From an uncultured Treponema sp. (GTDB lineage: Bacteria; Spirochaetota; Spirochaetia; Treponematales; Treponemataceae): a stretch of DNA of 52,078 nt. The stretch is taken from contig CAMWIU010000001.1 of NCBI GenBank assembly GCA_947174385.1, forward strand, positions 1-52,078, read 5' to 3'. Made by a program: the position numbers and the translations under genes. The notes under the pieces were generated by a model. That model saw only the letters and a program-made list of their open reading frames with translations. It was not told the DNA's origin and did not search any database. Positions 1 through 52,078 of this stretch are shown here, piece by piece. How positions within the stretch are numbered: position 1 is the first letter of the stretch; each line of letters begins with the position of its first letter.

Positions 1-606
1 AAAACTTTTGTCGTAAAAAAGAAAAAAATTGGAAAACTGATTTTTCGCGGGGCGTCGACTTTTTTCATTTTACTCGCGCTCTTTTTCGCGACGAAATTTT
101 CGTTTGCAAAGTTCACGCAAATTCAAATCGAAAAAAAGCGCGTGGCTGTCGAACGAAATCTTTTGGCGAGCGCGGAATTGGTTTTGTACAAAATGCGCTA
201 TTCCGATATGCTCGTTGTGAAAAAGCGGCAAGGATTTTCGAGCGCGAAAAGTTTTGTGCGTTATTCGGGAATTCTACGCGCAGGAATTGAAGACATTTCC
301 CAAAGCGAAATTTTCGTTTCATCGGACGGAAAAAAACTTTTCGTAAAAATTCCTTCGTGCGTTTTGCTTGGGAACGAAATTTGCTCGCAGGAAATTTTTG
401 ACGAGCGGCAAGGATTTTTCACGAAAATCACAACGCAGGAAATTTTCACCGAAATCGACGAGGCGAAGAATAATGCCGCGCAGGAAATTCTTGCGGACGG
501 CCTTCTTTCCGATGCGGACGCTCGCGCCGCCTTGGTCATAAGGCAGCTGCTTTTGCCAATCGGATTCGAAGACGTTTTTGTAGAAAATTTGAAAACAGCG
601 TCATAA
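1..606 (+). CDS. DUF4230-like membrane-anchored protein (5' end outside the window)
   Basis: Frame appears open back to base 1 with a basic then hydrophobic N-terminal segment; YSGILRAGIED...LFVKIP and AALVIRQLLLPIGFEDVFV resemble DUF4230. Confidence 0.7.
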   Translation, partial: KTFVVKKKKIGKLIFRGASTFFILLALFFATKFSFAKFTQIQIEKKRVAVERNLLASAELVLYKMRYSDMLVVKKRQGFSSAKSFVRYSGILRAGIEDISQSEIFVSSDGKKLFVKIPSCVLLGNEICSQEIFDERQGFFTKITTQEIFTEIDEAKNNAAQEILADGLLSDADARAALVIRQLLLPIGFEDVFVENLKTAS

Positions 607-625
607 ATATTGCCGCTGTTTTCAA
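589..625. repeat. Palindromic repeat family D, copy 1
   Basis: TTGAAAACAGCG...CGCTGTTTTCAA inverted repeat overlapping the stop codon; similar to 27012-27049. Confidence 0.6.
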
Positions 626-812
626 TACGAGTTCGCGTTGCAAACTCGCTTATCCTTCTGCGATTTTTCGCTCCGCTGCAAAATCACGTTTTCAACAATT
701 CTCGAATCTGAAGATTCGTTCATTGTTGAAAATTTTAGAAAAATTCGATTGAACGCGATTTTTATGCAAGCCTTGCGGTTTGCATAAAAATCAATTGCCG
801 CTGAATTTAATT

Positions 813-1778
813 CTATTTATTATCTTTGCGCCTGTTGATTGTACCGAGCATTTGGTGCGCGGAATAATTGTACGGATAAACTTCAAGAGCCTTGTTGTAC
901 CATTCAATCGCATTGTTCCATTTTTTTTGCTTGAAGTAGCTATATCCAATGGCTGCGCTTATCAAAAGTCGCTCCTGTTTTTCTATGCGGATATATTTGT
1001 CATTCAAAATTTCGAGCATCTTTTTTCTGCCCGAGCGAACTTTTCCAATCGGCCAAGGCGCGTAGACATCCTGCGCCACCACCAAAAAATGCGCCGTGCC
1101 ATTCGAGTAATCCAAGTTCACGGCTTTCTTCGCATACGAGCGAACTTTGAGCGCGTTGCCCAAAATGTACGTCCAACTTTTCGCCGTGCAGTTTGCTGAA
1201 ATCGAATGCGAATAAATCGTGTAGGCATCGCTGCCTTCTCTGATTTTCAAAGCCGCCTGCGCGTATTCAATCGCTTTGTCGAAAGCCGCGCCGGCATTCG
1301 CGTTTTCCGAAACATCAGATTTTTTTTCAACATCTTTAAGGTTTTCAAATGAAGCCAAATCAAAAGTTTCGATGCAAGCGATGCCATAGTAATATTCCGC
1401 GCGCGCAAGGTGAACAAGACGCGCATATTCATCCTGGAATTTTTCGGCGGACGCAATCGCATCTTCGTGGAGTTTTCGACGCTGCCCCACAGAAGAAATT
1501 CCGTGGTTGTAATACAAATCCATGAACGTGATTTCTTCCGCCGTGTAAGGAACGTCGCGCTCGAAAGTTGACGGAAGCCGCTTTTCAATTTTGCCAGAAT
1601 TCTTTTCATCGGCTTCATCATCGGCCGCAAGCAATTCTTCCATTGATTGCCCTGCCAAATTCGCGCCAGAAAGAATTCGCTTTTTCAGCTCTTCCTCGGT
1701 TTCCGAAAAAGCCGCCGATGTCAAAAGCAAAATCGCCGTTACTAAAAAAACCTTTTTTGAAAAAATAACACTTGTCAT
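813..1778 (-). CDS. Secreted tetratricopeptide-repeat protein
   Basis: Signal peptide (KKVFLVTAILLLTSAAFS); TPR-like helices (AIGYSYFKQKKWNNAIEWYNKALEVYP); start could be 1778 or 1793. Confidence 0.75.
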   Translation of the reverse strand: MTSVIFSKKVFLVTAILLLTSAAFSETEEELKKRILSGANLAGQSMEELLAADDEADEKNSGKIEKRLPSTFERDVPYTAEEITFMDLYYNHGISSVGQRRKLHEDAIASAEKFQDEYARLVHLARAEYYYGIACIETFDLASFENLKDVEKKSDVSENANAGAAFDKAIEYAQAALKIREGSDAYTIYSHSISANCTAKSWTYILGNALKVRSYAKKAVNLDYSNGTAHFLVVAQDVYAPWPIGKVRSGRKKMLEILNDKYIRIEKQERLLISAAIGYSYFKQKKWNNAIEWYNKALEVYPYNYSAHQMLGTINRRKDNK

Positions 1779-1874
1779 ACAACGCCTTGTCAAAAAACAG
1801 TTTGACTTATTTTGAATTTTCGACTAATATATAGCAAACTCAAATTTTTTTCAAGTGTTTTCAGGCGAGGAAAA

Positions 1875-2873
1875 ATGCAGATAAAACTTGATTCGTTGAA
1901 AAAGTCTTACGACTCCCCCCTTGGGCAGAAAGTTTGCGCCGTACAAGAAATCAGTTTGGAAATTCCTTCAAACACGATTTACGGAATCATCGGAAAAAGC
2001 GGCGCGGGAAAATCCACGCTGGTTCGCCTTATAAGCCTGCTTGAGCGTCCAGACGAAGGAAGCGTTTTTTACGACAGCCGCCGCGTTGACAATCTTTCCA
2101 AGCAAGATTTGATTGAACAACATCGCCGCACGGGAATGATTTTCCAAAATTTCAATTTGTTCAGTTCGAGGACGGCCGCGCAAAACATCGCGTATCCGCT
2201 TGAAATTTGCAAGACTGAAAAAACGAGAATCAAAGCTCGCGTCGAAGAACTGCTCGAACTTGTCGGGCTTGCAGGACGAGGCGATGCGAGAATCAGCACG
2301 TTGAGCGGCGGACAAAAACAGCGCGTGGCGATTGCGCGCGCGCTCGCAAATTATCCCGACATCCTTTTTTGCGACGAAGCCACAAGCGCGCTTGATCCGC
2401 ATACCACTCGTTCGATTTTGGATTTGATTCGCGACATTCAGAAAAAAATGAATTTGACCGTGGTAATGATAACGCATCAAATGGAAGTCGTCCGCGACGT
2501 TTGCTCGCTCGTGAGCGTGCTCGACGAAGGGCGCGTCGTGGAAGAAGGAAGCGTCGAAGAAATTTTCACGCGCCCGAAAGCCGCCATCACGAAAGAATTC
2601 ATGTCGAACATTCGCGCCGAAAATTTCGTGCGATGGTCGCACAAAAGCGGCAGCTACATTTTGCGTTTTTCGGGAAACGCGCCCGACGAGCCTTTGATAA
2701 ATTCACTGATAAAAAAATTCGACGTTGAAGTAAACATTTTCGGCGGCGGCATTCAGAAAATTCAGGATGCGAAAGTCGGCGTGCTCAATGCGGACATAAG
2801 CGGCAGCGATTTGGAAAATGCGATTGCGTTTTTAAAAGACAATGGAGTCGCAGTGGAAAAAAGCAGCGTTTGA
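1875..2873 (+). CDS. metN: Methionine ABC transporter ATP-binding protein
   Basis: Walker A GKSGAGKS, LSGGQKQRVAIARAL, CDEATSALDP, C-terminal NIL-like domain; GAGG SD before ATG 1875. Confidence 0.93.
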   Translation: MQIKLDSLKKSYDSPLGQKVCAVQEISLEIPSNTIYGIIGKSGAGKSTLVRLISLLERPDEGSVFYDSRRVDNLSKQDLIEQHRRTGMIFQNFNLFSSRTAAQNIAYPLEICKTEKTRIKARVEELLELVGLAGRGDARISTLSGGQKQRVAIARALANYPDILFCDEATSALDPHTTRSILDLIRDIQKKMNLTVVMITHQMEVVRDVCSLVSVLDEGRVVEEGSVEEIFTRPKAAITKEFMSNIRAENFVRWSHKSGSYILRFSGNAPDEPLINSLIKKFDVEVNIFGGGIQKIQDAKVGVLNADISGSDLENAIAFLKDNGVAVEKSSV

Positions 2874-2916
2874 AACGCGCGGCGAAAATTTTAGGACAAT
2901 TTTTTTTGGAGAAATT

Positions 2917-3567
2917 ATGCAAATATTTTTACTTGTCGGAAAGGCAACGCTTCAAACTTTGGAAATGGTTTTTCTTTCCACGATTTTTTCAAGCATTTTG
3001 GGATTTCCGCTCGGCGTGCTTTTGTGCATGACAAATCCCACGGGCATCACTCCGCGCCCCGTGCTCAATCAGATTGCGAGCCGAATCGTCAACGTGCTGC
3101 GCTCGTTTCCATTTATAATTTTGATGATTTTGCTTTTTCCGCTTTCGCGCCTGATTTTGGGAACGAGCATCGGCACGACAGCTACAATCGTTCCGCTTTC
3201 GATTGCGGCCGCTCCGTTCGTTGCGCGAATCATCGAGACTGCGCTCAACGAAGTGAGTCCCGAAGTGGTGCAAGCCGCGCGCGCGATGGGAAGCACGAAC
3301 TCGCAAATTATTTGGAAAGTCCTAGTGCCCGAAGCGATGCCTTCGATTGTGTCGGGCATCACGCTTACGATAATAAATTTGATTGGATATTCGGCGATGG
3401 CGGGCGCGATTGGCGGAGGCGGCTTGGGCGACTTGGCGATTCGCTACGGCTACCAACGTTTTCGCACGGACGTTATGTTTTGGTCGGTGATAGTGATTTT
3501 GGTTTTGGTGGAATTGATTCAATTCATCGGAACGCGAATCGTAAACAAAATGCTGAAAAATCGCTAA
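2917..3567 (+). CDS. metI: Methionine ABC transporter permease
   Basis: RSFPFIIL, AARAMGS, GAIGGGGLGDLAIRYGYQRF; GGAG SD. Confidence 0.93.
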   Translation: MQIFLLVGKATLQTLEMVFLSTIFSSILGFPLGVLLCMTNPTGITPRPVLNQIASRIVNVLRSFPFIILMILLFPLSRLILGTSIGTTATIVPLSIAAAPFVARIIETALNEVSPEVVQAARAMGSTNSQIIWKVLVPEAMPSIVSGITLTIINLIGYSAMAGAIGGGGLGDLAIRYGYQRFRTDVMFWSVIVILVLVELIQFIGTRIVNKMLKNR

Positions 3568-3672
3568 GCCGAAAATATTTTCAGATTGTGCTTCAAGTGC
3601 CGAAGTCGCGCCGCTTTTGAAAAGCGCGCTCGAATCGCGTCGAAAAAATCTGTAAAAAAATTTGTGAAGCAC

Positions 3673-3702
3673 TTGACAAAATTTGAATTATTTGTTTATA
3701 AT
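3673..3702 (+). promoter_or_regulatory. Sigma70 promoter of metQ
   Basis: TTGACA-18 nt-TATAAT, consensus hexamers. Confidence 0.8.
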
Positions 3703-3759
3703 ATTGCATATATTCCCACTAGGAAATATAGGAATTGTTTTTCATAAAAGGAGTTTAAT

Positions 3760-4563
3760 ATGAAAATTGCAAAGAAAATTTTTGTGGTACTTCTCGCACT
3801 GTCTGCCATTTTCGGCGCGAGTTGCAAAAACAAGAAAGCCAACGATACGCTTGTGATTGGAGCAACGCCAGTTCCGCATGTCCAGTTGCTCGAACTTGTC
3901 AAGGACGACTTGGCGGCTCAAGGCGTAAAGCTTGAAATCCGCGAAATGACTGACTATGTTATTTTGAACGACGCTTTGGAGCAAGGCGAACTTTTTGCGA
4001 ATTTCGACCAGCACATTCCGTACCTTGAATCCACGAACGCGGACAAAGGCTACCATTTGGCAAATGCCGGCGGAATCCACATCGAACCGTTCGCGCTTTA
4101 TTCAAAGAAATACGCTTCGCTCGAAGCGATTCCGGAAAAAGCGAAAATCGCGATTCCGAACGATCCGACCAACGGCGGCCGCGCGCTTTTGCTCTTGCAG
4201 TCGGCTGGCTTGATTAAGCTTAATCCGAAAGCGGGAATCACTGCCACCCCGCTTGACATTCAGGAAAACCCGAAAAACTTTCATTTCGTAGAAGCCGATG
4301 CCGCTTCCCTCCCCCGCACACTCAACGATGTGGATGCTGCGGCAATCAACGGAAACTATGCTTTGCCGGCTGGCTTGAGCGCGAAAAAAGACGGCCTCTT
4401 TGTAGAAGGCGCGGATTCGCCTTACGTAAATGTCATCGCAGTGAAAAAAGGCAACGAAACCGACCCGCGCATCGTGGCGTTGGTGAAAGCGTTGCAAAGC
4501 CAAAAAGTCCGCGATTGGATTTCCGAGACTTACCCGAATGGCGAAGTCGTGGCGGCATTCTAA
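3760..4563 (+). CDS. metQ: Methionine ABC transporter substrate-binding lipoprotein (MetQ/NlpA)
   Basis: Lipobox GASC; GATPVPH, QHIPYL, IPNDPTNGGRALLLL, SPYVNVIAV; AAGGAG SD. Confidence 0.93.
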   Translation: MKIAKKIFVVLLALSAIFGASCKNKKANDTLVIGATPVPHVQLLELVKDDLAAQGVKLEIREMTDYVILNDALEQGELFANFDQHIPYLESTNADKGYHLANAGGIHIEPFALYSKKYASLEAIPEKAKIAIPNDPTNGGRALLLLQSAGLIKLNPKAGITATPLDIQENPKNFHFVEADAASLPRTLNDVDAAAINGNYALPAGLSAKKDGLFVEGADSPYVNVIAVKKGNETDPRIVALVKALQSQKVRDWISETYPNGEVVAAF

Positions 4564-4617
4564 TTTTATCGATTTTATCAAATGAAAAAACTCTGCGATA
4601 TGATTTCGCCGGGATTA

Positions 4618-4648
4618 AAAAAAACGCGCCATTTCGGCGCGTTTTTTT
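4618..4648 (+). terminator. Intrinsic terminator after metQ
   Basis: AAAAAAACGCGCC-ATTTC-GGCGCGTTTTTTT. Confidence 0.75.
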
Positions 4649-4732
4649 ATTGCGAGTAAAAAGCATCGCAAAATGGCGCGTTTCGTCTTTGCGATGCTTT
4701 TCTTTTTTCCCATCTTGTGTTATATTTTCAAA

Positions 4733-5881
4733 ATGAAATTCAAACCAAAAATTTTCGTGCCGATTTTTCTTCTCGTGGCACTCGGCGGATATTTTTTTTA
4801 TTCTGAATTCGCGTCCGCGAAAATTCAAGAAATTCCGTATTCGGAATTTTTCAAAAATGTCGAAGAAAAGAAAATTTCCTCGGCGGAAATTTCCGAAAGC
4901 GAAATTATTTTTACTGATTCGCTCGGAAAAAAATTTAAAACGAAAAATCCTGAATCGCCTTTACTGAATGAATTTCTTTTAAAGAACGATGTCGATGTGA
5001 AAACGCAAAAAAATTTTTCGCAAATTGTTTCGCTTGTGCTGGACATAATTTTCTACGCAATTTTTTTTGGCGCGGCGATTTTCGCATTTCGAAAATTCAT
5101 CTCGCCAAATTCTTTCAAAGTTGTTCGTCGCACTGGCGTGAAATTCAGCGACGTAATCGGAATGGATTCTCTCAAGCGCGACACAGTTCAAATTATGCAA
5201 ATTATGAAATCGCCCGAAAAATTCGCAAAGCGCGGAATCCGAATGCCGAAAGGGATTTTGCTTGAAGGCGCGCCCGGAAACGGCAAGACACTTTTTGCGC
5301 GCGCTTTGGCCGGCGAAGCAAGCGTGAATTTCATTCCTGCAAAGGCCACGGATTTTGAAAGCATGTTCATGGCGATTGGACCTGCGAAAGTGAAAATGCT
5401 TTTTCGCAAGGCGCGGCGTTGCGCTCCGTGCATAGTTTTCATCGACGAGTTCGACGGAATAGGAACGCGCAGAAATTATTCTGGAAGCGCGATCGAAACT
5501 GAAAACACGAGAATCGTCACCGCGCTTTTGAACGAGCTCGACGGATTTGAAACGAACTCGGGCGTTCTTGTGATTGCCGCCACGAACAGCGTTCGCGCGC
5601 TCGACGAGGCTTTAATTCGGCCGGGCAGATTTGACGCGATTTTTTCCGTTCCATTTCCTGATGAAACATCTCGCGAAGAATTGGTGAAAAAATATTCCGC
5701 AAAAAAAAATCCGTCCGCCGAATGCACGGCACAAAAATTGGCGGCAATGTTCAACGGATTTTCGTGCGCAAAAATCGAAAGCGTTTTAAACAAGGCGGCT
5801 TTGATTGCCGCGCAAAATTCCCGCGAAGAATTTTCGCTTGACGATGTGCGCTCGGCAATTTCAGCTTTGGCTCGAGGATGA
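4733..5881 (+). CDS. FtsH-like membrane AAA+ ATPase lacking the M41 protease domain
   Basis: TM-extracellular-TM architecture, Walker A GAPGNGKT, Walker B IVFIDE, ALIRPGRFD; ends after the AAA lid, no HEXXH. Confidence 0.8.
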   Translation: MKFKPKIFVPIFLLVALGGYFFYSEFASAKIQEIPYSEFFKNVEEKKISSAEISESEIIFTDSLGKKFKTKNPESPLLNEFLLKNDVDVKTQKNFSQIVSLVLDIIFYAIFFGAAIFAFRKFISPNSFKVVRRTGVKFSDVIGMDSLKRDTVQIMQIMKSPEKFAKRGIRMPKGILLEGAPGNGKTLFARALAGEASVNFIPAKATDFESMFMAIGPAKVKMLFRKARRCAPCIVFIDEFDGIGTRRNYSGSAIETENTRIVTALLNELDGFETNSGVLVIAATNSVRALDEALIRPGRFDAIFSVPFPDETSREELVKKYSAKKNPSAECTAQKLAAMFNGFSCAKIESVLNKAALIAAQNSREEFSLDDVRSAISALARG

Positions 5882-6816
5882 AAATGTCGCAAGAAAAACA
5901 TCGCGCCAAAAATAATCGAACTCTCACGCTTTCCGAAAACGAAAAAAAATTTTATGCCGAACAAATCGTTCAAGAATTGCGACAATTTTCTGCGAAAGAA
6001 ATTTTGGACAAAATAATTTGCGCCGATTTATTTTCCGCGATGGAATTTCTTCCTGAAAAATTTGTAGATCTTTTGATAATCGATCCGCCGTACAATTTAA
6101 CAAAAAATTTCGGCGCGATGAAATTTTCCAAAATCAGCGATTCTTCGTACTGCGAATATTTGGAATCGTGGCTTCCAAAAATTTTGCGCGTTCTCAAACC
6201 AACGGCGAGCGTCTACGTTTGCTGCGATTGGCAAAGCAGCGCGGATTTGTATTTCGTCCTCAAAAAATATTTGCGCGTGCGAAATCGAATCACTTGGCAG
6301 CGCGAAAAAGGGAGGGGCGCAAAAAGCAATTGGAAAAATTCTTGCGAGGACATTTTTTTTGCGACGGCGAGCGACGAATATTTTTTTGATGTGGATGCCG
6401 TGAAATTGAAACGAGCCGTGCTCGCACCGTACAGACAAAACGGAATGCCAAAAGATTGGAATGAAAGCGACGGAAAAAAATTCCGCATGACGCATCCTGG
6501 AAATTTCTGGGACGACATTTCAATTCCGTTTTGGTCGATGCCGGAAAACACCGATCATCCCACGCAAAAAAGCGAAAAGCTTTTTGCCAAATTGATTTTG
6601 GCAAGTTCGCCCGTGGACGCAGTTGTGTTCGATCCATTTTTGGGTTCTGGAACAAGCGCGGTGGTGGCAAAAAAACTCGGCCGCCATTTTTGTGGCATCG
6701 AAAAAAATTTGGAATATTGTCTTTGGGCGCAAAAACGCCTCGACTTGGCAGAACACGAAAAAAAAATCCAAGGCTACGAAGACGGCGTTTTTTGGGAACG
6801 AAATTCCGGAAAGTAA
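5878..6816 (+). CDS. Orphan beta-class amino (m6A/m4C) DNA methyltransferase
   Basis: DPPY catalytic motif before HPTQK and FDPFLGSG SAM-binding motif; ATGA overlap with the upstream gene. Confidence 0.88.
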   Translation: MKMSQEKHRAKNNRTLTLSENEKKFYAEQIVQELRQFSAKEILDKIICADLFSAMEFLPEKFVDLLIIDPPYNLTKNFGAMKFSKISDSSYCEYLESWLPKILRVLKPTASVYVCCDWQSSADLYFVLKKYLRVRNRITWQREKGRGAKSNWKNSCEDIFFATASDEYFFDVDAVKLKRAVLAPYRQNGMPKDWNESDGKKFRMTHPGNFWDDISIPFWSMPENTDHPTQKSEKLFAKLILASSPVDAVVFDPFLGSGTSAVVAKKLGRHFCGIEKNLEYCLWAQKRLDLAEHEKKIQGYEDGVFWERNSGK

Positions 6817-6958
6817 AATCATTCGCAAAAAGGCTCACGGCGTTCCAAAAAAGGCGGCATTTGAAAATGCGCTTTGTAAAATCTTGCGCGGACGTTTCAC
6901 AAAGCGCGGCACAATTTGCCAAAAATGTGGCATTTTTTTCAATACTCTTTCCGAGCGA

Positions 6959-6987
6959 TTGACACGCGCGAATATATATTGTAGACT
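6959..6987 (+). promoter_or_regulatory. Sigma70 promoter of the repeat lipoprotein gene
   Basis: TTGACA-17 nt-TAGACT, then GGAGG SD before ATG 7028. Confidence 0.7.
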
Positions 6988-7027
6988 TAAAATAACTTTT
7001 AAAAACATTTTTCATTTGGAGGAAAAA

Positions 7028-9902
7028 ATGAAAAACCTATTCGCCTGTATGGGGGGGGGTATTAACAGCTCTTGTTTTTTTAGCTGCCTTGTCATTCTTT
7101 TCGTGCGCTAACAGCGCAGGCTCTGGCTCAGAAGGAAACCCGCAAGATAGCCAATCTAAGATAGACCATTCACTTGGAGAAGAGCTTCCGGAAGATTTGA
7201 AGATTCCGGAAACTGGCAGTTCCGAAAATGAAAATTTCTCCGCAGAAGAAAACGCGGAAGGCATATTCATAACGTTCTCCATTCCTGAAAACACTAACGC
7301 TTACGAACTGTACATCGAAGGAATCGGGCTAGTCACCGAAAACTATGACGTGAGAAATAAGACCGAAGATGACTTTTTCTATCCTTTTCTTACCCCCGAC
7401 AAAGATTATACAATTCGCGTCAAGTTTTTGAAAGAAGAGGTTGAAAAAGACGGATGGAATTTTGGTCGTCCTGAAAACGGAATAATCGGCTATTTTGATG
7501 TGACGGCAAAGGCAGGGTCGCAAAGCAAAGGCGAAGTATCTCTTATACACAAAGGACAAATAGACGTAAAGAAAAACGGCGAATTCAGATTCACGAAAAA
7601 ACCCACATTCCAAAACGAAGATTTGCTTAGCGAAAACGGCAACAAATGGGAAGTAGAGATTGGACTGGTGGAAGGAATTTCTTGGGAGCACGACGCAGAA
7701 CGCAGGACGAAATGGCACACCATGCAAGAAACGATTCCAATCAATAATATTTACGATCCAATCGATTTGTATGAAGACCAAGAAAAAGAGAAAACTGAAT
7801 ACAGCATAGACTTTATCTGCGTCCGCCCGATTCTGAACTACGAATATAAAGACAAGACATACAAATATCAATGGGATAGTTTCGTAAGAGACATTTATTA
7901 TCCGCCAATAGCGAATTCCGACCTTATCAACGGAATATATGTGGAATACCCCGTCCTTCCAGAAAAATCATATTCTCGATGCGACGTGTACATTGACGGA
8001 ATAGGCAAAGTGGCAGAAATGAAAGACGATTCAATAAATTTTTTGGATAGCAGCAAAACATATGCCAGTTTCTTTTATCCTTTCGTTGAACCAGGCAAGA
8101 AATACACAGTCCGCTTTTCATTCAAACGACCTGAACTTAAGGACAGCGAAGATTTCACCATTCCTACGCCGAACGAGACAATCCGTGAAGATTCATACAC
8201 AGTAACAGTGGGCGCAAAAAGCAAGGGCGAGGTGCTTCTCAAATCCAAAGGCAAGGTAGACGCGGCAAGCACAAAACAAGGCAATTTCAAATTCACGGAA
8301 AAGCCCAAATTCCAAAACGAGGAACTACTTGGCAACGACTGGATGATTGAACTAGGATTGATGGAAGGCATTTCTTGGGAACACGGAGACGAGCGCAGGA
8401 CGAAATGGCATTGCACAGTTCAAATTCCAAAAGACAAACTCGACGCGGAAACAAATTTATATAAACAAGGAGCTAAAGAAAGCGACAGCATCGACTGCAT
8501 CTGCGTCCGCCCGATTCTTTTGAACTATGAATATAAAGGCAAAAAATACAGCTATCAATGGGATGGCTTTGTTCACGATGTCTATTATCCGCTGAGAAAT
8601 CCCGATGGAATATATGTGGAACTCGACCTCCCGAAACAACCCTTCTCAAGATGCGATGTAACAATCGACGGAATAGAAAAAGTGGCGGAAGAAGTAAAGC
8701 CGCTCGAAGGAAATCCTGCCCGAGCCAGCTTCTTTTATCCTTTCGTTGAGCCAAACAAAGAATACACGATTCACTTTTCATTCAAAAAGCTCGAACCCGT
8801 GGACAGCGAAGGCTTCACACTTCCTACTCCGGGAAACGACACGCTCTCCGAAGTGAAAATGAACGTAACGGCAGGAGCGAGGTCAAAGGGCGAAGTGCGC
8901 CTGCCATGGGAAAATGTTGGATATCTAAAAGCAGATCCCGATTGCAATATAATACATTTTAAGAAACCCGAATTTGAGAACGAACACCTGCTCGGCAACG
9001 ACTGGATGATAGAAATAGGACTGATGGAAGGAGTTTCTTGGAATCACGGTGAAGAACGCAGAACAAAATGGCATTGCGCAGTCAAGATTCTTCCGAACGA
9101 CATCAATGTAACTTCCAAAAATTTGCGCGATTTACCTTTAGCCCCAGGATACGATGGATGTCCCACACATAATGAGCACGATATAGACTGCATCTGTGTC
9201 CGCCCGATTATGTACTATAAATATGATGGCAAAACATATAAATATCATTGGGACGGCTATGCATCAGATGTTCATTATCCTTTGAACGCAGACTTTGAAG
9301 AAATCGATATAAACGATCCTGCCGACATTGCGAAAATCAAAGGAACGTGGACACAAAGCGGTGAATGGGATGAGACAGAACATTTTCTCGCCAAAGTTCA
9401 CGGAGTTTATAATGAAACGCTGGTCATTGACGATGCCAACGTAAAAACCAGTTATTCTTATACATATACAAAACTTAACGGCAGCGCATTCACCAAAGAG
9501 GAATTAGCTGACATGGTAGATCCAGAACCTTATCTTGCCCCCATTCCTTCGTCAGAAATTGATGCATTTGAAAATGAACTTACCAAAGACGAAAAAATCC
9601 TGAAGTTTGAAAAACACCTTGTTTATTATGAACAAGAACAACCGTACTATCAGTATTATATTTACAAACTTGATGAACATAATACTCTTTCCAATAATGG
9701 CAAAACGCTAACCACAAAAGATGATAGCGAGAGTCCACTTTCTATGCGTTTTGGAGATTATGATTATAGCGGAGATGACCAACAATATACCCGACATTAC
9801 CAATTGAAACTTTTTCAAGACGGGAAACAACTGCAAGTACTCACCTATGGTACAGATGAAGAAGGTTATTATGAATGGACTGACATCTACCAAAAGCAAT
9901 AG
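7028..9902 (+). CDS. Large repeat lipoprotein, frameshifted at a G9 tract (probably phase-variable, OFF in this sequence)
   Basis: The ATG 7028 frame stops at 7111; removing one G from 7051-7059 joins it to the 937-aa ORF and gives MKNLFACMGGVLTALVFLAALSFFSC (lipobox); three ~225-aa repeats. Confidence 0.8.
7051..7059 (+). repeat. G9 homopolymer in the signal-peptide coding region
   Basis: ...TGTAT GGGGGGGGG TATTAAC... Confidence 0.9.
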
Positions 9903-9915
9903 CCTGTAAAAGTGC

Positions 9916-9942
9916 GAACGCCCGACAAATTGTCGGGCGTTC
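9916..9942. terminator. Hairpin terminator between the convergent lipoprotein gene and pyrC
   Basis: GAACGCCCGACAA-A-TTGTCGGGCGTTC followed by T-rich sequence. Confidence 0.75.
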
Positions 9943-10047
9943 TGCTTTTCTTTTTGAATCTCATCGCAAAATCATTTTTTCACTTCCGAAATTTTTTGCG
10001 CCGCGCATTATGAAAATTGCCGCTTCGCAAAAATCGCGCTGCGGAAT

Positions 10048-11490
10048 TCATTCGCCGAAAAAAATTCCTTTCACGCGCCCCGTAAGGATTTTTCCTTCGA
10101 GCGGCGTTGATTTTCCTTTGCTAAAAAATTCCGTCGAGCGCACTTTCCATTTTTCCTGCGGGTCGAGCAAAACCAAATCTGCATCGTAGCCTTCTTTCAG
10201 CAAGCCTTTTTTCAAGCCCAAAATCCGCGCGGGATTCGCCGACATCAATTGCGATAATTTTTGTTCGCTGAAATTTTCTTGCTCCACCAAAACCGTGTGG
10301 CAAAAAGCGTAGGCAGTTTCAAGCCCTGAAAATCCCGGCGCGCCCGCAACCTTATCGCAAGCCGTGTGCGGCGCGTGGTCGGTTGCGATAACGTCGGCAG
10401 TTCCGTCGCGCAACGCTTGAATCAAAGCCAAGCGATCTTCTTCACTTCGCAAAGGCGGATTTACAAATTCAAAAATTTCTTTGCCGCGCGTTCCAATCAA
10501 GCCCAAATGGTGCGGCGTGATTTCGCAAGTGATTTGAAATTGCGATTTTTCGCTTGCGATATTTCCTTTCGAATTTGCGATATTTTTTTTCGCGCGGCGA
10601 ACGGCTTCAATGCTGCCCTTCGTGGAAACATGGCAAACGTGAATTCTGCAATTTGCCTTTTTTGCGATTGCGATATTTCGCTCGGTCGCAATGTCCTCCG
10701 CCAATTCCAAAATCGAATTTGCGATAAAAATATTTTCCTTCGCTTCGTTTATCGCAACTTTCGGAATTTTTTTTGAAGCTTGATTTTTCTTTTCGAAAAT
10801 TTGCGATAAATCCTGAATGTTCATATCATAATTTGCGATAATTTCCAAAGCCTTTTTGCGATAAGATTTCGCCTTTATCGCAAGCGCGCAATCTTCGCTG
10901 TGGCAAGCGACAATGATTCCTTTTTTCGCGGCAAGGCGCATCGCCTCAAGCATGACGGCGGCACTTTCCACATCGCGGCCATCTTCCGAAATTACAGGCG
11001 TGGATTTTTTTTCAAGCGAATCAATATGAGAAATTGTCGCGCCGTCAAAATCCTTCGTAATGCTCACAGTTTGGAAAACTTGCGATTTTTTTTGCGCGGC
11101 GGCTTCGTTTTCAATTTTTATCGCAAGCTCTTTTGAAGAAACCACAGGATTTGTGTTCGGCATCAAAACGAGCGTTCCAAAGCCGCCGGCCGCCGCCGCG
11201 TTGAGCGCGCTTTGCAAATCTTCTTTTTGAGTTTGCCCAGGATAGCGAAAATGCGAATGCATGTCGATAAACGCCGGCGCGAGCGTCAAGCCATTCGCAT
11301 TCACGAATTCGATTTGCCTTGGAGTTCTAGAAAAAATTTTATCGCAAGCGAATTTCGCGGCGTTCAGAACCGCGCTTTCAGTTTTGAAATTTCCTTTTAA
11401 AACGCACGCAATTTTTTTCTTGTCCAAAACAATCGCGCCGCGCGTCCGCATAGATTCATCAAGCAAAATCGCATTGTAAATAATTTTCAT
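10048..11490 (-). CDS. pyrC: Dihydroorotase (type I)
   Basis: DMHSHFRYPG, MPNTNP, HVCHVST, VNPPLR, ATDHAPH; downstream of pyrBI; start set at MKIIYNA. Confidence 0.9.
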   Translation of the reverse strand: MKIIYNAILLDESMRTRGAIVLDKKKIACVLKGNFKTESAVLNAAKFACDKIFSRTPRQIEFVNANGLTLAPAFIDMHSHFRYPGQTQKEDLQSALNAAAAGGFGTLVLMPNTNPVVSSKELAIKIENEAAAQKKSQVFQTVSITKDFDGATISHIDSLEKKSTPVISEDGRDVESAAVMLEAMRLAAKKGIIVACHSEDCALAIKAKSYRKKALEIIANYDMNIQDLSQIFEKKNQASKKIPKVAINEAKENIFIANSILELAEDIATERNIAIAKKANCRIHVCHVSTKGSIEAVRRAKKNIANSKGNIASEKSQFQITCEITPHHLGLIGTRGKEIFEFVNPPLRSEEDRLALIQALRDGTADVIATDHAPHTACDKVAGAPGFSGLETAYAFCHTVLVEQENFSEQKLSQLMSANPARILGLKKGLLKEGYDADLVLLDPQEKWKVRSTEFFSKGKSTPLEGKILTGRVKGIFFGE

Positions 11491-11494
11491 TTTT

Positions 11495-11947
11495 CTAACT
11501 AATTTCCACCGCTTCGCCTTGAAGTCCTGCCTTGTAAAGCGTGTCGCAATATTTGCAACGATAGAGCGCGCGCGTTCTGTCCACGAGGTCGAAAGTTTGC
11601 ACGACATATTTTTCGCTCGCGGTGATGCATCGCGGATTTTTGCAATTCACTACGCCCGTCACTTTTTGCGGCAATTCCATTTTTATTTTTTCCACGATTT
11701 TTTCGTCTTTGACGACGTTCACCGTGATGTTCGGATCGATGAAGCCGAGCACAGAATAATCGATGTTGATGATGTTGTCAACTTTGATTATGTCTTTCTT
11801 TTCCAAATTTTTCGACTGCACGTTCATCACAAGCGCGGCGGTAAAACGCGCCTTTTCCAAACCAAGCCAGCGGAAAATTTTCGGACCGTCGCCCGAGTGA
11901 ATATGATCAATCACCAAACCGTTTTTTATAGTATCAACGTTCAACAT
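11495..11947 (-). CDS. pyrI: Aspartate carbamoyltransferase regulatory subunit
   Basis: IKNGLVIDHI; Zn ligands CKNPRCIT and YRCKYC. Confidence 0.92.
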   Translation of the reverse strand: MLNVDTIKNGLVIDHIHSGDGPKIFRWLGLEKARFTAALVMNVQSKNLEKKDIIKVDNIINIDYSVLGFIDPNITVNVVKDEKIVEKIKMELPQKVTGVVNCKNPRCITASEKYVVQTFDLVDRTRALYRCKYCDTLYKAGLQGEAVEIS

Positions 11948-12023
11948 ATTTCCCCCAAATTGAAAATAAAAGTATGCGCAAGTTGTGCGACGTTTTATCA
12001 TAACTCCTTGATTTTCAAAAATT

Positions 12024-12950
12024 TCAAAGTGCGCCCGTGAGTTTTGCCATCAAACTCATTCGCGCGTACATTCCGAATTTCACTTGCTTGAAATATGCCG
12101 CGCGTGGATCGGAATCCACCTCGTAGGAAATTTCGTTCACGCGAGGAAGCGGATGCAAAACGATCATGTCTTTTTTCGCGCGGCGCATTTTTTCCTTGTC
12201 CAAAATGTAGCTGTCCTTCAAGCGAATGTAATCCTGCTCGTTGAAAAATCGCTCTTTTTGAACGCGCGTCATATAAAGAATGTCGGCCTTGTCAATCACA
12301 TCTTCCATCCGCTCGGCGCATTCATATTCAATGCCGGCGGGCTTGAGAACATCTTCGACCATATATTCTGGAATCGCAAGTTCCTTCGGGCTTACGAAAA
12401 TGAATCGATTTTTCGGATAGCGGCACATCGCCTGAGTGAGCGAATGAACTGTCCTTCCAAAGCGCAAGTCGCCGACGCAGCAAATCGTCATTCCTTCAAG
12501 CCCGCCCTTGAGCTGGCGAATCGTGAGCAAATCGGTGAGCGTCTGCGTGGGATGAAAATGTCCGCCGTCGCCCGCGTTGATTATCGGGCACGCCGAATAT
12601 TCGCTCGCCAAAAGCGCGGCACCTTCCTTGGGACTTCGAATGGCGATCACATCGGCATAACTTGAAACCACGCGAATCGTGTCGGCGAGAATTTCGCCCT
12701 TCGTCGTGGAAGTGTACGAAGCGTCGGCAAAGCCCTCCACGCTTCCTCCAAGTCGCAGCATCGCCGCTTCGAACGAAAGCCTCGTCCTTGTGCTCGGCTC
12801 AAAAAAAAGTGCCGCAAGAATTTTCCCGCGGCACACTTCTTTAAATGAATTCGGATCAACAATAATTTGTTCTGCCAGTTCGCAGATTTCGTCGATTTCC
12901 AAAACGGACAAATCAGATATTTGAATAACGTGACGACCTTTCAGCGACAA
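12024..12950 (-). CDS. pyrB: Aspartate carbamoyltransferase catalytic subunit
   Basis: [33 protein letters not shown]; TTG start with AAGGAG SD. Confidence 0.95.
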
Positions 12951-13198
12951 TTTTATGCACTCCTTATAAATTTTTGAAATTATATCACGAAGCGCGAAAA
13001 GTTTCAAGCGAAATTCGCTTTCTTTTCACATTCGCAATTTTTGGACAAAGTTGGGAGAGAGCGAATTTTTTTCCAACGAAAATCAACATACCTTGACGCA
13101 TTCGCAACGAAGTTTCCGATGGAGCATCGGAATTTGAAATGCTCCGCACGAATCAATTCAATTGCAACAAAATTTTTTTTGTGTTAAAATATTTTAAT

Positions 13199-14023
13199 AT
13201 GAGTTTTCTGAAATTTCAGGACGTGAATTTTTCCTACCCCCCGCTTGAAGGCGATGTTGACGAAGACGGCAAGCAAATTGTGCCGCCTGTTGTTTTTGAC
13301 CATTTTTCTGCGGAACTGCCTGCGGGCTTCGTGAGCCTTGTCGGGCCGAATGGTTCGGGCAAATCCACTTTTATGCTTTTGGCGGCAGGCAGGATTCTTC
13401 CAGCCGAAGGCAAGGTGGAACTTTTTGGCAAAGACACACGGAGGCTTTCGCAAGAAGAGCGCGACGAGCGAGCGTCATACATTTACCAAAATATGGAACT
13501 TGAAACGGAAGACGAATGCGGCGCGCTTTTACAATTCGTCTACAAGAATGGACTTTTTGGCGGCGCGGGACGCGGAATCAGAAATCCGGAAAAAGATTTT
13601 TTGGACGAAGTGAAAGAAGTTTTCGAAGTGGAATCGCTCGCGCAAAAAAAATTCAATGCGCTTTCCAAAGGCGAGCTGCAAAGAATGCTCGTGGCGTTTT
13701 CGATTTTGTACGGATCGCGTTCGGTTTTTATGGACGAACCTTTTTTCGCGATGGAAGACAAGCACAAGCATGCGGCGTTGCAATATTTGAAGGAATATTC
13801 TGCCGCCACTTGCGTTTCAATTTACATTTCAATGCACGAACTTGACCTCACGCGAAAGTACGCCGACACGGTGATGCTTTTTTATCCGAATCACGACATT
13901 GATTTGGGCACGGCGGAAGAAGTGCTCACCGACGCAGATTTGGAAAAGGCTTATGGCGTTCCCGTGGCGATGTTGAAACACAGCGAAGCACTCACGCGCG
14001 AAATTATTGCTGGAAGAATGTAG
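13199..14023 (+). CDS. Orphan ABC transporter ATP-binding protein (iron-chelate/ECF-like)
   Basis: GPNGSGKS, LSKGELQR, MDEP, SMHEL, C-terminal EEVLTDADLEKAYGV. Confidence 0.8.
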   Translation: MSFLKFQDVNFSYPPLEGDVDEDGKQIVPPVVFDHFSAELPAGFVSLVGPNGSGKSTFMLLAAGRILPAEGKVELFGKDTRRLSQEERDERASYIYQNMELETEDECGALLQFVYKNGLFGGAGRGIRNPEKDFLDEVKEVFEVESLAQKKFNALSKGELQRMLVAFSILYGSRSVFMDEPFFAMEDKHKHAALQYLKEYSAATCVSIYISMHELDLTRKYADTVMLFYPNHDIDLGTAEEVLTDADLEKAYGVPVAMLKHSEALTREIIAGRM

Positions 14024-14028
14024 GAAAC

Positions 14029-15144
14029 CTAAATCTTCAAAACGCCATTTTCCAGCGCGGTGAAACTCGTGCCGTCTTTGTAATTTATCACGATCGTCGG
14101 AAGGCGCACAACGCCGTCAAGGTGAATCAGCGAAGGCGCGTCATTATCATAATTTTCGCCAATCGCAAAATGGCAAGTTTTGAACGCCTTTTCGTCCTCC
14201 AACATATTTCCTGTAATCCTTGCGGCGGGATTCAAGCCGATTCCGAGTTCGCCGATATTGCGCGCGTTTCGCTTGTAAATCTCGCCTTGACCTTGCGGAA
14301 GCTCGCCTTTTTTTTCCATTTGAAGCGAACGCGATTCGGCATCGGAAATCGTTTTTAAAAGCCGTTTGGCTTCCGCGCCGCCTGAAATTTCCGTTGCGAA
14401 TCCGCCTTGAACTTTTACCGAAATCGGAGTTTGCAAAATTGAATCGCCGTCCGCAAAAGTCATAGAGCCGTCAAAAACTATCGTGCCGTTGCAGCCACTT
14501 TCTTTTCCGTCGCCGACAATTGGGCTTATGAAAACTTCGCCGGCAGGAATGTTGCCGCCGCTTCCAGCTTTGGAAAAATCACCGTTGTCGTCCATTGGCT
14601 TGCGTCCTCCCACAGGAACAAGAATGTCCGTTCCGCCCGCGCTCGTAACGCGCACGCTCACGGCATCAGAAAGTTTTTCGCCCAATTTTTTGCAACGCTC
14701 GGCAAGTTCGGCATAATCAATGTTCACAGTGCGCTCGAACATATCGTCCGTGAGGCCAGGCGCCCACACCGCGCGGATGGATTTTTTTCCGTCCAAAAGA
14801 TAGTCGAAAATATGATCGTATTTTTTTCCAGAATCGTCAATGTATGGCGCGGTCGTCGCTTCGGAATCTTTTCCAAGTTTCAGGCTTGAAATCGAGATGA
14901 CGACATCGGGCGCGGATTTTATCGCCGCGATTACGGCAGGCTCGGCATTGTCAAAAGAAGTCTTTTCGCTTTGATAAATCAGCACGGGCAAAGATTCTGC
15001 TTTGTCGCAAGTCGTGTACAAATCCTGCGCGATGTCGGACATGGCAGGATTTGCGATTATCAAAACTCGCTCGCCTTTTTTTATTTTGAGAACATTTTTT
15101 ACGACGGTCTCCGCGCTCGTTTGATTTTTTTTCAGATTAAACAT
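14029..15144 (-). CDS. M29/aminopeptidase T-like metallopeptidase
   Basis: GNIPAGEVF, NIGELGIGLN, EDEK...CHFAIG, HLDGV. Confidence 0.75.
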   Translation of the reverse strand: MFNLKKNQTSAETVVKNVLKIKKGERVLIIANPAMSDIAQDLYTTCDKAESLPVLIYQSEKTSFDNAEPAVIAAIKSAPDVVISISSLKLGKDSEATTAPYIDDSGKKYDHIFDYLLDGKKSIRAVWAPGLTDDMFERTVNIDYAELAERCKKLGEKLSDAVSVRVTSAGGTDILVPVGGRKPMDDNGDFSKAGSGGNIPAGEVFISPIVGDGKESGCNGTIVFDGSMTFADGDSILQTPISVKVQGGFATEISGGAEAKRLLKTISDAESRSLQMEKKGELPQGQGEIYKRNARNIGELGIGLNPAARITGNMLEDEKAFKTCHFAIGENYDNDAPSLIHLDGVVRLPTIVINYKDGTSFTALENGVLKI

Positions 15145-15240
15145 AATGAAAAATTATAATGAAATTTGAATTTAAATTCAATGTTTATCCCACGCTTTTG
15201 CTCCCGCTGGGGCTAGGTCGCAAGCCTTCGACTTGCTTAC

Positions 15241-15279
15241 CGAGATTTATTTGCTCGCAGAGCGAGCAAATAAATCTCG
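15241..15279. repeat. Perfect 18-bp inverted repeat between divergent genes
   Basis: CGAGATTTATTTGCTCGC-AGA-GCGAGCAAATAAATCTCG. Confidence 0.85.
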
Positions 15280-15350
15280 CGGTTTTCTTCGCAGGCGCTT
15301 CTGAAAAAAACGCACTTGCTTTTTCCGCATTTTTTTGCTACAATTTCCAA

Positions 15351-15854
15351 ATGGAACAAAACGAAAATTTATGTCCTTGCGGCTCGGGAAAAATTTACGG
15401 CGAATGCTGCGAGCCAATCATCAAAGGAACGAAAAAAGCGGCGACTGCGGAAGAATTGATGCGCGCGCGCTATTCATCTTATGTCAAACAAGAAATCGAC
15501 TTCATCATCAACACTTGCGAATCTTCGGAACAAATCGCGCAAATCGATCGCAAGGCCACGGAAGATTGGAGTCGCAATTCCACTTGGCACGGCTTGCGAA
15601 TTTTGCGCACGGAAAAAGGCACGCCTTCCGACACCGAAGGCATCGTGGAATTTGAAGCCGTCTACACGCAAAAGCATATTCGCGAAACTCACCACGAAAT
15701 GGCGTACTTCAAAAAAATCGACGGCGAATGGGCATATTCAACCGGCGAACTCAAAGTGGAAACAATCGTGCGCGAAGGTCGAAAAATCGGGCGCAACGAA
15801 CCGTGTCCGTGCGGAAGCGGAAAAAAATACAAAAATTGCTGCGGCAAAAATTAA
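15351..15854 (+). CDS. YchJ/UPF0225 SEC-C motif protein
   Basis: N-terminal [25 protein letters not shown]-terminal [19 protein letters not shown]. Confidence 0.88.
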
Positions 15855-16670
15855 ATGCAAATTTTCACGGGATTCCACGCAGTCGAAGAAAATTTAAAAT
15901 CAGTCTCGGGCAAAAAAAATCTTGCGGAACAAATGCAGATTTTTTATTGCAATCCAGGTCCGCGCGTAAAAAAAATTTTGGAGCAAGCCGCGTCGTTCGG
16001 CGTGAAATGCAATTCGACGGACAAAAAAAATTTGGACGCGCTTGTAAAAAATTTGCCGCAAGTTGCGCGCGACCATCGCGGAATCGTTTTGCAAATTTCA
16101 GGCGAAAATTCTCGCGCGGAAAATTTCGTCGAATTCGATTTGTGGCTCGAAGAATTTATCGCTGCATCCGAGGCGAATGAAGAAAATGAAATTGCTTCGA
16201 AAAAATGCGCGACCGTTTTGGTTTTGGATTCAATCACCGACGTGCACAATGTCGGCGCGATTTTGCGCAGCGCGGATCAATTCGGAGCGGCTCTTGTGCT
16301 CGTTCCATCGCATCGAGGGGCTGCCGACATTTCGCAAAATGAAATTGTGGCGCGTACAAGCGCGGGCGCGTCAAACTGGGTGAAAATCGCAATCGTGCCA
16401 AATCTTGTGCGCGCTGTGCAAAAATTGAAGCAAGCCGGATTTTGGGTTTACGGCGCGGATGCGGGCGGAACGCAAATTCAAGACGGCACATTCGCGGAAA
16501 ATTGCGTCCTAATTATGGGAAGCGAAGGCAATGGAATCTCACGGCTTTTGCGCGAAGAATGCGATTCGATTGTTTCGATTCCGACTTGCGGACGAATCGA
16601 CAGCCTGAACGTTTCCGTGGCGACAGGCATTTTGCTTTACGAAATTTTTCGTCAAAAAAATTCTCGTTAA
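15855..16670 (+). CDS. rlmB: 23S rRNA 2'-O-methyltransferase, TrmH/SpoU family
   Basis: LDSITDVHNVGAILRSA, MGSEGNG, SLNVSVATGILLYE. Confidence 0.85.
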   Translation: MQIFTGFHAVEENLKSVSGKKNLAEQMQIFYCNPGPRVKKILEQAASFGVKCNSTDKKNLDALVKNLPQVARDHRGIVLQISGENSRAENFVEFDLWLEEFIAASEANEENEIASKKCATVLVLDSITDVHNVGAILRSADQFGAALVLVPSHRGAADISQNEIVARTSAGASNWVKIAIVPNLVRAVQKLKQAGFWVYGADAGGTQIQDGTFAENCVLIMGSEGNGISRLLREECDSIVSIPTCGRIDSLNVSVATGILLYEIFRQKNSR

Positions 16671-16757
16671 TTTTTTTTATTGAACGCGCATTCGTGTTGA
16701 ATTTTTTGAGCAACGCAAGTCGTGCTAGAAAATTTTAGTTCAATTTAAAATCTGATT

Positions 16758-17348
16758 TCAAATTGAAAAAATTCCGCGAAGAAAAATTTCAATTCCAATC
16801 AAAATCAAAATGATGCCGCCAAAAATTTGCGCACGAGCAGAAAAACGCTCGCCGATTTTTTTCCCGATTTTCAGTCCGCAAAAGCAAATTAAAAATGTAA
16901 CAGCCGCGATAATCAATGCCGAAACAAGCGCGACAAAAAAATCGTACTCGGAAATCGCAAAGCCCACGCTTAGCGCGTCAATCGAAGTGGCAACGCCTTG
17001 TAGCAAAAGCGTGGTCAGCGACAAAACGCATTCTTCGGATTTTTTTTCGTCACGCTTATTTTTAACGATTTCCAAAATCATTTTCACGCCGATATAAGCC
17101 AACAAGACAAAAGCGATGCTCGGAATGAATTTTTGGAGCGACGTGAAAATCATGAGAATCGTGCGAACGCAAAACCAGCCCACAAGCGGCATCGCAAATT
17201 GAAACGCGGCATAAACACCAGCAATCGCGCTCGTTCGGGGAAGGCTCATTTTCGGCTCGCCGAGTCCGTTCACAATTGAAACGCTGAACGCATCAATTGC
17301 GCGATCAACTACCAAAAGAAATTAATTCAAGAAAAACAAAAACGTCAG
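16758..17348 (-). pseudogene. mntP: Manganese efflux pump MntP with disrupted 5' end (in-frame TAA at 17322-17324)
   Basis: DAFSVS, FQFAMP, ATSIDALSVG, GGIILILIG; the upstream in-frame sequence reads LTFLFFLN*FLLVVDRAIDAFS instead of the usual ...LLGVGLAMDAFS. Confidence 0.6.
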
Positions 17349-17388
17349 TAGAAATATTCTCTTTTAAAACCGCCGTAATGTCAAGCAA

Positions 17389-17416
17389 AAAAAGCCGCGC
17401 TTTCGCGCGGCTTTTT
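17389..17416 (-). terminator. Intrinsic terminator after ppdK
   Basis: AAAAAGCCGCGC-TTTC-GCGCGGCTTTTT. Confidence 0.8.
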
Positions 17417-17431
17417 AGTTTTTTTCAAAAA

Positions 17432-20236
17432 CTATTTTTTTGTCGTCTTTTTGGCGGCAACTTTCTTTTCAGCTGTCTTTTTCGCAGCGGGCTTCTTTGC
17501 GGTGCTCGCCTTTTTCGCGCCAGCTTTTTTTGCCGCGGGCTTTTTCGCCGCTTTCGCGTTGATTACAGCCTGCGCTCCAGCAAGACGCGCCAACGGAACT
17601 CGGAACGGAGAGCAAGAAACATAGTTGAGTCCGAGCTTGTAGCAAAGCGCGATTGAAGCAGGGTCTCCACCGTGCTCGCCGCAAATTCCGAGGTGCAAGT
17701 CGGATTTAACCGAGCGACCCTTTTCTTCCGCGATTCCAATCAATGCGCCAGGTCCTTCTTCGTCAAGAACGGCGAACGGATCTTCTGCGAGAATGTTCTG
17801 CTTGAGGTAAGAATCGATGAACTTGCCGTAGTCGTCGCGGCTGAAGCCGAACGTAGTCTGCGAAAGGTCGTTCGTTCCGAATGAGAAGAAATCCGCGTAG
17901 TTCGCCAATTTGTCGGCAGTGAGAGCCGCGCGCGGGAATTCAACCATCGTTCCGATTTCGAACTTGAGTTTCGTTCCTTTGCTTGCATTCACTTTGTCGA
18001 TGACCGCCAAAGACTGCTCGCGAATCTGCTTCACTTCGTTGCAAGAAACAACGTTCGGAATCATAATCTGCACCTTGTGCTTCACGCCTTCGCGTTCAAG
18101 GCGGGCAGTAGCAAGCGCGATGGCTTCCACCTGCATTTCGTAGATTTCCGGATAAGTGATGGCAAGGCGGCATCCGCGATGTCCGAGCATCGGGTTGTGC
18201 TCGTCGAGCGCGGCGACCTTCGTTGCCAACTTGTCGCGATCAACGCCGAGTTTCTTTGACAAAGCCTTGAGCTCGCTTTCATCGTGCGCCTGAATGAATT
18301 CATTGAGCGGCGGATCGAGCAAGCGAATCGTAACAGGGCGGCCGTTCATCGTCTTGATGATTTCATAGAAGTCTTTTTCCTGAAGCGGAAGAATCGCCTT
18401 GAGATTCTGCTTGCGCTCTTCTGCAGTTTCAGAAACAATCATCTTCTGGAAAGAAGTGAGTTTCGGCTCGTCGAAGAACATGTGCTCCGTGCGGCAAAGT
18501 CCGATTCCAGCCGCGCCAAATTTGAACGCATCTTTCGCATTCTGCGGAGTATCGCCATTCGCGCGAACTTCGAATCCTGCAACTTTTTTGCCAGAAGCCG
18601 TCGTGCGAACTGAAGTCTTGCGAACTTCATCCGCCCAACTCAAGAATGTTTCCAAATCTTTTGAAAGAGTCGCGGGCATTACGGCAACTTGTCCGTCGTA
18701 GACTTTTCCAGTGCCGCCATCGATCGTGATGAAGTCGCCTTCTTTATAAGAGCGTCCGCCGATTTCAACTTTTCCGCCGACAAATTTAACGTCCGCGCAT
18801 CCGCAAACGCAAGGAGTTCCCATTCCGCGAGCAACGACCGCCGCGTGGCTTGTGCGTCCGCCGGTAGAAGTGAGGATTCCCTGGGCGACGTGCATTCCCG
18901 CGATGTCGTCCGGCGAAGTTTCCTTGCGAACCAAAAGAATCTTTTTGCCTGATTCCGCCCATTTGACGGCTTCTTCGGCAGTGAAGACGATTTGACCGCA
19001 GCCCGCTCCTGGAGAAGCATTCAAGCCAGTCGCCAATTCCGTGGCCTTTTTGACGGCGGCAGGATCAAGCTGAGGAAGAAGAAGCTGGTTCAACTGCGCA
19101 GGTTCTACGCGGAGCAAAGCCTGCTCTTTCGTGATGAGCTTTTCGGCAACCATGTCCACAGCCATCTTGACGGCGGCAGCGCCCGTGCGTTTTCCGTTGC
19201 GGCACTGAAGCATGAAAAGCTTGCCCTCTTCAACCGTGAATTCCATATCCTGCATGTCGCGATAGTGCTTTTCCAAGCGATTGCGAATCGTAACCAATTC
19301 CTTGTAAATCTTCGGATTGGCTTTTTCAAGCTGCGCGATTTTCTGCGGAGTGCGGATTCCCGCGACAACATCTTCGCCCTGGGCATTCATCAAATATTCG
19401 CCCATGAATTCGTTCTTTCCGGTAGAAGGATCGCGGCTGAACGCAACGCCAGTTCCGGAAGTGTCGCCCTTGTTTCCGAAAACCATCGCCATTACAGTAA
19501 CGGCTGTTCCCTTGAGCGCGCCTTCTTTGATGTTGTTCAATTCGCGGTATTTGATCGCGCGAGGATTCATCCAAGAACCGAAAACCGCGCCAATCGCTCC
19601 CCACATCTGCTTTTGCGGATTCTGCGGGAAATCTTCGCCCTTTTCCTTTTTGTAAAGAGCCTTGTACTTTGTAACGATTTCCTTGAGCTCGTCCGTGGTG
19701 AGTTCCGTGTCTTCCTTGATGCCGCGATGAGATTTTACTTCGTCGATGATTTTTTCGAATTTCGCGTGCTCAACGCCCATCGCAACGTCGCCGAACATTT
19801 GAATGAAGCGGCGGTATGCGTCCCAAGCGAAACGCTCGTTGTTCGTTTTCTGCGCAAGACCCAAAACTGATTTGTCGTTGAGGCCGAGGTTGAGAATCGT
19901 GTCCATCATGCCGGGCATAGAAATCGCCGCGCCTGAGCGGACGGAAACCAAAAGCGGATCCTTTTCGTCGCCGAGCTTTTTGCCCATTGTCTTTTCCAAC
20001 TTTGCAAGATACTTTGCAACTTCGTCTTCAAGACCGGCGGGATACTTTCGTCCCAATTTGTAGAAAGCCTGACACACGTCCGTGGAAATCGTAAATCCAG
20101 CGGGAACGGGAAGGCTCAAAGGCGCTTTTGCCATCTGCGCAAGGTTGGCGCCTTTTCCACCGAGTTCGGCGCGCATAGACTCATCGCCGTCCGCGTCACC
20201 GTTGCCAAAGAAGTAGACATACTTGATTTTTGCCAT
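17432..20236 (-). CDS. ppdK: Pyruvate, phosphate dikinase with Lys/Ala-rich C-terminal tail
   Basis: GGKGANL, LLVSVRSGA, GGRTSHAAVVARG (phospho-His), GLCRTEHMF, SFGTNDL, GICGEHGG; GGAG SD before ATG 20236. Confidence 0.97.
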   Translation of the reverse strand: MAKIKYVYFFGNGDADGDESMRAELGGKGANLAQMAKAPLSLPVPAGFTISTDVCQAFYKLGRKYPAGLEDEVAKYLAKLEKTMGKKLGDEKDPLLVSVRSGAAISMPGMMDTILNLGLNDKSVLGLAQKTNNERFAWDAYRRFIQMFGDVAMGVEHAKFEKIIDEVKSHRGIKEDTELTTDELKEIVTKYKALYKKEKGEDFPQNPQKQMWGAIGAVFGSWMNPRAIKYRELNNIKEGALKGTAVTVMAMVFGNKGDTSGTGVAFSRDPSTGKNEFMGEYLMNAQGEDVVAGIRTPQKIAQLEKANPKIYKELVTIRNRLEKHYRDMQDMEFTVEEGKLFMLQCRNGKRTGAAAVKMAVDMVAEKLITKEQALLRVEPAQLNQLLLPQLDPAAVKKATELATGLNASPGAGCGQIVFTAEEAVKWAESGKKILLVRKETSPDDIAGMHVAQGILTSTGGRTSHAAVVARGMGTPCVCGCADVKFVGGKVEIGGRSYKEGDFITIDGGTGKVYDGQVAVMPATLSKDLETFLSWADEVRKTSVRTTASGKKVAGFEVRANGDTPQNAKDAFKFGAAGIGLCRTEHMFFDEPKLTSFQKMIVSETAEERKQNLKAILPLQEKDFYEIIKTMNGRPVTIRLLDPPLNEFIQAHDESELKALSKKLGVDRDKLATKVAALDEHNPMLGHRGCRLAITYPEIYEMQVEAIALATARLEREGVKHKVQIMIPNVVSCNEVKQIREQSLAVIDKVNASKGTKLKFEIGTMVEFPRAALTADKLANYADFFSFGTNDLSQTTFGFSRDDYGKFIDSYLKQNILAEDPFAVLDEEGPGALIGIAEEKGRSVKSDLHLGICGEHGGDPASIALCYKLGLNYVSCSPFRVPLARLAGAQAVINAKAAKKPAAKKAGAKKASTAKKPAAKKTAEKKVAAKKTTKK

Positions 20237-20277
20237 AGTGGATAACTCCATAAAAGTGAAATGAATTTATAGTAATA

Positions 20278-20306
20278 ATTTTACATTTAAAACAATTTAT
20301 TGTCAA
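20278..20306 (-). promoter_or_regulatory. Sigma70 promoter of ppdK
   Basis: TTGACA-17 nt-TAAAAT on the minus strand. Confidence 0.75.
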
Positions 20307-20427
20307 TTAAAAATTTTACAAAATTGAATTTGTTATGAAAAATTCTTTTAAAAAAAATTCCGTCTCCGCAAATTTTAATGCAAACATCACAAGCGAAACT
20401 CGGTAGTGAGCACAGCGAATGCACGAA

Positions 20428-20515
20428 GGCAGGGGCGTTGTGGGGGCAGTGCCCCCGCAGAAGGGGTAGCGAAAGACCGCGCAAGCGGGCTGAAGCGAGG
20501 GGAAGGCTTTCCCCT
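20428..20515 (+). repeat. Intergenic repeat family A, copy 1
   Basis: 20459-20515 matches the reverse complement of 26842-26898 at 55/57 nt; ends in the GGGGAA...TTCCCC hairpin. Confidence 0.85.
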
Positions 20516-20541
20516 CATTAGACTATTGCAATTAACGCATT

Positions 20542-21831
20542 CTAGCGATTTTCTTTTTTGGGGCGCACCAAAAACACGCAGGCGCACAACGCGACAACGT
20601 ACAAAACGCAGGTTACATAAAGAACGGTTTGGTAACCCGTCGGATTCATCGCCACGCCATTAACTTCAATTTGCTCGCCGAAATGATTTACAATCCAAGT
20701 CGCCATTTGATTTCCTGTAAGGCCCGCGACTGCCCAAGCCGAAAGCATAATTCCATAAATCGCGCTTATGTTTCCCATTCCGTAACGGTCGGAAAGCAAA
20801 GTCGGCATATTTGAAAATCCGCCGCCATATCCCGCGTTCACCACAAAAAGCAAAATCAAAACCAATGCAAGCGCGATTTTGTTTTCGCCGCGATTTGCGA
20901 TTCCGCCAGTAAAAATTACGAGCGCAGTGAATACAATCGAAAGCAGCAAAATCAATTTGAAAATCGTGTTGCGATCTTTCAGTTTGTCCGACCACGCGGA
21001 AAATCCCAGCCGTCCGCCGGCGTTGAAAATCGCTGTAATCGAAGCGAGAATTCCGGCATAAGACGCAAGTCCCACGCATTTTATGATAACTTTTTCCTGC
21101 GAAATGAGCGCGAGTCCGCAAGTGATATTGATGTAGAACATAATCCAAATGCCGGCGAACATAATCGGATTTGTTTTGATTACATCGAAGGCTTTGTTTT
21201 TATTTTCCGCGCCGGTCGGCTCTTGCCACGTCGAAGGCTTTTTCAAAAGCAAATGTCCCGCGAACATCATCACAAAATAAACTGCCGCAAGAATATAGAA
21301 CATGTTGTAAATTCCAATCGAAGACGAATTTTCCATTCGCTGCATAATTGGCGAAGCAATTGCTTTTGCCGCGCCGAATCCCATCACCGAAAGTCCTGTT
21401 CCCAAACCTTTGCGATCTTCAAACCAAAGCATCAAAGTTTTTATTGGCGAAAGATAGCCCGTTCCCAAGCCAACGCCCATAACAAGTCCGTAGGAAATGT
21501 AGATACCGATGAGAGAAACAAGGCTGCCTTTGTGCGCGCCGCCATATTGAATGAAAAATCCAGTGCCAGCCATGCCCGCCGCAAAACAAATCGTGGCAAT
21601 TAAGGAAGACTTGCGGATGTCCTTTTCGACGACATTGCCCAAAAACGCCGCGCTCATTCCCAAAAAGAAAATCGCGAAGCTGAACGCCCATTCCACCGCG
21701 CCCTTGGAAAATCCGATATAGCTGGCGATTTCTTGGCTGAAAATCGACCAGCAATAAACTGTACCAATTGAACAATGCAAAAGCAACGCGGGAATTGCGC
21801 CCCGCGTCCATTTATTTTCTGACAAATTCAT
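20542..21831 (-). CDS. MFS transporter, oxalate:formate antiporter (OFA) family
   Basis: IGTVYCWSIF, GLGTGYLSP, WFEDRKGLGTG, FNAGGRLGFSAWSD, YGGGFS; about 12 TM segments. Confidence 0.88.
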   Translation of the reverse strand: MNLSENKWTRGAIPALLLHCSIGTVYCWSIFSQEIASYIGFSKGAVEWAFSFAIFFLGMSAAFLGNVVEKDIRKSSLIATICFAAGMAGTGFFIQYGGAHKGSLVSLIGIYISYGLVMGVGLGTGYLSPIKTLMLWFEDRKGLGTGLSVMGFGAAKAIASPIMQRMENSSSIGIYNMFYILAAVYFVMMFAGHLLLKKPSTWQEPTGAENKNKAFDVIKTNPIMFAGIWIMFYINITCGLALISQEKVIIKCVGLASYAGILASITAIFNAGGRLGFSAWSDKLKDRNTIFKLILLLSIVFTALVIFTGGIANRGENKIALALVLILLFVVNAGYGGGFSNMPTLLSDRYGMGNISAIYGIMLSAWAVAGLTGNQMATWIVNHFGEQIEVNGVAMNPTGYQTVLYVTCVLYVVALCACVFLVRPKKENR

Positions 21832-21937
21832 TTTTAAATTGTAGAACAAAAATCAATTTTTTTCAAGTATTTTTTTCGACATTTCAAGCAAGGAAATTCA
21901 AATTGCGCTCAAAAAAAATTTGTGCTATACTGAAAAA

Positions 21938-23392
21938 ATGCGCTTGGTTTTCTTCAACACAAATTCAAATCATTTCGATCCAAAAATCGTGCACATAAAA
22001 ACGATGCCTTCGTGGAATGAAGAATGGAGTCGCGTTGCGAAGAATTTTTCTAACCATGAATTTTTTTTGGCGGCGATGTTGCCCGCGATGTTTTTGCTGG
22101 ATTATGAAAACGAGGCGATTCAAAAAGCGGCGAACGTGAATTGCGTCGAACTTCGCGGCGCGAGTGCGGAAGAAATCGCGGAGGAAATTCTCGCGCTCAA
22201 TCCCGATGTCGCAGTCGCCGCGAGTTTTTGGATTACGCCTTACGATTGGCTTGGTTTGCAAGATGCGATGATCGCAGAAATTTTGCGCGAACGCGGAGTG
22301 CGCACTGTAGCGCATTCAGCGCAAACGCAGGCGATTTGCTTTGACAAATTCAAGACGCACATTTTTTTGCGCGAGAACAATTTTAAATGCGCCGCCGCAG
22401 TCCATGTGAATTACGATTTGTTTTGGGCGGAGCGAAAAAAATCCGAAGTGCGACAAAACGTTTATCGCGAATTCATTTTTCGCGAAATTTCAAAATTGAA
22501 TTTTCCCGTAATCATCAAGGCGACTACAGGCGTGAGTTCCTACGGAATGGAAGTCGTACACACGTTGTCCGCCGTTCGCGCTTATCTCAATTCCAAAAAA
22601 TTCAATTCAGACAGATTGATCGAGGAGTTTTTGGAAGGAATTCAATTCGGCACGGAAATCCACACTGTGAAAAATTCCGACGGAAGTTTTTCGCCGAAAG
22701 TTTTTCCGCCGCTGATGTATTCGGTGAATCAATATGGAATCACAAGTCCAAAGCAATCTGTGAAACTCGGTCCGCTCAATTTGGAAAAATTCAAAACGCA
22801 AGATTTGTCGCGCGAGCTTGAACGGCTTGCAAAAATTTTGCAGTTCGAAGGAATCGCGCAAATCGATTTGGTTTTTCACAAAAACGAATGGCACATCATC
22901 GAAATAAATCCGAGATTGAGCGGTTCGAGCGCGGCGATTGCGCTCATCAAGCAAAAATCGCTTCCACAAATTTTGGCGGAATTCGCGCTTGGAATTTACG
23001 ATGCTCGCGCCACCGACGATACGATGAAAATCTCAAAAAATTTTTGCGATGAAAATTGTGAAGAAATTTCCAAAGAAAAATTTCCCGCGCAAATCTCTTC
23101 CGAAAATTCTCGCACGGAATTTCCGCTTTATTTGAACATAAAATTTCCGCATCTTTCCGAAGAACAAATGCGCGCGCTTTTCGCACTTCCTTTCGTGAAA
23201 TATTTGTGCCAAACAAAAAACGATGCGGCGCGACAATTCCGCGAAATGGGATTTTGCGAAATTCTTTTTGGCGGCGTTTTTTCTCCGCAAGAACTTTTGG
23301 CGCAACTCGAAGAAATCAAAACACGCTTTCCCGAAGTGATTGAAATTTCTTTTTACGAAACAGCAAAAAAAATGATCGCGAGTTTGATATGA
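21938..23392 (+). CDS. ATP-grasp domain protein, substrate unknown
   Basis: CFDKFKT, FPVIIKATTGVSSYG, LIEEFLEG, IIEINPRLSG. Confidence 0.8.
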   Translation: MRLVFFNTNSNHFDPKIVHIKTMPSWNEEWSRVAKNFSNHEFFLAAMLPAMFLLDYENEAIQKAANVNCVELRGASAEEIAEEILALNPDVAVAASFWITPYDWLGLQDAMIAEILRERGVRTVAHSAQTQAICFDKFKTHIFLRENNFKCAAAVHVNYDLFWAERKKSEVRQNVYREFIFREISKLNFPVIIKATTGVSSYGMEVVHTLSAVRAYLNSKKFNSDRLIEEFLEGIQFGTEIHTVKNSDGSFSPKVFPPLMYSVNQYGITSPKQSVKLGPLNLEKFKTQDLSRELERLAKILQFEGIAQIDLVFHKNEWHIIEINPRLSGSSAAIALIKQKSLPQILAEFALGIYDARATDDTMKISKNFCDENCEEISKEKFPAQISSENSRTEFPLYLNIKFPHLSEEQMRALFALPFVKYLCQTKNDAARQFREMGFCEILFGGVFSPQELLAQLEEIKTRFPEVIEISFYETAKKMIASLI

Positions 23393-23493
23393 AAATTGCG
23401 GCGGAAAAATTTTAATTGAAAATCCGCCAAAACGACAAAAACCTTTTTGGGTGCTGTTCACTTTCACGCTTGGAAAGCACCGCCCGCGCGGGT

Positions 23494-26019
23494 TTACCGT
23501 TCCTGCCCGTGCGCGTACCGTTCCAAATACTTTCCTGTGAGGCTTTCTTTGCAGCGGCAGATTTCGCGCGGCGTGCCGGTGGCGATGATTTGTCCGCCGT
23601 GTGTGCCGCCGCCGGGTCCCATGTCGATTACGTAGTCGGCGTTTTTTATCACGTCAAAATCGTGCTCGATTACGATGACGGTCGCGCCGTTTTCAATTAG
23701 GCGGTTGAACACCTTGAGCAGCGTCTCCACGTCCGAAGGGTGCAGGCCGATGGTCGGCTCGTCGAACACGAACACGGTGTCGGACTGGCCTTTGCCCATT
23801 TCGCTCGCGAGTTTGAGCCGCTGGGCTTCGCCGCCGGAAAGACTCGGGGTCGCTTCGCCCAGCGTCAAATAGCCAAGCCCGAGGTCGTGCAACACGCGCA
23901 ATTTGCGCACGACGAGTGGAATGTCCGCGCACGCCTTTAACGCTTCGTCCACGCTCATTGCCATCAGTTCGGGCAGAGTGTGCGCCGTGCCGCCATGCTG
24001 GGGCGTTCGCGTGATGAGGCTCGCATCCTTTGCGTAGCGGGAGCCGCCACAGTCGGGGCAGACGATTTCCACGTCGGGCAAAAACTGAATGTCAAGATTG
24101 ATCGAGCCGGTGCCGTCGCAAGTGGGACAGCGGAGCCTGCCCGTGTTGTAGGAAAAATCGCCTTCCTTGTATTTTCGTTCTTTTGCGCTCGGAGTTTTCG
24201 CGTACACTTTGCGCAGCTCGTCGTGAATGTCGGCGTAGGTGGCGACGGTGGAGCGCACGTTGATGCCGATTGGCGCGGAGTCGATGAGTTTTATCTGTGC
24301 GATTCCTTCTGCCGAAACGCCCTTGATGTGCGCGGGCATTTTTTCGTTTCTGCACAATGCGTCGATTGCAAGAATCAGGCTTTCCAAAATTAGCGTGGTT
24401 TTTCCCGAACCGGAAACGCCCGTCACCGCGATGAGCCTGCCTTTGGGAAAATCGACTTCAAGCGGTTTCACCGTGTGAATGGCGGCAGTGGACAAATGGA
24501 TTTTTCCGAGGTCGAACATTTTTTTGGACGGAATGTGATTGCCGATGTCAATCTGCGTTTTGCCCGAAAGAAAACCGCCGATGCGAGTGTTCGCGTTCGC
24601 TTCGATGTCGCCGAGCGTACCTTGCGCGATAATCGTGCCGCCGTCCGCGCCCGCGTTCGGACCGAGTTCGACGAACCAATCCGCTTCGGAAAGAATGTGC
24701 GTGTCGTGATCGACAAGGACAACGGTGTTTCCGTCGGCAATGAGGTCGTGCATAACGCCTTTGAGTCCTTCAATGTTCGACGGATGCAGTCCGATGGAAG
24801 GCTCGTCGAGAACGTACAGAACGCCCGTCGTGCGGTTTCGCACCGCCCGAGCAAGTTGCATCCGCTGCCGCTCGCCTGTGGAAAGCGTAGATGATGCGCG
24901 GTCAAGCGTGAGGTAGGACAAGCCCAGTTCGACCAGCCTTCGTGCGGTGCTTTGGAATGCCGCGCACAGGCTTTCCGCCATAGCTCGCATGTCGTTGGGA
25001 AGCGATGCGGGAACGCCGTCCACCCATTCAATCAAATCGGATAAAGTCATCGTGCAGACTTCCGCGAGGGATTGCCCGCGCAGTTTTGGTGCGCGCGCCG
25101 CTTCGCTCAGCCGTGTTCCGCCGCAGTCGGGGCAAACGCCTTGCTTGAGGAATTTTTCCACGCGCTTCATGCCTTTTTCGTCTTTCACTTTTGACAGCGC
25201 GTTTTCCACGGTATAAGTTGCGCTGAAATACGTAAAATCCATTTCCGCCGACGTGTTCGTTTTTTCGTTGAAATAAATGATGTGCCTTTTTTCGGCAGGT
25301 CCATGCAGGACAATCTCGCGCTCTTTTTTAGACAAATCGCGGAACGGAATGTTCGTCCGCACACCCATTTCACGGGCGACTTGTTTCATCAACGCCCATA
25401 TCAGCGTCTGCCACGGAGCGACCGCGCCTTCGTCAATCGAAAGCGATTCATCGGGAACGAGCGTGGATTCATCGACGACGCGAACAATGCCCGTTCCGTC
25501 ACAACGCTTGCACGCGCCCTGGCTGTTGAACGCCAATTCTTCCGCGCCCGGCGGATTGAAATGCACGCCGCACTCCGGGCACGTCAGTCCCAAATCCGCC
25601 GCAACGTCCTTGGACGGCTCGACATAATGTCCGTTCGGGCAGCGATGCGAGGCAAGCCGCGAAAACATAATGCGCAGATGATTCAGCAGTTCCGTTCCCG
25701 TTCCGAACGTGCTGCGGATGCCCGGAACGCCGGGTCGCTGCCGCAACGCCAACGCCGCAGGAACATACAGCACTTCGTCCACCTGCGCTTTTTCCGCCTG
25801 CGTCATGCGCCGGCGCGTATAGGTCGAAAGCGATTCCAAATACCGCCGCGAGCCTTCCGCATACAAAATGCCGAGCGCAAGGGACGATTTGCCCGAACCC
25901 GAAACGCCCACGATTCCCACGATTTTATTGAGCGGAATGTCAACGTCGATATTTTTGAGATTATGCACGCGCCCACCGCGAATGATAATTTTGTCGGGCG
26001 GATTGTGTTTTTCGTTCAT
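23494..26019 (-). CDS. UvrA paralogue (short class II, UvrA2/DrrC-like ABC ATPase)
   Basis: HNLKNIDV, two GVSGSGK(S/T) Walker A motifs, Zn-finger CxxC pairs, LSGGEAQRLKLA; 841 aa, shorter than canonical UvrA. Confidence 0.85.
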   Translation of the reverse strand: MNEKHNPPDKIIIRGGRVHNLKNIDVDIPLNKIVGIVGVSGSGKSSLALGILYAEGSRRYLESLSTYTRRRMTQAEKAQVDEVLYVPAALALRQRPGVPGIRSTFGTGTELLNHLRIMFSRLASHRCPNGHYVEPSKDVAADLGLTCPECGVHFNPPGAEELAFNSQGACKRCDGTGIVRVVDESTLVPDESLSIDEGAVAPWQTLIWALMKQVAREMGVRTNIPFRDLSKKEREIVLHGPAEKRHIIYFNEKTNTSAEMDFTYFSATYTVENALSKVKDEKGMKRVEKFLKQGVCPDCGGTRLSEAARAPKLRGQSLAEVCTMTLSDLIEWVDGVPASLPNDMRAMAESLCAAFQSTARRLVELGLSYLTLDRASSTLSTGERQRMQLARAVRNRTTGVLYVLDEPSIGLHPSNIEGLKGVMHDLIADGNTVVLVDHDTHILSEADWFVELGPNAGADGGTIIAQGTLGDIEANANTRIGGFLSGKTQIDIGNHIPSKKMFDLGKIHLSTAAIHTVKPLEVDFPKGRLIAVTGVSGSGKTTLILESLILAIDALCRNEKMPAHIKGVSAEGIAQIKLIDSAPIGINVRSTVATYADIHDELRKVYAKTPSAKERKYKEGDFSYNTGRLRCPTCDGTGSINLDIQFLPDVEIVCPDCGGSRYAKDASLITRTPQHGGTAHTLPELMAMSVDEALKACADIPLVVRKLRVLHDLGLGYLTLGEATPSLSGGEAQRLKLASEMGKGQSDTVFVFDEPTIGLHPSDVETLLKVFNRLIENGATVIVIEHDFDVIKNADYVIDMGPGGGTHGGQIIATGTPREICRCKESLTGKYLERYAHGQER

Positions 26020-26062
26020 TTTATGTTCCTTCGTGATATTTTCTCTTACAGTACAAAAATTA

Positions 26063-26107
26063 TACTTAGTATCAAAAACATACTTTGTCTGATTTTAATA
26101 CTAAGTA
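26063..26107. repeat. Palindromic repeat family C, copy 1
   Basis: TACTTAGTATCAAAA-15 nt-TTTTAATACTAAGTA. Confidence 0.8.
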
Positions 26108-26141
26108 GCAAAATCAAACTGTATGCGCAATTTTTATTTTA

Positions 26142-26777
26142 CTACATTCCATTTTTGCAACACAAATCCGCAATGATGCATTCGCCGCATTTCGGATTTC
26201 GCGCCGTGCAAACATAGCGTCCATGCAAAATCAAATGGTGATGCGCGTGCTTCATAAATTTTTGCGGAATGCGTTCCACGAGACTTTGCTCCACTTGTAG
26301 CGGAGTGCTTCCTTCCGCCAAACCGATTTTCGGACAAATGCGCAAAAGGTGTGTGTCCACTGGCATCGTCGGTTTTCCGAAAACAACGTTCAAAACCACG
26401 TTCGCAGTTTTGCGCCCGACGCCAGGAAGCGTTTCCAATTCCTCGCGAGTTTCGGGAACTTTTCCGCCGAAATTTTCGACAAGCATTTTGCTCAACGCCA
26501 TAATGTGCGCCGACTTATTTCTGTACAAGCCGATTGACTTTATGTAGCCAATCAATTTTTCCTCGCCAAGCGCGAGCATTTTTTCAGGCGAATCGACAAT
26601 TTTGTAAAGCGGCTCGGTCGCCTTGTTCACGCTCTTGTCCGTAGCCTGGGCCGAAAGCACAACGCTCACCAAAAGCGTGTACGGATTTTTCCATTTGAGT
26701 TCGGATTGCGGATTCGGATTTTGCGCCGAAAATCTTTCAAAGACTTCGCAGATTTGAGATTCAGATAAAAGCCGCAT
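26142..26777 (-). CDS. nth: Endonuclease III
   Basis: LSAQATDKSVN, HhH LPGVGRKTANV, VDTH, 4Fe-4S CTARNPKCGECIIADLC. Confidence 0.95.
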   Translation of the reverse strand: MRLLSESQICEVFERFSAQNPNPQSELKWKNPYTLLVSVVLSAQATDKSVNKATEPLYKIVDSPEKMLALGEEKLIGYIKSIGLYRNKSAHIMALSKMLVENFGGKVPETREELETLPGVGRKTANVVLNVVFGKPTMPVDTHLLRICPKIGLAEGSTPLQVEQSLVERIPQKFMKHAHHHLILHGRYVCTARNPKCGECIIADLCCKNGM

Positions 26778-26841
26778 GATTGAATTATCACACAAATCAA
26801 CGTGCAATGTCAAGTTGGGAATTTGAATTAAAATTATTAGA

Positions 26842-26940
26842 AGGGGAAAGTCTTCCCCTCGCTTCAGCCCGCTCGCGCGGTCTTTCGCTACCCCTTCTCC
26901 TAGGGGATCGCCTATCGGCTTAACCCCTAAAACCCCGCCC
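26842..26940 (-). repeat. Intergenic repeat family A, copy 2
   Basis: Reverse-complement match to 20459-20515, with a different 5' hairpin. Confidence 0.85.
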
Positions 26941-26955
26941 AAGGTTTCGATTTAC

Positions 26956-27000
26956 TACTTAGTATCAAAATCGAACAAAGTTCGTTTTTGATACTAAGTA
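26956..27000. repeat. Palindromic repeat family C, copy 2
   Basis: TACTTAGTATCAAAA-15 nt-TTTTGATACTAAGTA, perfect 15-bp arms. Confidence 0.85.
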
Positions 27001-27011
27001 TAAAACTCGTC

Positions 27012-27049
27012 GTTAGAAACAGCGGCAACATTCTGCCGCTGTTTCTAAC
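27012..27049. repeat. Palindromic repeat family D, copy 2 (may also terminate metK)
   Basis: GTTAGAAACAGCGGCA-ACATTC-TGCCGCTGTTTCTAAC right after the metK stop. Confidence 0.7.
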
Positions 27050-27050
27050 A

Positions 27051-28223
27051 TTATTTCACAGCGTTTTTCAGCGCGGCGACTTTGTCGGTTTTTTCCCAAC
27101 TGAAATCTTTTTTTCCGAAATGCCCGTAGGCGGCTGTTGGCGAATAAATCGGTCGCTTCAATTTCAGCGCGTCCACAATTCCTGCGGGCGTGCAATCGAA
27201 AATTTCTTTTACCGCATCGGCAATCTTGCAATCAGGAATCTTTCCTGTGCCGAATGTTTCGACCATAATCGAAACTGGAAAAGGAACTCCGATCGCATAA
27301 GAAAGCTGCACTTCCGCGCGCGTCGCCAATTTCGCGGCGACAATATTTTTGGCAATGTAACGCGCCATGTAAGCCGCCGAACGATCCACTTTGCTGGGAT
27401 CTTTTCCGCTGAACGCGCCGCCTCCATGCCGTCCCATTCCGCCGTAAGTGTCAACGATGATTTTTCGTCCAGTGAGGCCGCTGTCTCCATGCGGACCGCC
27501 AATCACAAACTGGCCGGTGGGATTTATAAAATATTTTGTCTTTTTGTCCAAAAGTCCCGTCGGCTCAAGAACCGGCTTAATGACGCGCTCAATCAAATCG
27601 GATTTGATTTGCGCGTATTTCACATTCGGATTATGTTGGTGCGAAAGCACGACCGTATCGATGTGAACGGGCTTGTGTCCTTCGTATTCCAGCGTAACTT
27701 GCGCCTTGGCATCGGGACGCATCCATTCTATTTCTTTTGAATGACGCAATTGCGCTGCGTTCAACAAAATTTTGTGCGAGAACATAACAGGCGCGGGCAT
27801 AAGTTCGGGCGTTTCGTCGCACGCAAAGCCGAACATCATTCCCTGATCGCCGGCTCCCTGCTGCCCCTTGAATTCTTTCAAGCCGCTTCCCACAACGCCT
27901 TGATTTATATCGGGCGATTGCGTGTGAACGACATTCACCACCGACATCGAATCAGCATCCAAACCGAATGCGGCGTCCGTGTATCCGATTTTTCGCGCGG
28001 TATCGCGGGCGATTTTTTGGATGTCAAGCTCTTTGAATTTGGTGGAAATTTCTCCGCCAACAAGGACCATTCCTGTCGTCGTAAAGCACTCGCAGGCAAC
28101 ATGACTTTCAGGATCCTTAGCAAGACAAGCGTCCAAGACTGCATCGGAAATCTGGTCGCAGATTTTGTCCGGATGACCTTCGCTGACAGATTCCGAGGTG
28201 AACAAACAATGTTCGTTTGTCAT
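27051..28223 (-). CDS. metK: S-adenosylmethionine synthetase
   Basis: [49 protein letters not shown]; AAGGAG SD. Confidence 0.98.
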
Positions 28224-28326
28224 AGCAACTCCTTAAAAATAAAATAGAATAATTTTGCGACAAGCCAATGTGTAGCGAGCGCTCGGCGTGCCGCAACAAA
28301 AAATCGTCAAATCCGTATAAAAAGAC

Positions 28327-28355
28327 TTGAACAACTTTTTAAAATATAATATAAT
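28327..28355 (+). promoter_or_regulatory. Sigma70 promoter of the CBM48 gene
   Basis: TTGAAC-17 nt-TATAAT. Confidence 0.6.
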
Positions 28356-28421
28356 ATTTTAAGTTTTAAAACAATAGACGAATTATTGAATTTTGTCTAC
28401 AAATTTTTGGGAGAATCAAAA

Positions 28422-28739
28422 ATGCCTTTGAAAAAGAAATTTTTGAAGAACAACTCAAAATGCGAAGTCACTTTCACAGTTTCGCCAGAAGCTGCCCAAG
28501 GAGCACAAACAATTCACATAGCGGGCGATTTCAACAGTTGGAGCAGCAAAGAAGATCAGCTTAAAAAAGGCAAGGACGGAACATTTTCCATCAAAATCGA
28601 ACTGGACGCGGACAAAGAATACCAATTCCGTTATTTGGTTGATGGAAAGCGATGGGAAAATGACTGGAAAGCAGATAAGTATGTTCCCGCGCCTTATTCA
28701 AGCACAGACAATTCTGTCGTGAGCACAAAGCTTGAATAG
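28422..28739 (+). CDS. Stand-alone isoamylase early-set / CBM48-like glycogen-binding protein
   Basis: IAGDFNSW, YQFRYLVDGKRWEND, DNSVV. Confidence 0.85.
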   Translation: MPLKKKFLKNNSKCEVTFTVSPEAAQGAQTIHIAGDFNSWSSKEDQLKKGKDGTFSIKIELDADKEYQFRYLVDGKRWENDWKADKYVPAPYSSTDNSVVSTKLE

Positions 28740-28742
28740 CGC

Positions 28743-28772
28743 AAAAAAAGGCAGCGAACGCTGCCTTTTTTT
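28743..28772 (+). terminator. Intrinsic terminator
   Basis: AAAAAAAGGCAGCG-AA-CGCTGCCTTTTTTT. Confidence 0.85.
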
Positions 28773-28959
28773 ATTTTCAAATGAATTAAATCCGAAGCAA
28801 AAACATCAGCGCGGTATTGTGGCGCAATAGTGTTTCACAAAAAGCGCGTTTTACCGAAGCTAAAAATTCCTTGCAATTGCCACGCTTGCATTTTCTTCAA
28901 TTTTTCAATATAATTGTTTCGAAAAATCATTTTGCAAATTTTTTGTCAAGAGGGAAAAA

Positions 28960-30321
28960 ATGCTTTTTACGCCGCTTGAAATTCAAGAAACCGTGAATAT
29001 GTTCATGCGCCAAAAACTTGACGTGCGCTGCATTACGATGGGAATTTCGCTGCTCGACTGCGCTTGCGATGACGAGGCGAAATCGTGCCGAAAAATCTAC
29101 GACAAAATTATGTCGCGCGCGAAAAATCTCGTGAAAGTCGGACAAGACATCGAACGCGAATTTGGCGTGCCAATTATAAACAAAAGAATTTCCGTTACGC
29201 CGATCGCGCTTGTGGCAGGAGCAAGTCGCGCCCAAAATTATGTCGAATATTGCAAAACGCTCGACAAATGCGCAAAAGAATTGGGCGTGAATTTCATCGG
29301 CGGATTTTCCGCGCTCGTCCAAAAAGGAATTACGCCTGCGGACAAAATTTTGATTGAGTCAATTCCTGAAGCGTTGTGCCAAACCGAATCAGTTTGCGCT
29401 TCCGTGAATGTCGGCTCGACGAAAAGCGGAATCAACATGGACGCTGTGAAATTGATGGGAGAAATCATAAGGAGCACGGCTTTGGCATCCGCGTCAAAGC
29501 CAGTGAACGGCTGCGCGAAACTTGTGGTTTTTACAAACGCGCCCGAAGACAATCCTTTTATGGCCGGCGCGTTCCATGGACCTGGCGAAGGCGACTGCGT
29601 AATAAATGTCGGCGTTTCCGGCCCGGGCGTGATTTTGGCAGCCGCGCGTGAATTCAAAGGAAAGCCAATCAATGAACTTGCCGACGGAATAAAAAAGATG
29701 GCCTTTAAAATCACTCGAATGGGGCAGCTTGTCGGAACGGAAGCGGCTCGGCGGCTTGGCGTGAATTTTGGCATTTTGGATTTGAGCCTTGCTCCCACGC
29801 CCGAAGTGGGCGACAGCGTTGCGCGCATTTTGGAAGAAATCGGCTTGGAAGGTGCTGGCGCGCCAGGAACTACAGCCGCGCTCGCGCTTCTCACCGACAT
29901 GGTAAAAAAGGGAGGGGTAATGGCCTCGACAAATGTGGGCGGCTTGAGCGGCGCGTTCATTCCGGTTTCGGAAGACGAAGGAATGATAAACGCAGTGAAA
30001 CAGCGTTCGATTACGCTCGAAAAGCTCGAAGCGATGACTTGTGTTTGCTCCGTGGGATTGGATATGATTGCGATTCCCGGCGACACTCCCGCCACCACAA
30101 TCAGCGGAATCATGGCGGACGAAATGGCAATCGGAATGGTGAACAACAAGACGACCGCCGTGCGCCTCATTCCCGCCCCCGGAAAAAAGGCCGGCGATTG
30201 GGTGGAATTCGGCGGCTTGCTCGGAGGCTGCCCCGTAATCGACGTGAATCAATTCAGCTGCGCAGATTTCATAAATCGCGGCGGAAGGATTCCCGCGCCG
30301 ATACATAGCTTTAGGAATTAG
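28960..30321 (+). CDS. UPF0210/DUF711 (PFL-like) family protein
   Basis: [60 protein letters not shown]. Confidence 0.9.
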
Positions 30322-30358
30322 GTTGCGATTTAAATTGTGGGAATGAAATAAAACTATA

Positions 30359-31576
30359 ATGGCTTTTGATGATGGAAAAAATCTATTATTCGATGAAGAT
30401 TTGTTAAATCAACCAGATTGGAGAGATTTAGAATTTTCATTTCCTCAAAGAAATATTCGACTCGCAACTTGCTTTAGTGGAATCGGTGCTATTGAACATG
30501 CATTCAAGCGTTTGAAATTGAAGCACGAAATCGTTTTTGCAGGTGATATCGATGAGCGTTGTAAGCAAAGTTATTTTGCAAACTATCTGATTGATGAAAA
30601 GAGATGGCATACAGACATTCATGAATTTTCCGCAAAACGGTATAAGAATAAAGTCGATATTTTAGTAGGCGGTGCACCTTGCCAAGCTTTTTCTATGGTC
30701 GGAAAAAGACTGGGGTTGGAGGATACGCGCGGAACGCTTTTTTATGAATTTGCTCGGATAATAAAAGAATGCCAACCGAAACTTTTTATTTTTGAAAATG
30801 TCAAAGGAATCGTAAATCATGACAATGGAAGAACATGGCAAATTATAAAAACTGTTTTTTCTGATTTGGGATATGACATTCACGAGCAAATTTTGAATAG
30901 CCGCAATTATGGAATTCCGCAGAATCGAGAGAGAATGTTTTGCCTCGGGTTCAAAGAAAAAACAAAATTTCAATATCCTGTTCCAATTCCACTTGAATAC
31001 GAAATGTATGATTTCTTAGAAGATTACATTTCAAGCAAATATTTTCTCAAAGACAAAGGTATAAAATTCGTTACCAGCACAAAGAATCGTTTGAAGTGTT
31101 ACACGCAAATTAATGGCGAAATCCAACTCTGCCAAAAAAGAAATCAACAATTTAATTGGCATGGTGATTTTGTTTTTCATCCTGCTTATGCAGAAGAAGA
31201 TTTTGACGAATTCATTTTTGAAGTGAAAGACGTTGAGGAAAAATATTATTTATCAGATAAAGTGGCTAAATATGTTTTAACGCCTGGAACAAAAAATTTC
31301 AAAACCAGCATAAAAACTGATCTGCCAATCGCACGTCCATTGCTACAAACAATGCATAAAATGCATCGAGCGGGCGTGGACAATTATGTAACACACAAGG
31401 GAAGGATTCGAAAACTTACGCCACGCGAATGCTTACGACTTATGGGTTTTAGGGATGACTTCAAAATTGTCGTTTGCGATACTTCTATGTATCAACAAGC
31501 AGGCAATAGTATTGTTGTAGATGTTCTGATTGCATTGTTGAAACAACTTGACATTACAAAATATGGAGAAAATTGA
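30359..31576 (+). CDS. DNA (cytosine-5)-methyltransferase of a restriction-modification system
   Basis: FSGIGA, GAPCQAFS, ENV, PQNRER, RKLTPRECLRLMGF, YQQAGNS; AT-rich. Confidence 0.95.
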   Translation: MAFDDGKNLLFDEDLLNQPDWRDLEFSFPQRNIRLATCFSGIGAIEHAFKRLKLKHEIVFAGDIDERCKQSYFANYLIDEKRWHTDIHEFSAKRYKNKVDILVGGAPCQAFSMVGKRLGLEDTRGTLFYEFARIIKECQPKLFIFENVKGIVNHDNGRTWQIIKTVFSDLGYDIHEQILNSRNYGIPQNRERMFCLGFKEKTKFQYPVPIPLEYEMYDFLEDYISSKYFLKDKGIKFVTSTKNRLKCYTQINGEIQLCQKRNQQFNWHGDFVFHPAYAEEDFDEFIFEVKDVEEKYYLSDKVAKYVLTPGTKNFKTSIKTDLPIARPLLQTMHKMHRAGVDNYVTHKGRIRKLTPRECLRLMGFRDDFKIVVCDTSMYQQAGNSIVVDVLIALLKQLDITKYGEN

Positions 31577-32568
31577 CGATGGAAATTTGCGGAGAAAAAT
31601 TCAAAGTTGAAGACACTTATGATAGCATTATAACAATTCCTGATTGCTTTGTGCTTGGAAAAAACAAACTTGGAGAAGGGCATGGCGAGGCGAAACTTTA
31701 TCTAGGCAGCAAAAATACTATGAGAGCTTTTTTCGGAAACGAAGGATTTTCTGCAAAATGTTTTTTATTGAAAGCGGATTTGCTTGCCTATCTGAACACT
31801 TTGAAGCAAGAATATATTTCGCCTAGTCAAGAATATTTTGGCAAGGAAGTATTTCCATCATTGTGGAAAGAAAGAATGCACAAAGTAAACTCATTGTCGG
31901 ATATTGTTTTTTTTGAAGTTTCTGATCAAAAGCAAATCGTTGGTTCTCGTGGCTATGTAAATTCAAAAAGCGATGGTTACGAATTGATTCGTGAATTGTC
32001 TTTGCCATTGGTAACTTACGTATCTATAATGAAATTGTCAAACAAATCAAATATGCCGATTTTTTATTGGAAACTTTTTGTAGATTATGAAATAATTTCC
32101 GAAAAGAAAAACGGACCTTTAGTTTTTTATTATGGCAAAAAATCAAAGCAAGATGAAATTGTTTCACCTAAAAAAGAAGAGAAATCTGAAGAATATGGTC
32201 GTGCAAGAATAGGGCAAGGAAAATATCGTGAAAAACTTTTGGAAGAATGTCCTTTTTGTCCGATAACAATGCTGAATGAAGAATCTCTTTTAATTGCGAG
32301 CCATATAAAGCCGTGGGCTGTGAGCAACGACAAAGAAAAAATTGACCCAAAAAATGGCTATATGTTTTCTCCGTTATACGACAAACTTTTTGACAAAGGA
32401 TTCATTACATTCACCGAAGAAAAGCGAATGCTTGTTTCAAATTGGCTTTCCATTGCGAATCAAAAAAGACTGAATTTGAAAAATGAATTTTATGTTCCTC
32501 GCTTGCCGATGGATGAAAAGCGAAAATCCTATCTTGAATTTCATCGGGCAAATGTTTTCAAAGGATGA
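31573..32568 (+). CDS. HNH restriction endonuclease (HphI/MnlI-like type IIS candidate)
   Basis: ARIGQGKYRE...CPFCPIT...LIASHIKPW...DPKNG...DKLFDKGFITF; TTGA overlap with the MTase stop. Confidence 0.85.
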   Translation: MTMEICGEKFKVEDTYDSIITIPDCFVLGKNKLGEGHGEAKLYLGSKNTMRAFFGNEGFSAKCFLLKADLLAYLNTLKQEYISPSQEYFGKEVFPSLWKERMHKVNSLSDIVFFEVSDQKQIVGSRGYVNSKSDGYELIRELSLPLVTYVSIMKLSNKSNMPIFYWKLFVDYEIISEKKNGPLVFYYGKKSKQDEIVSPKKEEKSEEYGRARIGQGKYREKLLEECPFCPITMLNEESLLIASHIKPWAVSNDKEKIDPKNGYMFSPLYDKLFDKGFITFTEEKRMLVSNWLSIANQKRLNLKNEFYVPRLPMDEKRKSYLEFHRANVFKG

Positions 32569-32629
32569 GAAAAAACACAAAGCAATTCATTGCTTTATGT
32601 GATATAATTTTTATTCAAGGAGTTAAAAA

Positions 32630-34204
32630 ATGACGATGGATGTTCTTGCAAAAATCATTGCGTTCGTTCTCTACCTTGCAATGATGGTTTTGGTCGGGCT
32701 GCGCGCCGCGAACAAAAACAACAATGCTTCCGACTTTTTTTTGGGCGGACGCAAAATTGGGCCGTGGGTCACAGCATTGAGTGCGGAGGCTTCCGATTCT
32801 TCGGCTTGGCTTTTGATGGGCTTGCCCGGGCTTTGCTATTTGGGCGGATTCAAGGAAACTTTTTGGACAGCGATCGGACTTATTGTCGGCACTTATTTGG
32901 CGTGGCTTTTTGTCGCGAAGCCTTTGCGAAAATGCTCGATTGCGTTCGGCGATTCGATTACAATTCCGGAATTTTTGACGAACCGCTTCAACGACAAAAC
33001 TCACATTCTTTCGATTGTTTCGGTTTTTTTTATTGTCGTGTTTTTCACGATTTACACGGCGTCGGGATTTGTGGCTTGCGCGAAATTGTTCCGCTCGGTT
33101 TTCGGCTTGAATTGGAACTTTGGACTTTTTATCGGATTCGTGATAATTCTTTCGTACACAATCATGGGCGGCTACCGCGCCGTTTGCACCACGGACTTCA
33201 TTCAAGGAATGTTGATTTTCGTCGCGTTCGTCGTCTCGTCCGTAATCGTAATTTTCGCGTTGGGCGGAATTTCAAGTTCGATTGAACAAGTCCAGCAATT
33301 TTCTGCGCGCGCACTGAACGGAGATTTCGGGCGCAAAATGCTCGACAATTTTACGGCGAACAAATCGTTCAGCCCGATGTCGGCGATTTCGGCGTTCGCA
33401 TGGTGCTTGGGATATTTCGGAATGCCTCACATCATCGTGCGTTTCATGGGAATCCGCTCAAACAAGGAAATCAAAACTGCGCGAAGAATCGGAATCACAT
33501 GGATGATAATTTCGTACATCGGAACTTTCATCATCGGAACTCTCGGAACTGCGTATTTGCTGAACCACGGAATTCTTTTGGGCGCGAATCCCGAAGAAAC
33601 GATTTTGGAAGGCGTGAAAGTTTTGGGCGTGGGAACGCAGGAAGCGGTTTTCAGCGAATCGATAAACAGAATGTATCCTGCCTTCATCGCGGGAATTTTC
33701 CTTTGCGCGATTTTGGCGGCGGCGATGTCCACCGCGGACAGCCAGCTTCTTTCGGCTTCAAGCGCGATCGGACAGGACATTTTCAAGGGCATCATAAAAA
33801 AGGACGCTTCCGAAAAAACGGTTTTGGTCGTGAGTCGCGTTTCAGTTTTGGCGATTGCGATTGTCGGAGTTTTGCTCGCGCTCAATCCCAACAGCTCGAT
33901 TTTTGGTTTGGTGAGCTACGCATGGGCTGGATTCGGCGGAACATTCGGGCCGCTAGTTTTGCTCGCGCTTTATTGGAAAGGCACGACGGCAAAAGGCGCG
34001 ATTGCTGGACTCGTTTGCGGCGGCGCGGCAGTGGTCGCATGGCACAATCTTTCCGCCGACGTTCATCCGATTTTCGGCCTTTACGAAATTTTGCCCGCGT
34101 TTGTCATCTGCCTTGTCGTCGCCATCGTCGTGAGCCTTTTGGACAAAGACAAGGACGAAACAATTCTCGCGAAATTCGACGAGTATAAAAAAATGGCGGA
34201 CTAA
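32630..34204 (+). CDS. putP: Sodium/proline symporter (SSS family)
   Basis: DFFLGGR, ALSAEASDSSAWLLMGLPG, GYFGMPHI, AAAMSTADSQLL, AWAGFG. Confidence 0.88.
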   Translation: MTMDVLAKIIAFVLYLAMMVLVGLRAANKNNNASDFFLGGRKIGPWVTALSAEASDSSAWLLMGLPGLCYLGGFKETFWTAIGLIVGTYLAWLFVAKPLRKCSIAFGDSITIPEFLTNRFNDKTHILSIVSVFFIVVFFTIYTASGFVACAKLFRSVFGLNWNFGLFIGFVIILSYTIMGGYRAVCTTDFIQGMLIFVAFVVSSVIVIFALGGISSSIEQVQQFSARALNGDFGRKMLDNFTANKSFSPMSAISAFAWCLGYFGMPHIIVRFMGIRSNKEIKTARRIGITWMIISYIGTFIIGTLGTAYLLNHGILLGANPEETILEGVKVLGVGTQEAVFSESINRMYPAFIAGIFLCAILAAAMSTADSQLLSASSAIGQDIFKGIIKKDASEKTVLVVSRVSVLAIAIVGVLLALNPNSSIFGLVSYAWAGFGGTFGPLVLLALYWKGTTAKGAIAGLVCGGAAVVAWHNLSADVHPIFGLYEILPAFVICLVVAIVVSLLDKDKDETILAKFDEYKKMAD

Positions 34205-34483
34205 TTTTGCTACCTCGCGCGAATGTTTGTATCGCAAATCAGAGATTTGCTTACGAGTTTTGACGCAGGCTGAATGTTTGCGCCAAAACTCGCGGATATT
34301 TTCTCATCACAAATTTAATTCACTTTGAAAATCGAGTCTTGAATTTTTTTGGCTCGGACGAAACGCCACCTTTTCAAGCCCGCGCAGAATTTATTCGCGG
34401 ATTTGTGTTGAAGTTGACGACTGTTGTTGGAATGCGTTAGAGGCTTCCTTTACTTTGTTTTAAAAATCCGCTATAATTTCGCT

Positions 34484-35881
34484 ATGAGAATTTCTTCTGG
34501 CCCGCACGAACTTTCGGGCAGCATAACAGTTCCCGGCTCAAAAAGCCACACGATTCGCGCGCTCATTTTGTCCGCTTTGGCGGAAGGCACGTCGCAGATT
34601 TTGAATCCTCTTGGCAGCGCGGATTGCTTGAGCGCGGCCGAAGCCGTTCCGCTTATAGGCGCGAAAATCGAATTCACTTCGCCGCAAAAATGGCTCGTTT
34701 TTGGCGCGGGAAAAAATGCGCATCTTCCGAGCGATGTCGTGAACGTCGGAAATTCAGGCTCGCTTTTATATTTTCTTTCGCCTGTGTGCGCCACGTTTGA
34801 AGGCTGGAGCGTTTTCACTGGCGACCAAAGCATTCGGCGAAGGCCTGTTTTTCATGTCGTGGATGTGATTCGGCAAATGGGCGCGATGGCGGAATGCGCG
34901 ATTCCGCAAAGCAAATGTTGCCCCCTCCTTATAAAAGGTCCTGCCGACGGAAAAAAAATCGTTCGCACGGAAGGCTCGATTTCAAGCCAGTACATCACGG
35001 GAATGATGCTCGCGGCGTTGCGGATGAAAGACACGCTTCGAATTGAATTGAGCGATCCGAAAGAAACTCCGTATTTGACGATGACAAAAATTTGGCTTGA
35101 ATCTTTCGGCGTGAAAGTGGAAATGTCGAGCGACTTCAAGCAGATTTCAGTTACCCCTCCCACAGAATTGCTCGCGCACGATTGCGTCATTCCAAGCGAT
35201 TGGGAAGGAGTGGCGTTTCCGCTCGTCGCCGCAATTTTGACGAACAGCGAAATCAAAATCGAAAACGTGGATTTTTCGGGAAGCCAAGGCGACGACAAAA
35301 TTGTCGATGTTTTGAAATCGCTCGGCGCGGACATCGAAGAGAACAAATCGCATTCTTCGCTCATCGTTCGCGGCGGAAAATTTTCAACATTAAAAAATCG
35401 CGGAAGGCTTTCCACGGAAAATCTTCCGGAAAAAATTCTGCGCGTTGCAATTTCGGATTTTCCCGACGCGATTTGCGCGCTCGCTGTGGCGGCGTGTTTT
35501 GCGGAAGGAACTGTGATTTTCGAGGATGCTTCGGTTTGCCGGCGCAAGGAAACGGACAGGATAAAAGTTTTGAAAGACGAATTGCAAAAACTCGGCGCGG
35601 ATTTGGAAGACGGCGTGGACGAGCGCGGGCGCGATTTTTTGGCAGTGCACGGAAAAAGTCCGTTCAATGCCGACGGCTCTGCGAATCCGAAATTCAATTT
35701 GCACGGCGGAACAGTGGAAAGTTACGACGACCACAGAGTTGCGATGGCGGCAGCTTGCATGGGATTGGCCTTGCCCGCGCACGAAAAAATCATCGTGAAC
35801 AATGCCGAATGCGCCGCAGTTTCATTCCCGAATTTTTACGACGCGATGAACAAACTCGGCTGCGGCTTTGAAGAATGCTAG
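34484..35881 (+). CDS. aroA: 3-phosphoshikimate 1-carboxyvinyltransferase
   Basis: PGSKSHTIR, VGNSGS, SSQY, KETDRI, DDHRVAM, SFPNF. Confidence 0.93.
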   Translation: MRISSGPHELSGSITVPGSKSHTIRALILSALAEGTSQILNPLGSADCLSAAEAVPLIGAKIEFTSPQKWLVFGAGKNAHLPSDVVNVGNSGSLLYFLSPVCATFEGWSVFTGDQSIRRRPVFHVVDVIRQMGAMAECAIPQSKCCPLLIKGPADGKKIVRTEGSISSQYITGMMLAALRMKDTLRIELSDPKETPYLTMTKIWLESFGVKVEMSSDFKQISVTPPTELLAHDCVIPSDWEGVAFPLVAAILTNSEIKIENVDFSGSQGDDKIVDVLKSLGADIEENKSHSSLIVRGGKFSTLKNRGRLSTENLPEKILRVAISDFPDAICALAVAACFAEGTVIFEDASVCRRKETDRIKVLKDELQKLGADLEDGVDERGRDFLAVHGKSPFNADGSANPKFNLHGGTVESYDDHRVAMAAACMGLALPAHEKIIVNNAECAAVSFPNFYDAMNKLGCGFEEC

Positions 35882-35948
35882 TGTGTCGCAAACTTTGCGG
35901 CAATCGTTTTGCGTCCGCCACTTACATTGCGTACGGACGCGACCCTTC

Positions 35949-37277
35949 CTATTCCTCGAACAACTTTCTGCATTCCAAATAAAATCTTTTTTCCGAAGCC
36001 TCGCCCATCGAAAAGCTTTTTCGCGGGAGCGGCCCGCGTTCGCAAATCGTTTTGAAAAAACTTTCTTTGGCGACAGGCGGAAGCAAAATTCCCACGGCGG
36101 ATTTTTTTTCGACGAGAGCGAAAATTTCTTGCGCGCCATGAATATAGTCGATTGAGGCTTCGTTTCGCGATTTGAGAAATTCGTCCAGCGCGGGCTGCAA
36201 ATGGCTCACAGCCAAATCTTTTATTTGCGTTTCAAGCGTGACGAATTTTTTCTCGCCGTTTTCCATAAAAGCAAATCCGAAATTCGCCGTGGAATTTTTC
36301 ACGCAGCGTTCAAGGCTCGCCGTGTCCGCGAATTCCTTTTTTTCGCCGCCCAATTTTTTTTGCAGGAATTCAATCATCGCGTTTGCATCGGCATTGAAAA
36401 TCGCGCGATGAATCGGCTCGAAAGTCAAGCCTTCGTCATAAAGATTCACGATTTCCAAAAGCGCGTAGCGCACAGGACTTTTCGCGATTTCGTCATCGCT
36501 CGCGCCGCTTTGCAAAAGATTTTTTTTGTGCTCTTCCCAAACTGATTTCGCGGTGGCAAGCGAATGGTTTCCGTCGCCCACGGCAAAAAGGAACGTGCCT
36601 TTTTCGTCCGTGGATTCGGCATAAAGTTTTTCGAGCGCGGTTTTCACGAAATCCAAATCCGCTTCGTCTTTCACAGCCCAGCCTTTTATGCTTCCGCTTT
36701 GCTGCATCAAGCCGCCTGAATAAATCGGATGTTCGGAGCGAGACTTTATTTTTTTGCCAAGCGATTCAATCAAAATGTGATTGGCATCGTTCGCCAAAAG
36801 CATTATGTGCGGAGTTTCGAGCGGTGCGTTTCGGCGGATTTCCATGCGCGGCGGAATGCGATCCAAAATTGTCGCTTCGGTCGCGCGGACGAGCGCATTT
36901 GAAAAAGGCTTCCATTCGTAGCAGTCCAAATCCAGCGCGACGACAAGACCTTTTCTTGTGCGGCCGTAAGAAGTCGTGCGCTCGACATAGACCATCTGCT
37001 TTTGCGCCTCGGCAAAAACGCCGCCGCGCAAATATTCTTTCATCGTGGATTTTATCTTTGCAATGCGCTCGGATTTGTCCGCATCATTCAAATAGGCTTC
37101 GGGCAAAATCAAGTTCAGCGTGGAATTTTTTCCCGCGCAAATTTTTTCGGCTTTCGTCCAATATTCGCGATCCTGCGTGTACTGGTCGCACGCCACCACC
37201 GCCCAAGTTTCAGTTTCAATTTTTTTCGGCAAAATAATTTCCGGAACGGCGATTCCGAATTTTTCAAAATTTTTCAT
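35949..37277 (-). CDS. DUF1015 family protein
   Basis: WAVVACDQYT, VRATEAT, FAVGDGNHSLATAK, LPRKSFSMG. Confidence 0.85.
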   Translation of the reverse strand: MKNFEKFGIAVPEIILPKKIETETWAVVACDQYTQDREYWTKAEKICAGKNSTLNLILPEAYLNDADKSERIAKIKSTMKEYLRGGVFAEAQKQMVYVERTTSYGRTRKGLVVALDLDCYEWKPFSNALVRATEATILDRIPPRMEIRRNAPLETPHIMLLANDANHILIESLGKKIKSRSEHPIYSGGLMQQSGSIKGWAVKDEADLDFVKTALEKLYAESTDEKGTFLFAVGDGNHSLATAKSVWEEHKKNLLQSGASDDEIAKSPVRYALLEIVNLYDEGLTFEPIHRAIFNADANAMIEFLQKKLGGEKKEFADTASLERCVKNSTANFGFAFMENGEKKFVTLETQIKDLAVSHLQPALDEFLKSRNEASIDYIHGAQEIFALVEKKSAVGILLPPVAKESFFKTICERGPLPRKSFSMGEASEKRFYLECRKLFEE

Positions 37278-37309
37278 GGCGAAATTATATCACGGATTTT
37301 CATTTTGCG

Positions 37310-37633
37310 CTACATCACTCGGCTCAAAATCATAAACAAAATTGTTCCGCCAAAAATCGAAATCATTGAATTTTTTTTCCAAAGATGAAGCAAAACCACG
37401 GCAGCGAGCGCGATGAAATTCGGCGCGCCAAACGGTCGCACGGCAAAATCCAAATCTTTGAAACAATAGACAAGAAGAATCGCGATGATAAGCGGCGGCA
37501 AAGATTTTTCCACGAACTTGAGCGCGGCAGGAACTTCGCGCTTTGAAAAAATCAAAAATGGAAACGCTCGATAAAAAATCAAAATCAACGCCGTAAAAAT
37601 TATTGTCTGGACAACTACATTCAGCGAACTCAT
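37310..37633 (-). CDS. azlD: Branched-chain amino-acid exporter small subunit (AzlD family)
   Basis: RAFPFLIF, LPPLIIAILLVYC, LHLWKKN...SIFGGT. Confidence 0.75.
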   Translation of the reverse strand: MSSLNVVVQTIIFTALILIFYRAFPFLIFSKREVPAALKFVEKSLPPLIIAILLVYCFKDLDFAVRPFGAPNFIALAAVVLLHLWKKNSMISIFGGTILFMILSRVM

Positions 37634-37665
37634 TTTCACTCCATTCCGGTCGTCGCTCACGCGAT

Positions 37666-38616
37666 TTACATTTCTTCGTAGATTTTTGAAGCGAGCAAAA
37701 GTTCGGGATGATATTCAAAATGCATATTGTCCCAAATTTCCCAGCGGCCGCCCCAAATAAAGCCTTCGTCTTCAAAAGCCTTGACGACGGCAGGAGGCGG
37801 CAGCCATCGATCCGCAAGCGGAATCATCATCCAGTCCGCATTGCCCTTTTGCTTTTCGTAGCCCCAATATACGATTTTCTTTTCCCAGCCACGCGGCAAA
37901 ATGTCCAGCGCGATTCCGTAGCTGTGAAATGATTTTGTCGGAGCATCGCGAATCTGCCGCCAATTATATCCCCAACACCTTCCAAGCGTCCGCAAAAATT
38001 CCGCCACTTCCGCGTCCGTTTCAGCAAGTTCGTAAACTTTTGCTTCCACGCGATCCACAACTTCGCCGACCATTCGATTCACGTTGAGCGATTTTCCCCA
38101 AAGCGTCATGCTGCGCAAATGCGTTTCGCTTGAATGCCGGGTCTCGCAATCATAAATCGCATCGAAAATAAATTTGGAAGAAACCGGCCCATTCTGGCGA
38201 TTTTCATCAGAACCATAATTTCGGATTCGCTGCTTTTCTTCTTCGGTGAAATTCGCAGGATCGCGCAACACGCGCCGATAATTGTGAATCACGCGATAAT
38301 AATGGTCGCGATTCGGAAGCTCTTCTTTTGGCAAATACAAACCGTCGCAATAATAAAGAATCGTCGTCTTGTCGTAGGAAGTCACCAAAAGTTTCATATC
38401 GTCAATTTCGTCATCGTATTGCAATTCAAATTCCGCGAACGGATACGCTTTGCAAAAAATTGAAAATTCTTCATTTACAGAAAGCTGACGAATTTTTTGA
38501 TTTGATTGCTCTCGCGCTTCCGCATCAGAATTTTTTTGATAACAAAAATTGAGTGAAGCAGAAAGCAAAATCGGGCAAAAAAGGAATGCCAGCAAAAAAA
38601 TATAAACGCGTTTCAT
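37666..38616 (-). CDS. Secreted M15-family D,D-carboxypeptidase-like metallopeptidase
   Basis: Signal peptide; SFHSYGIALDI and DNMHFEY Zn motifs; GFIWGGRW. Confidence 0.85.
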   Translation of the reverse strand: MKRVYIFLLAFLFCPILLSASLNFCYQKNSDAEAREQSNQKIRQLSVNEEFSIFCKAYPFAEFELQYDDEIDDMKLLVTSYDKTTILYYCDGLYLPKEELPNRDHYYRVIHNYRRVLRDPANFTEEEKQRIRNYGSDENRQNGPVSSKFIFDAIYDCETRHSSETHLRSMTLWGKSLNVNRMVGEVVDRVEAKVYELAETDAEVAEFLRTLGRCWGYNWRQIRDAPTKSFHSYGIALDILPRGWEKKIVYWGYEKQKGNADWMMIPLADRWLPPPAVVKAFEDEGFIWGGRWEIWDNMHFEYHPELLLASKIYEEM

Positions 38617-38634
38617 TTTTCATTCCAATTGTTT

Positions 38635-38782
38635 GGCGTGCCCGCTGCAAATTTTGCACGCACTCCGTGCTACCAAAACTCGCAGCGGTCGGGCTGCTAC
38701 GGGTTACGTTTCCACTCCATTCCGGCCGCCGCTAAAAGCGTCGTCCGGAACGCGCTCCGCGCGCCCTCCGCATCCCTCACGC
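38635..38782 (+). repeat. Intergenic repeat family B, copy 1
   Basis: GGCGTGCCC...CGGGCTGCTACGGGTT...TTCCGGCCGCCGC...GCGCCCTCCGCATCCCTCACGC shared with 46619-46756. Confidence 0.85.
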
Positions 38783-38803
38783 ATTCCATGCACTCGCGCG
38801 AAT

Positions 38804-40369
38804 TTAACTCCGCGAAGTTCTTCGCAAACGGACGCGCTCGATGTCTTCGCAGAAAAGCTCGCGCAAATCGTTCAAGCCAAGCGCCATCAAAGCCATCCTG
38901 TCAATTCCGATTCCCCACGCCGCAACGTGAACGTCTTCCGGAATTCCCATCGGCTTTGTGACTTCCGGCCGGAAAATGCCCGAGCCGCCCAGCTCAAACC
39001 AGCCCAATTTCGGATGCTTGATGTGAACTTCGATGCTTGGTTCGGTAAAAGGAAAATATCCGGGAACGTACTTCACTTCTTCCGCGCCTGCCACTTCCAC
39101 CGCGAACATTTCAAGCATTCCAAGCAGCGTCCGCAAATTCACTTCTTTTCCGAGAATGATTCCTTCGGTTTGATAGAAATCGCTCAAGTGAGTCGCGTCC
39201 ACTTTGTCGTAGCGGAAACAGCGGACTATGCCGAAATATTTTCCGGGAATTTTCGCCTTGTGCATTTGGTGCGCGGAAAGGACCGTGCCTTGGCTTCGCA
39301 AAATAAGCCGCTTCGTGAATTCGCGGTCAAACTGATAATTCCAGCCACGGCTTCCAGTGTCGCCGCCATCGCTGTGAACGGCCGCCACATTTCCAAGATA
39401 CGGCTCTTCAATGCTTTTCGCATGAGTGGGATTTTTTATGCGATAAACATCGTGAATGTCGCGGGCGGCATGGAATTGCGGCATAAAAAGCGCGTCGCCA
39501 TTCCAAAATTCGGTTTCCACGAGCGGCCCGTCGAATTCCTCGAAGCCGAGCGAACAAAGCCTGTCCTTGACGCTTTCCAAAAACTGGACGTAAGGATTCG
39601 TGCGCCCCGGAATGATTCGCGCGGGCGGAACGGAAATATTATATGCGCGAAAAGTTCCGCGCTTCCATTCTCCGCTCGAAAGCATTGTCGGAGTTATTTC
39701 ACCAATTTCATTTCCAGTGATGCCCGCGCTTTTCAAAGCCTCCGCGATTTTTTCGAACGCCTGCTGGAGTTTGTATGTCACGGTTTCGCGCTCAATCGTG
39801 CGGAACGGAGTTTCGCTGATTCCGCGCTTTTTGGTGAGAGTCGCCATCACTTCGATTTCAGACTTCGACAAATCCGCTGCATCAAGCGTGGCGTTTTCCG
39901 CAGCCATGGCTTTTTCAATCAAATTCTTCGCTACGGAAATTCTTTCGGGCAAAGGCGCGCCGAAATATTCGGCTTTTTTTTCGCCGTTCAGTTTGAGAAC
40001 GCCGTCTTTTGAAAGCGCGCCGAACGCCGAGCCAACATCCTTGTTTTCAATTCCGAGGGCGGCGGCAATTTCGGGCAAGGTTTTCGCGCCCTGCTCTTTG
40101 AGAAGAGAAACGATTTTTTCTTCGACAAAACCTTCGTCGTGAACTTTACGACCAAATTCGCTCAGCTCAAAATAAGTGTGCGGCGTGCGCCTCACTTCCG
40201 CCAAAAGCTGCTTTCCTGCAAGCCAGCTGAACGCCTGGTTCGCATGCCCCGCTTTGTAGCCCAACTCCGTCTGAAGTTTTGCCGCCGTCAATTCGTCATT
40301 CAGTCCGTAACGAAGCAAAACCTTCGTCTCAAGCGGATGAAGGTTTTTGATTATGTTAGAGATATCCAT
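38804..40369 (-). CDS. pheS: Phenylalanine-tRNA ligase alpha subunit (long archaeal/spirochaete type)
   Basis: EFWNGDALFMPQFHAARD, FRYDKVDATH, YFPFTEPS, AWGIGIDR; extended N-terminus. Confidence 0.95.
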   Translation of the reverse strand: MDISNIIKNLHPLETKVLLRYGLNDELTAAKLQTELGYKAGHANQAFSWLAGKQLLAEVRRTPHTYFELSEFGRKVHDEGFVEEKIVSLLKEQGAKTLPEIAAALGIENKDVGSAFGALSKDGVLKLNGEKKAEYFGAPLPERISVAKNLIEKAMAAENATLDAADLSKSEIEVMATLTKKRGISETPFRTIERETVTYKLQQAFEKIAEALKSAGITGNEIGEITPTMLSSGEWKRGTFRAYNISVPPARIIPGRTNPYVQFLESVKDRLCSLGFEEFDGPLVETEFWNGDALFMPQFHAARDIHDVYRIKNPTHAKSIEEPYLGNVAAVHSDGGDTGSRGWNYQFDREFTKRLILRSQGTVLSAHQMHKAKIPGKYFGIVRCFRYDKVDATHLSDFYQTEGIILGKEVNLRTLLGMLEMFAVEVAGAEEVKYVPGYFPFTEPSIEVHIKHPKLGWFELGGSGIFRPEVTKPMGIPEDVHVAAWGIGIDRMALMALGLNDLRELFCEDIERVRLRRTSRS

Positions 40370-40521
40370 TTTTAAAATTTAATTCCCGCATTTAAAATCA
40401 ACAAAGCCCGACGCAATTCGCAATGAAATTTCCAGCGAAGCGTCGGCGTATGTTGTTCTCATAAGGTATCGCAGTTACTTGCGCAAGCCGCGAAAGCGGC
40501 TTGTTCTCTGCGCACTTAAAC

Positions 40522-40941
40522 TTATTCTTGGTCTTCGCTCACCACGTTGAAGTTATTTCGCGTCCTGTCAAGGAATTTCACGTGCGACATATATGTCGCT
40601 CTTTTCAAGCCGCGAGAATCCTTTTTATAGGAAGTGCGATCCTTTTTGAGATACTTGTAGCTGAGATATCCCTTTTGAATCATAAAATCGTTCAAGCATT
40701 GGTGAATCGTCTCACGCGCTTCATCCTCTTTGAACGAAACTTCAAGGCATGAGTAGTAAATGCGCACCTCGTCCAAGCCTTCGATATACTCGATTCTGAC
40801 TTGAGCCGTCTTGTTCTGCACATGCTGGTTTTCTGGAACAATTGTCTGAACAGACATATCCAACGACGCGCCGCCATCATCCTGCGCAAATGCAAAAGCA
40901 GAGAGCATTGCCACCGCAAAGACAACAAAAATTTTTTTCAT
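40522..40941 (-). CDS. Hypothetical secreted protein
   Basis: AGGAGG SD; signal peptide ending AFA-Q. Confidence 0.75.
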   Translation of the reverse strand: MKKIFVVFAVAMLSAFAFAQDDGGASLDMSVQTIVPENQHVQNKTAQVRIEYIEGLDEVRIYYSCLEVSFKEDEARETIHQCLNDFMIQKGYLSYKYLKKDRTSYKKDSRGLKRATYMSHVKFLDRTRNNFNVVSEDQE

Positions 40942-40951
40942 AATGAACCTC

Positions 40952-41662
40952 CTAAAACTGGCTGTATTCTATTATTTTACCGATTTGCAGAAAAAAATCA
41001 AGTTGAATTTGATATTTTCCTGATTTTATCAATATTGCCGGGACTTTGTTCACGAGCACCTTTCCTGTAATTCGCTTCGGCTTATTTTTCACGATTTTTC
41101 TGAAATACGTCCGCACTGCGTCTTTCAAAGCGTTTTCTGCCGCCTCTTGAATTCCTTCAAATCCTTTGGAAACGTCTCCGCCGCCCAAACCCAAAATGCG
41201 CGGATTTTTTATGTCGGACCACTGATTGTAAGAAATGATCATCGCTTCGCTTCGCTCGAACGAAACCCAGCAATGAACCTTGCTTTCGTCAAACCATGGA
41301 TTTTCGTATTTGATGAATTTCACTTCGTTTTCAAACGGACGGATTTCTTTAAACTCGAAAAATTCTTTTACGCCGCGCGCTTTGTCGGAAGGCGTGTAGT
41401 CGAACTCCCAGCCGTAAACCATTCCGCCGAGCAAAAATGGCGTGATTTTTTTCATCTCGCGGACGGCATGCGCGAAAATCGGCTCGTCGTAATCAATTGA
41501 AACCGAATTCGAGTCCGCATCGTCCGCCGGATGCAAGCCAGGATAAGCGTCCAATTCCGCCCAAAGCGGAAGGCGGATTTTTCTTTGGAACGAAACTTCT
41601 TGCGCGAAAATCATTCCGAAAAAAACGAGGAAAATAAATTTTATCGCCAGGCGTTTTTCCAT
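40952..41662 (-). CDS. Hypothetical exported protein
   Basis: Signal-like N-terminus; overlaps the rhomboid stop in operon fashion; GMVYGWEFDYTPSDKARGV. Confidence 0.7.
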   Translation of the reverse strand: MEKRLAIKFIFLVFFGMIFAQEVSFQRKIRLPLWAELDAYPGLHPADDADSNSVSIDYDEPIFAHAVREMKKITPFLLGGMVYGWEFDYTPSDKARGVKEFFEFKEIRPFENEVKFIKYENPWFDESKVHCWVSFERSEAMIISYNQWSDIKNPRILGLGGGDVSKGFEGIQEAAENALKDAVRTYFRKIVKNKPKRITGKVLVNKVPAILIKSGKYQIQLDFFLQIGKIIEYSQF

Positions 41663-42282
41663 ACTTTTATCGGATTGATTCCAAATCGTGCCAAACAATA
41701 AATCCATGCGGCGACAAATCCGCTCAAATGAGTCAAATGCGCCACGCCTTGATTCCGCCCGAACATTTCGTCATAAATCGAAATGCCGGCGTAGATTACA
41801 ACCAAAAGCGGCGCGGGCACAGGAATAATTCCAAATATAAAAACACGCGAAGTGGGAAAAATTACAGAAAAAAGCAAAAGCACCGAATAAACCGCGCCGC
41901 TTGCGCCCACAAGCACCACGCCCCAAACGCCGCCCAAAACATAAAGCGCGAGCGAAAACGCGCCGCAGACAATTCCGCACAAAATGTAAAAAAGCAAGAA
42001 TTCGTTCGAGCCGATTTTCCTTTCGCAAATTATTCCGAAAACCAAAAGCCCGAACATATTGCTGATCAAATGCATCCACGAGCCGTGCATGAACATATAG
42101 GTGAAAATCTGCCAATAATAATGTTCGCGCACGAAAAGAATCGGCTGCAATCCGAAAATCATCGACGCATCATAATTTCTGCCGCAGCCCGTAAAAATAA
42201 ACGCCAGCACGTTTATCGCAGCCAAAATTATCGTGGCGTAATAAAAATTGTAAGGAAGCCTTTTGCGTAAAATATTGCCCAT
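41641..42282 (-). CDS. Rhomboid intramembrane serine protease
   Basis: FMHGSWMHLISNM, GASG, AHLTHLSG. Confidence 0.92.
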   Translation of the reverse strand: MGNILRKRLPYNFYYATIILAAINVLAFIFTGCGRNYDASMIFGLQPILFVREHYYWQIFTYMFMHGSWMHLISNMFGLLVFGIICERKIGSNEFLLFYILCGIVCGAFSLALYVLGGVWGVVLVGASGAVYSVLLLFSVIFPTSRVFIFGIIPVPAPLLVVIYAGISIYDEMFGRNQGVAHLTHLSGFVAAWIYCLARFGINPIKVWKNAWR

Positions 42283-42284
42283 AA

Positions 42285-43388
42285 TTATTTTTCTTTCGCG
42301 GAAGATTCGCTGGACGCGGCATTGCTTCGAATCTGTTCGTCAGCAAAAGTGATTCTGTTCCTGCCGCTATTTTTGGAAACATACAAGGCTTGGTCGGCCT
42401 GCTCCACCAATTCCTTCGCGCTTTTCACAGGATTCACGTCGGCTTTATAAACGGAAACTCCGCCCGAAATTGTAACGTGCATGTATTGACCTTCGTAGAC
42501 AATTTCCATTTTTTCGACATTCTTTCGGATTCGTTCGGCAACCGCGAGCGCGTTGTCCTTGTCCGTGTTCGGAAGCATCACTGTGAATTCTTCACCGCCA
42601 TAACGACTCGCCACATCCTGCTGGCGAATGCTCGACCTGATGATTTTTGAAACCGCAATCAAAACATAGTCGCCGCAAGCGTGTCCGTAAGTGTCATTGA
42701 AACTTTTGAAATGATCGATGTCGAACATAATCACGCCCACTTCCAAATTCTGCGCGATAGACTGATCGAGCTTGTCGGAAAGCACATTGAAAAAGAAATA
42801 TTTCAATTTCAAATGCGTCATCATATCAGTGGAAGAGCGTTCCAAAAGCGTGGCGTTGCTGATTGCCATGCTAACAAGAGAAGCAATCGTTATGATTTGG
42901 CTCACATCATATTCGCTGTAATCCGTGCCGTGTCCCAAATCCATTCGTTCCGCCAAAAGCAGAATTCCATTGATTCGATTTTTTTGGAAAAGCGGCACCA
43001 CCAGCGAAGGCTCGAGCGAATAAATTTCTTCAAGGCTTTCGTTGGGCAGTGCGAGTTTCAAATCAGCCACGGAAAAAACTTTTCCTGTTTGAGCCAAAAA
43101 TTCAATCAAAGGATGATCGTATGGAATGACATATTCGATTTGGCTGTCCAAATCCATTCCGGTATAATTCGTTCCCAAAATGAAATTGTTGCTTTCCACA
43201 TCATCGAACACGAAAATGCCCGCGCCCAAAACATGCATTTGGCTCATGCAAGTATAAAGAATTGATTCGACAAGCGCGGGAAAATCCAACGTAGAACAAA
43301 GCAGGCGCGCAATTTCCAAAAGTTGCTGCGAATCATAGAGACGCTTTTCGTAATCGGGAGTAATTTCTATTTCGGTTTTTTCTTCCAT
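42285..43388 (-). CDS. GAF-GGDEF diguanylate cyclase (Treponema DgcA type)
   Basis: GAF-like N-terminus; DIDHFKSFNDTYGH, RQQD I-site, RYGGEEF. Confidence 0.9.
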   Translation of the reverse strand: MEEKTEIEITPDYEKRLYDSQQLLEIARLLCSTLDFPALVESILYTCMSQMHVLGAGIFVFDDVESNNFILGTNYTGMDLDSQIEYVIPYDHPLIEFLAQTGKVFSVADLKLALPNESLEEIYSLEPSLVVPLFQKNRINGILLLAERMDLGHGTDYSEYDVSQIITIASLVSMAISNATLLERSSTDMMTHLKLKYFFFNVLSDKLDQSIAQNLEVGVIMFDIDHFKSFNDTYGHACGDYVLIAVSKIIRSSIRQQDVASRYGGEEFTVMLPNTDKDNALAVAERIRKNVEKMEIVYEGQYMHVTISGGVSVYKADVNPVKSAKELVEQADQALYVSKNSGRNRITFADEQIRSNAASSESSAKEK

Positions 43389-43496
43389 AATTTCTCTTCC
43401 TTCAAAATTAAGCGTCGCATTAAGTTCGCTTAAAACTTCGAATTCAAAATTGCCAGCGACAATTTCAAACATTCCTCAACCAAAATTCCACGGCCA

Positions 43497-45089
43497 CTAT
43501 TCTTTTTTCACTTTTTTTATTATAACATAGTTTTTAAGAATTTCAAAGAAAACTTTCCAAAGAGGAAATTGCAATTCAAGCATTGAAGTCGTTTCCCTAT
43601 TCCTCGAAGAAAACATAATGCTTTTCAAATTCGTAATAATTTCGCTCGAAGAACGTTTCGCGTCCTGCAAAAAGTCACCCAAATCGGAATGAAGCACATT
43701 CAACAAAGTGGCGGTTTTTTGAATGATTTCTTTCACCTCGCTGTTGGCGGAATCGATAAGCGCGGTGAGCTTTCTTCCAAAATCCGAATCCTTGTGACTG
43801 TCGTTGATGTAACTTTTTATCACGCCCACGCTATATCTTTGACCGTCACCAAACGCGCTCTCAAATTGCGAAATCAAATTCGTGCTGTCATTGAGCGAAT
43901 AAACCAATTGCGAAAAATTGCTTTTCTTCGTGGGATTCGTGAAAAGACCTTCCACAACTATGTCGTTCAAAAGATTGCGCAAACTTTCGCCATAATAAAT
44001 CTTGAGAAAAGTTTTCAGGATTTGCAGCGGCACAATCCACATAAAATTTGAAGGCGAATTGTTGGCGATGATTTCCATAGTTTCCTTGGAATAGCCGATG
44101 AGCGTTTCCATTTTTCCGTCCGGAAAAAGTTCCGACAATTCCTGCTTGACTTGAGAATTTTTCAGCTCGTTGCGAATGTGAAGTTCGTCGGACTGAAATT
44201 TTTCCTGAAGCTTTTCGGCGAATTTTTTGCAGACATTTTCTTCGTAGCTCGCTTTTTGCGGAACGAAATTCGGATCGCCTTTTGAAAGCCGAATAATCTT
44301 GAACAAAGTTTCGGCATCGAGCGGATTTTTGAGCACGGCGCGAATCCTGCGCAGATTTTGCAAAAGTTCCTTTTTCGTGCGCAAATCATTTTCTTTATCG
44401 TTCAAAAGCTGATTTAGAGCCAAAATCGCGTTTCCCATCGGCATCGTAACTTGAAAATCTGCGGTGAGATAATAAAGATCCATCAAAATATTTTCGAACG
44501 TAGTAAGCGGCAGCGGCTGATATTCAGGAACAAAATCCTCTTCGTCGTGATGCTTGGCAAACCTTGCGTCAAACAATTGAAGCGGCGTGATGAAATTGAA
44601 ATGGCACAAATCCGAAAGTTGCTTGAGATTTGCAATCACATCGTCCATTTTGGAAAATTGCGGCTCTTTCAAATCCGCCACCACTTTTTCCAAATTGTGC
44701 TTTTGCAATTCAAACGCCTTGTGTTCGCTCATTTCGGAATCGCCGCTCAAGGCTTGCAGGCGATTTTCATAGGAAAGCGATTCAAGGATTTTCTTGTCCT
44801 CGTCGCTGTAGCCCGTGATAATCAGTTCCTGCTCAAAACTTCGGTTGCGCTTCACGTCTCCGCTTGTTATCGTGTTGTCGAGGATTTTCGAAATCGGACG
44901 CAAATTCATATAAAGAATTCGCAACGCTTCGGCAAAATTCGGCTGCAAAAGATCGCCTTTGTAAATTCCCGAAGGATGCATGCGAAGCTCGGATTCAAGT
45001 TTTCGCAATTTGTTTCGCTTTTGCACTTCAGGCGAATTGCTATGGAAAATGTTTTCGAAAAAATTTTTTATCGCCTGGATTATCGACAT
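43497..45089 (-). CDS. Spirochaete conserved protein (DUF5312-like)
   Basis: Long helical ORF with host-like codons; family recalled from memory, not searched. Confidence 0.6.
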   Translation of the reverse strand: MSIIQAIKNFFENIFHSNSPEVQKRNKLRKLESELRMHPSGIYKGDLLQPNFAEALRILYMNLRPISKILDNTITSGDVKRNRSFEQELIITGYSDEDKKILESLSYENRLQALSGDSEMSEHKAFELQKHNLEKVVADLKEPQFSKMDDVIANLKQLSDLCHFNFITPLQLFDARFAKHHDEEDFVPEYQPLPLTTFENILMDLYYLTADFQVTMPMGNAILALNQLLNDKENDLRTKKELLQNLRRIRAVLKNPLDAETLFKIIRLSKGDPNFVPQKASYEENVCKKFAEKLQEKFQSDELHIRNELKNSQVKQELSELFPDGKMETLIGYSKETMEIIANNSPSNFMWIVPLQILKTFLKIYYGESLRNLLNDIVVEGLFTNPTKKSNFSQLVYSLNDSTNLISQFESAFGDGQRYSVGVIKSYINDSHKDSDFGRKLTALIDSANSEVKEIIQKTATLLNVLHSDLGDFLQDAKRSSSEIITNLKSIMFSSRNRETTSMLELQFPLWKVFFEILKNYVIIKKVKKE

Positions 45090-45182
45090 AATTTTAATTG
45101 TACCATAAAAACGCGCCTCGTGCAACTGCTTTTTGAAAAATCCGAATTCATCAAATAAAATGTAGCGATTGCGAAAAACACG

Positions 45183-46184
45183 TCAAGTCGCAGTTCCGCA
45201 ATGAATCCAAGTGAGTTCGTGCTTGTTGTAATTCAAGTGGACGACGCGGCTGTTTTCGATCGCGGCGAATTTTTCCACCGCGTCCCAATTTATTCCGCCT
45301 TGCATTTTTATCGTGCAAATCATATTTTTCGCAAGGCCGCTTTCAAGCCATTCTTGCGTCCATTCGAAAAGCCGCTCAGGATAGCAAATCACGTCGCTGA
45401 AAACCCAATCGCATTTTCCGATTTGCTCGGGCGAAAGCGTGAACGCATCGTGTGCCAAAAATTCCACGCATGGATTTTTCATCAAACGCGCGTCCAATTC
45501 CGCGCGATCCACGGCAAGAACGCTCGCGCCCAAATTCGCCAAAACCCAAGTCCATCCGCCAGGCGCGGCTCCGCATTCAAAACATCGCGTTCCTTCTCCT
45601 GGAAATTCCACGCCGAAAAAATTGTTCGCAAGCACCAAGGCTTCCTGCAATTTCAAATACGCGCGGCTCGGCGGCTCAACGTGATTTTCCTTGAAGACGA
45701 TTTTTCCCGCCGGCAAAAAGCTCGAAGTTTTCGCGCTCGCCAAAATCATGTGCTCGTCCAAAAGCGTCCAAAGCCCGATCGGGCTTCGAGGAATTTTCAC
45801 GGGAAAATATCGCGCCGAAAAATTTATGTAAGGCAATTTTTTTTGAATCAATTCCGCACGGCGAAAAAACTGAAATTGATAAGAAGCCCAATTCCGCTGA
45901 ATGCCTTTCAGCGCGGCGGCCGCTTCGCCGATGGATTCAAAGCGCAGCAAAAAAGGCTCGAGCATTTGATCTCGCGCGAAAAAAATATTTTTTTTCAAAT
46001 CGCAATTTTCGCAATTTTGCGCCGCAGAATTTTCCGGAAAATTTTTAAAATAAATCAACTCGCCAAAATTTTCGCAAGGCAAATCGATTTTCAATCTTTC
46101 GGCAAGTTCGGATTTTAGAAAATTTTCCGCGCCCTCGAACGGCAAAAGCGCGCGCCCCGAAATTTTTTCTACAGAAGCTGGCAT
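45183..46184 (-). CDS. RlmM/FtsJ-like SAM-dependent RNA methyltransferase
   Basis: PPSRAYLKLQEA, CGAAPGGWTW, DWVFSDV, HNKHE-like YNKHELT. Confidence 0.8.
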   Translation of the reverse strand: MPASVEKISGRALLPFEGAENFLKSELAERLKIDLPCENFGELIYFKNFPENSAAQNCENCDLKKNIFFARDQMLEPFLLRFESIGEAAAALKGIQRNWASYQFQFFRRAELIQKKLPYINFSARYFPVKIPRSPIGLWTLLDEHMILASAKTSSFLPAGKIVFKENHVEPPSRAYLKLQEALVLANNFFGVEFPGEGTRCFECGAAPGGWTWVLANLGASVLAVDRAELDARLMKNPCVEFLAHDAFTLSPEQIGKCDWVFSDVICYPERLFEWTQEWLESGLAKNMICTIKMQGGINWDAVEKFAAIENSRVVHLNYNKHELTWIHCGTAT

Positions 46185-46552
46185 TGAGAATCTACGATTT
46201 GATTTTGGGATTTTTTTTCGTCGCCGAAATTCTTGTCCAGGCGCGAAACATATTTTGTGAATTTTTCGGAATCAGGCGAACGCAAAACGGACATTCCCAC
46301 GGAAGTTTTTCCGCTGTCTTCTTTTACCCAGGCAGGACAGCAAATCAAAGTGATGGAATCGTCCTCGCTGTCCGAAATCTGAAGCGCAACTTCATATTCG
46401 TCTTCAAGGCGGACAGTCACGGGCAGGTTATAAAATATTTTACAACCGTGCAAACTCACATCGAGCAAACTGCCGCTGAGAGGAGAAAGTTCTTTGCAAT
46501 GAACGCGCCCCAAAACTTCAAAGCGCGGATTCCGGCGTTTTTCCAAGCGCAT
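46169..46552 (-). CDS. Stand-alone PilZ-domain protein
   Basis: RxxxR (RRNPR) and DxSxxG (DVSLHG) motifs. Confidence 0.85.
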   Translation of the reverse strand: MRLEKRRNPRFEVLGRVHCKELSPLSGSLLDVSLHGCKIFYNLPVTVRLEDEYEVALQISDSEDDSITLICCPAWVKEDSGKTSVGMSVLRSPDSEKFTKYVSRLDKNFGDEKKSQNQIVDSQCQLL

Positions 46553-46618
46553 ACCAAATTATGCACGAAAATCAAAACAAAGTCAAGTGCGCAAAACGAA
46601 TTGCTTCGTTATGATATG

Positions 46619-46756
46619 GGCGTGCCCCGCGCGCGAGTTTTGAAGCGAAGCGAAAAAATCGCGCGCGGGGCGGGCTGCTACGGGTTGCGTTATCACTTCA
46701 TTCCGGCCGCCGCCAAAAGCGTCGTCCGGAACTTGCGCCCTCCGCATCCCTCACGC
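46619..46756 (+). repeat. Intergenic repeat family B, copy 2
   Basis: Shared core with 38635-38782, different internal hairpin. Confidence 0.85.
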
Positions 46757-46772
46757 GAAAAACATTTTTCAC

Positions 46773-48023
46773 TTATTCAATCACATCCATTCTGGCAACG
46801 TCTTTTTCGTAATCCACGCCTTCCACGTCGAATCCGTTCGTTACCAAAAAGTCGTGCTTGTAGCCTTCAATATCGCAATATTCGCGCACATTTTCGTCGT
46901 TCACCGCCGCCATCGCTTTTGCGGCTTCCGCCTGAATGTCGTCGCGCAATTCCCAATCATCGATGCGGATTCGTTTTTCTTCGTCAACAGGAACTGTGCC
47001 CATCGCGCCGTCCGCGCCAGTGTAAAGCCGCTCGGCGAAAAGCCGCTCAATTTGTTCGACGCAACCTTCGTGCAAACCTTTCGCTTTCATAATCTTGAAC
47101 AAAATCGCGAGGTAAAGCGAGATGATTGGAATAACCGCGCTTGAGCGAGTGACAAGGCCTTTGTTCACGGAAACGTAAGCCGAGCCGCCCACGGATTTTT
47201 TGAGTTGCTCGTCCAAATTGCGGGCGGTTTTTTCCAAATGCTTTTTCGCCTGACCAATTGTTCCGTCGCGATAAATCGGATGACTCAAAGAAGGCCCGAT
47301 GTACGAATATGCCACCGTGCAAAATCCCTGCGACAAAACGCCCGCCGCGCTCAATGCGTCAATCCAAAGCTGCCAGTCTTCGCCGCCCATGACTTTCACC
47401 GTCGTTTCAACTTCCGCCTGATTCGCGGGCTCTGCGCTTGATTCGGTGAGTTTTTCCGCCATAAAATCCAAACATCGTCCGCCGTAGGTTTGTCCAATCG
47501 GCTTGATTACTGATTTGTACATTACCGGCGCGCCAGTGGCAGGATCGATTTTTTCGGGATCGTTGCGAACAGGGCTTGCCAAAGAATACACGAGCAAATC
47601 GATTTTGCCGCCCATTTTTTTGATTTCTTCGATTACATCCTCGCGCATTTTGTTGCTGTATGCATCGCCATTTAGCGTAATCGATTTGAGGCCGGCATTT
47701 TGCGCCGCCTTGTCGAACGCCTTGTTGTTGTACCAGCCCGGAGTGCCGCCCTTTGTTTCGGTGGCTTCCTTTTCAAACGAAACGCCGATTGTGTTCGCGC
47801 CGTATTCAAACGCCGCCGCAATTCGGCTGGCAAGTCCATAGCCCGTGGAGCAGCCCAAAACCAAAACTGTTTTCGGACCTTTGCCGCCTTCCGATGCGGA
47901 CTTGATTCCGCGCTTTTGCTTTTGCGCCTTCACATATTCGATTTGGCGTTCCGTGTCTTTGGCGCAGCCAATCGGATGCGCGTTGATGCAAATGCTACTT
48001 CTGATTTTTGGTGTGATAATCAT
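46773..48023 (-). CDS. fabV: Enoyl-ACP reductase FabV / trans-2-enoyl-CoA reductase
   Basis: AHPIGC, GCSTGYG, YSLASP, VMGGEDW, YRDGTIGQAK, HEGCVEQ. Confidence 0.95.
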   Translation of the reverse strand: MIITPKIRSSICINAHPIGCAKDTERQIEYVKAQKQKRGIKSASEGGKGPKTVLVLGCSTGYGLASRIAAAFEYGANTIGVSFEKEATETKGGTPGWYNNKAFDKAAQNAGLKSITLNGDAYSNKMREDVIEEIKKMGGKIDLLVYSLASPVRNDPEKIDPATGAPVMYKSVIKPIGQTYGGRCLDFMAEKLTESSAEPANQAEVETTVKVMGGEDWQLWIDALSAAGVLSQGFCTVAYSYIGPSLSHPIYRDGTIGQAKKHLEKTARNLDEQLKKSVGGSAYVSVNKGLVTRSSAVIPIISLYLAILFKIMKAKGLHEGCVEQIERLFAERLYTGADGAMGTVPVDEEKRIRIDDWELRDDIQAEAAKAMAAVNDENVREYCDIEGYKHDFLVTNGFDVEGVDYEKDVARMDVIE

Positions 48024-48040
48024 AATATTTTCTCCTAATT

Positions 48041-49297
48041 TTATTCTTCGTATTTTTTGAAAATTACGCAGCCATTGTGTCCGCCGAATCCCAACGACGC
48101 GCTAGCCGCCGCATTGATTGTGCCGTTTTGTCCGACGTTCGGAACGTAGTCCAAATCGCAGCCGCCTTCCACGTCAGGCTCGTCCAAATTGATTGTGGGC
48201 GGGAAAAATCCGTCGTTGATTGCCTTGATGCAGAACAAAGCCTCGATTGCGCCGGCCGCGCCAATCATGTGCCCCGTCATGCTTTTTGTTGAAGAAATTT
48301 TCAAATTTTTGGCATGCTCGCCGAACGCGAGTTTTACCATTTTCGTTTCGCCCGAATCATTGGCATGCGTTCCAGTTCCGTGCGCGTTGTAATATTGAAT
48401 TTCTTCGGGCTTGAGGCCGGCATCTTCCAAAGCGCGCGTGATTGCCTTCGCGCCGCCAGTTCCGTCTGGGAGCGGAGCGGTGATGTGATAAGAATCGCTC
48501 GAAGCTCCATAGCCTGCGAATTCGGCATAGATTTTCGCGCCGCGCTTTTTTGCGTGTTCCAATTCTTCCAAAACCAAAACCGCGCTTCCTTCGCCCATCA
48601 CGAATCCGTCGCGATTTTTGTCGAACGGTCGGCTGGCTTTGTGCGGATCGTCATTGTAATGCGAAGAGAGCGCCTTGAGCACCATAAAGCATCCGATGCC
48701 GAATCCCGTGATCGTGGCTTCAGTTCCGCCCGAAAGACAAATGTCCACGCGGCCGCTTCGAACCATATCAAGCGCGTTTCCCAAAGCGTCCGTGCCGCTC
48801 GCGCAAGCCGTCGCCAAAGTCCAGCAAGGACCTTCGATTCCGTAAAGCATGCTGACGTTTGCCGCGCCTTCGTTCGGAATGAATTCGGGAGCGGAAAGCG
48901 GAGGAATGCGAGTGACGCCCGCGCCCGGCTCGAAATATTTTTTGAACGCCGCCTCGATGACATCAAATCCGCCGATTCCGTTTCCAATCATCATTCCGAC
49001 TTTTTCGCCGGCAAGCTTTTCCTTGTCGTAGCCGGAATCCTTGATGGCTTGCGCGCTCGCCGCCACCAAAAATTGCGTGAAGCGGGCCATTTTTCTCCCT
49101 TCTTTCGAATCCACGCCAAAATCGGCGATGTCGAAATTCTTCACTTCGCCCGCCACTTGAACTTTGTATTCGGACGCATCGAAAAGCGTGATTTTTTCGA
49201 TGCCGCTTTTGCCCGCCTTGATGTTCTTCCAAGTTTCATCCACGGAATTTCCGAGCGGAGTTACCGCGCCCAAACCCGTCACAACGACTCTTCTCAT
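48041..49297 (-). CDS. fabF: Beta-ketoacyl-ACP synthase II
   Basis: RRVVVTGLG, TACASG, NAHGTGT, KSMTGHMIGAAG, GFGGHN. Confidence 0.95.
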   Translation of the reverse strand: MRRVVVTGLGAVTPLGNSVDETWKNIKAGKSGIEKITLFDASEYKVQVAGEVKNFDIADFGVDSKEGRKMARFTQFLVAASAQAIKDSGYDKEKLAGEKVGMMIGNGIGGFDVIEAAFKKYFEPGAGVTRIPPLSAPEFIPNEGAANVSMLYGIEGPCWTLATACASGTDALGNALDMVRSGRVDICLSGGTEATITGFGIGCFMVLKALSSHYNDDPHKASRPFDKNRDGFVMGEGSAVLVLEELEHAKKRGAKIYAEFAGYGASSDSYHITAPLPDGTGGAKAITRALEDAGLKPEEIQYYNAHGTGTHANDSGETKMVKLAFGEHAKNLKISSTKSMTGHMIGAAGAIEALFCIKAINDGFFPPTINLDEPDVEGGCDLDYVPNVGQNGTINAAASASLGFGGHNGCVIFKKYEE

Positions 49298-49383
49298 ATT
49301 TTCTCCAATTTTGCGCAAGATTTTGATTAAATATTTTACCACGAAAAAGCAAAGAATGTCTAGCCCGAAAATCGCACAAAAAA

Positions 49384-49418
49384 AGCCTTTCAAATTCAAG
49401 GAATGAACTTGAAAGGCT
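49384..49418 (-). terminator. Intrinsic terminator after the GH94 gene
   Basis: AGCCTTTCAA...TTGAAAGGCT with a T tract on the minus strand. Confidence 0.7.
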
Positions 49419-49450
49419 GAAATTTAAATCGCAAATTTACAAAATTGCAA

Positions 49451-51940
49451 TTATCCGACTACGACTTTGACGCTGACTTCCTTTTCGCCGTTCGCCACTT
49501 TTACTGTCGTTCCGTTGACTTTGGCGTTTCCGCTCGTAACGGAAAGCGTCACTTCGCCATCGTTCTTTTTGTTTTCCACGGAAATCTTGTATTCCACGCC
49601 GTGGAATTTTCGAGTAATCTTGGCTTTTTTGACGTGGCTCGGAAGGCGCGGCTCAATCACCAGACCTTCGTAGCTCGGGCGGATTCCGCACAGATATTGC
49701 GAAAGCGTCACGAAGTTCCAGGCGGCAGTTCCTGTAAGCCAGCTGTTTTTCGCTTCGCCTTGCCGCCGCGCCTCTTTGCCCGCGATCATTTGGCTGTAGA
49801 CATAAGGCTCGGTGCGGTGAATCTCGCTGAATTCTTCCACCCACGCCGGCGCGATTTTCTTGTAATGTTCGAAAGCATCTTGCGGACGACCGTTCACAAC
49901 TTCGCCGATGATGACCCACGGATTGTTGTGGCAGAAAATGCCGCCGTTTTCCTTGTATCCCGGCGGATACGAAGAAACTTCGCCCAATTCGATGTGGTAA
50001 TCCTGATAAGCCGGCCAGCAAATGCAAATTCCGTATTTCGAATCGAGATATTTTTTCACGCTGTCCAAAGATTTTTGCGGATAGCCTTTGTCCGCGCCGA
50101 TTTTTGCCATCGTTCCGAAACCCTGCGATTCGATGAAAATTTTTCCGTGTTCGCATTCGTTCGAGCCGACTTTTCTTCCGGCATCATCGTAGGCGCGAAC
50201 ATACCATTCGCCGTCCCAGCCCGCCGTGCAAATCGCCTTTTCCATTTTTTTGCAAGCGTCTTCGGCGAATTTTGCTTCGGCTTCGTCGCCCTGCATTTTG
50301 CACATCGCAATGTAATCTGGCGTAACATAGACGAACATTTCGGCAATCATCACGGATTCTGCGTTCTTGCCTTCTTTGTTCGTGCATGTTTGGAACGAAT
50401 CGTTCGGATTCATCGAAAAGCAGTTCAAATTCAAGCAGTCGTTCCAGTCGGCGCGACCAATCAGCGGAAGTCCGTGCGGTCCGATGTGAGTCGTGATGTA
50501 TCGATACGAACGTTTCAAATGCTCGTACATCGAGGCTTTGTTCGTTTCGCTGTTGTCGAACGGAACCATTTCGTTCAAGAAAGCCTTGTCGCCGCTCTCG
50601 CAAATATAGCGTCCGACTCCCAGCACGAGCCAAAGCGGATCGTCATTGAAGTTCGAGCCGATGTCGGCGTTTCCGCGCTTCGTGAGCGGCTGGAATTGAT
50701 GGTAGGCCGAGCCGTCTTCGAACTGAGTCGCCGCAACATCGAAAAGCCTTTCGCGGATGCGCTTTGCCGGCAATTGGTGCGCCACGCCGAGCATGTCCTG
50801 CGAAGTGTCGCGGAAGCCCATTCCACGGCCGATTCCGCTTTCAAAGTACGAAGCCGAGCGCGCGAAATTGTAAGTGACGACGCATTGATATTGATTCCAA
50901 ATCGCCATTCTGTCAAGTTTTTCATCGCCGGTCTTTAGCGTAAAGTGCGACATGATTTCGTCCCAAAAAGCCTTCAATTCTTTGAACGATTTTTCGACCT
51001 TTGACTTCGTGTTGAATTTCTTTTGGATTTCGTAGGCCTTTTCCTTGTTGATGATGCCGCTCGCGGTGTTCGTGCGGAGCAAGCCTTTTTTCACGGCCTT
51101 TTCCGCCTCGGCTTTGGAAAGCCATTTTTTTTCGTTCGCATTTTCGACATAGCCCAAAATGAAAATCACGGTCTTTTCTTCGCCGGGCTTCAAATTCACA
51201 TTGACGCGATGAGACGCGATCGGCGACCAGCCGTCCGCCACGGAATTTCCGCTTTCACCTTTTACGACGGTTTGCGGATTCGCGAACGAATTGTACAAGC
51301 CCATCCAAGTCTCGCGGTCGGTGTCGAAGCCGTCGAGTTTTTCCGAGCAAGAATAGAATGCGAAATGATTTCTTCTTTCGCGGTATTCGGTTTTGTGATA
51401 AATCGCGCTGCCTTCGATTTCAACTTCGCCGGTGGAAAAATTGCGCTGGAAATTCTGGCAGTCGTCCGAAGCGTTGTACAAGCACCATTCGACGAACGAA
51501 ACGAGCGAAAGCGACTTTTCCGCCTTGCCTTCATTTTTGAGCGTGAGCATTTCGATTTCGCAATTCTCGCCGTTCGGAACCATGTAAAGCACGTCGGCTT
51601 TTACGTCGTTCTTTTTGGAAGAAATTTTCGAATAGCCGAAACCATGGCGGCATTCGTAGGAATCAAGCTTTGTTTTCGTGGGCTGCCATCCCGGATTCCA
51701 AATGGTCTTTCCGTCCTTGATATAAAAATAGCGTCCGTTCGTGTCAAGCGGAACGTCATTGTATCGATAGCGCGTGATGCGGCGCAGACGAGCGTCGGTA
51801 TAAAACATATAGCCGCCGGCCGTGTTTGAAAAAAGCGAGAAAAATTTTTCATTTCCCAAATAATTAATCCAAGGATAAGGAGTCTGCGGAGTTGTAATTA
51901 CATACTCACGATTCTTATCATCAAAGAAGCCGAATTTCAT
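49451..51940 (-). CDS. GH94 glycoside phosphorylase, most like cellobiose phosphorylase
   Basis: TPYPWINYLG, RSASYFESGIGRGMGFRD, GRADWNDCLNLNCF, YKENGGIFCHNNPW, SWLTGTAAW; GGAGG SD. Confidence 0.92.
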   Translation of the reverse strand: MKFGFFDDKNREYVITTPQTPYPWINYLGNEKFFSLFSNTAGGYMFYTDARLRRITRYRYNDVPLDTNGRYFYIKDGKTIWNPGWQPTKTKLDSYECRHGFGYSKISSKKNDVKADVLYMVPNGENCEIEMLTLKNEGKAEKSLSLVSFVEWCLYNASDDCQNFQRNFSTGEVEIEGSAIYHKTEYRERRNHFAFYSCSEKLDGFDTDRETWMGLYNSFANPQTVVKGESGNSVADGWSPIASHRVNVNLKPGEEKTVIFILGYVENANEKKWLSKAEAEKAVKKGLLRTNTASGIINKEKAYEIQKKFNTKSKVEKSFKELKAFWDEIMSHFTLKTGDEKLDRMAIWNQYQCVVTYNFARSASYFESGIGRGMGFRDTSQDMLGVAHQLPAKRIRERLFDVAATQFEDGSAYHQFQPLTKRGNADIGSNFNDDPLWLVLGVGRYICESGDKAFLNEMVPFDNSETNKASMYEHLKRSYRYITTHIGPHGLPLIGRADWNDCLNLNCFSMNPNDSFQTCTNKEGKNAESVMIAEMFVYVTPDYIAMCKMQGDEAEAKFAEDACKKMEKAICTAGWDGEWYVRAYDDAGRKVGSNECEHGKIFIESQGFGTMAKIGADKGYPQKSLDSVKKYLDSKYGICICWPAYQDYHIELGEVSSYPPGYKENGGIFCHNNPWVIIGEVVNGRPQDAFEHYKKIAPAWVEEFSEIHRTEPYVYSQMIAGKEARRQGEAKNSWLTGTAAWNFVTLSQYLCGIRPSYEGLVIEPRLPSHVKKAKITRKFHGVEYKISVENKKNDGEVTLSVTSGNAKVNGTTVKVANGEKEVSVKVVVG

Positions 51941-51987
51941 AAAACCTCCAAATTGAGAAAAATTTGATTTTTAATAGAATATCTTTT

Positions 51988-52017
51988 ATTCTAACACAAA
52001 GGCCCGAGCGTTGTCAA
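51988..52017 (-). promoter_or_regulatory. Sigma70 promoter of the GH94 gene
   Basis: TTGACA-18 nt-TAGAAT on the minus strand. Confidence 0.7.
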
Positions 52018-52055
52018 GTTTTTTTGAAGCAGCACATTTTGTAAACAGCATATTT

Positions 52056-52078
52056 GGGGAAAAGCCTTTCCCCTAGGG
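52056..52078. repeat. Possible partial third copy of repeat family A
   Basis: GGGGAAAAGCCTTTCCCC resembles the terminal hairpin of family A; cut by the window end. Confidence 0.45.

What the first reader, a model, noticed from the sequence alone, without database searches (positions are those of the whole stretch)
4718..46586. Window-wide leaderless-mRNA gene class
Seen: at least 11 genes have a -10 hexamer ending 5-8 nt before the ATG and no Shine-Dalgarno. They are ftsH-like (TGt-TATATT 4721, ATG 4733), ABC ATPase (TTGCAA-17-TAAAAT, 13199), aminopeptidase (TTGAAT-17-TATAAT, 15144-), ychJ (TTGCTT-17-TACAAT, 15351), OFA (TTGAAA-17-TACAAT, 21831-), ATP-grasp (TTGCGC-17-TATACT, 21938), nth (TTGACA-18-GATAAT, 26777-), aroA (TTTACT-17-TATAAT, 34484), DUF1015 (TGa-TATAAT, 37277-), DUF5312-like (TTGCAC-17-TACAAT, 45089-) and pilZ (TTGACT-17-CATAAT, 46552-). 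By contrast metQ, pyrB, ppdK, metK, putP, fabV and the GH94 gene have clear SD leaders. Known: this spacing places +1 on or beside the A of AUG; leaderless mRNAs are best known from Actinobacteria, Deinococcus and archaea. Inference: this Treponema uses two initiation modes, leaderless for low-abundance or maintenance genes and SD-led for high-flux genes. It also means many ORF-track starts are over-extended.
Basis: partly seen in the sequence, partly recalled or inferred. Interest (0 to 1): 0.8.

Follow-up and report, generated by a model that had tools for sequence, protein, structure and literature searches.

The report
Leaderless-mRNA promoters in a Treponema
About one gene in seven of this uncultured Treponema has an ordinary promoter sitting so close to its start codon that the message is predicted to begin at the AUG itself; the pattern is real, but it is a known kind of gene start that was already predicted for Treponema in print.

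Summary
All 11 sites are in the sequence; 10 score as sigma70 promoters with a model trained without the window, and pilZ is weak. Genome-wide, TANNNT ends exactly 6 nt before ATG in 92 of 716 starts chosen without motifs (other gaps 4-27; shuffles at most 38). Of the 92, 49 carry TTG at a 17-nt spacer and 1 has an SD. The class is about 15% of genes (decoys about 2%) and 36% of divergently transcribed genes. It is conserved in 21 of 29 aroA orthologues, and the spike appears in 34 of 35 genomes of the family. Leaderless transcription is inferred; no start site was mapped. The split by abundance is a tendency: 6 of 199 leaderless-type versus 67 of 341 SD-led genes are in the top codon-bias decile, but PFK, SecA and AlaRS are leaderless-type. 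It is not new: GeneMarkS-2 (PMC6028130, Table S4) places 12 of 17 Treponema genomes in its leaderless group, Leptospira and Borrelia leaderless mRNAs are mapped, and this scan reported the same pattern in three other Treponema genomes.

The parts
4698..4735 (+). FtsH-like AAA ATPase gene: weak -35 (4698-4703), extended -10 TG-n-TATATT (4721-4726), 6 nt, ATG 4733
   Evidence: (log-odds 5.6)
13162..13201 (+). ABC ATPase: TTGCAA-17-TAAAAT (13185-13190), 8 nt, ATG 13199; possibly a 2-3 nt leader
   Evidence: (9.1)
15142..15181 (-). M29-like aminopeptidase: TTGAAT-17-TATAAT (15158-15153), 8 nt, ATG 15144; possibly a 2-3 nt leader
   Evidence: (6.2)
15316..15353 (+). ychJ (head of ychJ-rlmB): TTGCTT-17-TACAAT (15339-15344), 6 nt, ATG 15351
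   Evidence: (9.7)
21829..21866 (-). OFA-family MFS transporter: TTGAAA-17-TACAAT (21843-21838), 6 nt, ATG 21831
   Evidence: (10.0)
21903..21940 (+). ATP-grasp gene: TTGCGC-17-TATACT (21926-21931), 6 nt, ATG 21938; divergent from OFA, 107 nt between ATGs
   Evidence: (8.4)
26775..26813 (-). nth: TTGACA-18-GATAAT (26789-26784), 6 nt, ATG 26777
   Evidence: (4.1)
34449..34486 (+). aroA: TTTACT-17-TATAAT (34472-34477), 6 nt, ATG 34484
   Evidence: (8.8; 21 of 29 orthologues alike)
37275..37312 (-). DUF1015 gene: extended -10 TG-a-TATAAT (37289-37284), 6 nt, ATG 37277, poor -35
   Evidence: (7.7)
45087..45125 (-). DUF5312 gene: TTGCAC-17-TACAAT (45102-45097), 7 nt, ATG 45089
   Evidence: (8.7)
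46550..46586 (-). pilZ: TTGACT-17-CATAAT (46563-46558), 5 nt, ATG 46552; weak, doubtful member
   Evidence: (0.6)
   Evidence: posterior 0.49; 0.8
3640..3762 (+). contrast gene metQ: TTGACA-17-TATAAT well upstream, then AAGGAG and ATG 3760 (leadered, SD-led)
12948..12990 (-). contrast gene pyrB: TG-a-TATAAT, short leader with AAGGAG, TTG start at 12950
20234..20260 (-). contrast gene ppdK: GGAG SD, ATG 20236; 99th percentile of codon bias
28221..28245 (-). contrast gene metK: AAGGAG SD, ATG 28223; SD in 10 of 11 orthologues
32595..32632 (+). contrast gene putP: TG-a-TATAAT, about 15-nt leader with AAGGAG, ATG 32630
48021..48045 (-). contrast gene fabV: AGGAG SD, ATG 48023
51938..52020 (-). contrast gene GH94: TTGACA-17-TAGAAT upstream, GGAGG SD, ATG 51940

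Best explanation
About 15% of this Treponema's genes, nearly all heading transcription units, carry a sigma70-type -35/17-nt/-10 motif ending 5-8 nt before the start codon with no SD, so their mRNAs likely begin at or 1-3 nt before the AUG and would be translated as leaderless messages. Shown in sequence: the motif, its spacing, its exclusion of SD, its position at operon heads and its conservation. Inferred from known promoter geometry: +1 lies 7 bp after the -10 box, which is the A of ATG at gap 6, and the A again at gap 7 when the base before it is a pyrimidine. The gap-8 sites likely give 2-3 nt leaders. Inferred from other bacteria: a 70S ribosome with IF2 and initiator tRNA binds the 5' AUG directly. 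SD-led genes use the same promoter type further upstream. The most highly expressed genes appear to keep SD leaders; single genes switch mode between species.
For: Single-base spike at gap 6: 92 of 716, other gaps 4-27; shuffles max 38 and 25. Independent -35: TTG at spacer 17 in 49 of 92, 0-7 at other spacers, against 13 of 168 for TANNNT at gaps 12-20. Of 229 confident members, 161 have TTG at -35 and 120 an extended-10 TG (the model scores these positions, so this is descriptive). SD in 1 of 92 vs 327 of 624 (p=1e-25). Members by context: 130 of 358 divergent, 8 of 380 operon-internal. Pyrimidine just before ATG, outside the model: 161 of 219 vs 282 of 540 SD-led (p=5e-8); at gap 7 the 7th base is a purine in only 11 of 39. 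First 40 nt slightly less structured (median -3.3 vs -4.1 kcal/mol, p=3e-5). Nine of 23 divergent pairs of members have only 46-69 nt between ATGs; 16 SD/SD pairs have at least 127. Orthologues: aroA 21 of 29 (decoys 0-1), nth 10 of 20 (decoys 0), metK 0 of 11. Anti-SD intact in G031 and G354. TSS centred 7 bp after -10 across 49 species (PMC12641261).
Against: No transcript 5' end was seen: the four runs laid were contigs only. A second upstream promoter could also give a leadered message for some genes. pilZ and pheS score near zero. At gap 8 the 6th and 7th bases are often purines (18 and 14 of 24), so these are probably short-leader, not strictly leaderless. Gene starts come from my own gene finder, and 46% of genes have neither signal. 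The strict pattern shows no excess in families f8 and f20, so it is blind to other promoter styles. The MAG has no 16S 3' end.
Confidence: 0.88

Rival explanations
1. The TA-rich hexamer is a non-SD translation signal (S1-type enhancer) in a leadered mRNA, as in Bacteroidetes (GeneMarkS-2 group B), not a promoter.
For: These genes lack SD, and their upstream DNA is A/T-rich. Group B motifs lie at a similar distance from the start (PMC6028130).
Against: A TTG at exactly 17 nt spacer (49 of 92) and an extended-10 TG have no role in translation. Group B motifs occur before internal genes too; here 8 of 380 internal vs 130 of 358 divergent. Divergent pairs with 46-69 nt between ATGs leave little room for leaders.
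Confidence: 0.03
2. The promoters are real, but translation starts at a downstream codon, so the mRNAs have ordinary leaders and the abutting ATG is incidental.
For: Start codons were called by a simple coding model and are uncertain for many genes.
Against: The spike was found on starts chosen without upstream motifs. 28 of 29 aroA orthologues have ATG at the same aligned position. Family models begin within a few residues of the ATG for nth and ychJ. No spike before non-start ATGs.
Confidence: 0.04
3. The class is a dedicated translational regulon: ribosome- and RNA-maintenance genes are made leaderless so that they are translated selectively when ribosomes are stressed or immature.
For: After the fact, 9 of 54 annotated leaderless-type genes vs 0 of 46 SD-led operon heads encode RNA modification or processing enzymes (p=0.003). 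The ksgA/rsmA gene itself is leaderless-type.
Against: Retest with eight families chosen beforehand (six named in note, two added in the same turn; TGT not found): of 16 genes not seen before, only 2 are directly leaderless-type, the genome rate; 5 sit in units headed by one and 2 under SD heads. PFK, SecA, AlaRS, PurL and PurD are members. nth switches mode between species. Low-abundance enzymes drifting into the cheaper arrangement explain the pattern.
Confidence: 0.07
4. Chance matches in A/T-rich upstream DNA.
For: Upstream regions are about 62% A+T, and TANNNT is common.
Against: Shuffles, shifted decoys, non-start ATGs and the reversed pattern (97 vs 3) all fail to reproduce it.
Confidence: 0.01

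Closest known systems
GeneMarkS-2 group C genomes (Lomsadze et al. 2018, PMC6028130; passages and Supplemental Table S4 read)
   Same: Pribnow box about 10 nt from the start of operon-first genes, SD for other genes. The table lists Treponema, 12 of 17 genomes, with on average 29.7% of operon-first genes and 23.6% of all genes predicted leaderless; Spirochaetes 24 of 60.
   Different: A computational prediction given by genus only, not discussed in the main text (0 mentions of Treponema or Spiroch-). My estimate here is lower (about 15% of genes; 199 of 1,004 operon-first genes at posterior 0.8 or more) and adds the -35 box, start-base, conservation and codon-bias tests.
Leptospira interrogans leaderless mRNAs (PMC5243855; passages read)
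   Same: Spirochaete with about 440 mRNAs with leaders under 10 nt and 170-184 starting exactly at the start codon; energy genes under-represented.
   Different: Mapped by dRNA-seq; no sigma70 consensus was found there, whereas here it is a textbook -35/-10.
Borrelia burgdorferi leaderless mRNAs (PMC5314773; passages read)
   Same: Spirochaete with 85 mRNAs with leaders under 10 nt (about 19% of leaders analysed).
   Different: Mapped experimentally; only 29% of those have zero leader; the passage read notes that secondary and antisense starts lack a conserved -35.
TA-led genes of Zheng et al. 2011 (PMC3160421; passages read)
   Same: TANNNT about 12 bp before the start codon taken as leaderless; transcription and RNA-processing categories enriched, translation and motility depleted.
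   Different: Found in only 6 of 18 spirochaete genomes, at 1.8-6.9% of genes; Treponema not named in the main text or the one supplement held.
Caulobacter, Mycobacterium and Haloferax leaderless initiation rules (PMC8459731; passages read)
   Same: AUG preference (238 of 251 here), little 5' structure, few very short leaders.
   Different: Measured there with reporters and ribosome profiling; only inferred here.

Membership tests
Bacterial leaderless mRNA | Transcript 5' end on or within a few nt of the start codon | not testable with these tools
   Only assembled contigs were available; inferred from promoter geometry.
Bacterial leaderless mRNA | -10 box ending about 6 nt before the start codon, above background | tested here: met
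   92 of 716 at gap 6; shuffles max 38; decoys about 2%.
Bacterial leaderless mRNA | No Shine-Dalgarno before the start | tested here: met
   1 of 92 vs 327 of 624; 0 of 11 in the window.
Bacterial leaderless mRNA | Gene is first in its transcription unit | tested here: met
   130 of 358 divergent vs 8 of 380 tightly co-directional genes.
Bacterial leaderless mRNA | Strong AUG preference and little 5' structure | tested here: inconclusive
   238 of 251 ATG, but SD-led genes are also 93% ATG and the model favours ATG; the folding difference is small though significant.
Bacterial leaderless mRNA | Translation starts at the 5' AUG by 70S ribosomes, stimulated by IF2 | not testable with these tools
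   From PMC8459731; no data for Treponema.
GeneMarkS-2 group C genome | Substantial share of operon-first genes with abutting Pribnow box; SD used by other genes | tested here: met
   199 of 1,004 operon-first genes confident, 36% of divergent genes; SD class 39%. The program itself was not available.
GeneMarkS-2 group B (non-SD RBS) | Same non-SD motif before both first and internal genes; SD rare | tested here: not met
   Motif nearly absent before internal genes; SD common.

The most novel reading that the evidence does not exclude
In Treponema the leaderless class is a translational regulon: ksgA/rsmA, other rRNA/tRNA-modifying enzymes, Pth, repair and wall-remodelling enzymes are kept leaderless so that the cell favours their translation when ribosomes are immature or stressed, a feedback loop from ribosome state to ribosome maintenance.
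Probability: 0.07. Interest if true: 0.6.

Novelty: new member of a known kind. Interest (0 to 1): 0.2.

Why it matters
Practical value: start codons in gut Treponema MAGs need a dual promoter/SD model, and the class hands over a clean sigma70 promoter matrix for an uncultured lineage. The level predicted (about 15% of genes) exceeds the 2011 estimate for spirochaetes and approaches that of Actinobacteria. No genome-wide start-site map of a Treponema turned up in my searches, so the prediction is untested and cheap to test. It would not surprise a specialist in translation initiation.

Tried and rejected
Sequencing runs: 12 listed, all Logan contigs. I laid 4 on 12000-31990: no start or end signal, relatives at about 90-95% identity, and depth cannot rank genes, so nothing is taken from it. 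Rfam: no match in the window, so no riboswitch leader. 16S 3' end: absent from the MAG; found in 2 of 5 other genomes tried. No standard gene finder was on the machine, so I wrote one. The RNA-modification regulon idea was not confirmed by the retest. Over-extension of ORF starts is not specific to the class. The strict pattern gives no excess in families f8 and f20; this says nothing about leaderless mRNAs there, since other promoter styles escape it. Rows dropped: 890 of 1,606 genes with no single near-optimal ATG; genes scoring under 30, including pilZ; nth loci L043 (too short), L051 and L053-L076 (not Treponema by title); 224 of the 301 genomes were not run in the gap control. One supplementary file of PMC6028130 could not be searched, and bioRxiv supplements are closed; species-level lists may lie there.
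Full report
Setting. The window is contig C1 of a 2.30-Mb, 180-contig genome, 87% complete. The nearest nth relatives are titled Treponema sp. (92-98%), and T. parvum is at 76%. Gene names agree with NCBIfam and Pfam. Rfam finds nothing in the window.

Observation. All 11 ATGs and hexamers are present. Gaps between the -10 end and the ATG are 6 nt (seven genes), 7 (DUF5312), 8 (ABC ATPase, aminopeptidase) and 5 (pilZ). With a promoter model trained on other contigs, ten score 4.1-10.0 and pilZ 0.6. The seven contrast genes score -5.5 to -12 and all carry an SD word. metQ, pyrB, putP and GH94 show the same promoter type further upstream.

Is it chance? I built a self-trained gene finder (1,940 genes) and took the 716 of 1,606 genes with exactly one near-optimal ATG, chosen without looking upstream. 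TANNNT ends 6 nt before the ATG in 92; other gaps from 0 to 40 give 4-27. Shuffling the last 20 nt gives mean 26.1, max 38 (200 runs), or 15.3, max 25 (50 dinucleotide runs). There is no spike before 10,611 non-start intergenic ATGs or 9,478 internal ATGs. A strict pattern finds 97 sites against 3 for the reversed pattern.

Is it a promoter? Among the 92, TTG sits at a 17-nt spacer in 49 and at any other spacer from 12 to 22 in 0-7. Gaps 5, 7 and 8 give 26 of 63; gaps 12-20 give 13 of 168. An SD word occurs in 1 of 92 against 327 of 624. A mixture model puts 15.2% of 1,687 genes in the class (shifted decoys 1.6-2.6%), 39% in the SD class and 46% in neither; 251 genes pass posterior 0.5, with gaps 5/6/7/8 in 16/159/47/29 (the matrix was seeded on the 92, so that part is circular). 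Members make up 130 of 358 divergent genes, 77 of 580 with a same-strand gap over 60 nt, 19 of 194 at 21-60 nt, 8 of 380 at 20 nt or less, and 20 of 175 at contig ends. Of 1,022 operon-first genes, 324 have a strong promoter within 200 nt: 136 at gaps 5-8, 17 at 9-14, 96 at 15-60 and 75 beyond. Nine of 23 divergent member pairs have only 46-69 nt between their ATGs; 16 SD/SD pairs have at least 127.

Where +1 falls (inferred). Across 49 species the start is centred 7 bp after the -10 box and prefers a pyrimidine-purine step (PMC12641261, passages). At gap 6 that base is the A of ATG. The base before ATG, which the model does not score, is a pyrimidine in 161 of 219 members against 282 of 540 SD-led genes. 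At gap 7 the 7th base is a purine in only 11 of 39, which would push +1 onto the A. At gap 8 the 6th and 7th bases are purines in 18 and 14 of 24, so 2-3 nt leaders are likely. The first 40 nt fold slightly less (median -3.3 vs -4.1 kcal/mol). Direct 70S/IF2 initiation, AUG preference and inhibition by short leaders are taken from PMC8459731 (passages). No start site was observed: public runs were contigs only. The anti-SD is intact in 2 of 5 genomes tried, one of the same genus, so SD-led initiation is available.

Conservation. 28 of 29 aroA orthologues have ATG at the same aligned position, and 21 of 29 score above 2 for an abutting promoter (decoys 0-1). nth gives 10 of 20, with 5 others carrying an SD word; metK gives 0 of 11, with SD in 10. 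Kin are not independent, and L012 and L014 are nearly the same upstream. I ran the strict pattern on 301 genomes of the phylum and a gap 10-15 control on 77 of them plus G354. The ratio is 6.8 here, the highest of 35 in family f1 (median 2.9; 34 of 35 at 2 or more). It is 4-11 in several other families (f6, f9-f12, f56), 1.4-2.6 in f25, 1.0-1.9 in f20 and 0.6-1.2 in f8.

Which genes. Codon bias was scored against 27 genes of the ribosomal-protein superoperon region. Among operon-first genes, 6 of 199 members and 67 of 341 SD-led genes are in the top decile (p=4e-9; AUC 0.67), but the member median (-0.043) matches genes with neither signal (-0.040). Pfam on 76 of 229 members and 58 of 341 SD-led heads, from 20 regions picked for member density: members include 9 RNA modification or processing enzymes of 54 annotated, Pth, an xth-like nuclease, wall enzymes, regulators and sigma-54, but also PFK, SecA, AlaRS, PurL and PurD. 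SD-led heads (46 annotated) include GDH, iPGM, an IDH/IPMDH-family dehydrogenase, GOGAT, flagellin, HPr and binding proteins, and no RNA-modifying enzyme. That sorting was by hand and after the fact. A retest on 16 further RNA-modification genes gave 2 direct members, 1 weak SD and 13 with neither; 5 lie in units headed by a member. So the split is a tendency, and a regulon is not shown. Eight of the 11 longest-ORF starts are over-extended, but genome-wide 85 of 229 members and 257 of 577 SD-led genes are.

What is known. GeneMarkS-2 defines group C as exactly this architecture, and its Table S4 lists 12 of 17 Treponema genomes (29.7% of operon-first genes, 23.6% of all genes) and 24 of 60 Spirochaetes (PMC6028130). 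Zheng 2011 found it in 6 of 18 spirochaetes at 3.9%. Leptospira (about 440 leaders under 10 nt) and Borrelia (85) have mapped cases. Searches for a Treponema start-site map or leaderless study found none (listings only). This scan reported the same pattern in three other Treponema genomes (unchecked AI notes, seen after my own analysis).

Verdict. Real, genome-wide and family-wide; most likely true leaderless and very-short-leader mRNAs from ordinary sigma70 promoters (0.88). It is a new member of a known kind, already predicted for the genus. Interest 0.2.

Noticed in passing
window 4733-5881 +: The FtsH-like protein (382 aa) matches only positions 4-402 of the 598-position FtsH model, so the C-terminal protease part is missing; its stop overlaps the start of an adenine DNA methyltransferase gene (5878-6816).
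   Followed up: no
window 7089-9902 +: 937-aa ORF after the methyltransferase with no NCBIfam or Pfam hit at the thresholds used; possibly its restriction partner.
   Followed up: no
window 30359-32568 +: DNA cytosine methyltransferase overlapping an HNH endonuclease gene: a likely restriction-modification pair between a DUF711 gene and putP.
   Followed up: no
G000:C9 about 1600-2400 +: ksgA/rsmA is itself leaderless-type (TTGCAA-17-TATAAT, GTG start) and heads a unit with a RluA-family gene; rsmI on C2 near 30620 is too.
   Followed up: partly
G000:C28:1346-1394, C29:19240-19286, C35:1380-1434, C120:4258-4318 and five more: Back-to-back leaderless-type genes whose two promoters overlap within 46-69 nt; compact bidirectional promoters.
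   Followed up: partly
G000, gap-5 class (11 genes listed): Most have G/A-A-A-T-T between the -10 box and the start codon; small sample.
   Followed up: no
G000:C105:594-1310 and C167:1398-2132: Two miaA-like genes, two Dus genes and nine RluA-family genes; no TGT found in this 87%-complete genome.
   Followed up: no
G039, G251, G284, G302: Other spirochaete genomes with a strong gap-6 excess (165, 52, 123, 117 sites; ratios 4.1-11.1), as high as or above this genome.
   Followed up: partly
L042, L043: Records titled Bacteroidaceae and Desulfovibrionaceae carry a 70%-identical nth, and L042's nth and metK upstream regions are nearly or fully identical to Treponema locus L040; the titles may be wrong.
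   Followed up: no
L091:102-1565 +: A leaderless-type gene encodes a protein with a Pfam Pallilysin beta-barrel domain.
   Followed up: no

What the first reader, a model, noticed from the sequence alone, without database searches (positions are those of the whole stretch)
6959..7111. Poly-G ON/OFF switch inside a lipoprotein signal peptide
Seen: a good promoter, GGAGG SD and ATG 7028, then G9 at 7051-7059. As assembled the frame ends after 27 codons. With G8 (or G11) it reads MKNLFACMGGVLTALVFLAALSFFSC-ANS..., a complete signal peptide with lipobox, into an uninterrupted 2.8-kb ORF. Known: slipped-strand mispairing at G tracts drives phase variation in Campylobacter, Helicobacter and Treponema pallidum. 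Inference: a contingency locus for a surface antigen or adhesin, captured in the OFF state.
Basis: partly seen in the sequence, partly recalled or inferred. Interest (0 to 1): 0.8.

Follow-up and report, generated by a model that had tools for sequence, protein, structure and literature searches.

The report
Poly-G on/off switch, gut Treponema lipoprotein
A run of nine G's inside the predicted export signal of a large lipoprotein gene in an uncultured gut Treponema throws the gene out of frame, and relatives carry seven to ten G's at the same spot, some in frame, so it is likely a slippage-driven on/off switch of a well-known kind, one of about sixty such runs in this genome.

Summary
Confirmed. 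G9 (7051-7059) separates the start codon (7028) from a 956-codon open frame holding a hydrophobic segment and lipobox Cys; 8 or 11 G's would be in frame. It is not an assembly error: contigs from 3 of 6 laid runs (two studies) bridge the tract without a gap. Across 17 homologous 5' ends the tract is G7 (2), G8 (2), G9 (11) or G10 (2). Three are in frame; all 11 G9 are out of frame. Two database proteins begin with this leader in frame. The genome has 60 G/C runs of 8-10 (46 G9 against 0.08 expected), in lipoprotein, glycosyltransferase and restriction-modification genes and in promoter spacers, as in Campylobacter, although mutS and mutL are present. Best reading: slipped-strand translational phase variation with OFF as the commonest state. 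Reversibility and switching rate are untested. The product has three repeats with FN3/Ig-like folds and a C-terminal beta-barrel; 'adhesin' is not shown. Unexplained: 47 of 60 long runs are followed by TA. The scan found this kind of switch before in other gut spirochaete genomes. New member of a known kind.

The parts
6959..6987 (+). Predicted sigma-70 promoter, TTGACA-17-TAGACT
   Evidence: 10 of 12 matches; -35/-10 layout recurs in homologous leaders
7018..7022 (+). Shine-Dalgarno GGAGG
   Evidence: conserved in the family alignment
7028..7111 (+). OFF-state frame: 27 codons from ATG 7028 to a stop
7051..7059 (+). G9 tract in context AT-G9-TA; in frame at 8 or 11 G's
   Evidence: G7-G10 at the homologous place in 17 loci
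7060..7106 (+). Hydrophobic part of the predicted lipoprotein signal peptide, ending in the lipobox Cys (codon 7104-7106)
   Evidence: most hydrophobic window of the frame (KD 2.37 over 15 residues against 0.85 at most beyond residue 30); Cys kept in all 17 homologous leaders
7032..9902 (+). Long open frame (956 codons) that encodes the body of the lipoprotein
   Evidence: 29 homologous proteins at E <= 0.001 (one of them from this window); no Pfam or NCBIfam family
7257..7919 (+). Repeat unit 1 (about 220 aa, predicted beta-sandwich domains, FN3/Ig-like); its first half differs strongly between strains
   Evidence: replaced stretches in runs X2 and X4
7932..8597 (+). Repeat unit 2 (48% identical to unit 1)
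8604..9287 (+). Repeat unit 3 (52% identical to unit 2, 39% to unit 1)
9288..9899 (+). C-terminal domain, predicted beta-barrel (lipocalin/nitrobindin-like, Z about 6-6.5)
9916..9942 (+). Predicted intrinsic terminator (12-bp stem, T-rich tail)

Best explanation
The G run is likely a slipped-strand phase-variation switch: at nine G's the ribosome starting at 7028 reads only 27 codons, while at eight or eleven G's the frame would run on through a predicted lipoprotein signal into the 2.8-kb body. Shown: the frame arithmetic, the real 9-base length in other samples, length alleles G7-G10 in the family including in-frame ones, and a genome-wide excess of such runs. Inferred: replication slippage adds or drops one G at high rate in both directions; nine is the mutational resting length, so most cells keep the gene OFF and a minority display the protein; the protein is lipid-anchored and probably surface-exposed, and switching it off probably helps against antibodies or phage in the gut. 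What it binds is unknown.
For: (1) Real length: contigs of X2 (6976-7180, 0 gaps) and X4 (6783-7141, sole gap at 6921), and of X5 (6975-7141, 0 gaps), bridge the tract; 3 of 6 runs laid, two studies. (2) Length alleles: 17 homologous leaders from 5 genomes and 4 metagenome contigs carry G7 x2, G8 x2, G9 x11, G10 x2, with 3 of 17 in frame. Two paralogues in G263 with the same coding leader have G8 (in frame) and G9 (out). (3) Database proteins P0011 and P0014 start MKNLFACMGGV and continue into the family body, so natural in-frame alleles of this leader exist. P0025 and P0026 are identical over 541 residues but differ in whether the upstream start is in frame (the DNA was not seen, tract lengths are inferred). 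(4) In run X6 one contig ends at 7058 and the next begins at 7052, each holding exactly eight G's, as expected if G8 and longer alleles co-occur in one sample; a hint only. (5) Genome-wide: G7 5, G8 12, G9 46, G10 2; the same G9 peak in G090, G263, G309, G351 and G001. Tracts sit in lipoprotein 5' ends, an MmeI-type R-M gene and a trypsin-like gene split by the tract, two GT2 glycosyltransferases, DNA methylases and 11 promoter spacers. (6) C. jejuni has the same modal length of nine, with insertions favoured at G8-G9 and deletions at G10-G11 (PMC3401435, passages read).
Against: No raw reads, RNA or protein data were available, so within-population frequencies, reversibility and rate are untested. 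In 0 of 6 laid runs did a contig bridge this tract with an indel. Two of the OFF copies (G090:C29, G309:C12) have a further stop 201-217 codons downstream, which fits decay. The loci are kin and paralogues, not independent. With only two leader lengths, G9 being OFF in both could be chance (about 4 in 9). mutS and mutL are present, which would be expected to lower slippage rates compared with C. jejuni. Surface exposure is not shown; many treponemal lipoproteins are periplasmic (recalled).
Confidence: 0.84

Rival explanations
1. Mutation-prone tract without an evolved switch: the gene is simply being lost at a slippery site, and the OFF copies are young pseudogenes.
For: 14 of 17 leaders are out of frame and 2 OFF copies carry a second stop. 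PMC11868660 section 6 (read) warns that tracts without shown reversion should not be called phase-variable.
Against: The window's 956-codon frame is intact with promoter and terminator. The tract is kept at the same codon in all 17 leaders across five species-level genomes, none interrupted (the search pattern required at least five G's, so interrupted alleles could have been missed). In-frame alleles recur. G9 is about 500-fold over chance genome-wide.
Confidence: 0.08
2. Recoding at the RNA level: RNA polymerase slips on the G9 run, or the ribosome shifts frame there, so a fixed G9 gene makes a little full-length protein.
For: G9 dominates (11 of 17) and is never in frame in this family; three bridging runs all read nine.
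Against: DNA alleles of four lengths exist, including in-frame ones. G9 needs -1 in the 23-nt leader class and +1 in the 21-nt class, which no single programmed ribosomal shift provides. No stimulatory structure follows the tract (z = -0.05). The same runs lie in promoter spacers and on the C strand of genes. Transcriptional slippage could still add leakiness; not tested.
Confidence: 0.06
3. Sequencing or assembly artefact: the true tract is G8 and the gene is intact.
For: Homopolymers are error-prone; this genome has poly-G junk at contig ends (C103, C143), and 8 of 61 long runs lie within 100 bases of a contig end (about 1 expected).
Against: Three independent runs give nine. 14 other G9/C9 runs in the same assembly lie inside long open frames, so the assembly does not add a G systematically. 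The G9 peak recurs in five other genomes.
Confidence: 0.02

Closest known systems
Campylobacter jejuni poly-G/C phase-variable genes (cj1139, cj0031 type IIG R-M, capA; PMC3401435)
   Same: Intragenic G runs that switch the frame; modal length nine; repertoire of surface proteins, glycan-modifying enzymes and R-M genes
   Different: Here 60 runs of 8-10 in an 87%-complete genome against 11-29 runs of 7 or more in C. jejuni; mutS and mutL are present; switching not measured; gene family unrelated; strong 3' TA context, which was not tested for C. jejuni (one primer row seen, cj1426c, is followed by A)
Treponema pallidum poly-G phase variation (tprL, tp0126, subfamily II tpr genes; PMC7864442)
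   Same: Treponeme, poly-G length variation, envelope proteins; 11 tracts elsewhere in this genome sit in promoter spacers as at tp0126
   Different: The tested T. pallidum cases are promoter tracts that tune transcription; this one is inside the signal-peptide coding sequence and acts on translation, in an uncultured gut lineage
Neisseria pilC/nalP-type 5' homopolymer switches (recalled; also named in scan finding e1-1971869)
   Same: G/C run in the first codons of an exported protein, so the OFF state yields only a short peptide
   Different: Unrelated protein and host; not compared by sequence here
FN3/Ig-repeat bacterial surface proteins
   Same: Tandem beta-sandwich domains on a predicted lipid anchor (Z 6-7, rmsd 2.4-3 over 80-90 residues for single domains)
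   Different: No Pfam or NCBIfam match; Z is under the tool's level of 8 for a specific relationship; ligand unknown

Membership tests
SSR-mediated phase variation (criteria of PMC11868660, section 6) | Switch is mediated by genetic variation at a single locus | tested here: met
   Tract length alone sets the frame; G7-G10 alleles, in and out of frame, across 17 leaders; in-frame proteins P0011 and P0014
SSR-mediated phase variation | Tract is in excess of chance for the genome | tested here: met
   46 G9 against 0.08 expected; G7 at expectation, 5 against 5.1
SSR-mediated phase variation | Variants coexist within a population | tested here: inconclusive
   X6 contigs break with eight G's on each side; only contigs, no raw reads
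SSR-mediated phase variation | Reversible switching without selection | not testable with these tools
   Needs culture or a reporter
SSR-mediated phase variation | Switching rate above about 1 in 100,000 | not testable with these tools
   Needs culture, a reporter or deep reads
Spirochaetal lipoprotein (SPase II substrate) | Basic N-region, hydrophobic H-region, lipobox ending in Cys | tested here: met
   By inspection and hydropathy; Cys kept in 17 of 17 leaders; lipobox rule recalled, no signal-peptide predictor was available
Spirochaetal lipoprotein | Lipidation and surface exposure | not testable with these tools
   Inference only; residues 1-40 of the frame are low-confidence, tether-like
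FN3/Ig-repeat adhesin | FN3/Ig-like beta-sandwich repeats | tested here: inconclusive
   Best Z 7.0, none at 8 or more; Atlas hits to fn3 clusters at 0.85-0.87, leads only; no Pfam hit
FN3/Ig-repeat adhesin | Binding to a host or microbial ligand | not testable with these tools
   No data
Programmed ribosomal frameshift | Fixed slippery site with one shift direction and a stimulatory structure | tested here: not met
   DNA length varies, both -1 and +1 would be needed, no stable downstream structure

The most novel reading that the evidence does not exclude
Gut Treponema have evolved a Campylobacter-scale or larger poly-G phasome (40-100 runs per genome) while keeping MutS and MutL, and they do it through a sequence context: G8-10 followed by TA (47 of 60 runs here, 68-85% in five relatives, against 5% after G4-6), on either strand and in promoters alike. 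The TA flank would be a cis element that makes a run hypermutable or hides its slips from mismatch repair, and lipoprotein leaders are tuned so that the resting length, nine, is OFF.
Probability: 0.25. Interest if true: 0.7.

Novelty: new member of a known kind. Interest (0 to 1): 0.43.

Why it matters
The mechanism is textbook, but the host is not: an uncultured gut Treponema with about 60 candidate switches. [quoted passage not shown] 25 of 164 genomes of the genus have 20 or more G8+TA runs (counted by hand). In practice, gene callers truncate or mis-start these lipoproteins, so the surface repertoire of gut treponemes is under-annotated. The TA context is a cheap, sharp test of what makes a G run unstable when mismatch repair is present.

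Tried and rejected
Pfam and NCBIfam (5 proteins) gave no family for the protein. A single-protein search of 40 relatives found no homologue; the alignment search found strong matches in 4 of 337 other genomes of the genus and weak ones (E about 1e-4 to 1e-8) in 16 more, whose 5' ends mostly lacked a comparable tract and were left out. Foldseek on the whole model gave only diffuse multi-Ig matches (TM about 0.1). A single-sequence fold of repeat 1 failed (pLDDT 33) and was not searched. No RNA holder was listed, and no raw-read run. Of 6 metagenome pattern hits, 2 (L004, L008) were unrelated genes without a tract and were dropped. G309:C74 (L039) had no usable 5' end and was dropped. The 12 stretches were not counted again: 11 are titled Treponema sp. 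MAGs and cover ranges already counted, and 1 archaeal hit was not examined. For L005, L103 and L105 only the leader and signal segment were compared, not the body. Loss of mismatch repair as the cause of the G9 excess was rejected: mutL in 40 of 41 genomes, mutS in G000, both in open frames; activity untested. Stop-codon selection as the sole cause of the TA context was rejected because 5 of 5 tracts read as C runs on the coding strand, and the promoter tracts, have it too. Literature searches listed no paper on poly-G frameshift switches in gut treponemes or on a TA context; the library lacks most subscription papers, bioRxiv supplements were not visible, and most hits were seen as listings only.

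Full report
Observation. That frame carries a hydrophobic stretch and a lipobox Cys (codon 7104-7106) right after the tract. Eight or eleven G's would join the start to the long frame. A promoter-like site (6959-6987) and a terminator-like hairpin (9916-9942) bracket the gene. Promoter-like matches are common by chance in this region (10 against 6.0 +/- 2.4), but the arrangement recurs in the homologous leaders.

Organism. The window is contig C1 of a 2.3-Mb, 180-contig genome, 87% complete. The closest named homologue is from a Treponemataceae MAG (P0004, 83% identity). Genomes holding the same leader are titled uncultured Treponema sp. (11 of 12 hits). Holder runs are animal gut metagenomes or coded organisms, and one metagenome hit is titled as from a pocket mouse.

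Is G9 real? Six runs were laid, all as contigs. Three bridge the tract with no gap in it: X2 (6976-7180, 0 gaps) and X4 (6783-7141, only gap at 6921), and X5 (6975-7141, 0 gaps). They come from two studies and differ from the window at other sites. X3 begins at 7060, and X1 shows only a paralogue-like piece. In X6 one contig ends at 7058 and another begins at 7052, each with eight G's. That is the break expected where a G8 allele coexists with longer ones; errors after a G8 run could give the same picture, so it is a hint. No laid contig bridges the tract with an indel. In the same assembly 18 runs of 8-10, 14 of them nine long, lie inside long open frames, so the assembly does not add a G everywhere.

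Does the length vary? Seventeen homologous 5' ends were read at DNA level: 13 from five genomes (this one, G090, G263, G309, G351) and 4 from metagenome contigs. Lengths are G7 x2, G8 x2, G9 x11, G10 x2. Ten have a 23-nt leader (in frame at 8 or 11) and seven a 21-nt leader (in frame at 7 or 10). Three of 17 are in frame (G8, G10, G7); all 11 G9 are out. These are kin and paralogues, so the counts are not independent. At protein level, P0011 and P0014 start MKNLFACMGGV and run on into the family body, so in-frame alleles of this leader exist in nature. P0025 and P0026 are identical over 541 residues and differ only in whether the upstream start is in frame; clusters at 90% identity mix in-frame and out-of-frame N-termini. 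Against the switch reading, two OFF copies have a second stop downstream.

Genome context. Runs of G or C: G6 41, G7 5, G8 12, G9 46, G10 2, against 5.1, 0.6, 0.08 and 0.01 expected for G7-G10 (contig C143 left out; one search gives 47 G9 with it). Relatives show the same peak (G7/G8/G9/G10): G090 4/12/57/7, G263 7/16/49/16, G309 6/25/65/9, G351 8/14/25/1, G001 4/7/22/4. In 24 random members of the genus G9 counts ranged from 0 to 22, so the load is lineage-dependent. By hand classification, 8 of the 60 tracts clearly break a gene: six lipoprotein 5' ends (this one, its paralogue on C2, and four others), an MmeI-type R-M gene and a trypsin-like gene, the last two with the same Pfam domain split across the tract. 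Eighteen lie inside long open frames (two GT2 glycosyltransferases, DNA methylases, a methyltransferase, a formyltransferase, FeoB and others), and 11 lie between a TTGACA-like box and a TATAAT-like box. The rest were not classified. Pfam was run on 83 of the 181 frames near the tracts. This is the repertoire known from C. jejuni, where the modal length is also nine and insertions dominate at G8-G9 and deletions at G10-G11 (PMC3401435, passages). Unlike what that paper suggests for C. jejuni, mutS and mutL are present here.

The protein. It has three repeats of about 220 aa, 39-52% identical to each other, and a C-terminal domain; family members carry one to three repeats. AlphaFold with 27 sequences gave mean pLDDT 79 and pTM 0.42, almost all beta. 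Repeat domains match FN3/Ig sandwiches (best Z 7.0; single-domain matches rmsd 2.4-3 over about 80-90 residues) and the C-terminus matches lipocalin/nitrobindin-like barrels (Z about 6.5); nothing reached Z 8, so only the general fold class is supported. The first part of repeat 1 is replaced by different sequence in runs X2 and X4, which fits diversifying pressure on an exposed part. It is acidic (170 D+E, 106 K+R). A surface-displayed binding protein is the likeliest role; an adhesin is not shown.

Mechanism. Shown: tract length sets the frame, several lengths exist, and such tracts are enriched in contingency-type genes. Inferred: replication slippage moves the tract by one G in either direction, nine is the resting length, and so the gene is OFF in most cells and ON in a minority. 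Rivals are decay at a slippery site (0.08), RNA-level recoding (0.06; no downstream structure, and opposite shifts needed in the two leader classes) and artefact (0.02). By the three criteria in PMC11868660 (section 6 read), single-locus variation is met, while reversibility and rate cannot be tested here. So it works like a phase-variable locus, and formal membership awaits those two tests.

An unexplained pattern. 47 of 60 runs of G8-10 are followed by TA and none by A, whereas only 151 of 3085 runs of G4-6 are followed by TA. The share is 68-85% in five relatives, about 60% in G150 and G268 and 35 of 62 in five one- or two-contig genomes of the genus, so fragmented assembly does not explain it. 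A genome of another family shows no such bias (G035: T after 8 of 29 runs). Some of the count comes from paralogous promoters and leaders, but it holds in unrelated genes and on both strands. It points to a DNA-level effect of the flank on tract instability; this is untested.

Comparison and novelty. The closest systems are C. jejuni intragenic poly-G switches and T. pallidum promoter poly-G tracts (PMC7864442, passages). A genome paper counted G/C runs in treponemes and found the fewest in the commensal T. ruminis, 15 in all (PMC8049484, section 6); this gut lineage has 60. PMC4593590 (passages) excluded homopolymers from its analysis. My searches listed no paper on such switches in gut treponemes, within a library that lacks most subscription journals. 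The scan itself has reported the same kind of switch in other gut spirochaete genomes (e1-1971869, e1-3886543) and nothing for this protein or genome. Verdict: real, well supported, a new member of a known kind; interest 0.43, raised by the size of the phasome and the TA context.

Noticed in passing
G000 genome-wide; G090, G263, G309, G351, G001, G150, G268 and five near-closed genomes: Long G runs are followed by TA far more often than short ones (47 of 60 against 151 of 3085) and preceded by T in 43 of 60; not so in G035 of another family.
   Followed up: partly
L040, L046:969, L055, L058, L059, L067, L084, L085, L088, L089, L091: Eleven G/C8-9 runs lie between a TTGACA-like and a TATAAT-like box, with spacings of 15-20: candidate transcriptional switches like T. 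pallidum tp0126, several before probable lipoprotein or OMP genes.
   Followed up: partly
L043:1742-1749 (G000:C4): MmeI-type restriction-modification gene split by a C8 run inside the methyltransferase domain; a candidate phase-variable R-M system in the OFF state.
   Followed up: partly
L054:2039, L057:1545: In-frame G9 runs in an N6/N4 DNA methylase gene (type III mod-like, by inspection) and a Methylase_S gene: possible phasevarion-type switches.
   Followed up: partly
L052:1514 (G000:C16): Trypsin-like peptidase gene split by a G9 run, with the Trypsin_2 domain on both sides.
   Followed up: partly
G000 genome-wide: Hand-picked classes: lipoprotein 5' tracts are mostly OFF (6 of 8) and glycan/R-M enzyme tracts mostly ON (8 of 9); Fisher p 0.015, post hoc, a hint only.
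   Followed up: partly
window 7141-7511 and 7692-7799: Other strains carry different sequence of similar length here (runs X1, X2, X4), and family members have one to three repeat units: mosaic variation on top of the on/off switch.
   Followed up: partly
L063, L072, L073, L086, L044: A small family of related loci with G8-9 runs in a shared context and 160-190 codon frames downstream, without a Pfam match; gene direction not resolved.
   Followed up: no
L080:2802-2811 (G000:C112): G10 run five bases before the ATG of a long fn3-containing frame, at the place of a ribosome-binding site.
   Followed up: no
window 4673-6816: A 402-aa FtsH-like gene with no peptidase-domain hit overlaps the start of an N6/N4 DNA methylase gene just upstream of the lipoprotein promoter.
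   Followed up: no
window 30359-32568: C-5 DNA methylase plus HNH endonuclease pair in a low-GC stretch (0.38), probably an acquired restriction-modification system.
   Followed up: no
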